Shown here: piece after piece, positions 1-41,681 of the stretch
Numbering within the stretch: the first letter of the stretch is position 1
Layout of the letters: the number at the start of each line of letters is the position of its first letter
Source of the DNA: an uncultured Methanosarcinales archaeon
GTDB lineage: Archaea; Nanobdellota; Nanobdellia; Woesearchaeales; GW2011-AR9
Assembly (NCBI GenBank): GCA_964434885.1
Contig: CAYSWQ010000006.1
Span: 1 to 41,681 of the forward strand
Length of the DNA: 41,681 nucleotides
Reading direction: 5' to 3'
Notes under the pieces: model-generated
The model's database searches: none
What the model saw: the letters and a program-made list of their open reading frames with translations, nothing else
What the model was told of the DNA's origin: nothing
Position numbers and translations under genes: made by a program

Positions 1-443
1 TTAGTATCAACTTTCTCTTCTTCAACTAATTCTACCACCTCATCCTCTTTTTCCGCCGGAGTTACTTCTGCGACTGGCGCCACATAAGGTTCAACACCAA
101 CTTCATCCCCTTCAAACTCTTCCTCTCTCCTCGGTAAACTCATTAAAAAACCAAATACTGAAAAAAACAAAGGTAGTAAAAATAATTTGGTAGTAAAATA
201 CCAAATTAACATTAAATTAGCTAAACTAAACAAAAATACAAAAAATAAAACTCTTTCTCCCCAGCTAGTTCGGTAACCTACAAAACCTATTAGAGATAAT
301 AAGATTAAAAAAACCAAACCCACTAATTCTAATCTAATTATTTTACCACTAAAAGAAAAAATCACAGGAATCATAATCATTAACAAGATTCCAACAATGA
401 TAAGATAAACAAAAAACTTAAACGTGCTTTTTTCTTCTGCCAT
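1..443 (-). CDS. Membrane protein with acidic C-terminal region (partial, runs off window)
   Basis: Not in the ORF track. Manual translation from ATG at 443 gives MAEEKSTFKFFVYLIIVGILLMIMIPVIF..., about 4 hydrophobic segments, then a Glu-rich stretch; open to the window edge. Confidence 0.75.
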   Translation of the reverse strand, partial: MAEEKSTFKFFVYLIIVGILLMIMIPVIFSFSGKIIRLELVGLVFLILLSLIGFVGYRTSWGERVLFFVFLFSLANLMLIWYFTTKLFLLPLFFSVFGFLMSLPRREEEFEGDEVGVEPYVAPVAEVTPAEKEDEVVELVEEEKVDT

Positions 444-556
444 AATTATCCAATTAAAAAAACAATATATAAGTATTTCTATTCTATAGTAGATACAAGA
501 GAATTAATTATCATAAATTTATAGGAACACTTAATCAAATAAAAAAAACTACAAAA

Positions 557-874
557 TTAAAACTCTTCTTCAATGTTCTTTAAATAACCTTTTTTCTTTA
601 AAAAATTAACTTCTGCTTTACTTCGATATTTGTAAATCACATCTCCACTTTTGTCTCCCCCTAATTCCCAAGGTTCAACAATCACCACATTACTTTCTCT
701 CACCCACAACCTTCTTCGAAGTCTTCCTGGAATTCGACAAACTCTTTCTTTTCCATCCAGACAACTAACTCTCATTCGACTAGCCCCCAATCTTTGGGTA
801 ACAATTCCTAAAACTTCTTTTCCCTGAGGTAGTCTTACTCTCAATAATGGTTGTTCTGGTGGTGGTTGTGCCAT
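557..874 (-). CDS. eif1a: Translation initiation factor aIF-1A
   Basis: OB-fold motif GIVTQRLGASRMRVSCLDGKERVCRIPGRLRRRLWVRESNVVIVEPWE, typical of eIF1A/aIF-1A. Confidence 0.95.
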   Translation of the reverse strand: MAQPPPEQPLLRVRLPQGKEVLGIVTQRLGASRMRVSCLDGKERVCRIPGRLRRRLWVRESNVVIVEPWELGGDKSGDVIYKYRSKAEVNFLKKKGYLKNIEEEF

Positions 875-1006
875 ATTCTATATCAAAAGGGGTGGCTTTT
901 ATAAAAGTTCCTAAGAATAACATTCCCAAATCAAAATAAAGAAAAAATAGCTTATCCGAAGTAACAACACAAAACATATAAACTACCTCTTAACTCTTTT
1001 TTATCC

Positions 1007-1813
1007 ATGGCAAAAAGGGTGCAATCTCCATCTTCGATTAATACTTTTAAACAATGTCCTAGAAAGTATTATTATCAATACATAGCCAAACTAAAAACTC
1101 TCCCTAGTATTCATTTAGTTAGGGGAAACATTGCTCACTCAGTCTTAGAAGATTTTTATGATATTGATCTTCCTAACCAAGATCAAGATTACAAACAATA
1201 TTTTCAACAAGCAGTTCAAAAATTACTCTTGTTTCATTGGAATAAAGAAAAAGTTAGATTAGATGAACTTAATTTAACTAATGATCAAATTAAGTTTTAT
1301 TTTGAAGAAACTATGATGATGATTATGAATTGGACCAATCATTTTATTGAAGATTTAGAAAAAGAAATGACCCAAGGGAAATCCCTTTTGGATGCTTTTC
1401 AAAAACTAACTCCCATCCGGGAGCTGAAGTATGTTTCTAATGAACATCAAGTACAAGGTTTTATTGACTGCATCCAACATGTAGAGGAAGAAGTACACAT
1501 TATTGATTATAAAACTAATGCTAAATTTGATTTTAAAGACTCCATCAAATTACAATTAGCTATTTATTCTTTACTTTATCATGAAAAACATGGAAAAATT
1601 CCTTCTAAAGTAGGAATCTTCTTTTTAAGACACAAATTAAAAATGATGAAAGTTGATGAAAGTTTATTAGAACTAGCAAAAAAAGAAATTGAATTAGTTC
1701 ACGCTGGCACTTGCTCAGAAAAAATCGAAGACTATCCCAGAAAAACATCCCCTTTATGTAGATGGAGAACTGGACAATGTGATTTCTATTGTGAATGTGA
1801 ACCAAAAAGATAA
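1007..1813 (+). CDS. PD-(D/E)XK RecB/AddB/Cas4-like nuclease with predicted Fe-S cluster
   Basis: SPSSINTFKQCPRKY, GNIAHSVLE, GFIDC...IIDYKT, QLAIY and C-terminal CRW...CDFYCEC. Confidence 0.9.
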   Translation: MAKRVQSPSSINTFKQCPRKYYYQYIAKLKTLPSIHLVRGNIAHSVLEDFYDIDLPNQDQDYKQYFQQAVQKLLLFHWNKEKVRLDELNLTNDQIKFYFEETMMMIMNWTNHFIEDLEKEMTQGKSLLDAFQKLTPIRELKYVSNEHQVQGFIDCIQHVEEEVHIIDYKTNAKFDFKDSIKLQLAIYSLLYHEKHGKIPSKVGIFFLRHKLKMMKVDESLLELAKKEIELVHAGTCSEKIEDYPRKTSPLCRWRTGQCDFYCECEPKR

Positions 1814-1838
1814 GAAATAAAAATTAAAAATTAAAAAA

Positions 1839-2357
1839 TCATTCAACAATAACTTTTCCTACTTGAGTTGTTGTTATGGCTTCTACAATAGTACAAGTAT
1901 CTGTTTTATCAAAAGTATACTTGAATGATTCTCCTGATTCCAAAATTGCACTCTTTAAATAATAACAATTCTGAGCTCCTACAATCAAAGCCTTATCAAT
2001 TTTTCCTGTTCGCATATTTTTCCACTCTACAGTTTCTCCTACTTTAACTTTCAACTCTTTCGGATCAAAACCAGAAGCTGTCACTTTAATCACATTACTT
2101 TGAGTTTTAACTTCTTCTTTCGGTTTTTCCGCCACCACTTCTTTTTTCACTTCTTCTACTTTCGATTCTTTCTTAACTTCTACTTTAGCGGGCTCAGTTT
2201 TTGTATCTTCCACCACTACAGCTCCAGAAATAGCAGTTGTAGCTTTCTTCGGTTCCACCACAACAGTCTTATTATTATCAACTTTCTTCTCACTACTACA
2301 TCCCACTACCATCATCAATACTACTAAAATTAACAATACATATCTCATTATTTTCAA
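1839..2357 (-). CDS. Lipoprotein with cupredoxin-like C-terminal domain
   Basis: Signal peptide ending VVGC; GFDPKELKVKVGETVEWKN...GESFKYTF...GKVIVE; Cu ligands not evident. Confidence 0.8.
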   Translation of the reverse strand: MKIMRYVLLILVVLMMVVGCSSEKKVDNNKTVVVEPKKATTAISGAVVVEDTKTEPAKVEVKKESKVEEVKKEVVAEKPKEEVKTQSNVIKVTASGFDPKELKVKVGETVEWKNMRTGKIDKALIVGAQNCYYLKSAILESGESFKYTFDKTDTCTIVEAITTTQVGKVIVE

Positions 2358-3232
2358 CCTCCTTTCAATCCCATATAACTCATTTTGATAATTTCCTTAT
2401 ATAACTCAACATGTTGTAAAACAAAAGTTTCTACTATTGCCCCCAATAACAAGAACGCTAAAGCAAACAACAATAAATATAAATTAAAACTAAAAACTTC
2501 CATAAATCTATCTGATGCAAATTTTTCTAAAATCACATCTTTAGATATTACTGATCCCGATATCGCTGCTAAAAAATAAGATATCGCTTCAATCATCATA
2601 TGAGGAAACACCACCAACATTATTAATCCAAAAAAATAAAAAGGTGTTTTTCCTGCAAACATTCCTGCCCCTTTAGCAGTAATTCCAAAGATTGCTCCCC
2701 ATACTGAAGCATTCCAAGTAATCATGAATATTGCCCCATCTCCAGTTAATAAAGCCATGATAAAACAAGCCATTAACACTAAAAAATTATTACTTAACAA
2801 ACTCCAAAAAAGATTAGAAGAAAAACCAACGGCTTGACCAGAAAAACCTTGACCAAATCTAATCTCTAATTGTTCTCGAAATAATGTGTTAGTTTCCATC
2901 CCTGGCAACAACATTGTAGCTACTGAATAAACTAACAAAATACCTAAAAACAGAAATATATAAAGTCGCACCGTTCCAATATCATCTTTCCACAAATTAC
3001 GTAATGTAACTTTTTGTTCTTTACTTTCCTTTCTTTCTTCTATAGAAAAAATTTTATATAATTCTGGTAATAACAATAATGAAGTAAAAGCTACTGCCAC
3101 TAAAGCAGGATCACCAGGAAACAAAATATAAGCTAAGCCAATCCCCACTATTGAATAAATAATACCCAATAAAAAAGCATATCTACCTTTTTTTTCTAAC
3201 CAATCTTCTGGAAATATATGTTCAAGTACCAT
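2354..3232 (-). CDS. SpoIIM/DUF95-family integral membrane protein
   Basis: Multiple TM helices; LSNNFLV, WNASVWG and FPHMMIEAISY motifs. Confidence 0.8.
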   Translation of the reverse strand: MVLEHIFPEDWLEKKGRYAFLLGIIYSIVGIGLAYILFPGDPALVAVAFTSLLLLPELYKIFSIEERKESKEQKVTLRNLWKDDIGTVRLYIFLFLGILLVYSVATMLLPGMETNTLFREQLEIRFGQGFSGQAVGFSSNLFWSLLSNNFLVLMACFIMALLTGDGAIFMITWNASVWGAIFGITAKGAGMFAGKTPFYFFGLIMLVVFPHMMIEAISYFLAAISGSVISKDVILEKFASDRFMEVFSFNLYLLLFALAFLLLGAIVETFVLQHVELYKEIIKMSYMGLKGG

Positions 3233-3321
3233 TTTTTATCATCCTCTTTTTTTTAATTTTAAAACTATTATTAAAAAGAAAACAAAAATTATTTAAATAA
3301 CTTCCGCCAATATCATATAAA

Positions 3322-3870
3322 ATGGTAGCTACTTGGATATTAATTATAATTGCAATTGTTATAGTTTTATTTATTATCTATATTTATAATAGTCTAATAA
3401 AACTAAGATTAAGAGTTAAAAATGCCTGGTCTCAAATAGATGTCCAGTTAAAAAGAAGATATGATCTTATTCCTAATCTGATTAATACTGTTAAAGGATA
3501 TGCTAAACATGAAGAAAAGGTATTAACCAAAGTAACTGAAATGAGGGCTTCCTTAATGCAAGGTTCTCACCAAGACAGAGTTGAAGCTTCCGATGAATTA
3601 ACTGGTTTATTCAAATCTTTATTTGCAGTAGCTGAAAACTATCCTGATCTAAAAGCAAATCAAAATTTCTTACACTTACAAGAAGAATTATCTGGTACTG
3701 AATCAAAAATTGCTTATGCTAGACAATTCTATAATGATTCCGTAATGAAATTTAATGAAGCCATTCAAGTATTTCCTAAAAACCTGTTTGCTAAACTATT
3801 TGGATTTCACAAGGAAGACTTTTTCCAAACTAAAGGCAAAGAAAGGGAAAATGTTAAAGTTCAATTTTAA
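3322..3870 (+). CDS. lemA: LemA family protein
   Basis: N-terminal TM; NAWSQIDVQLKRRYDLIPNL, AENYPDLKANQNF, ARQFYN. Confidence 0.95.
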   Translation: MVATWILIIIAIVIVLFIIYIYNSLIKLRLRVKNAWSQIDVQLKRRYDLIPNLINTVKGYAKHEEKVLTKVTEMRASLMQGSHQDRVEASDELTGLFKSLFAVAENYPDLKANQNFLHLQEELSGTESKIAYARQFYNDSVMKFNEAIQVFPKNLFAKLFGFHKEDFFQTKGKERENVKVQF

Positions 3871-3878
3871 TTCTTAAA

Positions 3879-4778
3879 ATGGGAATATATGAACAAATTG
3901 CTAGCAATAAAAGAAAATCTTACTTATTAATATTTTTGTTTCTAGTCTTCATTACAGCCCTAGGATATCTGATTGGTTTTTTTTATGGTAGTTCTTATTT
4001 TGGTTTAGGACTTGCATTGGTAATTGGAACTATTTATTTTTTGATTAGTTATTATAGTGGGGCCAATATGATCTTAACTATGACTAAAGCAAAAGAAGCC
4101 AAAAAACCAGAATATAATTATCTCATCAATACAGTAGAAGGTGTAGCTATTGCTGCTGGATTACCTAAACCCCCTAAAGTTTATGTTATTGAAGATTCTG
4201 CTTTGAACGCTTTTGCTACTGGTAGAGATCCAGAACATTCTGCCATTACTGTAACAACTGGTTTAATGGAAAGATTAAATAAATTGGAATTAGAGGGTGT
4301 AATTGCTCATGAAATGGCCCATATTAAAAATTATGATATCCGAGTAATGATGTTAGCAGCAGTTATGGTGGGTTTAACAGTCTTGCTATCAGATTTTTTA
4401 TTAAGAAGTTTTCTTTGGGGAGGCCATGGTAGAGACCGAGACAATAATAACTTAACAGTAATCTTTATTGTTGTTGGAATTGTTTTGGCCATCTTAGCAC
4501 CATTAGTAGGGGAAGCAATAAAACTTGCCATATCTAGAAAAAGAGAGTATTTAGCTGATGCTTCCGGAGCTATGCTTACTAGATATCCAAAAGGTTTAGC
4601 TGATGCCCTAAAAAAAATAAAAGAAGATCCCGACCCTTTAGTAGATCATGCTAACAAAGCTACAGCTCATCTTTTCATCTCCACCCCATTTAGAAAAACT
4701 AAACGAAGTTTTATGAAAAGTATTTTTAGTACGCATCCTGACATTAATAGTAGGATTAAAAGATTAGAATCAATGTAA
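3879..4778 (+). CDS. htpX: Zinc metalloprotease HtpX (M48)
   Basis: NAFATGRDP, GVIAHEMAH, SRKREYLADA, FSTHP; directly follows lemA. Confidence 0.93.
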   Translation: MGIYEQIASNKRKSYLLIFLFLVFITALGYLIGFFYGSSYFGLGLALVIGTIYFLISYYSGANMILTMTKAKEAKKPEYNYLINTVEGVAIAAGLPKPPKVYVIEDSALNAFATGRDPEHSAITVTTGLMERLNKLELEGVIAHEMAHIKNYDIRVMMLAAVMVGLTVLLSDFLLRSFLWGGHGRDRDNNNLTVIFIVVGIVLAILAPLVGEAIKLAISRKREYLADASGAMLTRYPKGLADALKKIKEDPDPLVDHANKATAHLFISTPFRKTKRSFMKSIFSTHPDINSRIKRLESM

Positions 4779-4898
4779 TATGATTAACGATCTAATTACT
4801 CACATAAAATTTATAAAAAGAATCTCATTCAAGTTATAAACCCATGTAGAGTTTAAGTGAAACATGGGAAGTAAAAGTATAGGAGGAAAAGAAAAAAA

Positions 4899-5248
4899 AT
4901 GGAAGGAACCGTGAAGTTTTTTAATAAACTTAAAGGATTTGGGTTTATTAAAGGAGATGACGAAAGAGATTATTTTGTCCACTTTAGTGAAGTGGCAAAA
5001 GGCAAATACTTGGAAGAAGGAGATAGAGTAACCTTTGAAGGTACTGAAGACGAAAAAGGATTGAAAGCAAAAGGCGTAGAAGTTTCAGGTAAAGGAGATG
5101 CTCCTGCGAAGAAACTGAAGCACCTGCTGAAGAAGAAGCTCCAGCCGAAGAACCTGTAGAAGAAGAACAACCTGCAGAAGAACCAGCTGAAGAAACTCCT
5201 GCTGAGGAACCTGAAGCACCTGCTGAAGAAGAAAAGAAAGAAGAATAA
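4899..5248 (+). CDS. csp: Cold-shock domain protein with acidic E/P/A tail; apparent 1-nt frameshift near 5107
   Basis: GTVKFFNKLKGFGFI and DYFVHFS (RNP1/RNP2). The ORF track ends at 5159, but an alternative frame from 5108 reads EETEAPAEEEAPAEEPVEE...KKEE* to TAA at 5246-5248. AGGAGG lies upstream. Confidence 0.85.
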
Positions 5249-5276
5249 GTTTATTCTTAGTTTTTTATTTTTTTTA

Positions 5277-6290
5277 TTATTTTACCTTAATATCAAAACA
5301 ATATCTAGCAATAGCTGGAGAAAACTGACCACATTTAACTTTTCTTAAAATCATTATTTTATTTTTTCCACAAATAGATCGAATCTTATTCGGAAATTCT
5401 TTAAATTCTCTTTCATCTAAAAAAGCATACAAATGAATCATTCCTTTCGATTTAATTTTGTTTAAAGCAACATCTAAAAATTCTTCTCCTGTTTTAGGTA
5501 ATGGCATTAAAATTCGATTAAACTTTTTCTTAATAGTTGGTAATACCTTACGCACATCCCCTACTTTAACTGAAATTTTATCTTCAAACTTATTCAATTT
5601 AATATTTTCTTGAGCAAATTGATGCGCTTGTTCATTAATCTCCACTCCCAAAATAGATTTTACCTGGGAATTTTTTGCCAATACTAAGGGGTATGGTGCA
5701 GCTCCAGAAAACATCACTAAAACTTCTTCTGGTTTTCGAATTAATTTAGCAATTCTTAATCTTTCATTTGCCAATCTAGCTGAAAAATAAGTTTTCTCCA
5801 ATCCTAATTTAATCTTAACCCCATTTTCTAAATGAATTGTTTCTTTACTTCTTTTCCCCGCCAAAATTTTAACTTTCCTCAACCGACAAACCCCAGTATG
5901 CATTTCATCTTTTTTAACCACAGTTTCAATATTTTTATTAACTTTAAGATAAGTTTCAGCAATTAATTTCTCTTTGCTTACTAATTCTTCTGGCATTTCC
6001 AACAACATAATTTTTCCAATTACTTCTTGTGTCTTTGGAACTAAAGCCCATTGTTCTTTAGTTAGTTTTTTCTTCAAAATTTCTTCTACATTCAATTTTT
6101 TCTTCTTAACTGGAAATTTAAAACTAACTTTTTTAACTTCTGCCCCAGGAATTTTTGTTTTACTAACTATTGGAAAATAAATAAGTCCTTTCTCCTTCCT
6201 AGGTAAAAAATTATAATCAAACAAATCATGTTTAACAATAAATTGTTTAACTTCTTGTGCCTTTTCTAATTTCGCAATCGCAGCATACAT
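5277..6290 (-). CDS. trm5: tRNA (guanine37-N1)-methyltransferase, Trm5/Met-10 family
   Basis: HLENGVKIKL, YFSARLANER, MFSGAAPY, GVEIN, RILMPLP. Confidence 0.85.
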   Translation of the reverse strand: MYAAIAKLEKAQEVKQFIVKHDLFDYNFLPRKEKGLIYFPIVSKTKIPGAEVKKVSFKFPVKKKKLNVEEILKKKLTKEQWALVPKTQEVIGKIMLLEMPEELVSKEKLIAETYLKVNKNIETVVKKDEMHTGVCRLRKVKILAGKRSKETIHLENGVKIKLGLEKTYFSARLANERLRIAKLIRKPEEVLVMFSGAAPYPLVLAKNSQVKSILGVEINEQAHQFAQENIKLNKFEDKISVKVGDVRKVLPTIKKKFNRILMPLPKTGEEFLDVALNKIKSKGMIHLYAFLDEREFKEFPNKIRSICGKNKIMILRKVKCGQFSPAIARYCFDIKVK

Positions 6291-6405
6291 AAAAAGAACA
6301 ATAAAAGAAGAGTATAAAAATATTACCTCAAAATAATTAAATTAATATTTTATAACCCTGCAAATTCAACAAATTTTAAATAAAAAGACCCATCTCTAAT
6401 AAAAA

Positions 6406-7302
6406 ATGAAAAAAAGAACCAAAAAGAAACTAGCCAAATATACAGGAAAATCAATTTTATTTCTAATAAAACTAGTTACAGTATATCCTATCCGAGGAAT
6501 TTGGTATGTTTCAAAATTAGGTTATTCTGAAATCAAAGAATTTAAACAAAAAAGAAATAAAGAAAAATTAACCATAATTAACAAAAACACCCCTTCAACA
6601 AACACTCCGAAAATAAAACCAACAATAACCAAACCAAAAAACCAACCAATACTTGAAGCTCAACACGACCCCTTAACAGAATTAAAAAACAAAAAAGGAG
6701 ATTTATCAAAATTTGAAAATAAAATATTTACCAACAAAAGCATGATTGGTATAATTCTTGGAGCTAGAGGTACTGGAAAAAGTGCCATCGGTATGAGATT
6801 GTTAGAAAATTTCAAAACCCAAACCAACAAAAAAATATATGCTTTGGGGTTTAAATCTGAAACCTTACCTAATTGGATTCAAGTAATTAAAGAAATTAAT
6901 GAAATTGAAAATGATTCTGTTTTACTAATTGATGAAGGGGGAATCGAATTCAGCAGCAGAAAATCGATGAGTGGAAGTAACAAATTACTTTCTGAATTAT
7001 TGTTAATCTCCCGACATAAAAACCTCTCTGTCTTAATGATTACTCAATCATCTAGTAATTTAGAAGTTAATGCCATTCGTCAAGCAGATTATTTAATCAT
7101 GAAACCTAGTAGTCTTCTTCAAAAAGATTTTGAAAGAAAAAAAATCAAAGAAATTTACGAATCTGTCAGCCAAGATTTTGAAGACTTAAAGGAGGATCTC
7201 GGCTTAACTTACATCTATGGAAGTAATTATGCTGGTTTTGTTAGCAATTCTCTCCCTTCTTTCTGGGATGAAAATGTAAGTAAAGGTTATGCTGATAAAT
7301 AA
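6406..7302 (+). CDS. Membrane-anchored P-loop NTPase (Zot/HerA-FtsK-like)
   Basis: Walker A GARGTGKS, Walker B LLIDEGG, SRHK, MITQ; hydrophobic N-terminal segment. Confidence 0.75.
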   Translation: MKKRTKKKLAKYTGKSILFLIKLVTVYPIRGIWYVSKLGYSEIKEFKQKRNKEKLTIINKNTPSTNTPKIKPTITKPKNQPILEAQHDPLTELKNKKGDLSKFENKIFTNKSMIGIILGARGTGKSAIGMRLLENFKTQTNKKIYALGFKSETLPNWIQVIKEINEIENDSVLLIDEGGIEFSSRKSMSGSNKLLSELLLISRHKNLSVLMITQSSSNLEVNAIRQADYLIMKPSSLLQKDFERKKIKEIYESVSQDFEDLKEDLGLTYIYGSNYAGFVSNSLPSFWDENVSKGYADK

Positions 7303-7303
7303 A

Positions 7304-8344
7304 CTAAAAAAAACTTCCCAATCCTGTCTGTTTCTGTTTATCTTTCTCTTTCAACAACTTCTGCAATTTAGTTTTAACTCTTTCTTCAGAAAAATCATGT
7401 TCTTTTACTAGAAATTCAATCAAATCTTTCTCCTGCAACTTACCCCATTCCAACACATAATCATCAGTAGTTGGCATCTTCTTAATTATATAAAAAATTT
7501 CTTTCCAGTCTAAATCTGGAAAATGTTCTTTCCATTTTGCTGCCTCAAATACCCCATCAAAATCAGAAAACTCTTTTACTAATTTCAACGCAGTTTTAGG
7601 GCCAATCCCTTTAACTCCCCCCGGATTATAATCTGTTCCAACTAAAATTGCCAAAACAATTAACTGATCAATATCCAAACCAAGAGTATTGAGATTTTCA
7701 GATAAAGATAGTTTTTCTGGCTTAACTATCTGCCAAGCAAATTTACCTGCTCTTTTTTTCTTACCTGCAATTGAAAGATTACGTATCAATAAAGGACATC
7801 CAAAAATCAAAGAATCATAATCTTGTGATACTGAATAATCTACTTCTCCTTTTTTAGTCATATATGCACATTGTGCCTCCCCTTCTGAAGGAGCTTGCAC
7901 AATTGGACAACCCAACAAACCAACTAATTTCTTAGCCTCTTTTACCATTTCTGAAGTCAAAACAGTAGTACGAGATGCAAATTTATACATACTTTCTTTA
8001 TCTCCTATGGCTGCTGCTTCTTTTAATTTTTGCGCTGCCTCTTTCTTAACTGCTGCTCTTTTTTCTTTAGTTTTTTGTTTAAGTTCTGGTGGTTTACCAT
8101 CAAACACAAAAACTAATTTTAATCCAGATTCCATTAACTTGGTTGTTCGATTAAATAATCCAATCAAATGGGAAGTTACTTGACCTTTACTATCTGTTAA
8201 TTGAGAACCATCTCTCGAACGAATAGTAGTCAAAAACTGATACAATAAATTCATAGAATCAACTACTACTTTCTTACCAGCTAAATCTTTAATTGTAATC
8301 TCTTCCTTTACTACTAAATCCTTAAAACTTAAACCCATATTCAA
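7304..8344 (-). CDS. fen: Flap endonuclease 1
   Basis: LYQFLTTIR, FVFDGKPP, APSEGEAQ, SQDYD, GTDYNPGG and C-terminal PIP box QTGLGSFF. Start may be the ATG at 8338. Confidence 0.97.
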   Translation of the reverse strand: MNMGLSFKDLVVKEEITIKDLAGKKVVVDSMNLLYQFLTTIRSRDGSQLTDSKGQVTSHLIGLFNRTTKLMESGLKLVFVFDGKPPELKQKTKEKRAAVKKEAAQKLKEAAAIGDKESMYKFASRTTVLTSEMVKEAKKLVGLLGCPIVQAPSEGEAQCAYMTKKGEVDYSVSQDYDSLIFGCPLLIRNLSIAGKKKRAGKFAWQIVKPEKLSLSENLNTLGLDIDQLIVLAILVGTDYNPGGVKGIGPKTALKLVKEFSDFDGVFEAAKWKEHFPDLDWKEIFYIIKKMPTTDDYVLEWGKLQEKDLIEFLVKEHDFSEERVKTKLQKLLKEKDKQKQTGLGSFF

Positions 8345-8378
8345 TCAATACCCCCAACAATTAAAAAGTTTTTTGGTT

Positions 8379-9569
8379 TTAATCTAGTTTCTTAACCATA
8401 CAATTCTCAAAGGTTCCAGAATCTAACATTTCTTTCGCTTTCTTAGTTAAATCATCAGAATATAAAAATAACAAAGGATATCTTTTAGCTTGTGCTTCCA
8501 TATAAGCAGCCGAAATATCTTTTTCATCACATCTTTTTTTATTTTTAGCCTTACAAAAATAAGTCATCTCCCCCACAACAGAAGGTACTTTTAAAACAAA
8601 ATCCATTTCTGCATTCTTCCGCAAAGTCTCTTTCAATTCAATTTTAATATTCATTTCTTTAAAATAAGCTGCAATTTTTGGGAAAAAAGTATCTGGAACT
8701 CCTTTTCGTTTAGGTTTTAATTTTTCTTTTATTTTCTGTAATAAAGGTTTCTTTGTTTTTTTCTCACTAGTTTTTGGTTTTTCCATCATTTTTTCTACAA
8801 TAGAATCAACCCCTGGTTTATTTTCAACTTCTTTTTTCTCTTCTAACTGAGAAGAATCTTCTACCAAATTATTTTCTTCTTTTACTATTTCTTTTTCAAC
8901 TTCTTTTTTATTCTCAGATACAGGGCTCTCTTCAGAAATAATTTTGTTTTCAGGTTTAATTTCAGCCCCTGGTTTTTTATCCTCACTAACATCTTGTTTT
9001 TCTTCCTCAACTTGTGTTTTAATTTCTTTTTTCTCTTTATCTACTTCTTCTTTTAAACCATCATCATTAAGAGATTCTGCTTTCTCTTCAACTGGAAAGT
9101 CTTTTTCATTTTCAGAATGATTAACTGGTGCTAATTGTTCTTTGATTAAATTAATTGCTTTAGAATCATCAATTAAATACCATTTCCAAAACAATTCTTT
9201 TTGATTATTTACAGTCACATTCAAAGGAATGGAGAAATCTTTTGTTTTCCGCAATGCTACTCGAGTCAATAAATCCAAATCTCTTTCTCTCATTATTTTC
9301 CTTTCTTTTAAAATACTCAAAACTTCTTGATCTTTAGAATTAAATCCTCCCATAAAATTTTGCAATTTCTCTCGATGTTCCATCAAAAAATAAACTGGAG
9401 AACCACCTACTTTCAAATTAGAAACTTTAATTTTCCCTTGATGAGATAATTCTGCTAAATGGGCTGAAGCTAAAAGAATATTAGAATTTATATGTTTAGC
9501 TACTTGTGCTGGCAAAACAGGCCCAGTTGCTTTAATAAAATAAACTATTGAATCTTGATCATTCATCAA
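8379..9569 (-). CDS. Hypothetical protein: wHTH-like N-terminus, charged linker, restriction-endonuclease-like C-terminus
   Basis: GPVLPAQVAKHI...ASAHLAELSHQGKIKVS (HTH-like); E/K-rich middle; EMDF...YFCKAKNKK. Domain calls are inference. Confidence 0.6.
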   Translation of the reverse strand: MMNDQDSIVYFIKATGPVLPAQVAKHINSNILLASAHLAELSHQGKIKVSNLKVGGSPVYFLMEHREKLQNFMGGFNSKDQEVLSILKERKIMRERDLDLLTRVALRKTKDFSIPLNVTVNNQKELFWKWYLIDDSKAINLIKEQLAPVNHSENEKDFPVEEKAESLNDDGLKEEVDKEKKEIKTQVEEEKQDVSEDKKPGAEIKPENKIISEESPVSENKKEVEKEIVKEENNLVEDSSQLEEKKEVENKPGVDSIVEKMMEKPKTSEKKTKKPLLQKIKEKLKPKRKGVPDTFFPKIAAYFKEMNIKIELKETLRKNAEMDFVLKVPSVVGEMTYFCKAKNKKRCDEKDISAAYMEAQAKRYPLLFLYSDDLTKKAKEMLDSGTFENCMVKKLD

Positions 9570-9617
9570 AATCTAAGAATTAATACAATTTAAATAGTTT
9601 TGGGTAGTGTAGAATAT

Positions 9618-10244
9618 TTAAGGTCTAACCCACTTTATTTCATAATAAGTTACATCGTTTTCATCATCAACAATACCCATCAATAATCTCTTCTTAGTAG
9701 AATGAGCCACCCTATTCTTAGCTGAAAATTCATGCCAAGTTAAAGTACTCGCTTCATGAACTGGAAAAACAACCCATTTTGCATGATCTTCTCCTGGTTT
9801 AATTCCTCGGTCATAAACTCGAAAATCAGCACCAAATTTCAAAGCAGTTTTAATGATATATCCTCTATTTCTCATATCCTTGAAAACACAATATCTTACC
9901 CAAAAATTAGGTTCTACTTTCTTAGCTTTTCTTACATAAGATTCGAAAGCAATTTTCCTACCGGCTTCACTTTTCAGCAATAATTTTCCTTTCTCAAATA
10001 AATATAATGCTTCCAGTAAAGATAATTCAACTTTTCCAGATTCATTCATAGTTCCAAATCTGGATTGATTATAAAACTCTCTTGCTTCATCTGTTGATTC
10101 AGTAATAACTTTGGTTTCACTTAAAAAAGCTACAACTGTCTTTTTCTTGCTTTTCTTTTGTTCTGGTTCAGCCAATTTAACTTCTTTTGCTCCAATTTCA
10201 GCCAAAGTCTTTTGAGCTGCTTTATGTTTTGATTTTCTACCCAT
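9618..10244 (-). CDS. endA: tRNA-intron (splicing) endonuclease
   Basis: LSLLEALYL, KTALKFGADFRVY, GEDHA, RVAHSTKKRLL; catalytic Y/H/K present. Confidence 0.95.
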   Translation of the reverse strand: MGRKSKHKAAQKTLAEIGAKEVKLAEPEQKKSKKKTVVAFLSETKVITESTDEAREFYNQSRFGTMNESGKVELSLLEALYLFEKGKLLLKSEAGRKIAFESYVRKAKKVEPNFWVRYCVFKDMRNRGYIIKTALKFGADFRVYDRGIKPGEDHAKWVVFPVHEASTLTWHEFSAKNRVAHSTKKRLLMGIVDDENDVTYYEIKWVRP

Positions 10245-10360
10245 ACTCTAATATTAAGAATTGCTTTTTTAAATGTTTTGTATAAAAAAACGACTTCGTG
10301 TTTTTAATAGTAAATGCAAGTTATTTTATTTCCAATAAAAAAAGAAAAAATTAACTCCAA

Positions 10361-10720
10361 TCAACCAGTCCAAGCTTGTTCTATTTTCTGACCATTGACA
10401 TCAATTACCATATATCCAGTTTTCCCGTCTTCACTAAAATAATAATCGGCATTAACTTGGTCTCCAGCAGTAGTCGCATCATAAACTACGTGGCATAATC
10501 CTTTATATTTTCCGGAAGAAACTAGTTCTTTAATCACCATTTTGGCTGTATTTCCCGCAGAAGTAGATTTCCACTCTGAACCTGTTTGACACCAAGAACC
10601 ACTGTTCTTTACAACGGTTTTAGTTGTTCCTTCTGCCGTTTTAACAGTTGTTGTTTTACTACAACCGATTAAAAATATTCCAATAACCATCACCAATCCA
10701 AATAAAAGTATCTTTTTCAT
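10361..10720 (-). CDS. Secreted lipoprotein, hypothetical
   Basis: Signal peptide ending FLIGC; GGAGGT upstream. Confidence 0.7.
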   Translation of the reverse strand: MKKILLFGLVMVIGIFLIGCSKTTTVKTAEGTTKTVVKNSGSWCQTGSEWKSTSAGNTAKMVIKELVSSGKYKGLCHVVYDATTAGDQVNADYYFSEDGKTGYMVIDVNGQKIEQAWTG

Positions 10721-10792
10721 TTTGTACCTCCTACAAATTAAAATTTAAAAAATAACTATATAAAATTTTCCAAAAAAATAATTGCATCTATC

Positions 10793-11080
10793 TTAATCTT
10801 GTTTCTTAACAAACAAACCACACCAACACATTGGTTTTCTTCCATTACTCGGCTTTAACCAAGTCGTATGTGTTTTAAAATTACAAGGACAAATTAATTC
10901 CAAATCTTTTTCTCTAGTTCCATCTCTCAACCGACAAGGACATAACTTTAACTCAAATTTATTCTCATTTTCCAAAACACCCTTGATAATCATTTGAACA
11001 TGTTCTTTATCAAGATTCAACACAAAATCATTCTTCTCTGTAAACTTCTCCCATACTTTTAACAATTTTTGTTCATCCAT
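10793..11080 (-). CDS. Ferredoxin:thioredoxin reductase catalytic (beta) subunit-like protein
   Basis: CPCR, ICPC and CWCGLF, the three CxC motifs of FTR-c. Confidence 0.92.
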   Translation of the reverse strand: MDEQKLLKVWEKFTEKNDFVLNLDKEHVQMIIKGVLENENKFELKLCPCRLRDGTREKDLELICPCNFKTHTTWLKPSNGRKPMCWCGLFVKKQD

Positions 11081-11081
11081 T

Positions 11082-11222
11082 TTAAAAATCCATGACTTTT
11101 TTTGCTTCTAATTTATCAATCTCAACGTAAGCATTTTCTGCTTGACAAGTCGGACAAATTTTTGGACCATCATTCCCAAAATGAATGTCATTACAAACAT
11201 TACATCTCCAAAACTTCTTCAT
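11082..11222 (-). CDS. Rubredoxin-like small protein (46 aa)
   Basis: Not in the ORF track. Manual translation MKKFWRCNVCNDIHFGNDGPKICPTCQAENAYVEIDKLEAKKVMDF* with two CxxC; fills the gap between tkt and FTR. Confidence 0.88.
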   Translation of the reverse strand: MKKFWRCNVCNDIHFGNDGPKICPTCQAENAYVEIDKLEAKKVMDF

Positions 11223-11227
11223 TTTCT

Positions 11228-12220
11228 TTACCTCTTACAAATCTTCAATGCTTCTTTAAAAATATGTTCTGAACTAAACCCAAATTTTTTCAACAATTCA
11301 TCTGGACTACCGGATTCTCCAAAATGATCTTGTACCCCAATTCTTTTTAATTTAGCTGGATAATTTTCTCCTAAAAATTCTGCTACTGCTCCCCCTAAAC
11401 CACCAATTACTTGTGCTTCTTCTACAGTTAAAACTTTTTTACATTTCTTCACAGAAGCCAATATAGTTCTCTGATCCAATGGTTTAATGGTATGACAATT
11501 TATCACTTCTGCAGAAATTCCTTTCTCTTGTAATTTTTGCGCTGCCACCAAACATTCATACACTACTGGGCCCGCTCCAATAAGTACTAAATCTTTTCCT
11601 TTCTTCAAAACTTGAGCTTTACCTATCTCAAAAGGAGTTTTTTTACTAGTCATTTGAGGGGTTTTCTCTCGAGCAAACCTCATATATGCTGGCCCCTTAA
11701 ACTTAGCTATAGCTCTAGTAGCCTTCTTTGTTTGCTCATAATCTGCTGGAACTATTACAATCATATTTGGTAATGACCTCATAATTGCAATATCTTCTAG
11801 GGCTTGATGTGTTGCCCCATCTGGACCAACTGAAATCCCTGCATGAGCCCCAATCACTTTAACATTTTGTTCATTATAACAAATTGTAGTTCTAATTTGT
11901 TCCCAACATCTTCCCGGACAAAACATGGCATAACTAGAAACAAAAGGAATTTTTCCCATCGCCGCTAAACCAGCAGCAACAGTAACTAAGTTTTGTTCTG
12001 CTACTCCAATCTCAACAAATTGTTTAGGATATTTTTCTTTAAACTTAGTAACTCTTGTAGAATCAACCAAATCTGCACATAAAACCATGATTTTTTTATT
12101 TCTTCCTAACTCAACTAAACCATCCCCATATCCATTTCGAGTTGGAATCTTCTCTTTTAAAAAAGATAAAGATAAAGATTTGTTCAACCCCTGCAATTTA
12201 TCAAATTTATTTTCTTGCAT
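11228..12220 (-). CDS. tkt: Transketolase, C-terminal (pyrimidine-binding) subunit
   Basis: EIGVAEQN, GPDGATHQALED, TIKPLD, FGESG. Confidence 0.95.
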   Translation of the reverse strand: MQENKFDKLQGLNKSLSLSFLKEKIPTRNGYGDGLVELGRNKKIMVLCADLVDSTRVTKFKEKYPKQFVEIGVAEQNLVTVAAGLAAMGKIPFVSSYAMFCPGRCWEQIRTTICYNEQNVKVIGAHAGISVGPDGATHQALEDIAIMRSLPNMIVIVPADYEQTKKATRAIAKFKGPAYMRFAREKTPQMTSKKTPFEIGKAQVLKKGKDLVLIGAGPVVYECLVAAQKLQEKGISAEVINCHTIKPLDQRTILASVKKCKKVLTVEEAQVIGGLGGAVAEFLGENYPAKLKRIGVQDHFGESGSPDELLKKFGFSSEHIFKEALKICKR

Positions 12221-12221
12221 T

Positions 12222-13124
12222 TTATTGTCCTTCTATACAATTACAACTTTTATGCTTTTTTTTACAACCTTCGCAATGATCTAATTCTAAATAATGTCTT
12301 TTTTTATCTAACTCCGCTAAAGCAATTTCTGCTTGCTCAGAAGTAGGTGGCTTACCATGCCAAGTATAATCATTTTCCATAAAAGAAACTCCTTTTCCAG
12401 GAGTTGTTTTTGCAATTATCATTAAAGGTTTCTTTCTATTCCGACGAGCTTTTTTCAAAGTGGAAACAATTTTTCTCATATTATGGCCTTTAATTTCAAC
12501 CACATTCCAATTAAAAGCTTTATATTTCTTAACTAAAGAATCCAAAGGCATAACTTCTTCTGTATTGCCATCAATTTGAATATAATTTCGATCAAGAATG
12601 GCCACTAAATTATTCAATTTGTGTTTAGCTGCAAACAAAACTGCCTCCCACCAATTTCCTTCTTCGTGTTCTCCATCACTACATAAACACCACACTAAAT
12701 TAGATTTTCTATCCATCTTCAAAGTATAGGCCATTCCTGCTGCCTGAGACAAACCACTACCTAATGGACCAGATGTTGTTTCCAAACCAGGTAATGCTGT
12801 TCGATGTGGGTGTCCTTGTAAACGAGTCCCTAACTTACGCAAGGTCATCAATTCTTTTTTTGGAAAATAACCAGCATTAGCCATTGCTGCATATAAAACT
12901 GGACAAATATGTCCATTTGACAGCACCACCCTATCTCTTCCGTCCCATTTCGGTCTTTTTGGGTCATGTTCTAAGGCATTAAAATAAAGAGCAGTAAATA
13001 TATCTGTCATCCCTAAAGGTCCAGCTGAATGTCCCGATTTAGCTTCAGCCAAAGAAATAATAATATCTTTTCTAATGGTGTTGGCCATCAATCTTAAATC
13101 AACAATCTTAGATATTTTATTCAT
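12222..13124 (-). CDS. tkt: Transketolase, N-terminal (TPP-binding) subunit
   Basis: SGHSAG, RDRVVLSNGH, LQGHP, SDGEHEEG...DRN, WHGKPP. Confidence 0.95.
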   Translation of the reverse strand: MNKISKIVDLRLMANTIRKDIIISLAEAKSGHSAGPLGMTDIFTALYFNALEHDPKRPKWDGRDRVVLSNGHICPVLYAAMANAGYFPKKELMTLRKLGTRLQGHPHRTALPGLETTSGPLGSGLSQAAGMAYTLKMDRKSNLVWCLCSDGEHEEGNWWEAVLFAAKHKLNNLVAILDRNYIQIDGNTEEVMPLDSLVKKYKAFNWNVVEIKGHNMRKIVSTLKKARRNRKKPLMIIAKTTPGKGVSFMENDYTWHGKPPTSEQAEIALAELDKKRHYLELDHCEGCKKKHKSCNCIEGQ

Positions 13125-13203
13125 CCTAACCTCTTTTTTAAATATTAAATCTTATTAGTTAATAAAGATTATGTTCTCTTTCAACCAACATATTTTATCT
13201 ATC

Positions 13204-14253
13204 TTATTTCTCTTCATACAACAACGTCTTTGGATGAAAAGCATACCAAGCGAACCAAAAATCCCTTTCCTTAACTATTTCTTTCCCATTATCCAAATTA
13301 GTAATCTTTACAATTCCAGCCGAATCCCGTTCTACTTTTAAATTAACTCCATTAACTTTATCTTTAATCATTCCTTTTTTAACATCTTCTTCTTTATAGG
13401 CCTTATAATTTCCATCCACTTCAATCCCAAATATCACTGTTTTAGGATGTACTCTTTTATCTTCATTTTCTACTGGAAAAAACAAGAAAGAATCTTCATA
13501 ATAATTTCCATAAGGGTCTTTACCATATTGTCGATTAAATCCAGTTTTCTGACTTAAAACCAAAGAATCTGGATGTTGTTTTTTCCAATCTCTCCAAACA
13601 ACTGTATCAATCGAAACTCCTTTCAAAACTTGTCCAGTCAACTTACCAACAATTGCTTTTCCTCCAATTTGAGTCCAATAAGTTTTTGTTTTCCGATCAT
13701 ACATCACCAAATTAGAATTATATAATTTTCCTGAAGTTCCAAATTCCACTTCTGTTTTCTTACCACCTAAATTTATTTTTCTTTCAAAAGCAATTCCCGA
13801 ACCACAAAGAGGGCAATAAGTAATTAAAATTGGATCTCCTGCAATCCTATCATTTACAATTTCATGCCAAACCATAATCTGTAAAGGATATACTTTTTTT
13901 ACTCCTTTATATTGAATGGCCATTACCAATTCATTATCTTTTATCCACTTATTTGCTTGACTAACAGAAACATATTCTGGTTTATCTATACTAGGAATAC
14001 CATCCATTGGTGGACCACCTGAACGAATCTTTTTTGGATCAATTAAGTATTTAACGCCTTCTTTAGTAACTTTTATATCGGACGAATTTGACCCTTCCAT
14101 CTGTATATTAGAAAAAGGTTTTTTGTTCATATCCAAATCAGAAACCGTCTTTTTTTCTGAATTAGTAGATGTACACCCCATTAAAAAAACAAAAACCAAT
14201 GTCATAACCAACACAATCAAATAATTTAAAGCCAATTTATGTGAATTTACCAT
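13204..14253 (-). CDS. DUF3179-family lipoprotein
   Basis: GGPPMDGIPSID, WHEIVND, ITYCPLCGSG, SGKLYNSNLVMYDR, FWFAWYAFHP. Start placed at ATG 14253 after a GGTGA SD; the ORF track extends to 14334. Confidence 0.88.
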   Translation of the reverse strand: MVNSHKLALNYLIVLVMTLVFVFLMGCTSTNSEKKTVSDLDMNKKPFSNIQMEGSNSSDIKVTKEGVKYLIDPKKIRSGGPPMDGIPSIDKPEYVSVSQANKWIKDNELVMAIQYKGVKKVYPLQIMVWHEIVNDRIAGDPILITYCPLCGSGIAFERKINLGGKKTEVEFGTSGKLYNSNLVMYDRKTKTYWTQIGGKAIVGKLTGQVLKGVSIDTVVWRDWKKQHPDSLVLSQKTGFNRQYGKDPYGNYYEDSFLFFPVENEDKRVHPKTVIFGIEVDGNYKAYKEEDVKKGMIKDKVNGVNLKVERDSAGIVKITNLDNGKEIVKERDFWFAWYAFHPKTLLYEEK

Positions 14254-14373
14254 CCGAATCACCTTTTTATTAGTTATTTTAAAACAATTGTGATAAATAA
14301 GTAAATCATAGTTATAAAATTTATGTTTAAACACAAAACGAAAGATTATTAAGTTATAATTCCTTTTCTTTTT

Positions 14374-15054
14374 TTGATGTCCATAAGAAAAAAAATGAAA
14401 AAGATCAAAGCAATTGGATTTGACTTTGATGGAACTTTAATCAGTTCAGAAGAAACCAAAGCCGAAGAAATGGCCAAAGTATTTTCTGAACTTCTCGGAA
14501 TAAAAAAAGGTATTAAAACAGCATATAAAAAATTAAGAGGTATCAACCGAAGTCAAAAAATAAATAAATTATTTATCCAATTCCTCAAAAGAAAACCAAC
14601 CAAAAAAGAATTAAAAAAAATTGAAGATCATTTTGGCCAACATTATCTCACTAGTATGAAGACTTGTCCTCTTTTTCAATGTACTAATATTTTAAAAGAA
14701 TTAAAAAAACAGGCCCAATTTATGTTTTTGTTATCTCTAGAAGAAGAAAAAGATGTTAAAAAACTAATTAAACATTGTAACTTAAATAAATATTTTGATG
14801 AGATTCTAGGGGGTCCAAAATCAAAATTAGAAAATTTTGAACATATCTTAAAAAAACACAAATTCAGTCACCCAGAAATTATTTACATCGGAGATTCTCC
14901 AGGAGATATCAAAGCCAGCCATAAAAAAGGAATAAAAGTAATTTTAATCAATAAAAAATTTAACTATCCTCAATTTAAGAAAAAATTAGGAGCAGATTTT
15001 GTCTTTAGTTCATTGTGTGATTTGCCTTTAAATACAAAAATGTATTCTCAATAA
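14374..15054 (+). CDS. HAD-superfamily hydrolase
   Basis: GFDFDGTL motif I; YIGDSPGD motif IV. Confidence 0.9.
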   Translation: MMSIRKKMKKIKAIGFDFDGTLISSEETKAEEMAKVFSELLGIKKGIKTAYKKLRGINRSQKINKLFIQFLKRKPTKKELKKIEDHFGQHYLTSMKTCPLFQCTNILKELKKQAQFMFLLSLEEEKDVKKLIKHCNLNKYFDEILGGPKSKLENFEHILKKHKFSHPEIIYIGDSPGDIKASHKKGIKVILINKKFNYPQFKKKLGADFVFSSLCDLPLNTKMYSQ

Positions 15055-15112
15055 ACACAAACTATTTAAATAAAAACTATATTGTTCCTCTAATAAAATC
15101 AATTTAAACATT

Positions 15113-15118
15113 GAGGTG
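15113..15118 (+). promoter_or_regulatory. Archaeal-type Shine-Dalgarno GAGGTG
   Basis: GAGGTG 8 nt before the ATG at 15127; the same motif precedes the ORFs starting at 36561, 39377, 20869(-) and 33275(-). Confidence 0.7.
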
Positions 15119-15126
15119 AAATAAAA

Positions 15127-15636
15127 ATGAAAAAAGTTCTAATGTTAATTTGTTTAATAGCAGCACTGTTGGTGATGGGATGTGCTACTGAAAAAACAGC
15201 CCCAGTATCAAGTTCTGGGAAGGCAGCTGCTCCTGCAGTTGAAAAAGTTACAACTCCCCCAACACAAGAAAAAACCATCCCTTCTACAACACCAACTGTT
15301 ATTGCTCCTGAAGAAACTAAAAAAACAAGTGAGACTAAACCTGCTGTAACTGTTGCTGCCGGAACAATGGAAGTTTTAGGAAGTAAAGGTTTTAATCCTA
15401 TGACAACTACAATTAAAAAAGGAGAATCATTAACTTTTGTTAACAAAAACCCTTCTGCTATTGACAGTAACAAAAATGCAGTTTTAGTTTTTCAAAACAA
15501 AAATACTGGAGTAGTAGTTAACTCCCATAATCAAATTAATTATGAAGGAAAATATGTCCACACTTTCAAAGAAGCTGGAGAATACAAAGTATGGGATGTT
15601 GGTTATGGAGTAATGGCTACAGTCAAAGTAGAATAA
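15127..15636 (+). CDS. Lipoprotein with cupredoxin-like domain
   Basis: LVMGC lipobox, T/P-rich linker, GFNPMTTTIKKGESLTFVN...HTFKEAGEY...TVKVE. Confidence 0.8.
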   Translation: MKKVLMLICLIAALLVMGCATEKTAPVSSSGKAAAPAVEKVTTPPTQEKTIPSTTPTVIAPEETKKTSETKPAVTVAAGTMEVLGSKGFNPMTTTIKKGESLTFVNKNPSAIDSNKNAVLVFQNKNTGVVVNSHNQINYEGKYVHTFKEAGEYKVWDVGYGVMATVKVE

Positions 15637-15686
15637 AATTTACTTTTTCTTTTTTATTATTTATTTTTGAAAATTGTTTACTTCAT

Positions 15687-16322
15687 TCAATTTAATTTGT
15701 TCATTAAATTTTTTATAGAATTCTTAGGATTTTTTGCTTTAGTAGTATAGGAACCAGAAACAAAATAATCTGCTTCTTTCGCCAAGCCAATAGTTTCTGG
15801 ACTCATCCCTCCATCTACAATTAACTTAATCTTATTTTTCTTCTTTTTTATCGCCCCAATTTTTTTCAAAGGAGATTTCAAAAACTTAGCCCCATAAAAA
15901 CCAGGGTGAACAGTTAAAATCAAAATATAATCAATTTCCCTTAAATATTCTTTAATCAAATCAACTTTTGTTTCTGGTTTCAAAGCCAAACCAACTTTCT
16001 TCCCATTCAATTTTATCTTATTAATCAATCCCAACAAACTTTGTTTCCTCTTAAACAATTCAGGATGTAAAATAATTGTTTTAATATTTCTTTTCTTTAA
16101 ACATCTCTCTACCCATTTTTTTTGATCCTTAACCATTAAATGAACATTATATCTAAATTTAGAACTCAATTTAAAGTCAAAATTCATTGCTTCATTAGCT
16201 GCAAATTTCCCATCTACAACATCTAAATGAATTTCTTTAACCACACCTTTCAATTTTTTCAAATCAATATTTAATTCTTTTTGATCTTTTGCCATAATTG
16301 AAGGCAATATTCTATCAACCAT
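15687..16322 (-). CDS. rpe: Ribulose-phosphate 3-epimerase
   Basis: ILPSI, IHLDVVDGKF, VHLMV, GLALKPET, TVHPGFYG, VDGG. Confidence 0.93.
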   Translation of the reverse strand: MVDRILPSIMAKDQKELNIDLKKLKGVVKEIHLDVVDGKFAANEAMNFDFKLSSKFRYNVHLMVKDQKKWVERCLKKRNIKTIILHPELFKRKQSLLGLINKIKLNGKKVGLALKPETKVDLIKEYLREIDYILILTVHPGFYGAKFLKSPLKKIGAIKKKKNKIKLIVDGGMSPETIGLAKEADYFVSGSYTTKAKNPKNSIKNLMNKLN

Positions 16323-16375
16323 TAATAGAAGTAAACATCAAAGACATATAAATTTAACTTTTTTAAACATCTAAC

Positions 16376-18088
16376 TCACTCGTATTCTAAACACTTACCT
16401 TTCCTATATCCAGTTAAATCTTCAATTTTTTGACAAACAAGTTTCTCATTAACTGGCCCCAAAACCAAAGGAGAACTAATTTTTCTCATCCCACTAGAAA
16501 AAGTTGACCGATATAAATTCTTTTTTCTACCACAACCCAAATAACAATTAACTTCAGATTGATAATTTTTATCAGTTGGTTTACAATCAATAATTCCTTT
16601 AACGCCACATCCATTTCCTATCATTTTTTTCCACGAAGAATTAGCCAAACAATCTGCATAAGATTTATCTGTTTCTTGACAACTATATTTTTCTCCCACT
16701 GGATCTTCTTGACAAATAACTTCCGAACTAAAAAAACATTGTTCAGGATGAAATGATTCCCCCACCATATCTGTTTCATATTCATCTATTAAACCACCAA
16801 ATGTATGTAATAATTCATGTAATACAACAACTGGAGATTCAGATTTAATTGGGCCATAATAACTATGGCCAAAATTATTTTTTGCTCTTCCTGATTCTCC
16901 ATTCATAATAACTGAACTATCTTTATGAACAACTATATTACTCGAACCAGGACAAGTAGCCAATAATTGAAATCCTTTTTTCAAAGTATTAGAAAATAAC
17001 AATTCTTCATTATTTAATAATTCAGCACCAACATATTTAATTTCAAATAAATCTTTATTAGATTTAAACGGTTCCATCGAAAATAAACCACTTTCTATTT
17101 CTGAAAAATCAATAATTTTTCCCAATACTTCACTAGTGTTTTTGTATCCCATCATTGCAAAAACAAGAGTAATTTTCTTATCACTTTTTGCTTTTTTAAA
17201 CAATTGACATTTATTTTGGATAGGTTTAGTTACCCAAACACTAGTCAAATTATTTTTTTTAATTTTAATTCCTTTTTCCAGATATTCTACTCCTAAATCA
17301 TATCTTCCAGGATTAGAAAATTGTAAAGTAGTTGCAAAAAAGTTATCTCTTGCTAATCGATCTGCATGAAAACCATCATCATACAACTGAAAACCTCTTG
17401 ACCCATATATTACTTGAGGTTCACTTATCTCTGTTCCCTCTACTAAAAAATTAACTTGAAATTTTGTATTAGTAAAACCCACAAGAGGTACTACTTCTAA
17501 GTTTATTTTTTTAGGTATCTTCAAATCAGTTTTATCTAAAACCAATCCTTTCTCAGCTGAACATTTTCCTTGCACACAACTCCAAGGACAAGTCACTTCC
17601 TCCACATTAACTTCTTTATTTGAAGCGCAAGATAATTCCGTTAATTTCCTTCCTAAACAAACATCTTCTAAAATATTTTCTTTTCCAAATTTATCAATTA
17701 TCGTTAATTTTCCAGGAACTAAATAATTTTTTCCACCATCTGAATCATTACAAGAAGAAAAAGCATTACAACTTGCATCTTGACAACCAGAAATACAAAA
17801 AGACTTCTTCATTTGTGGAATTCCTTTTTTACAACTAAACACAACCAATTCATTACTTTGATTACCATTTACTTCACTTTTACAAAAATCTTTCAAAACA
17901 TAACTTTTAGTAATCAAATTCTCTTCAACTACCCCTAAAACTTTTTTTTCGCCTGGAAAACAAGCCCACCAATTAAGATTCTCTGTTTTATTATTTTCTA
18001 TCAATTCAATCATCTTTGTCGAAGAAATATTTACTTGACATCCCACTAAAAATAAAACCACAAAAAGAAAAAAATACTCCTTCTTCAT
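16376..18088 (-). CDS. Cys-rich lipoprotein zinc metallopeptidase (M64-like)
   Basis: LVGC lipobox; CxDSDGG Cys-rich repeats; LYDDGFHAD...DNFF; EPFKSNKDLF; HELLHTFGGLIDEY. Confidence 0.75.
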   Translation of the reverse strand: MKKEYFFLFVVLFLVGCQVNISSTKMIELIENNKTENLNWWACFPGEKKVLGVVEENLITKSYVLKDFCKSEVNGNQSNELVVFSCKKGIPQMKKSFCISGCQDASCNAFSSCNDSDGGKNYLVPGKLTIIDKFGKENILEDVCLGRKLTELSCASNKEVNVEEVTCPWSCVQGKCSAEKGLVLDKTDLKIPKKINLEVVPLVGFTNTKFQVNFLVEGTEISEPQVIYGSRGFQLYDDGFHADRLARDNFFATTLQFSNPGRYDLGVEYLEKGIKIKKNNLTSVWVTKPIQNKCQLFKKAKSDKKITLVFAMMGYKNTSEVLGKIIDFSEIESGLFSMEPFKSNKDLFEIKYVGAELLNNEELLFSNTLKKGFQLLATCPGSSNIVVHKDSSVIMNGESGRAKNNFGHSYYGPIKSESPVVVLHELLHTFGGLIDEYETDMVGESFHPEQCFFSSEVICQEDPVGEKYSCQETDKSYADCLANSSWKKMIGNGCGVKGIIDCKPTDKNYQSEVNCYLGCGRKKNLYRSTFSSGMRKISSPLVLGPVNEKLVCQKIEDLTGYRKGKCLEYE

Positions 18089-18549
18089 CTTTCTAATCTT
18101 TTAATTTTATTTATTCTTCGTTGATGTCTTTTTGCTTTAGAAAAAGCAGTTTTCAAAAATAAATTAATCATCTTTGCCACCTTTATCATCGACATACTAC
18201 CCATTGGTTTAAGCATTCCTCCACCAGAAAGACAAATAATATTGGCATCATTATGCTCTCTCGCCAGTCTAACAATCTTCTCAGAATAAGGGGCCACTGC
18301 TCTAATTCCTTTAATCTTATTAGCAGCAATACACATTCCTTCAGCCGAACCACACACCAAGATTCCTTTAGTTTTCTCTTTCACTACTTTCTGTGCTACT
18401 TTCTTAGCATAATCTGGATAATCATCATTTTTATCAAACTTAAAATTCCCTAAATCTTCGTAAGCAATTTTATTCTTAACCAACCACAATTTAATCTTCT
18501 CTTTCAAATGAAACCCAGCATGATCCGCACCCAAATATATTTTTTTCAT
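18085..18549 (-). CDS. rpiB: Ribose-5-phosphate isomerase B
   Basis: GADHAGF, DDYPD, CGSAEG, ANKIKGIRA, REHNDAN, RHQRRI. Confidence 0.95.
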   Translation of the reverse strand: MKKIYLGADHAGFHLKEKIKLWLVKNKIAYEDLGNFKFDKNDDYPDYAKKVAQKVVKEKTKGILVCGSAEGMCIAANKIKGIRAVAPYSEKIVRLAREHNDANIICLSGGGMLKPMGSMSMIKVAKMINLFLKTAFSKAKRHQRRINKIKRLER

Positions 18550-18550
18550 T

Positions 18551-18649
18551 CTATATCACCTTAAGTATAATCAAAATTAACAATAAACCAATCAATGTAC
18601 CAACTACCAAAAAAGAATAAGAGATAATTTCTTTAGTAATTTTTTTCAT
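18551..18649 (-). CDS. Putative 32-aa single-pass membrane peptide
   Basis: Manual translation MKKITKEIISYSFLVVGTLIGLLLILIILKVI*; fills the gap between fba and rpiB on the same strand. Confidence 0.55.
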   Translation of the reverse strand: MKKITKEIISYSFLVVGTLIGLLLILIILKVI

Positions 18650-18668
18650 TTTATTTATAGTCGCCCAA

Positions 18669-19583
18669 TTAACCTTTCCCAACACTTCCAAAAACTTTAA
18701 TTCTGTGTTCAACTACTTTAGTAATCAAATCTCGAGCGGGACCAACTATTTTCCTAGGATCAAAAACTTTAGGTTGAGTTTTTATTACTTGTCTTACAGC
18801 TGCATCAAAAGCAATTCTTAAATCGGTATCTGTATTAATTTTATTAATTCCTCTCTGTACTGCTAACTTAACTTGTCTATCTGGAACCCCTTGTACTCCT
18901 TTTAATTTGGCCCCATATTTTTCTGCCATTTTAACAATATTTTTAGGAACTTCAGAAGCCCCATGCAATACTAAAGGAATCTTCGTTTGTTTCTTAATCT
19001 CTGATAACAAATCAATCTTTAATTTTCCAGCTCCTTTAAACTTATAAGCCCCGTGAGAAGTACCGATAGCCACTGCTAAAAAATCACATCCTGTTCTTTC
19101 TACAAATTCCTTAGCTTTCTCTGGATCAGTATAAACAATATTTCTAGCACTAACCAAATCTTCTGCTCCTCCAATTGTTCCTAATTCCCCTTCTACAGAA
19201 ATCCCTCTACGATGAGCCAACTGAACAACTTTTTTAGTCAATTTAACATTCTGTTCAAAATCCAAATGAGAACCATCAATCATCACTGAAGAATAACCTA
19301 ATTTAATACATTTTTTAATTAACTCTAAATCTTTTCCATGATCTAAATGTAAAGCAATTGGAATTTTAGCTAATTCTGATGCAGTTTTGGTTAAATCATA
19401 AAGAAAATTAATTCCTGCATACTTAATCCCTCCTTCCGAAGTTGCAATTATCACTGGACTTTTCAAATTCTCTCCTGCTTGCACAATCCCTTGTAATATC
19501 TCCATATTATTGATATTAAAATGTCCTACTGCATAATTTCCTTTATTTGCTTTCTGCAATATTCTTTTAGTTGAAGTTATCAT
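18669..19583 (-). CDS. fba: Class II fructose-bisphosphate aldolase
   Basis: ALHLDHG, SVMIDGS, VEGELG, AIGTSHGAYK, VLHGAS, KINTDTD. Confidence 0.96.
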   Translation of the reverse strand: MITSTKRILQKANKGNYAVGHFNINNMEILQGIVQAGENLKSPVIIATSEGGIKYAGINFLYDLTKTASELAKIPIALHLDHGKDLELIKKCIKLGYSSVMIDGSHLDFEQNVKLTKKVVQLAHRRGISVEGELGTIGGAEDLVSARNIVYTDPEKAKEFVERTGCDFLAVAIGTSHGAYKFKGAGKLKIDLLSEIKKQTKIPLVLHGASEVPKNIVKMAEKYGAKLKGVQGVPDRQVKLAVQRGINKINTDTDLRIAFDAAVRQVIKTQPKVFDPRKIVGPARDLITKVVEHRIKVFGSVGKG

Positions 19584-19921
19584 TTAGAAACTCCTTCTCT
19601 TTCATAAAAATACCGACCAACAAATATTCCTCCCATTACTAAAAAAGGAACCACAATCATTAAATTAACAAAAGACCAACCAGCAACAAAAACCAAATAA
19701 AAAATACTTAACAAAAGATAAGCAATTCCACCATACAATGGTCTTTTCCAAGCTAAAAACGTAATAAAAAACAATAACACCCAAATCATAAATCCCGCTC
19801 GATTGTATTTTCCTAAATCTGCCATCAATAAAAAAATCAACCAAAAAACAATTATTGATACTGATAATCCTCGAGAAACATCTTTCAATAATCTTTTTGA
19901 TTTTTTATTTTTTTTGCTCAT
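19580..19921 (-). CDS. Small membrane protein (about 4 TM)
   Basis: Four hydrophobic segments; overlaps the fba start. Confidence 0.7.
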   Translation of the reverse strand: MSKKNKKSKRLLKDVSRGLSVSIIVFWLIFLLMADLGKYNRAGFMIWVLLFFITFLAWKRPLYGGIAYLLLSIFYLVFVAGWSFVNLMIVVPFLVMGGIFVGRYFYEREGVSK

Positions 19922-19924
19922 TTT

Positions 19925-20869
19925 CTAATTAACATTAATTTTATGTTTTTTAATAAATCTTTTAACTTCTTCCATATTCAACAATTTATTCTTTGTTCCA
20001 ATATATTGAATAACTGAACTAGCTTGAGCTTGTCCTTGTTTAATTGATTCTGAAAAAGGTTTTTTTCTAATAATTCCTGCTAAAAAGCCAGCAGTAAAAG
20101 CATCTCCTGAACCAGCAGTATTAACTACTTTTATCTTAGGCGGAGGAGAAGAATAAAATTTCCCATTATACGCATGTAAAGTCTTAGCTCCATTAGTAAT
20201 TGCCACTATTTTTGGACCTAATTTACTCAAACCCAACAATAATTTCCGAGGATTTCCTTTTGTCCCCAATAATACTTCTGCTTCTTTCTTATTCAAAACC
20301 AACACATCAGTTGCTTCCAAAACAGGTTGTAAATATTTTTTACCTTTCCGCGCCAAATACAAAGAAGGATTAAATAATAAATTAATTTTATGTTCACAAG
20401 AATATTTAGCAATTTTTTTTGCTGTCTGCCAAGATTTATCCATCAAACTAGCCAAATAAATCCACCTTCCATTTAATTGTTTAATATTAAAATCACTAAT
20501 CTTCAAATCTAAAGAAGCCCCTTTATGTACATAAATCACTCTGTCTTTTTCTAATTTGGAAGAAACAATTGTCGCTGCATCAGTTCCTTTCTTACTTTTC
20601 TTCAAACAAATATTTTTAACTCCAAATTTTTTCATTTCTTTCTCAATAAATTCCGCATCATGATCTTTTCCTAACTTACTCAAAACCTTAACTTTTAAAC
20701 CCATTTTTTTAAGAGCTGCTGCTGAATTAGTTGCTCCTCCCCCAGAATGTCTTTCAAAATTATTAATCAAAACCTTATCTCCTAATTTAACTTGAGAAAC
20801 CTTACGATTAACTTCCATAAATGTATCTACAGTTGCAGAACCTACACAAATTACATCTGTTTTGAACAT
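19925..20869 (-). CDS. PfkB-family carbohydrate kinase
   Basis: GSATVD, GGGATNSA, LNKKEA, NTAGSGDAFTAGF. Confidence 0.93.
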   Translation of the reverse strand: MFKTDVICVGSATVDTFMEVNRKVSQVKLGDKVLINNFERHSGGGATNSAAALKKMGLKVKVLSKLGKDHDAEFIEKEMKKFGVKNICLKKSKKGTDAATIVSSKLEKDRVIYVHKGASLDLKISDFNIKQLNGRWIYLASLMDKSWQTAKKIAKYSCEHKINLLFNPSLYLARKGKKYLQPVLEATDVLVLNKKEAEVLLGTKGNPRKLLLGLSKLGPKIVAITNGAKTLHAYNGKFYSSPPPKIKVVNTAGSGDAFTAGFLAGIIRKKPFSESIKQGQAQASSVIQYIGTKNKLLNMEEVKRFIKKHKINVN

Positions 20870-20925
20870 TTAACACCTCTTTAAAGAAAACAATATCTTT
20901 TTGTTTTTTAATCTTTCTAAAAAGA

Positions 20926-21166
20926 GTACATGTTTAGTTAGTTTTGCCAATGGAAGCCCATTTTTTCCGAGAGGGAAAAATCCCTGGGCCGTGCCCCACC
21001 GGCTTAGTCAAATAACTGTGTTGGCAAGAGCACTACCGCCAATGGGGGCACATTTTTGTCCTGTTTGTTAGGGCAAAAATCCCCGTGCCGTGCGTAGTGC
21101 TCTTGCTTTGCCAATAAATTTGACTAAGCCTGCCCCACCATACATTTATATATTCTGGATGAAGCC
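20926..21166. mobile_element. Older, degenerate host element into which MITE-A inserted
   Basis: Right end TATTCTGGATGAAGCC (21151-21166) is identical to the MITE-C TIR; contains core motif 20946-20994; TAAAAAGA at 20918-20925 and 21167-21174. Confidence 0.6.
21001..21130. mobile_element. MITE-A (130 bp), TIR GGCTTAGTCAAAT, 9-bp TSD TGCCCCACC
   Basis: Perfect 13-bp TIR (21001-21013 / 21118-21130); TGCCCCACC at 20992-21000 and 21131-21139; internal long stem. Confidence 0.88.
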
Positions 21167-21191
21167 TAAAAAGAAAACATTTAGAATTATC

Positions 21192-22112
21192 TCAATCTAC
21201 AATTGGATTCATTTGTTTACCAAATATTTTTGATATTCTTTCCATATAATTTTCTAGATTATTTTTAAAATAGGGTTTGTGTTCTTTCTGAATTTTTCCA
21301 ATTACATAATATGCAATTGCCATCATAACAGCATAATCTACATTATTTGGAAGGGGCACAAATAAATTATCGCCCCATTGTTCATTTTGTTTACCAAATG
21401 AAATAAATAACTCTTTAGATGGAACTACTGTAACTGCGTGTTTCATATATTCATATGTTTCAATATCTCTTGCTAATTTCCTACCAAACAATTCAATAAA
21501 TTTAACATTTAATAATCTGATTATTCCTTCAAATTCTTCTGGAACTATTAAAAAAAACTTATCATATTTCCTCAACTGAGAAAAATCCAACCCATCAATG
21601 TTCTCCTTAATAAACTGTAAGATTTCTTGAGGATTTTCTTTAGTATAGCCTAAAATCATCCCCATATAAGTAGAAGTGTTATAAGTATAAGGTTCTCTAT
21701 TTTTAGGAAAAATATATGTCTGATCAACAAAATCTTTTGCTTCAGCATCAATATTATTAGTAATCAAAGTGATTGGTTTATTCAATTTCTTTACTTTTTG
21801 TGCAATAATTGGTGCATGTTTACCACCTGATGCTGAAATAATAACAACTCCATCGATTGCTTCAATACCTAATTTCTTTTCTATATTAGATTCGTCTGCA
21901 AATACTGCATCTTTCTTCTCAAAAATAATTTTTCCAGTTGCTGCTGCATTACCACTACCCACTACCAAAGGTCTTTTGTAATGAATTTTCATTTCTGGAA
22001 CTTTTGTTTGAATAAATAATTCTAACGCAGCTAAAACACAATCATCTAAATCAGGAATATTATCAAGTGTAAAATTGTTCATAATTTCAATCTTTTTCAT
22101 AACTTCTGCCAT
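21192..22112 (-). CDS. SIS-fold sugar isomerase-like protein (possible divergent PGI/PMI)
   Basis: LVVGSGNA, IIISASGG, ITLITNN, then a second SIS-like half (KFIELF...HA); lies in the sugar cluster. Confidence 0.6.
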   Translation of the reverse strand: MAEVMKKIEIMNNFTLDNIPDLDDCVLAALELFIQTKVPEMKIHYKRPLVVGSGNAAATGKIIFEKKDAVFADESNIEKKLGIEAIDGVVIISASGGKHAPIIAQKVKKLNKPITLITNNIDAEAKDFVDQTYIFPKNREPYTYNTSTYMGMILGYTKENPQEILQFIKENIDGLDFSQLRKYDKFFLIVPEEFEGIIRLLNVKFIELFGRKLARDIETYEYMKHAVTVVPSKELFISFGKQNEQWGDNLFVPLPNNVDYAVMMAIAYYVIGKIQKEHKPYFKNNLENYMERISKIFGKQMNPIVD

Positions 22113-22169
22113 TATAAAAATAATTAATTGTAAAGAAGTTTAAATTTGTTGTGATTGATTAAAACATAA

Positions 22170-23873
22170 CTATTTTTCCAACAAACTTAAAGTCTGACCT
22201 GCATTCAACCTCGGAGTATAATAACCAATATAATCTCCTCCTTTAAGCAAATACTTTTTCACTTCAGCAGAAGTTAAATTCTTATCCATTGACAACATCA
22301 AACCAACTACACCAGAAACCATCGGTACTGCCATGGAAGTACCTGAACTAAAACAATAAACATCTGTCCCACAAATACTTAAAATCATTTCCCCTGGAGC
22401 TAAAATATCTACCCATGAACCATGATTAGAAAAAGAAGAAGGTTCATCATTGTTATCTGTAGAACCAACTGCAATTACTGAATCGTAGGCTGCCGGATAA
22501 TTCTTTTGACTTAACCCATCATTACCTGCTGCTGCAATAAAAACTATTCCTTTTTTACTCAAAATTTTAAAAAACCTATCTTCGTATTCAGAATATTTAG
22601 TTTTTCCTAAACTCATACTTATTACTCTCGCCCCTTGAGAAATTGCATATACTACTGCTCTCAATAATGTTGGACTATCTGTACCTCCTTCTTCATCTAA
22701 AGCCCTAATTCCCAAAATTTTACATTGTGGACAGATTCCTGCTATCCCAAAATGATCATTAGTTTGTGCTGCCACCACTCCAGCCACATGCGAACCATGA
22801 ATCTCTTGTTTAATCTTTGGACTAATATCTCTATCTCCTTCTACAAAATCATAATTTTGATAAAACAACAAATTTGGAGTTAGTTCAGGATTTGAAAAAA
22901 TACCTTGGTCAATTACTGCAATAACCGAACCAGAACTAGCCAAATCCCAAGCTGATTCAATATCAATATCTGCCCCAATTGTTCCAAAAAATCTTCCATT
23001 ATTCTTCAAATACCATTGGTATTTGTAAAAAGGATCATTTACTTTTCGCGATGGTTTTCTAACTAACTTATGAATCAAATTATAACTAAAATGAGGATAA
23101 CTGATTGAATTCAAACTAACACTCTCTACAAAATCATATTCTAACAATTTTTTTCGAATCTCTCGATAACTTATAGAAGTATTAAGAACAATTTTTTCAT
23201 CATAAACCATCTTTCCCAAAACCTCTTTCATCTCAAAACTAAACAACCTACTACGACTAATTAATCCAAATTTATTCAAAGTCGAATTATAGGAAGAATC
23301 ATTTTTTATTTCTCGCTTGTAACTTACAATAAATTCTCCAGTTACAAATGATTTATTTCCAATTTTATTTAAATCACCCAAAACAAATTCTCGCCCTTCT
23401 AAATTAAATTTCGGATTTTTTAATTTACTAACTTCATTTTTTTTAACTAAAATTTGATATTTATCAATTTGTTTACTTTGGTCTTGAAAAGACAATTTGG
23501 TTTTTAGTCCAACTTCCACCAAGTAAGATTCTGACCTCTCCACTACTTTAACTTGCAAAGGCAATTTAACTTCTACTTGTAATCCATAATAAGAAACCAA
23601 ATCAAAACATTCTTTCAAACTTAATTTCAAATACTGATTTAAACCAAATTTGTCTACTCCTACCTTACTTACGGCTTGTTTAATTTTAGGACGAAAACAA
23701 TTTTCCATTGTTGAAGTAAAAGAAGTAGCTAATGTATCAATTGTCATCAAAGGAGGAGATTCTACACTCTTTGTCTTAACTCCAACATAAATCGCTAAAC
23801 TAAAAGCAAACAATATCACCATCCCTAGAATAATAAAAGCAGTTACTTGTCCTCTTTTTTTTAAACAACTCAT
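22170..23873 (-). CDS. Subtilisin-like S8 protease with class III (pilin-like) signal peptide
   Basis: KKRGQ followed by a hydrophobic helix; triad AVIDQG, HGSHVAG, SGTSMA; oxyanion AAGN. Confidence 0.92.
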   Translation of the reverse strand: MSCLKKRGQVTAFIILGMVILFAFSLAIYVGVKTKSVESPPLMTIDTLATSFTSTMENCFRPKIKQAVSKVGVDKFGLNQYLKLSLKECFDLVSYYGLQVEVKLPLQVKVVERSESYLVEVGLKTKLSFQDQSKQIDKYQILVKKNEVSKLKNPKFNLEGREFVLGDLNKIGNKSFVTGEFIVSYKREIKNDSSYNSTLNKFGLISRSRLFSFEMKEVLGKMVYDEKIVLNTSISYREIRKKLLEYDFVESVSLNSISYPHFSYNLIHKLVRKPSRKVNDPFYKYQWYLKNNGRFFGTIGADIDIESAWDLASSGSVIAVIDQGIFSNPELTPNLLFYQNYDFVEGDRDISPKIKQEIHGSHVAGVVAAQTNDHFGIAGICPQCKILGIRALDEEGGTDSPTLLRAVVYAISQGARVISMSLGKTKYSEYEDRFFKILSKKGIVFIAAAGNDGLSQKNYPAAYDSVIAVGSTDNNDEPSSFSNHGSWVDILAPGEMILSICGTDVYCFSSGTSMAVPMVSGVVGLMLSMDKNLTSAEVKKYLLKGGDYIGYYTPRLNAGQTLSLLEK

Positions 23874-24464
23874 CTATTTCCTCTTTTTGTACAATACAAA
23901 ACCAACAACTACAATCAAAACCAATAAACCAATTCCTATCAAAACCCATCTCACAAAATTTGTTCCAGCCACTTTTTGATTTACTTTTTTCAATTCTTGT
24001 TGTTCCCATTTTTTATTTTGATTTTTAGTAATATTCTGTGGTACTTTCTTACTTAAATCACTAACATCAATGGTTAGAATTTTTTCAACATTCTCATCAA
24101 AAATTTGAATCTCTTTGGCAGTCTCAGAATATGGAAGATAAACAGTAGTTTTTGATTTATTCAAAACTATTATACCTCCACTATTTATTTTTCCTGTTTT
24201 CTCATCGATTCCATCCCATAAAATAATATTGGGAAAACTAAAAAAAGTTTCATTCAAAACCTGCCCTTGGTAGTCAACAACTTCTGCCAAATAATCTGCC
24301 CCTAATTCTTCAATTTCTTTTGAAAATGGTTCTACATTTACCGAAACATATGAAACATTACTTTGGTCATAATGCAGTTCAATCTTGTAATATTGATTTA
24401 TTTCAGCAAGGGAAAAAGTAACTAAAAATACCAATACCATCAGCCAAATAATTAAATATTTCAT
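23874..24464 (-). CDS. Exported protein with C-terminal membrane anchor
   Basis: Signal peptide, beta-rich body, C-terminal TM and KKRK. Confidence 0.75.
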   Translation of the reverse strand: MKYLIIWLMVLVFLVTFSLAEINQYYKIELHYDQSNVSYVSVNVEPFSKEIEELGADYLAEVVDYQGQVLNETFFSFPNIILWDGIDEKTGKINSGGIIVLNKSKTTVYLPYSETAKEIQIFDENVEKILTIDVSDLSKKVPQNITKNQNKKWEQQELKKVNQKVAGTNFVRWVLIGIGLLVLIVVVGFVLYKKRK

Positions 24465-24465
24465 T

Positions 24466-26679
24466 TTAACCCACCATAATTTTTTTGTAATCTTTCTGTT
24501 CTATTATTCCTTCTTCCCTAAGCAATTCCAATGCATCTTTATATCTCTTGGCCCAATTCTGAGCAACTTGGGGTGTCATTTTTTCCTTTGACCCTTTAAA
24601 TAAAGGTTTACCCATTTTCTGTCGATAAAATTGACTATTGGGATCCATCCACTCAACATATGATGGGTGAAAACCATTAGCAATACTTTCAACAAATGTG
24701 GCAGTATATTCATACACATTATTACAACCATATGCTCGAGTACAACCAAATCTAGCGTCACTTTCTTTATCTGACCATTCAACAGATGTACTACTCCCTT
24801 CACGAGGAGCTAAATTTTTACCCAATTTATCTCCAATAATTCTTCTGATTTTGTCATTAAATGTTTCTTGGATTAATTTTGCCCTACTACTTGATCTATC
24901 TTTTTGGTAATGAGTAATTTTATTCTCTCTAGCCAACTGCAATAATTCATTTTCTTCCTTTTTTGTTAATTGAACTCGCCAACCTGCACGAGATTTAAGT
25001 TTAATTTTATTATTTTTGACATCAATCAAAACAGATGCTAAATCTTTCTTAAACATCCATTTTTTCATTTTTTGTTTAAATTTAATCGCCATTCTTTTTT
25101 CTTTCTTTTCAATAGAGAAATGATATGTATGAACTGCTTCATGATATAATGTACTAAACTCTAGATTTTCACTCAAAAAAATCTTCTGATCTTTCTGTCT
25201 TGCACACGCGTCAGCCTTCATACCACTACACCCCCAATCTTTCTTTGGTCCAACCCAAATACCTTTAACTTCTTTCTTTAATTTATCTGGCAAATTTTTA
25301 AAAGTATCAATCACCAAACTTAGTTTAGTGGTATCTCCAGAATAACTATTGATTCCAACTTCTTTAGCCCACGCAGAAAGATAATTAATAAAAATTCTAT
25401 TTTCCTTTAAGGTTTCAAGACTACAGGTTTTACATTCTACTTTATCTGGAGAAATTTTTTCTGGAACAATGGCTAAATTATTATTTTTATCAAAAATAAT
25501 CCTCTCTTTCTCATTTTTTGAACCCAATAAATCGTTATTCTTTTTATCTAAAAAACGCAAAACCATCGGAATACTATTTGGACGTTTTTCAATAGGTAAA
25601 TGGCCAACACCTGTCTTTAACCCATAGTCAACGCGCTTATTTTCAAAAAGAACTTGATGTTGGCCATTATTCAATTGAATTAATAATTTTCCATCTATAT
25701 TTGGTTTAACAATTACTTCTGGAGAAAATTTTAATCTTTTATTTATTGTCAATTTTCCATTAACAATCTCAAATGAAGTAAGATCTTGGTCGTCCATCTT
25801 GAAATATCCATTTCCTGGCTTGAATTTCATTTCTAAAAAATGATCTCTTTCTTTCTTATCAACATATGCATGAAACTTACTTGTTCCAAAAGAAATATAA
25901 TTTCCCGAATGTTCTTTCCCATCAAAATGAATTTCTGTTTTTAGTTTCCATGATTGTATTTTAATACCATTAATTTCCGCTTTCATTTTACTAAGAACGA
26001 AAATTTTTCCTTGATCAAAATGTAAATCTCCTTTAACAGTATTGCCCAAATAATTTAGTTTTAGATCCCTTGTAATTATAAACACTTTATCTTTTTTTGG
26101 AATATCAATATTTTTTGAAACACTACCTAATTGATATAATTTAATATTGCCTTCATTATCAATTTCAAAAAAATATCCTTTATAACCAAGATGAGATAAT
26201 GTAGCTTTTCCTTTATTTCCAGAGGTCGCCTGCAAAACTCCATTCTTGATCATAGCACCTTTACCAAAACTAGAAATTCTCCGATTATATTTTTTTTCAA
26301 TTGCTAATTTAGCTTTTTTCTCCCCAAAATCCTTAACTAAATTATCGCTCTTCTCCAAAAGCTTTCCTTTAGCCAAAGTAGCACTAGTCAAACTCTTTTT
26401 CTGTCCAGATGACAAAGAAGAAAACCTTGATTCCAATACATTAACTGGAATATCATTCACTCTTTCTTTAGGAATGTTGCTTAACTCCACTTTCTTCCAA
26501 GCTTCAACACTAATTGTACCATAATCTCCTTTACTCCAATCAAATGAATCAGGATTATTTGAATTATAAATTTTAGATAATTTGAATTCCACATCAGTAG
26601 TAGATTGAGTAATTTTTCCCATTCCAAAACTGATTAAAAAAATGAATACTATTCCCCAACAGATTATTTTCTTATTCAT
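24466..26679 (-). CDS. Large exported protein with C-terminal HExxH zincin-like domain
   Basis: Signal peptide; YHEAVH; downstream RAYG...YEYTATFVE as a possible third ligand. Confidence 0.65.
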   Translation of the reverse strand: MNKKIICWGIVFIFLISFGMGKITQSTTDVEFKLSKIYNSNNPDSFDWSKGDYGTISVEAWKKVELSNIPKERVNDIPVNVLESRFSSLSSGQKKSLTSATLAKGKLLEKSDNLVKDFGEKKAKLAIEKKYNRRISSFGKGAMIKNGVLQATSGNKGKATLSHLGYKGYFFEIDNEGNIKLYQLGSVSKNIDIPKKDKVFIITRDLKLNYLGNTVKGDLHFDQGKIFVLSKMKAEINGIKIQSWKLKTEIHFDGKEHSGNYISFGTSKFHAYVDKKERDHFLEMKFKPGNGYFKMDDQDLTSFEIVNGKLTINKRLKFSPEVIVKPNIDGKLLIQLNNGQHQVLFENKRVDYGLKTGVGHLPIEKRPNSIPMVLRFLDKKNNDLLGSKNEKERIIFDKNNNLAIVPEKISPDKVECKTCSLETLKENRIFINYLSAWAKEVGINSYSGDTTKLSLVIDTFKNLPDKLKKEVKGIWVGPKKDWGCSGMKADACARQKDQKIFLSENLEFSTLYHEAVHTYHFSIEKKEKRMAIKFKQKMKKWMFKKDLASVLIDVKNNKIKLKSRAGWRVQLTKKEENELLQLARENKITHYQKDRSSSRAKLIQETFNDKIRRIIGDKLGKNLAPREGSSTSVEWSDKESDARFGCTRAYGCNNVYEYTATFVESIANGFHPSYVEWMDPNSQFYRQKMGKPLFKGSKEKMTPQVAQNWAKRYKDALELLREEGIIEQKDYKKIMVG

Positions 26680-27493
26680 TTGTTATATTTTCAATTAAAA
26701 ACTCTTTACTTTCACTTCGGTTTCCCCAATCATACTGGTTCACAAACTCGTAATAATAATCTTTTTTCTTAACTTTAACTTTCTCATCAATCACTACAAA
26801 CAACATCGTATTATTATCTGGACTCATTTCCACCCTTAAATCATTGTCAATCGCTAATTTAGTTAAACAACTAAGACAGATTGAATCATTCTTCTTTTCT
26901 TGTTCTTGCATAAATAAATCAATGGTTTTATGTACTGCTTGTAATCGAGCTGAAACTTTAGCTTCAAACAAAGTTAATTCTTTTCCCAATGTTCCTTTAA
27001 CAAAATACAAAGGTAAAGTAACTTTAAAACTAACTGACTTTTTACTAAGTTTGGTTTTGGTCTTCATCTTCCCTTGTTCAATCCGATAACCTTGTTGTTG
27101 AAAAGATTTAAAATTTCGTAAACAAAAGAATAAATTATCTTCTAAATACAAAGATAATTGTCTTTCTAGTTCTTCTCGAGAAATAACTTTGTTTTTCTTT
27201 TCATAAAAATAATAAGGTAACATAAACTCTGAATCAAAAACTTTCGGCAATTGATAATATCCTCCATGTTTACCAATATACACCAAAGCTTCTTCTCCAG
27301 TTTGTTGAATACATTTCTCAACATAATTTTGAATATTACTACCTATTTGAATCCCTTGAAATGTTTTTTCTTTTTCTAATGAGGTCTCTTCTGCAACATA
27401 ATTTTTAGAAATAAAAATAAGACTTGCCACCAATAATAAAACTATTACTCCAACTATCAAAAAAACCGAAACTTGTCCTCTTTTTTTAAACAT
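26672..27493 (-). CDS. Class III signal-peptide (pilin-like) surface protein
   Basis: KKRGQVSVFLIVGVIVLL; IQNYVEKC and GKHGGYY motifs. Confidence 0.8.
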   Translation of the reverse strand: MFKKRGQVSVFLIVGVIVLLLVASLIFISKNYVAEETSLEKEKTFQGIQIGSNIQNYVEKCIQQTGEEALVYIGKHGGYYQLPKVFDSEFMLPYYFYEKKNKVISREELERQLSLYLEDNLFFCLRNFKSFQQQGYRIEQGKMKTKTKLSKKSVSFKVTLPLYFVKGTLGKELTLFEAKVSARLQAVHKTIDLFMQEQEKKNDSICLSCLTKLAIDNDLRVEMSPDNNTMLFVVIDEKVKVKKKDYYYEFVNQYDWGNRSESKEFLIENITNE

Positions 27494-27532
27494 TTAAAGA
27501 TGATTATTTTAGGGTTTATTAATATTACTCAC

Positions 27533-28063
27533 TCAATTAGGCTGCTTCAATAATTCCAATAATTTATTCCCAAACTCTTCTGCTGCCTGTGGACCATTAG
27601 CAGTCACAATCCTTCCATCAACAACTACTGGTTCATCAACAAACTCTGCTCCATTTTTCTCCAAAACTGCCTGCTGCTTTCCATCTTCATTCCAAACAGT
27701 AGCTTTTTTCCCTTCCAACACCCCAGCATAAGCTAAAATCGTTGGTGCAATACAAATCGCCCCCAAAACCTTTTCACGATTCACTGCTTCTTGCGCCGTC
27801 AAATGTGCTTGTACATCTTGTTGATATTTATATGCACCAGGACCCCCTACAAAAACAACCCCTTCATAATCAGAAACATTAACTTCATCAATACTAATTG
27901 TCGCTTCTACTTCTAATCCAAAAGCCCCCTTACATTTACCAACTTCCTTCGAACAAATCACAAGTTCATAACTAGCTTCTTCCAAAATCTTCTTAGGAGC
28001 ACCAAATTCATGATCTTGAAACCCTTCTTGTGCAATAATAAATAATATTTTCATATAGTTCAC
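27533..28063 (-). CDS. DJ-1/PfpI family protein
   Basis: GFQDHEF, FVGGPGA, GAICIAP, IVTANGP. Confidence 0.93.
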   Translation of the reverse strand: MNYMKILFIIAQEGFQDHEFGAPKKILEEASYELVICSKEVGKCKGAFGLEVEATISIDEVNVSDYEGVVFVGGPGAYKYQQDVQAHLTAQEAVNREKVLGAICIAPTILAYAGVLEGKKATVWNEDGKQQAVLEKNGAEFVDEPVVVDGRIVTANGPQAAEEFGNKLLELLKQPN

Positions 28064-28064
28064 C

Positions 28065-28268
28065 TCATATCTTTTCTTCTTTAATCAACTTAACAAAATG
28101 TTCAAAACTACGATCATAACTCTTCTCTGCATCATCTGGAAAACAACAAGCTGGTAACTCTCGATTAGCTAAATGATATTTCAAACATTCACAACAAATC
28201 CCTTTTTTAGAACAACCACCATAACTACAATTACACAGTTCTTTGTTTACTTCTTTTTTACATTCCAT
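28065..28268 (-). CDS. Small Cys-rich protein (DUF6485-like)
   Basis: [21 protein letters not shown]...LPACCF...YDRS. Confidence 0.8.
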
Positions 28269-28351
28269 TTTAAATCATCAATAAAGATTATTATTTATAA
28301 TTTTCCAAAAAAACCAACAACTTTATTTACCTGAAAATATTCCTTCTTAAA

Positions 28352-29347
28352 ATGCTTACAGATATTTTAGTCTTGCTCGGAGGAGTAATCTCAATTTTAG
28401 TTTTAGCAGATATCATTGTTAGAGAATCATTAAGATTAGCTAAACACTTTAATTGGTCTGGAACTTTCGTCGGACTCACTATCTTAAGTATAGGAACTAG
28501 TATTCCTGAAATAATGGCTGCAGTCATTGGGAGTATAAATATTCTCAAAGACCCTAGTCAAATTAACACCCTTTCTGGTTTAATCATTGGAACTAATGTT
28601 GGTTCTGATATCTTTCAACAAAGTTTTGTTTTAGCTTTAGTTGGGCTAATAGGAACTATTGTGGTTATAAAAAAAAACTTAGTCCCTGAAGTTGGTGCTT
28701 TAATTGGTGGGGCAATTTTAATGTGGATCATGACAATTGGAGGGTTCATCAATCGTTTTGAAGGTTTTCTGATGTTAGCAGCTTACATTGCCTACTTAAT
28801 CTATTTAAAGAAAAAACAAGACCATGATCACACCGTTAAACATGTTACTGAAAAGAAATTTAAAACAAGTAAGTTATCTAGAAAAAGAATTCTTGTAGAA
28901 ATTATTATCATCTTAGTCGGTTTCATAATTATGGGTCTCACAGCCAATTTAGTCATAAATACCTCTGAAAAACTAATTTCTACTTTTAATATGAGTGCTT
29001 CTTTATTTGGAGTATTACTTTTAGGTGTTGCTTCTGCTTTACCAGAATTAACTACTGCTTTAATCGGAGTGTTAAAACATAAAAAAGGTGTTTCCGCCGG
29101 AGTTTTAATTGGTAGTAATGTTACTAACCCACTATTTGGTTTAGGATTAGGGGCTTTAATCTCTGGTTACGCCGTACCAAAAGTAACTATGTTTTATGAT
29201 CTCCCAGCAAAAATTGGTATCGCTGCATTAATCTTCTACTTCCTTCACGGCAATGAAAAACTAGACAAATGGCAAGCAGTAATATTAATTGGAATCTTCG
29301 TCATATATCTAATAGCTAGAATGAAATTATTCCCGGTAGATTTTTAA
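28352..29347 (+). CDS. Na+/Ca2+ exchanger (CaCA) family antiporter
   Basis: Alpha repeats GTSIPE...GTNVGSD and ASALPE...GVLIGSN. Confidence 0.92.
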   Translation: MLTDILVLLGGVISILVLADIIVRESLRLAKHFNWSGTFVGLTILSIGTSIPEIMAAVIGSINILKDPSQINTLSGLIIGTNVGSDIFQQSFVLALVGLIGTIVVIKKNLVPEVGALIGGAILMWIMTIGGFINRFEGFLMLAAYIAYLIYLKKKQDHDHTVKHVTEKKFKTSKLSRKRILVEIIIILVGFIIMGLTANLVINTSEKLISTFNMSASLFGVLLLGVASALPELTTALIGVLKHKKGVSAGVLIGSNVTNPLFGLGLGALISGYAVPKVTMFYDLPAKIGIAALIFYFLHGNEKLDKWQAVILIGIFVIYLIARMKLFPVDF

Positions 29348-29616
29348 GCCACATTCTTATAGTCATGATGTAAGTTCATTAAAGTGTGAGCCTGTAAAAC
29401 CTGCATGGCTTTTCTTTCATTACTCCTTACTCCATTAAATTTGGGTAACGCTCCGGATTTACGCACTACAATTCTTCCTTCCGCTAAAGCTTTTTCATAA
29501 ATTTGTATTATTGCTGCTAAAATCTTCTTATCTTCATTATCTTCGTAAAAAATAGGCCCATAAGAACTTTTTAAACAACCTGTAATTTTTTTTAATTTTC
29601 TTGGTATTCTACCCAT
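29344..29616 (-). CDS. Hypothetical protein
   Basis: ORF downstream of gdh; ATG at 29616 is more plausible than the TTG at 29655. Confidence 0.5.
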   Translation of the reverse strand: MGRIPRKLKKITGCLKSSYGPIFYEDNEDKKILAAIIQIYEKALAEGRIVVRKSGALPKFNGVRSNERKAMQVLQAHTLMNLHHDYKNVA

Positions 29617-29668
29617 ATAAAGTATAAAAATAAAAAAGATTATAATCTTTTCCAAAAAAACAAACCAA

Positions 29669-30880
29669 TCATACTCTTCCCCTTAACTTCTCCGCCACTA
29701 AAATCTTCTCAATCGCTACAATATAGGCTTGGGTTCTAAAATCATAATCACCACCAGAATACTTTTCCCAAATTTTATCAAAAGCATTTACCATTTTTTC
29801 TTTCAACCTTGTTTTAACTGTCTCTTCATCCCAATAATATCCATAATTATTTTGAACCCATTCAAAATAAGAAACCGTAACTCCCCCTGAATTAGCTAAA
29901 ATGTCTGGTAACACTAAAATATTTTTGGAGAGTAATATTTCATCAGCTTCAGGCGTAGTAGGACCATTAGCTAACTCCACAATTATTTTTGTTCTAATTC
30001 CTTCTGCATTTTCTTTAGTTATTTGATTACTCAAAGCTGAAGGAACCAAAATATCACATTCTAATTTCAATAATTCTTCATTAGATATCTTTGATCCACC
30101 AGTATAATTAGTTACTGAACCACTACTCTTCTTATCTCTAATCACTTCAGCAATATCTAAACCTTCTGGATTAAAAATTCCTCCTTGTGAATCAGAAACC
30201 CCAATAATTTGATAATCTAAACCATATAATATTTTAGCCATATTCATTCCAGCATTACCAAAACCTTGAATCACTACTTTTTTCTCAGCCAATTCAATCT
30301 TCTTTGCTGCTTCTACTAAAACATAAACTCCTCCTAAAGCAGTTGCAATATCTCTAACTAATGAACCACCCAATTCTAAAGGTTTTCCAGTAATTACCCC
30401 TGGTGCTTTTTCACCAGTTAATTTCTCATACTCATCCATCATCCACGCCATAATTTGTGGAGTAGTATAAACATCTGGGGCAGGAATATCTTTAGTCGGA
30501 CCAATTTCTTTATGAAACGCTTGTATCCACTTCCGACTCAATTCTTCAATTTCAGAAACACTCAACTCCTTAGGATTAACTGTAATTCCTCCTTTTCCCC
30601 CTCCAAAAGGAACATCTGCTACTGCACATTTGATTCCCATCCAAAAAGCCAAAGCCTTAACTTCATCTAAATTAACTTCAGGATGATATCTTATTCCTCC
30701 TTTTGTAGGCCCACGAGCATCATTAAACTGTACTCGATACGCAGGATATTTCTTACCACTTACTTCTAACTCAGCTTGATGTACTCGAGCTGGGTTCTTC
30801 AATAATTGTAACTCTGATTCACTCAAAACCATTGCTTGTCCAATCTTATCTAAAAAACTAATTATATTTGCAAATTCCAT
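29669..30880 (-). CDS. gdhA: Glutamate dehydrogenase
   Basis: RGPTKGGIRYH, GGGKGG, DIPAPDV, QGFGNAG, ELANGP, NSGGVTVSYFEW. Confidence 0.96.
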   Translation of the reverse strand: MEFANIISFLDKIGQAMVLSESELQLLKNPARVHQAELEVSGKKYPAYRVQFNDARGPTKGGIRYHPEVNLDEVKALAFWMGIKCAVADVPFGGGKGGITVNPKELSVSEIEELSRKWIQAFHKEIGPTKDIPAPDVYTTPQIMAWMMDEYEKLTGEKAPGVITGKPLELGGSLVRDIATALGGVYVLVEAAKKIELAEKKVVIQGFGNAGMNMAKILYGLDYQIIGVSDSQGGIFNPEGLDIAEVIRDKKSSGSVTNYTGGSKISNEELLKLECDILVPSALSNQITKENAEGIRTKIIVELANGPTTPEADEILLSKNILVLPDILANSGGVTVSYFEWVQNNYGYYWDEETVKTRLKEKMVNAFDKIWEKYSGGDYDFRTQAYIVAIEKILVAEKLRGRV

Positions 30881-30926
30881 ACTATTTTAGTATTTCAAAA
30901 CTTTATAAATATTTATATTTTTAAGA

Positions 30927-31087
30927 GGCTCTGTAAAATTGCTTTTTAAAGCATCAATTCACGAAGCAGTACTTTGAAAATAACATTGTCTCCGGAGGGG
31001 GTTGTCCCATCCGGGGAGGAGCCGGATTTGAAAAATACATCCAAAGAGCGTAGTCCGATGCTTTAATTTTAGCATTTCTACGGAGCC
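30927..31087. mobile_element. MITE-B (161 bp), imperfect TIR GGCTC(T/C)GTA..., 9-bp TSD TTTTTAAGA
   Basis: Left GGCTCTGTAAAATTGCT versus right reverse complement GGCTCCGTAGAAATGCT; TTTTTAAGA at 30918-30926 and 31088-31096. Confidence 0.82.
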
Positions 31088-31132
31088 TTTTTAAGAAATA
31101 AATAAGAAGAAAAAACAATAAAAAAATAAAAA

Positions 31133-32617
31133 TTACTTAACAACTAAATTACCCTTCAAAGAACCTCCTTGAACAGTTCCATACTTATCACAGTAAGAAC
31201 CACATTTAAACTCAAAAGTTCCAGCTTTACTAGCAGTAAAAGTAACTGTTTCCGAAGCACCTTTCTTAACTTCTTTATTCACATTGAAATCAGATAGAAC
31301 AAATTTGAAGTCAATATCTGCACTACTTAAAGTTACTTTCACAGTATCTCCTTTGTTAACAGTTAATGAGTTAGCATCAAATCTCCATTTCTTTGCTACC
31401 ACATTAAATGTTTTAGTTGCTGCTGCAGGTTTAGTTACAGTTGTTCCAGCAGTGTTAGCTGTAGTTCCAGTAGTAGTTGTAGTTCCAGCTGCTGCTTTCA
31501 AAGCTGCTTCAATCTCTTGTTTAAATACAGAGTAAGGTTGAGCTCCAGAAATCATCTTACCATTGATAAAGAAAGCTGGAGTTCCAGAAACACCTGCTTT
31601 TTGACCATCAGCAAAATCTTTCTCTACTTCTGCTTTGTGTTTATTGGTATCTACACAAGTATTAAATTTAGTTGTATCCAATCCTAAATCTTTAGCCCAC
31701 TTTTTATAATTAGCAGCACTTAAACTAGCTTGGTTCTTAAACAACAAATCGTGGTATTCCCAATATTTTCCTTGATCTCCTGCACATTCTGCTGCCTCTG
31801 CCGCAGGTTTAGCTTGGTCATGAAAACCTAATGGGAAATCTCTAAAAACATATTTTACTTTTCCAGTATCAACATATTCTTTAAGAATCTGTGCATATGC
31901 TCCATCTACAAATCTCTTACAGAAAGGACATTGGTATTCAGAAAATTCAATAATTGTTACTGGTGCATCTTTCTTACCTTTCATTGCATCATCATCTACA
32001 GAAACATCAACTTTCTTAGCTTGAGCTGTTCCAGTTGTAGTTCCAGCATCTTGAGTTGGCAATTTCTTAGTTGTATCAAATCCTTGTGGAAAAAACAATT
32101 TCCCGTCTTTAGTAATGTAAGAATCAACAGTTTGTCCAGCCACATCAACAGTTACTTGATACATACTTCCAACATCTTTAGAAGATTTCACAGTTGCAGT
32201 AAAAGGTGCTTGCAACAAATTAGTGTTAATATAATCTAAAGCTGTCTTTTCTGCTTGTGCTTTAGTTAATGAAGTCCCAGTAGCTGCCCCAGTAATTGTG
32301 GAAGCTCCAGTAAAATCAAAACCATTTGTATAAACTGCAGCCACTAACAAAATCAACAATATTCCTGAAATAATTTTCCACGTTGAACCTGGTTTAGATT
32401 CTTCATCGTCATCATCAAAATTCCAAGAATTATCTGGTTCAGCAGCAGGAGTTGTTTTCTCAGCTACTTTTTCTTCTGTTTTTACTTCGGTTTTACCATT
32501 ATCCATTATCTCTTCTGCATCATTTGTTTTTTCTACAACTTCTTCATTTTCATATTCTACAGAATTATCTTTCACATTCTCTTTTTTTTCAACATCATCT
32601 AATTGTTTTTGATCCAT
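31133..32617 (-). CDS. Membrane-anchored DsbA-family thiol oxidoreductase fused to a cupredoxin-like domain
   Basis: FSEYQCPFC, FRDFPL, GVSGTPAFFING; C-terminal FDANSLTVNKGDTV...AGTFEFKCGSYC. Confidence 0.9.
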   Translation of the reverse strand: MDQKQLDDVEKKENVKDNSVEYENEEVVEKTNDAEEIMDNGKTEVKTEEKVAEKTTPAAEPDNSWNFDDDDEESKPGSTWKIISGILLILLVAAVYTNGFDFTGASTITGAATGTSLTKAQAEKTALDYINTNLLQAPFTATVKSSKDVGSMYQVTVDVAGQTVDSYITKDGKLFFPQGFDTTKKLPTQDAGTTTGTAQAKKVDVSVDDDAMKGKKDAPVTIIEFSEYQCPFCKRFVDGAYAQILKEYVDTGKVKYVFRDFPLGFHDQAKPAAEAAECAGDQGKYWEYHDLLFKNQASLSAANYKKWAKDLGLDTTKFNTCVDTNKHKAEVEKDFADGQKAGVSGTPAFFINGKMISGAQPYSVFKQEIEAALKAAAGTTTTTGTTANTAGTTVTKPAAATKTFNVVAKKWRFDANSLTVNKGDTVKVTLSSADIDFKFVLSDFNVNKEVKKGASETVTFTASKAGTFEFKCGSYCDKYGTVQGGSLKGNLVVK

Positions 32618-32945
32618 TATTAAATCACCTATCTAATATTATTACTTTCTCTCATAGGAAATCATTAATTTATAAATATTTAGGTAATCTACTAGATAAA
32701 ATGTTAAATTTAGTCATCAACTTGAGACGAAAAAATAAATTATTACACAAGAATTAAATACTTAAGTAAAAAAAATAAAAATTATAGGAATTGAAAAAAA
32801 ATTCAAAAAACAAACTAAAAAACCAGAGGAAGTTAAACCACTCGCTTCTTGGATCATAAAAGAAAGACTAGATAAAGGCAAAGGAGTATACATTCCTGCT
32901 TTGGGAGTAGAAATTTATAAAAAAGAAATAAAATATATTAATTAA

Positions 32946-33374
32946 TCACTTCTTCTTTCTTTTCACAGTTTTCTTCTTAACTACTTTCTTTTTTACTTTT
33001 TTCTTCACTGCTTTCTTCACTGTTTTTTTCTTTGGTTTACAAGACGCACACCCTTTCTTTACTACTTTATTAATCTCTTTTTCTACAAACTTAGTTATAT
33101 TCTTCCGAGATTTATCTGCTTCACTGTAAATACTCTTCACTAGCTTTCTACCTTCTTTTTCATTAATATGTCCTTTCTTAACTAAATCTTTAGCAAACCT
33201 TTCTGCTTTATCTTTAGCAAAAGAAGCCAAACCAACTCCAATCAATAATCCTTTTTTCATTAACTCTTTTTTCATTTTTAACACCTCTAAATTTTTTGGT
33301 TTTTTAACAAAACCATAAACATCATAACCTAACTTAACCGTTCCTGCAACTTTAATTATTTTTCTTAAAACCAT
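32946..33374 (-). CDS. Phasin-like protein with Lys-rich tail
   Basis: KKGLLIGVGLASFAKDKAERFAKDLVKKGHINEKEGRKLV (phasin-like); KK-rich C-terminus; internal SD-preceded ATG at 33275. Confidence 0.7.
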   Translation of the reverse strand: MVLRKIIKVAGTVKLGYDVYGFVKKPKNLEVLKMKKELMKKGLLIGVGLASFAKDKAERFAKDLVKKGHINEKEGRKLVKSIYSEADKSRKNITKFVEKEINKVVKKGCASCKPKKKTVKKAVKKKVKKKVVKKKTVKRKKK

Positions 33375-33385
33375 TTTCTAACAAT

Positions 33386-35044
33386 TTATCTTGCTTTTTT
33401 AACAAAAATTGTTCTTTTCACTAACCACAACCCTAATATCGCAGCAATACTAAAACCGGCAACATAAACATAAGTCAAAGCACTAGTTTGCATAATTAAA
33501 CTAGAACCTACAATTAATGCTGCTACAATCAATCCCAAAGCTAAATTACCAGATGATCTTTCAATCTCTAAAGTCAAACTATTAATATCTGCATCTTCTA
33601 AATCTACATTCAATCTAAATTTCTTAGCTTTTTCCAAAATCTCTTTTGCTGTATCTGGGAAATTCTCAGCTAAATCTTTATACTTATTTATGTTTGTTTG
33701 AGTTCGATCAATAACTTCCTTTGCAAAAAATTTGTAATTCATTAATTTATTCAAAATTACTTTAGATTCTTTTTCAAAATCAAAATCTGGCTGATAACGT
33801 AATGCAATCCCTTCAATAATTCCGACTGTCTTACCATATAAAACAAAATCTTCCGGAATATGTAAATGATGTTTATTTACTAAAGACAATGTTTCTCTCA
33901 AAATCGGACCCACTTGAATATTTGACAAAGACGAACATTGTAAATGCTCGAAAATATCTTTAATTTCTTCTGTAAATGCATCCACATCAATATCACTCCG
34001 TGGATTCATCTTTAAAAATATTTTAGCTGTTTTCTCTGGATCATTATTAATAAAACTTTGAAATAAATCTAAAGCATGTCTTTTCAATTTCTTATCAAAA
34101 TGACCAATAATACCAAAATCAAGAAAGGCCAATTTTCCATCTTTTAATACTAATATATTTCCAGGATGAGGATCTGCATGGAAAAAACCATCAATAAAAA
34201 CTTGTTTCAACATCACATAATAACCATTCCTGATTACTTTTTTCAAATTAATCTTAGCTTCCTTAATTCTTTCTGCATCATGTAATGGGATTCCTTCAAT
34301 AAATTCCATCACTAGGACTTTATCTGTAGAAACATTAGAATAAATTTTTGGAATCTTCAAAACTTTACTATTACGGAAATTCTTAGCAATTCTCTGAGCA
34401 AAACATGCTTCGATCTCAAAATTTAATTCTTTCAAAGTCCATCTTTCAAATTCATGGATAATTCCACGCAAATGATAATTTTTTAAGTTTGGAAAATGTT
34501 CACTCAACAGTTCTGCAATTTTATACATTAATTCAATATCTTCCAGCATCCGCTTCCTAATTTCTGGCCTTTGTACTTTAACTGCCACAATATTCTTTCC
34601 CATCTTCGCTTTGTAAACTTGAGAAATTGAAGCCGAAGCAACTGGTTTCTTAGAAAAAGAATTAAATAATTTGTCAATTGGTTTTCCCAATTCAGTCTCA
34701 ATGATCTTCCTAGCAACTGGAAAAGGAAATTGGGGCACTTCATCCTGCATTTTTTCAAACTCAACAATAAATTCCGGAGGAACTAAATCTGGCCTTAATG
34801 ATAACATCTGTCCAAATTTAATAAAACTTGGACCTAATTTCTCAAAAGCTCTTCTCAACCTTACTGGATGACTATTCTCTTTCTCCCTCGCAATTCTCGC
34901 CTTAATTCTTTCTTTAAATGGCAAATGGGGATGTAATTTAAGTTTAGAAATAAAATAGCCAAATTCTTCTTCAAAAAAAACCTTTAACAACTCCTCTAAT
35001 CTTTCTCGGTGTTTTTGGTTTTTAATAATATCATATAAAGTCAT
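33386..35044 (-). CDS. ABC1/UbiB/AarF-family atypical kinase
   Basis: LGPSFIKFGQMLS, ASASISQVY, VAVKVQRP, FFHADPHPGN, LDFG; C-terminal TMs. Confidence 0.95.
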   Translation of the reverse strand: MTLYDIIKNQKHRERLEELLKVFFEEEFGYFISKLKLHPHLPFKERIKARIAREKENSHPVRLRRAFEKLGPSFIKFGQMLSLRPDLVPPEFIVEFEKMQDEVPQFPFPVARKIIETELGKPIDKLFNSFSKKPVASASISQVYKAKMGKNIVAVKVQRPEIRKRMLEDIELMYKIAELLSEHFPNLKNYHLRGIIHEFERWTLKELNFEIEACFAQRIAKNFRNSKVLKIPKIYSNVSTDKVLVMEFIEGIPLHDAERIKEAKINLKKVIRNGYYVMLKQVFIDGFFHADPHPGNILVLKDGKLAFLDFGIIGHFDKKLKRHALDLFQSFINNDPEKTAKIFLKMNPRSDIDVDAFTEEIKDIFEHLQCSSLSNIQVGPILRETLSLVNKHHLHIPEDFVLYGKTVGIIEGIALRYQPDFDFEKESKVILNKLMNYKFFAKEVIDRTQTNINKYKDLAENFPDTAKEILEKAKKFRLNVDLEDADINSLTLEIERSSGNLALGLIVAALIVGSSLIMQTSALTYVYVAGFSIAAILGLWLVKRTIFVKKAR

Positions 35045-35082
35045 TTTCCCCTTTTTAATACTTATTGACTAAGTAAGATTTA

Positions 35083-35805
35083 TTATTTTTTAAAGGTTGT
35101 TGTTTTACTAGCTAAATTCTTCTTAATCAATCTAATTATCTCTGATTCATGACCCGCACCAACCACCGCTACAATTTTACTTTCAGGTTCTTTAAACATT
35201 AAATTAGAAAGATTTTTCGCTAAAACTTCATTCCTTTCTTTAACCAAAACTTTATGAATATTTGGATATCTTTTCTTCATTTGTAAAATTAATTTTTTAA
35301 TCAACTTCTCTTCTGGAACTTTAGTTAAATCAAAACCCATCAACCCATATTTCTTCATTTCTCTTTTCTTAAACAATAACCCTCTTATCAAATCCCCAAC
35401 CACTCTAAATTTTTCTTTCCAAGTAAATTCTTGTGAAAATCTTCGTAAAGTAATCTCAATCGGTTGATCAACCAAAGCAATCTTCAAATTTCTAGCCCTA
35501 GCTAAATCAATTGCTACTTTCATCTCTGAACCTGGTTCCATTTTCACTATTTTTCCTAACTTTTTTTGAATATATGCACCAATTAAAGCAAAAAGATACC
35601 CTTTTACTCCAATTTTCAATATACTAGAAAAACCAACTTTCCTTTTTTTCTTCTCCATCAAAGCCACAAATCGAGTTTGATCTAACTCCACTGCCACAAT
35701 CTCAGGATGAATCACTTCAATAGCCTTAGTAACTTCTTGCACACTCTGCTCAGAAATATGCGAAGTCCCAACTAAAGTTAAATTTTGAAATATTTTCATA
35801 AACAA
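35083..35805 (-). CDS. TraB/PrgY/GumN-family protein
   Basis: VGTSHIS, VAVELD, GSEM, ITLRR, ERN, VVGAGH. Confidence 0.9.
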   Translation of the reverse strand: MFMKIFQNLTLVGTSHISEQSVQEVTKAIEVIHPEIVAVELDQTRFVALMEKKKRKVGFSSILKIGVKGYLFALIGAYIQKKLGKIVKMEPGSEMKVAIDLARARNLKIALVDQPIEITLRRFSQEFTWKEKFRVVGDLIRGLLFKKREMKKYGLMGFDLTKVPEEKLIKKLILQMKKRYPNIHKVLVKERNEVLAKNLSNLMFKEPESKIVAVVGAGHESEIIRLIKKNLASKTTTFKK

Positions 35806-35884
35806 CTAAAAGAACTAATTGGATATAAATGTTCTGCTTTTAAACCACAACAAAAAATATAAATCTAATCACTTTTTTGTAATT

Positions 35885-36442
35885 ATGGATTTAAGGAAAA
35901 AAATAATTGTTGAAATTATTAATCTAATTAAAGAAAAACATGAAAAAGAATTTTATGGACATTTACAATTTGTAGCAAAAATAGGATTGCACCTATCCAA
36001 AAAATATAAAACTGATCCATTGGTAATAGAAATCTCTTGCTTACTTCATGATTTAGGTCGAAGACAAGAAAATGAAAATGAAAACCATGCTCAGGCCAGT
36101 TATCGTTTAGTAAAACCATTCTTAGAAAAGTTCCAACTATCTAATCAACAAAAAAAATTAATCTTACAAAGTATACTTAATCATCAAGGTCAAGAAATTC
36201 CAAAATCAATAGAAGAAGCAATTGTTATTACTGCAGATGCTTCTTCCAAAGTTCTTTATCATGAAGCTTTCATGTTGCTCTGTAAAAAAAATAATTATCA
36301 AGATCGGTTAAAATGGGGGTTAAAATATCTAGAAAAAGGATTTCATTCCATTGTCTTCCCTGATTTTAAGGAGAAAGTTAGACCCAAATATGAATATTTA
36401 AAAGAAATCTATTCTTTAGTTAACCAAAATGATTACATTTAA
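35885..36442 (+). CDS. HD-domain phosphohydrolase
   Basis: H...LLHDLG...NH...ILNH...ITAD; ATG at 35885 preferred over the TTG at 35819. Confidence 0.85.
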   Translation: MDLRKKIIVEIINLIKEKHEKEFYGHLQFVAKIGLHLSKKYKTDPLVIEISCLLHDLGRRQENENENHAQASYRLVKPFLEKFQLSNQQKKLILQSILNHQGQEIPKSIEEAIVITADASSKVLYHEAFMLLCKKNNYQDRLKWGLKYLEKGFHSIVFPDFKEKVRPKYEYLKEIYSLVNQNDYI

Positions 36443-36560
36443 TAATTATTCTGAGGATTATTAGTTCTCAAAAAATTCATTTTCGCAACCATTTTATAGG
36501 AATTCATATTTTCATATAAAAACAAACATATTTTGTTAAAAAATTAATCGAGGTGGAAAA

Positions 36561-36794
36561 ATGTTTGGTCACAAAGATGGTAAAATTGGAATTTTAATTA
36601 CTAATACACTGGTTGATGTGGGGGCTGTTAAAGCAGAGCTAAATGAGGCATTAGAATCTGAAAAATATTCAAAAGAAGAACTTAGAGCTATTATTAAACA
36701 CAACGTAAAAAGATTAAATGAAGCTTATGAAAAATTAACAAAAATTGTTGATGTTGAAAGAAAAATAATAGATATTTTCAAAAAAGAATTTTAA
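36561..36794 (+). CDS. Small helical hypothetical protein
   Basis: GAGGTG SD upstream; 77-aa coiled-coil-like ORF. Confidence 0.7.
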   Translation: MFGHKDGKIGILITNTLVDVGAVKAELNEALESEKYSKEELRAIIKHNVKRLNEAYEKLTKIVDVERKIIDIFKKEF

Positions 36795-36811
36795 TTTTTT
36801 TCTATTATTTC

Positions 36812-37162
36812 GGCTTCATCCAGAATAACACATTTCTGTATACTGTGTGCATGAAAATAAACAGAGATTTATTTTCAGCACTGAAAACAAATAGTTTTTT
36901 GTTTTCATGTGCCGGCGCGGGGATTTTGTGAGTAGCGCAAGAAGGGATGCTCTGCTTCCTTCTGCGCTGAAGGGAAAACTATTCCTTCATGCGCCAAAGG
37001 AGGCACATTTTTGTGAGAAATGAAAAAACTATTTCATTTATCATTAGAAACGCGAAGTCGTTTCTTTATGGGTTTACGAACAAAAATCCAGGTGCCATGC
37101 CCTACTCACAAAATGCGCCTCTTGCAGGCAGTATACAGATTTACTCTATTCTGGATGAAGCC
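36812..37162. mobile_element. MITE-C (351 bp), perfect 16-bp TIR GGCTTCATCCAGAATA, 9-bp TSD (T/C)ATTATTTC
   Basis: TIRs 36812-36827 / 37147-37162; flanks TATTATTTC 36803-36811 and CATTATTTC 37163-37171; second stem TCTGTATACTG/CAGTATACAGA. Confidence 0.88.
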
Positions 37163-37206
37163 CATTATTTCAAAACATTTTTATAAAACAATAAAATAAT
37201 CCTAAC

Positions 37207-37485
37207 ATGAAATTAACTCCAACAGAATATAGGCTCTTAAAAGAAAGAGTTATCCGCGAATACAAAACTAAACACGAAAAAAGAAAAAAGAACAATTCTG
37301 CTTACCTTAAATTCAAAAAAAAATTAAAACGAGTAATGCCCTTAAACCTTTTAGTTGGTTTTGCTGCTTGTGTAGTTCTAATTTACATCAACGGTTGGAG
37401 AATGTTAGGATATCTTATGCTCTCTGGAATAATCTGGCTAACTTTAATCACTACTTTAGTTTCTGTTTTTCTAGAATCTAAATAA
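37207..37485 (+). CDS. Small 2-TM membrane protein
   Basis: Basic N-terminus and two hydrophobic helices. Confidence 0.7.
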   Translation: MKLTPTEYRLLKERVIREYKTKHEKRKKNNSAYLKFKKKLKRVMPLNLLVGFAACVVLIYINGWRMLGYLMLSGIIWLTLITTLVSVFLESK

Positions 37486-37488
37486 CCA

Positions 37489-38310
37489 TCATTTAAGATT
37501 TAGGTCTTTTCTTACCTTATCATAATATTTATGATCTCCCAAATGAAACTCAATATAGATAGAATTCTTCACTTTCAAATCAACTATTTCAAACAAATCC
37601 ATCAACTTTAACGGCATCGTCTCTGTTTTACCCAATATAAAAAAACCTCTTTGATTCAAACTATTATAAAATTTAAGAATCAATTTTTCTTGAATCGCAG
37701 AAGATAAATATATTCCCACATTACGGAAACTAATCAAATCAAAATGAGTTGGAAATTCATCATTTAACAAATCATGTTGCAAAAATCTAATTTTGTCTTT
37801 CAATTCTTCATTTACTTTCACTTTTTTCTCATCAAACACGAAATTATGTTGAAATTTATTCGGAACACCACCAACTCTTTGAATATGGTACTCTCCTTTT
37901 TTAGCTTTCAACAAAGCTTTTTCACTCATATCTGTCCCAGTAACAGAATAAACAAAATTATCCAAATCGGAACCAAACACTGCTTTCAACAAAATACTTA
38001 AACTATATGTTTCTTCACCAGCCGCACAACCTGCACTCCAAAAACGAATTATCTTCGCATTCTTTTTTTCCTTTTCTTTCTTAATTTGAGGAAGAATATT
38101 TTTTTCTAAAACATCAAACATTTCTCTATCACGAAAAAATTCACTGGTTTGAATAGAAAGTAATTCCTTTAATTCTCTTACTTCTTGACCAAAATTATTT
38201 TGAAATGCTTCAACCTTCTTCTCGAGAAAAACACTTTTATAACCACTAAGATCAACACCAAAATTTTGATTTATTTCTTCTAAAACAAATTTTTTATCAG
38301 AACTAAGCAT
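37489..38310 (-). CDS. cheR: CheR-type protein-glutamate O-methyltransferase
   Basis: TSEFFRD, WSAGCAAGEETYSL, GTDMS, HDLL, FDLISFRNVGIY, LGKTE. Confidence 0.92.
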   Translation of the reverse strand: MLSSDKKFVLEEINQNFGVDLSGYKSVFLEKKVEAFQNNFGQEVRELKELLSIQTSEFFRDREMFDVLEKNILPQIKKEKEKKNAKIIRFWSAGCAAGEETYSLSILLKAVFGSDLDNFVYSVTGTDMSEKALLKAKKGEYHIQRVGGVPNKFQHNFVFDEKKVKVNEELKDKIRFLQHDLLNDEFPTHFDLISFRNVGIYLSSAIQEKLILKFYNSLNQRGFFILGKTETMPLKLMDLFEIVDLKVKNSIYIEFHLGDHKYYDKVRKDLNLK

Positions 38311-38641
38311 TTTTTTCTTGCAAAACTCCTTGCAAGGCTCTTCTTAAAGAATCATAATACACTAACAACTCCGACAAAATTTTCTCAGTAATTATCCCTT
38401 CATTTTCAGCCGTGCATTTAGTAACAATATAATTGATCTTACAAGCAAGATAAGCCAAAAGATATTTTTTTGCTAATAAAGAATCCCCTTCTAAACCATG
38501 GGAAGAAATTAACAAACTATTAATTGCCTCTTTATCAATATTATTAATTTTGATTTTTTCTAAAGCCAAGCCAATCCTTTGAAGATTTTTTTGAGACTCC
38601 TCCAAAAACATATTCATTAATTCAATATTAATTTCTCCCAT
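38303..38641 (-). CDS. Stand-alone Hpt (CheA P1-like) domain protein
   Basis: MFLEESQKNL...AINSLLISSHGLEGDS resembles the CheA P1 FLEE...lfRxxHtLKG motif. Confidence 0.72.
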   Translation of the reverse strand: MGEINIELMNMFLEESQKNLQRIGLALEKIKINNIDKEAINSLLISSHGLEGDSLLAKKYLLAYLACKINYIVTKCTAENEGIITEKILSELLVYYDSLRRALQGVLQEKNA

Positions 38642-38692
38642 CTTCTAATTAACTCCAATCTTAACTCCATATTTAATCCAACTAAACATGAA

Positions 38693-39067
38693 TCATTTCA
38701 TCAACAATATTTTCTTAATCTTATTTACTAAAAAATCTCCATCAAAAGGTTTTTGGATAAATTCTAACACCCCTAATTTTTCTAAATCCTTATAATCATC
38801 TTTACTCAATAGAGCCACCGTAAAAAAAACTAAACGAGAATTTTTAGTTTTGGGATCTTTTCTCACTTCTTTACAAAACTCCTTACCATTCATTCCTGGC
38901 ATGAAAAAATCAACCAACACCAAATCTGCTTTTTTCTTTTTCAGTTCTTCTAAACCTGCTTTAGCATTCAAAACAGTCCTAACCTCAAATCCTTCTTTTG
39001 TCAATAAATCAGAAACAACTTTACCAATGTATTTTTCATCATCCACAACCAATATATTTTTTGCCAT
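38693..39067 (-). CDS. Single-domain response regulator
   Basis: ILVVDDE, LVDFFMPGMNG, FT, QKPF. Confidence 0.93.
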   Translation of the reverse strand: MAKNILVVDDEKYIGKVVSDLLTKEGFEVRTVLNAKAGLEELKKKKADLVLVDFFMPGMNGKEFCKEVRKDPKTKNSRLVFFTVALLSKDDYKDLEKLGVLEFIQKPFDGDFLVNKIKKILLMK

Positions 39068-39152
39068 CTTAAAACCCCTTCATAGTTAAATATAATTTTC
39101 TCAATTCAATATCTAAGCAAGTTTATCGAAGTTTAAATAATTTACTATTAAA

Positions 39153-39287
39153 GGTAAGTATTTAGTTGGTTATACCATGAAAACCGTCCCCGCCAAATGA
39201 GGCCCATTTTTACCCCTGGTTTTAGGGGGTAAAAATCACTGGGCCGTGCGGGATGGTTTTCTGGTCATTGTTAACTAAATACATACT
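39153..39287. mobile_element. MITE-D (about 135 bp) with GTA(A/T)GTATTTAGTT inverted ends
   Basis: Left GGTAAGTATTTAGTT, right reverse complement AGTATGTATTTAGTT; direct repeat TACTATTAAA at 39143-39152 and 39284-39293 (overlaps the right end, so the boundary is uncertain); carries the core motif. Confidence 0.72.
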
Positions 39288-39376
39288 ATTAAATACTAAC
39301 ACATTAAAGAAATATTTATATAGGTAACCAATTTATTCCATTTACTAATTAAATATTATATAAATGAGGTGCAAAA

Positions 39377-39739
39377 ATGGTGAAGATTTTAGTTGTTGAT
39401 GATAGTGAATTTATGAGAGGATTAATCAAAGATGCTCTTACAAAAGCAGGATATAATGAATTTGTTGAAGGTAGTAGTGGAAAAGAAGCAATAGAACAAT
39501 TTAATGCTGAAAAACCAGATCTTACTCTTCTCGATATTGTAATGGAAGAATCCAAAGGAGGATTAGCTGCTTTAAAAGCAATCAAAGAAGCAAATTCAGC
39601 CGCCAAAGTAATCATGGTTACTGTAATTGACCAACCCCAAGTTACTGAAGAAGCAAAACAAGCAGGAGCAGATGGTTTTGTAAATAAACCAATTAAAGAA
39701 GAAGAATTGGTGGAAACAGTAAAAAAAGTTTTGGGATAA
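39377..39739 (+). CDS. cheY: CheY-like response regulator
   Basis: ILVVDDSEFMR, LLDIVM, MVT, VNKP; directly upstream of two cheC-like genes. Confidence 0.88.
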   Translation: MVKILVVDDSEFMRGLIKDALTKAGYNEFVEGSSGKEAIEQFNAEKPDLTLLDIVMEESKGGLAALKAIKEANSAAKVIMVTVIDQPQVTEEAKQAGADGFVNKPIKEEELVETVKKVLG

Positions 39740-39742
39740 ACA

Positions 39743-40321
39743 ATGCCGGAACAAAAAAAGGTCGATTTGACTAAACTCTTGACTGAATCTTCTCAAAAAG
39801 TTCAGGAATTACTTTCTATTTGGTCTCGCAAAGAAGTTGCAGTAGAACATAAAAGAACTGAATTTATTGATAGTAAGTTGTTAGATCAAACTCTAATGAA
39901 CTTAGATTGGGATGTAGCTGGTTTCGCAACAATTAGAAATAAAAAATACAAAGGGTTGATTATCCAATTGATGAAAAAAGAGGCTGCCTTAGGTATTGTT
40001 GGGTTTGCTGGAGGAGATCCAAATGTAGGTTTATGTGAGAAGAACATCTCTGCCTTAAAAGAAACTTTAAATGTAGTTTCTGGAGGATACATAAACAAAT
40101 TTGTAGAATTATTTGATCTCCAATTAGAATTGGACCCCCCTATTTGGATTCCAGATAAATCAACTCAGTTAATTAAAAATGAACTTATTCGAATTGGTGA
40201 CGAAGACACCACCATTATTTTAATCGAATCTGTTTATGATTTCAAAGAAGACAAAGTTGTTATGCCAGTAGTGATAGTTTTAAATAATATCTTTGTTTCC
40301 TTAATCTCAAAAGGTGAATAA
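39743..40321 (+). CDS. CheC/CheX-like phosphatase (divergent)
   Basis: SALKETLNVVSGGY...LDPP, the S-xxx-E-xx-N...P signature. Confidence 0.78.
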   Translation: MPEQKKVDLTKLLTESSQKVQELLSIWSRKEVAVEHKRTEFIDSKLLDQTLMNLDWDVAGFATIRNKKYKGLIIQLMKKEAALGIVGFAGGDPNVGLCEKNISALKETLNVVSGGYINKFVELFDLQLELDPPIWIPDKSTQLIKNELIRIGDEDTTIILIESVYDFKEDKVVMPVVIVLNNIFVSLISKGE

Positions 40322-40931
40322 TATGAATGGATTTAAATTAGATAAATTTCAAGATGCATTAAAAGAAGTGGGAAATATGGGTGCAGGTAAGGCTTCCAGT
40401 GCCCTTTCTAAATTATTAGCTAAAGAAGTTCGCTTAGATCCTCCAGAGATCTATCTTTCTCCCGTTCAAGAGATCCCCCAATTGATTGGTGGTCCTCAAA
40501 AAATGGTTGTTGGAACTTATTCTTCACTTAGTGGAGATGTAGCTGGAACTGTATTAATTGTTTATCCAACTCAATCTGCTTTAGCTTTAGCCGACTTAAT
40601 CTTAAGTAAGCCAGTAGGAACTATTAAAGCTCTCGACGAAGAAAGTCAAACTAAAATCAAAGAAGTTGGAAAAACATTAACCAAATTTTACATTGACTCC
40701 TTAATTGAGTTTTTAGAGATAAAAATTGCCGCTAGTGATGAAAGAATTGTTTCTACCTTCGGAGAATCTTTAACCGATCTTGTGTTATTAGGAATCAAAG
40801 AAAAGTACGCAATCTTAATAAAAACCCATTTCGCTTTACCGGATTCAAATGTTGATGGAGAATTTATCCTTTTAGTAGCAATTGAATCATTAACTAAGGT
40901 AATAGAAGCAATAAAACATAAAATCGAATAA
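40314..40931 (+). CDS. cheC: CheC phosphatase
   Basis: DALKEVGNMGAGKASSALS...DPP; second site degenerate (KEVGK). Confidence 0.9.
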   Translation: MNNMNGFKLDKFQDALKEVGNMGAGKASSALSKLLAKEVRLDPPEIYLSPVQEIPQLIGGPQKMVVGTYSSLSGDVAGTVLIVYPTQSALALADLILSKPVGTIKALDEESQTKIKEVGKTLTKFYIDSLIEFLEIKIAASDERIVSTFGESLTDLVLLGIKEKYAILIKTHFALPDSNVDGEFILLVAIESLTKVIEAIKHKIE

Positions 40932-40932
40932 A

Positions 40933-41460
40933 ATGGCACTCAAAAAAATAAAAAAAGGGGAAATTGTGGTTTTAGTTATTCCAAACACTAGTTATATGTC
41001 AGGAATAATGAAAGTTACTAAACAAATCTGTACCAGCAACAAAACAACAGTTTATGTTAGTTTAAATAAACTATACAAGCCATTAACTAGTAAATTCGAA
41101 TCTGCTAAAATCGACTTAAACAAATTCTTGTTTATTGATGGTATTTCCAAATCAGCTGGACAAGAAGCCCCTGATGCCAAAAATTGTTTATTTGTCCATT
41201 CTGCTGGAGCTTTAACAGAATTGTCTTTAAACATTACTAAAGCAATTAATACCGGTAAATTTGATAGTTTAGTCTTTGATTCTTTATCAACTCTATTGAT
41301 CTACAACAAAAAAGAAGTAGTTATCAAATTTGTTCAAAGTTTAGTAAACAAACTTAGAAATAAAAAAATTACTACTGTTTTCGCTGCTCTTAAAGGAGAT
41401 ACAGAAAAAGGTTTGTTAAAAGAAATTGGTATGTTTGTTGACGAAGTAGTAGAATATTAA
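40933..41460 (+). CDS. KaiC/RecA-fold-like protein lacking Walker A (DUF7504-like)
   Basis: VYVSLNK, LFIDGIS, LVFDSLSTLLIYN, FVDEVV; no GxxGxGK. Confidence 0.72.
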   Translation: MALKKIKKGEIVVLVIPNTSYMSGIMKVTKQICTSNKTTVYVSLNKLYKPLTSKFESAKIDLNKFLFIDGISKSAGQEAPDAKNCLFVHSAGALTELSLNITKAINTGKFDSLVFDSLSTLLIYNKKEVVIKFVQSLVNKLRNKKITTVFAALKGDTEKGLLKEIGMFVDEVVEY

Positions 41461-41463
41461 TTC

Positions 41464-41497
<34 letters not shown>

Positions 41498-41527
41498 TAG
41501 AAAAAATTAATAGAAAAATAAAAAAAA

Positions 41528-41681
41528 TTAACCAGTAAAAACAGGTTTCTCTTCTTCTGGTTCAGAAGGTTCTTCACTTGGCTCTTCTGTTGGTGTCTCT
41601 TCTACAGGTTCCTCTACAGGTTCTTCAGCTGGTTCCTCTGCAGGTGTTTCCTCAGGCTCTTCTACAGGAGCTTCTTCAGGT
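41528..41681 (-). CDS. 3' end of a gene with an acidic E/P-rich repeat tail (partial)
   Basis: Manual translation ...PEEAPVEEPEETPAEEPAEEPVEEPVEETPTEEPSEEPSEPEEEKPVFTG*; stop at 41528-41530. Confidence 0.75.
   Translation of the reverse strand, partial: PEEAPVEEPEETPAEEPAEEPVEEPVEETPTEEPSEEPSEPEEEKPVFTG

Follow-up and report, generated by a model that had tools for sequence, protein, structure and literature searches.

The stretch of DNA considered here, referred to throughout as the window, covers 41,681 nucleotides of contig CAYSWQ010000006.1 from a marine Woesearchaeota-type archaeon, within which a structured motif had been reported in five copies, M1 to M5 (Table 1). The observation is confirmed, and the five motifs are the central modules of non-autonomous transposons (MITEs), which move as DNA and leave target duplications of 8-9 bp. 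M1 to M4, all on the forward strand, stand with the coordinates and reading originally given; M5 is also present, but as a degenerate outer copy enclosing M4. The half-motifs GCCAAWKGRRGNNCATTTT (5') and AAAATNNNNGNGCCRTGC (3') each have four matches in the window, where 100 shuffles predict 0.00. A covariance model seeded with 15 copies recovered M4 although this copy had been excluded from the seed. M5 went undetected by the model at E<=1, and a better preserved counterpart on contig C28 scored 27 bits. The genome to which the window belongs (G000) holds 17 copies by the model together with one truncated at a contig end.

Table 1. Features of the core-bearing elements in the window (positions in nucleotides; bits refer to the covariance model).
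Feature	Position	Strand	Remarks
Left arm of M1 element	20926..20945	+	'TTTAGTTAG' arm family (family II); same arm at C32:8734 and C38:9438
M1 core	20946..20994	+	GCCAATGGAA / GCCC / neck and GAGA loop / CCCT bulge / GGGC / CGTGC; 51.7 bits
M2 target-site duplication GCCCCACC, left copy	20993..21000	.	8 bp; read from sequence
M2 MITE, family III, GG..GTCAA termini	21001..21130	+	130 bp; core 21038-21093; 79.7 bits
M2 target-site duplication GCCCCACC, right copy	21132..21139	.	Read from sequence
Right arm of M1 element, family I type	21140..21168	+	Ends ..TATTCTGGATGAAGCC; compared with family I right arms and 37135-37162
Composite family I MITE	36812..37162	.	351 bp; terminal repeats GGCTTCATCCAGAATA.. 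/ ..TATTCTGGATGAAGCC
M5, outer degenerate core	36909..37129	-	Loop 2 nt shorter; GGCAC replaces GTGC
Additional piece between M5 neck and M4 core	36935..36990	.	56 nt; missing in the C28 paralogue (comparison)
M4, inner canonical core	36993..37100	+	Unrelated small repeat at apex; 32.5 bits
M3 MITE, family II-like termini	39153..39286	+	GTAAGTATTTAGTT / AACTAAATACATAC; core 39192-39249; 86.1 bits

The M2 element is inserted within the right arm of the M1 element and is bounded by a perfect 13-nt terminal inverted repeat (21001-21013 and 21118-21130), with a second copy lying at a contig end (C17:1-62). Since the right arm of the M1 element is of the family I type and its left arm belongs to family II, M1 is a II/I chimera joined at the core. 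The composite element has an inverted repeat of 43 nt (36812-36854 and 37120-37162) and is flanked by ATTATTTC at 36804-36811 and 37164-37171, which when read as a 9-bp duplication agrees in 8 of 9 bp. Within it the neck of M5 is the outer stem of M4, a type of nesting also encountered on C28, at loci L020, L021 and L031 and in genomes G053 and G054, and part of M4 (37008-37069) is similar to positions 10282-10341 of the window and to C1:30027-30064. A paralogue of the composite lies at C28:6800-6979, compared with which the window copy carries, besides the 56-nt piece, a further hairpin at about 36846-36908; a junction from 36934 to 36991 occurs in contigs from three of four DNA runs, and the paralogue may be their origin. 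The M3 element has one additional stem layer, an inverted repeat of 43 nt (39148-39190 and 39250-39292) and flanking TATTAAA sequences (39146-39152 and 39287-39293).

That one structured core is common to MITE-like elements with different termini is borne out by at least four arm families, each with its own terminal repeats and 8-9 bp target duplications. Outside the core an element consists of terminal inverted repeats and a variable self-complementary arm; the whole is 80-350 bp in size, lacks coding capacity and is present in many copies, and for elements with GG..TGT termini there is an autonomous element with the same ends. Direct repeats of 8-9 bp with family-specific termini are seen, for example, at L098, L132, L118, L130, L127, L138, L034, L106, L155 and L157, and among old copies in G000 the target duplication is frequently absent. 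The elements are intergenic and dispersed among housekeeping genes, and identical copies occur in G054, G053 and G039, many of them at contig ends. With two probable false matches set aside, non-complementary arms were found in only about 3 of 86 copies, and arm swapping is therefore rare.

The core itself begins with a GC/GC clamp, followed by an asymmetric internal loop (5' CAAWKGA opposite 3' GU), a 5-bp helix (GGCNC/GNGCC), a bulge of mostly 4 nt on the 3' strand and a closing A-T pair, beyond which lies a freely variable apical hairpin. All its helices covary, as the earlier note proposed for the central one: in an alignment of 50 matches (49 distinct) fitted to the model, 95.4% of cells were paired, compared with 41-54% when partners were slid by 1-3 columns, and double changes were seen in 25 of 27 pairs, a level reached by none of 500 shuffles. 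Three finer features claimed for the motif did not hold. The ATTTT/AAAAT neck is not constant, other genera carrying different complementary sequences with the closing A-T pair alone retained; of 91 copies, 74 have the 4-nt bulge, whereas 15 have one of 5 nt and 2 one of 3 nt, as counted with a search pattern permitting only 3-5 nt; and a 2-bp long-range pair is compatible with only 30 of the 91. The loops are near-invariant, with some 25 core positions fixed across genera and arm families, whereas in the same copies neck, apex and arms have changed almost everywhere and yet stay paired. Fixed loops amid changing helices make it plausible that the core functions as a folded module.

The GG..TGT termini of core-bearing MITEs are also those of IS5-family insertion sequences of about 1 kb in related genomes, found at L170 633-1626 (in G054) and L174 1153-2148 (in G033), both with 9-bp duplications, and at L172 464-1383 (in G053). 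Their ORFs match NF033579 at 140.0, 138.2 and 106.5 bits respectively (cut-off 140), and duplications of 9 bp are characteristic of the IS903 group of the IS5 family. None of the three insertion sequences contains the core, nor was a half-motif found in them, and with filters off the top non-MITE score over seven loci was 14.1 bits (E=0.085). At L169 1262-1403 there is a family III MITE that lacks the core and is flanked by the duplication GAAAACTAG. Since the core is missing from the insertion sequences and also from a MITE with the same termini, it is cargo and did not originate in the matching insertion sequences. For the GTA.. termini of families II and IV no autonomous partner came to light, and no IS5-type element with the MITE termini was found in G000. 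PF01609 transposases do not track the motif (11 of 22 motif-positive against 15 of 38 motif-negative genomes) and were found neither in G000, with its 17 copies, nor in G044, with 23 matches. Neither a protein partner nor an activity of the core was found, and an internal hairpin is not a known requirement of IS5-type (DDE) transposition.

MITEs are usually viewed as decayed insertion sequences that are conserved at their ends only. Here the ends differ by family, conservation is highest in the centre, which is occupied by a foreign asymmetric hairpin junction, and the elements are non-randomly oriented on the chromosome. They thus resemble IS5-derived MITEs in being short, non-coding, multicopy and intergenic, with matching termini and 8-9 bp duplications, but differ in a centre that is foreign to the insertion sequence and common to at least four arm families, in the unrelated GTA.. 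termini of some of these families, and in a core better conserved than the arms. With Correia/NEMIS elements of Neisseria, ERIC, RUP and BOX, compared by description only, they share hairpin potential over the whole length, a modular build and nesting; they differ in their archaeal host, their ends and their duplication length, and come without a known binding protein or processing enzyme. In Correia/NEMIS and other structured bacterial MITEs a central site is thought to bind a host factor.

What, then, might such a junction do at the centre of an otherwise palindromic transposon? The best explanation overall, which we regard as having about an even chance of being correct, is that the core is a cargo module acting as folded DNA, either as a cruciform or as a hairpin formed while one strand is transiently unpaired. 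Its two asymmetric loops would let a putative protein distinguish the strands, giving the element a polarity that may aid its mobilisation or retention, and selection on element lineages would keep the core.

The GCCAA strand lies on the C-rich strand in all 17 copies of the own genome, spread over 12 contigs, and in 62 of 82 copies from nine genomes, the bias being uneven (absent in G044, with 9 of 19 C-rich, and weak in G033, with 7 of 12). The bias follows the coding strand, the C-rich strand being antisense to most genes, and selection on transcripts could explain it equally well, as could a transposase insertion preference unrelated to the core. Within an arm family the orientation is fixed, the arm asymmetries pointing one way relative to the core in the copies of families I and II that were compared.

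It is possible, if rather unlikely, that the core is instead a structured RNA module of the MITEs, serving as a protein-binding or processing site or as a small RNA when transcribed, with the orientation bias arising from selection on surrounding transcripts. Such a module would fit the conservation of unpaired nucleotides alongside compensatory change in every helix, and the loop includes a GAGG/GGAGG stretch that we read as like a ribosome-binding site; conserved purine-rich loops are likewise typical of protein-binding RNAs. Orientation also goes with the coding-strand composition of the flanks, a correlation that still holds at +-300 nt (55 vs 25), and as RNA the GCCAA strand has a slight advantage: among 84 copies it is the more stable strand in 55 and the less stable one in 28, mean folding being at -33.8 vs -32.6 kcal/mol for the other strand. 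However, the suggestion that G-U pairs favour this strand is not upheld, the arms holding 27 G-U-type against 21 A-C-type transition mismatches and the neck 26 against 30 when scored without the model; the model-fitted alignment gives 39 G-U against 18 A-C. The GCCAA strand is mostly antisense to its neighbours and an RNA would therefore need its own promoter. Both flanks of the element show a peak of TATA-like words, with 30 and 18 of 86 copies respectively falling into the same 10-nt bin. Among copies lying in tandem gene contexts, 14 have the core in the sense and 14 in the antisense direction, a second count giving 16 vs 18. There is also no Rfam family: the window gave no match at the gathering score, and among seven copies the best E-value was 1.2 with every bit score far below gathering, which leaves a ribozyme unsupported. 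A role as folded DNA is favoured over an RNA role.

Central asymmetry stabilises palindromes, and a core without sequence-specific function, in which one successful MITE chassis is kept by descent, acquires new ends by recombination and uses its asymmetric centre only to stabilise a long palindrome, is very unlikely. The M1 chimera shows family II and family I arms joined at the core and therefore exchangeable there, and MITE density in Woesearchaea is high, one genome carrying 105 per Mb (PMC11602168). The fixed core positions, set against the changed neck, apex and arms, nevertheless argue for selection on sequence and not on asymmetry alone, and non-complementary arms are as rare as noted above.

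It is highly improbable that the core serves a tyrosine recombinase as an attC-like site folded from a single strand, or that it is an HUH substrate, as the earlier note had offered, of the IS200/IS605 or RAYT type, for although structure-conserved helices, one-strand bulges, a variable apex and an orientation bias follow attC-like logic and the genome has five Phage_integrase matches, integrase counts are unrelated to copy number (three in G044, two each in G053 and G039), copies are scattered between housekeeping genes and not in cassette arrays, target duplications and IS5-type ends are present, and a search of G000 (92% complete) gave no Y1_Tnp (PF01797), which among genomes G000-G036 accompanies the motif in only 3, 10 motif-positive genomes being without it.

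Known structures were also compared. Conserved AAC/GTT boxes and arrays beside an integron integrase define attC sites, with which the core shares a pairing kept over helix sequence, unpaired bases on one strand that make the strands unequal, and an apex of variable length. It differs in reading GCC.. / ..GTGC, in lacking such boxes, arrays, cassettes or a tracking integrase, and in occupying transposon centres with target duplications. REP/BIME sequences with RAYT and the palindromes of IS200/IS605 are likewise dispersed intergenic hairpins with strand-biased orientation; here there is no Y1 (HUH) transposase in G000, duplications are made and stems differ between copies, so that both were rejected. 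Neither a TnpB nor an RT gene was found in the own genome. A kink-turn has a 3-nt bulge followed by tandem sheared G.A / A.G pairs; the core has a loop of 5-7 nt, and by reading the strand opposite G22-A23 gives G-U and not G-A. The bulge-helix-bulge of the archaeal splicing endonuclease, with two 3-nt bulges on opposite strands separated by a 4-bp helix, is similar in topology, but the core has a 7x2 loop, a 5-bp helix and mostly a 4-nt bulge.

Returning to the core as folded DNA, a more specific form of this reading is offered tentatively and considered unlikely: that the core represents a novel type of cis element in archaea, namely a folded ssDNA junction with asymmetric loops whose strands are told apart by a putative protein, and which orients IS5-type MITEs relative to the strand organisation of the chromosome, be it replication or predominant transcription. 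If true, it would explain the same cargo in unrelated MITE families and would be an archaeal counterpart, on cut-and-paste transposons, of the strand-selective logic of attC sites or IS608 ends. More generally, were the core recognised as folded DNA or RNA, this would point to a factor, of the host or of the transposon, as yet undescribed in DPANN archaea and show how palindromic elements gain polarity.

The core is found in 22 of 60 other genomes of the same GTDB family, with up to 23 matches per genome, and in none of 41 genomes from other families. An exact-pattern search of 185,579 species placed 67 of 69 loci in records labelled Woesearchaeota, Nanoarchaeota or archaeon, a count that takes in loci from three MAGs filed as uncultured Methanosarcinales. 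Of the structured intergenic repeats of Woesearchaeota genomes that lack an explanation, the covariance model flags a large share, and these need not then be mistaken for RNA genes.

All four forward-strand copies of the core in the window (M1 to M4; see table) carry the motif that the earlier note described, and its half-motifs each occur 4 times there against 0.00 expected from shuffles. The source genome, G000 (1.07 Mb, 66 contigs), was searched with a regular expression and then with a covariance model, R1, whose seed of 15 copies excluded M4. R1 returned 17 copies and one truncated by a contig end, with a mutual likeness of 70-88%; M4 was recovered at 32.5 bits though absent from the seed, and M5 was missed. 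M5 lies on the opposite strand as an outer copy of reduced length and has the outer stem of M4 as its neck; contig C28 and several relatives show this nested layout too. A long autonomous form, with half-motifs 0.5-5 kb apart, was not found in G000, and there was no sign of one among 59 matches to the 5' half in five copy-rich genomes, in a by-eye comparison with the listed model hits only; the reversed control pattern gave 0 matches. The largest G000 contigs (C1, C2 and C3, 243 kb in total) are without core; C5 has three copies and C6 four. Contigs from four DNA runs hold no clear presence/absence variant, and joints near M4/M5 may stem from paralogues or relatives. At window position 21046 the contigs of all four runs have A, against G in the window; the A restores the loop consensus GGAG, and its source may be a second copy at C17:1-62.

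The fold on which RNAalifold and the model agree has a variable stem outermost, followed by a G-C/C-G clamp. The core further comprises an asymmetric internal loop in which 5' CAAWKGA faces 3' GU, a 5-bp helix GGCNC/GNGCC with free variation at the middle pair only (AU 19, GC 18, CG 11), a bulge on the 3' strand and an invariant A-T pair, and the neck and apex vary without limit with pairing still kept. Over 49 distinct matches, in an alignment fitted to the model, 95.4% of cells pair as against 41-54% in slid controls, and double changes occur at 25 of 27 pairs. Some regularities proposed from the copies in the window did not hold in a regex-defined set of 91 copies, which probably includes about two chance matches. 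The ATTTT neck, thought constant, is often another sequence, and the suggested 2-bp long-range pair is compatible with only 30 of the 91. The bulge, described as always 4 nt, has this length in 74 copies; in 15 it is 5 nt long and in 2 it is 3 nt, under a regex that permitted 3-5 nt. A 24-nt module of the type ACCC-GAUGGCGAAGCCGUAA-GGGU recurs in several apices; its internal loop has what we take to be a resemblance to the loop-E/sarcin-ricin motif.

At least four arm families (I-IV) were distinguished in the flanks of copies from many genomes, each with its own terminal repeat and a target direct repeat of 8-9 bp, which bears out the proposal that the same core lies within MITE-like elements with different termini. 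The core is the sole part common to all of them. The M1 element has arms from two families that join at the core, and so is chimeric. Identical copies, many at contig ends, are present in the relatives G054, G053 and G039 and show recent activity there. Some features of the surroundings are listed with the elements: a separate small repeat family, ~79-84% alike, with one copy in the M4 apex; an extra hairpin in the left arm of the M4/M5 composite, missing in the C28 paralogue; and, in this ~1-Mb DPANN-type genome, a chemotaxis-type gene set in which the M3 MITE is located between two divergent CheY-like receiver genes.

Core copies, arm families and associated features (G, genomes; C, contigs; L, extracted loci)
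Feature	Position	Termini or flanks	Description
M1	window 20946-20994 (+)		left arm family II, right arm family I
M2	window 21038-21093 (+)	flanks GCCCCACC	core of 130-bp family III MITE inserted into right arm of M1 element
M3	window 39192-39249 (+)	flanks TATTAAA	family II-like element
M4	window 36993-37100 (+)	flanks ATTATTTC	core in 351-bp family I composite with M5, which bears the flanks
M5	window 36909-37129 (-)		part of M4/M5 composite
Family I		GG..TGTCC.GAATA	inner GTATAC
Family I variant		GGC.C.GTAGAA
Family II		GTA.GTATTTAGTT
Family III		GG...TGTCAAGTTA
Family IV		GTAAGTAATA.GTC
IS5-family element, ~1 kb	L170 633-1626 (G054)	match MITEs	intact
IS5-family element, ~1 kb	L174 1153-2148 (G033)	match MITEs	intact
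IS5-family element, ~1 kb	L172 464-1383 (G053)	match MITEs	intact
Other IS element	L175 ~200-1860 (G053)	different	505-residue ORF, intact
Core-less MITE	L169 1262-1403 (G054:C111)	family III; 9-bp duplication GAAAACTAG	different interior
Small repeat family	window 37008-37069, window 10282-10341, G000:C1:30027-30064
Extra hairpin, ~60 nt	window 36846-36908		arms 36850-36878 / 36881-36909
Chemotaxis-type set	window 37489-40931		CheR methyltransferase, two CheY-like receivers, CheX/CheC-like phosphatases
24-nt apical module	C5:37622, C5:41830, C34:3381, C7:33753, C54:5067, C9:8716
Tyrosine-recombinase genes	C33:783-1247, C7:888-1331, C7:3106-3543, C25:7054-7560, C1:85525-85968		Phage_integrase, in G000

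Where does the core come from? Relatives contain elements of ~1 kb with an ORF of 306-329 residues that matches PF01609 and, at 140.0, 138.2 and 106.5 bits, the IS5-family model NF033579. They share identical terminal repeats with MITEs that bear the core, and two of the three elements have 9-bp duplications. The core is in none of the three, the top non-MITE score with filters off being 14.1 bits. Together with the family III MITE that has a different interior without core, these elements indicate that the core is cargo and not an insertion-sequence remnant; this status, like the MITE identity of the core-bearing elements, is well supported.

The elements are also oriented on the chromosome. 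In most copies the strand in which the core is read (the GCCAA strand) is the C-rich strand of its surroundings and antisense to most genes. With flanks of +-10 kb this is so for 17/17 copies, on 12 contigs, in G000; with +-8 kb it holds for 5/5 in G012, 7/7 in G032, 6/7 in G019, 4/5 in G059, 5/7 in G016, 7/12 in G033, 1/2 in G037 and 9/19 in G044. Pooling 82 copies from nine genomes gives 62 C-rich against 20 at 8 kb and 55 against 25 at 300 nt, with a stronger bias in the 5' than in the 3' flank, and the bias is most evident with strong skew. Of the pairs of neighbouring copies on a shared contig, 20 point the same way and 9 opposite ways. In families I and II the asymmetries of the arms invariably keep one orientation with respect to the core, so that it is the whole element that is polar and the core does not flip. 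The bias shows that element polarity matters, and it is compatible with replication or transcription, and with selection or insertion preference. GC skew on G000 contigs keeps one sign across tens of kb.

What might such a core do? We give about an even chance to its acting as folded DNA, which would give a palindromic element two unequal strands. An RNA module ranks second and is rather improbable. The G-U pairs once taken to favour the GCCAA strand do not do so when scored without the model (G-U-type 27 in the arms and 26 in the neck, against A-C-type 21 and 30), and an excess of 39 to 18 on the model-fitted alignment was dismissed as fit bias after this count. RNA stability is better for the GCCAA strand in 55 of 84 copies and worse in 28, by a mean of 1.2 kcal/mol, a slight edge attributed to the constant loops. 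Where the adjacent gene pair is co-oriented, 14 copies of the core are sense and 14 antisense, or 16 and 18 in a second count. Words resembling a TATA box are most frequent 51-60 nt upstream, and this holds on either side of the element (30 and 18 of 86 copies), a pattern compatible both with a promoter of the element's own and with none. Rfam gave no match at the gathering score on the window, nor by E-value on seven copies.

Less likely than either is a functionless chassis. An attC/HUH-type site is likewise less likely: Y1_Tnp was not found in G000, and counts of Y1_Tnp, DDE_Tnp_1 and Phage_integrase across relatives do not track the motif. The earlier note had proposed looking for the motif beside a transposase, TnpB or reverse transcriptase gene; searches of G000 for the TnpB zinc-ribbon and RVT_1 found neither. 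G000 has five tyrosine-recombinase (Phage_integrase) genes in 1.07 Mb, with about 2 kb between a pair on C7; the relatives G012 and G009 have 11 and 10.

A census paper (PMC11602168) reports that MITEs are very dense in a genome of Woesearchaea. In literature on Woesearchaeota or DPANN with MITEs or hairpins a description of this core was not found. New here are one core common to several terminus families, the matching IS5 elements that lack it, the refutation of the RNA-strand argument and the chromosomal orientation bias. Within the GTDB family the model detects the core in 22 of 60 further genomes, at 1-23 matches each, and among 41 genomes of the order's other families in none. When 185,579 species, each represented by one genome, were scanned with an exact pattern, 69 loci were obtained. 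Records labelled Woesearchaeota, Nanoarchaeota or archaeon hold 67 of these, loci from three MAGs filed under uncultured Methanosarcinales being counted among them; the remaining two, in an Acidobacteriota MAG and a Blautia genome, are taken for chance matches. Viral carriage was rejected, the one match in viral contigs lying within coding DNA and being read as chance. Vertical inheritance was rejected as well: copies in the same intergenic region of two genera (M1/L036, C9/L039, C38/L028) differ in arm family and are read as independent insertions. At the site upstream of a pfkB-like gene, 2 of 30 loci scanned have an element, those of G000 and G025.
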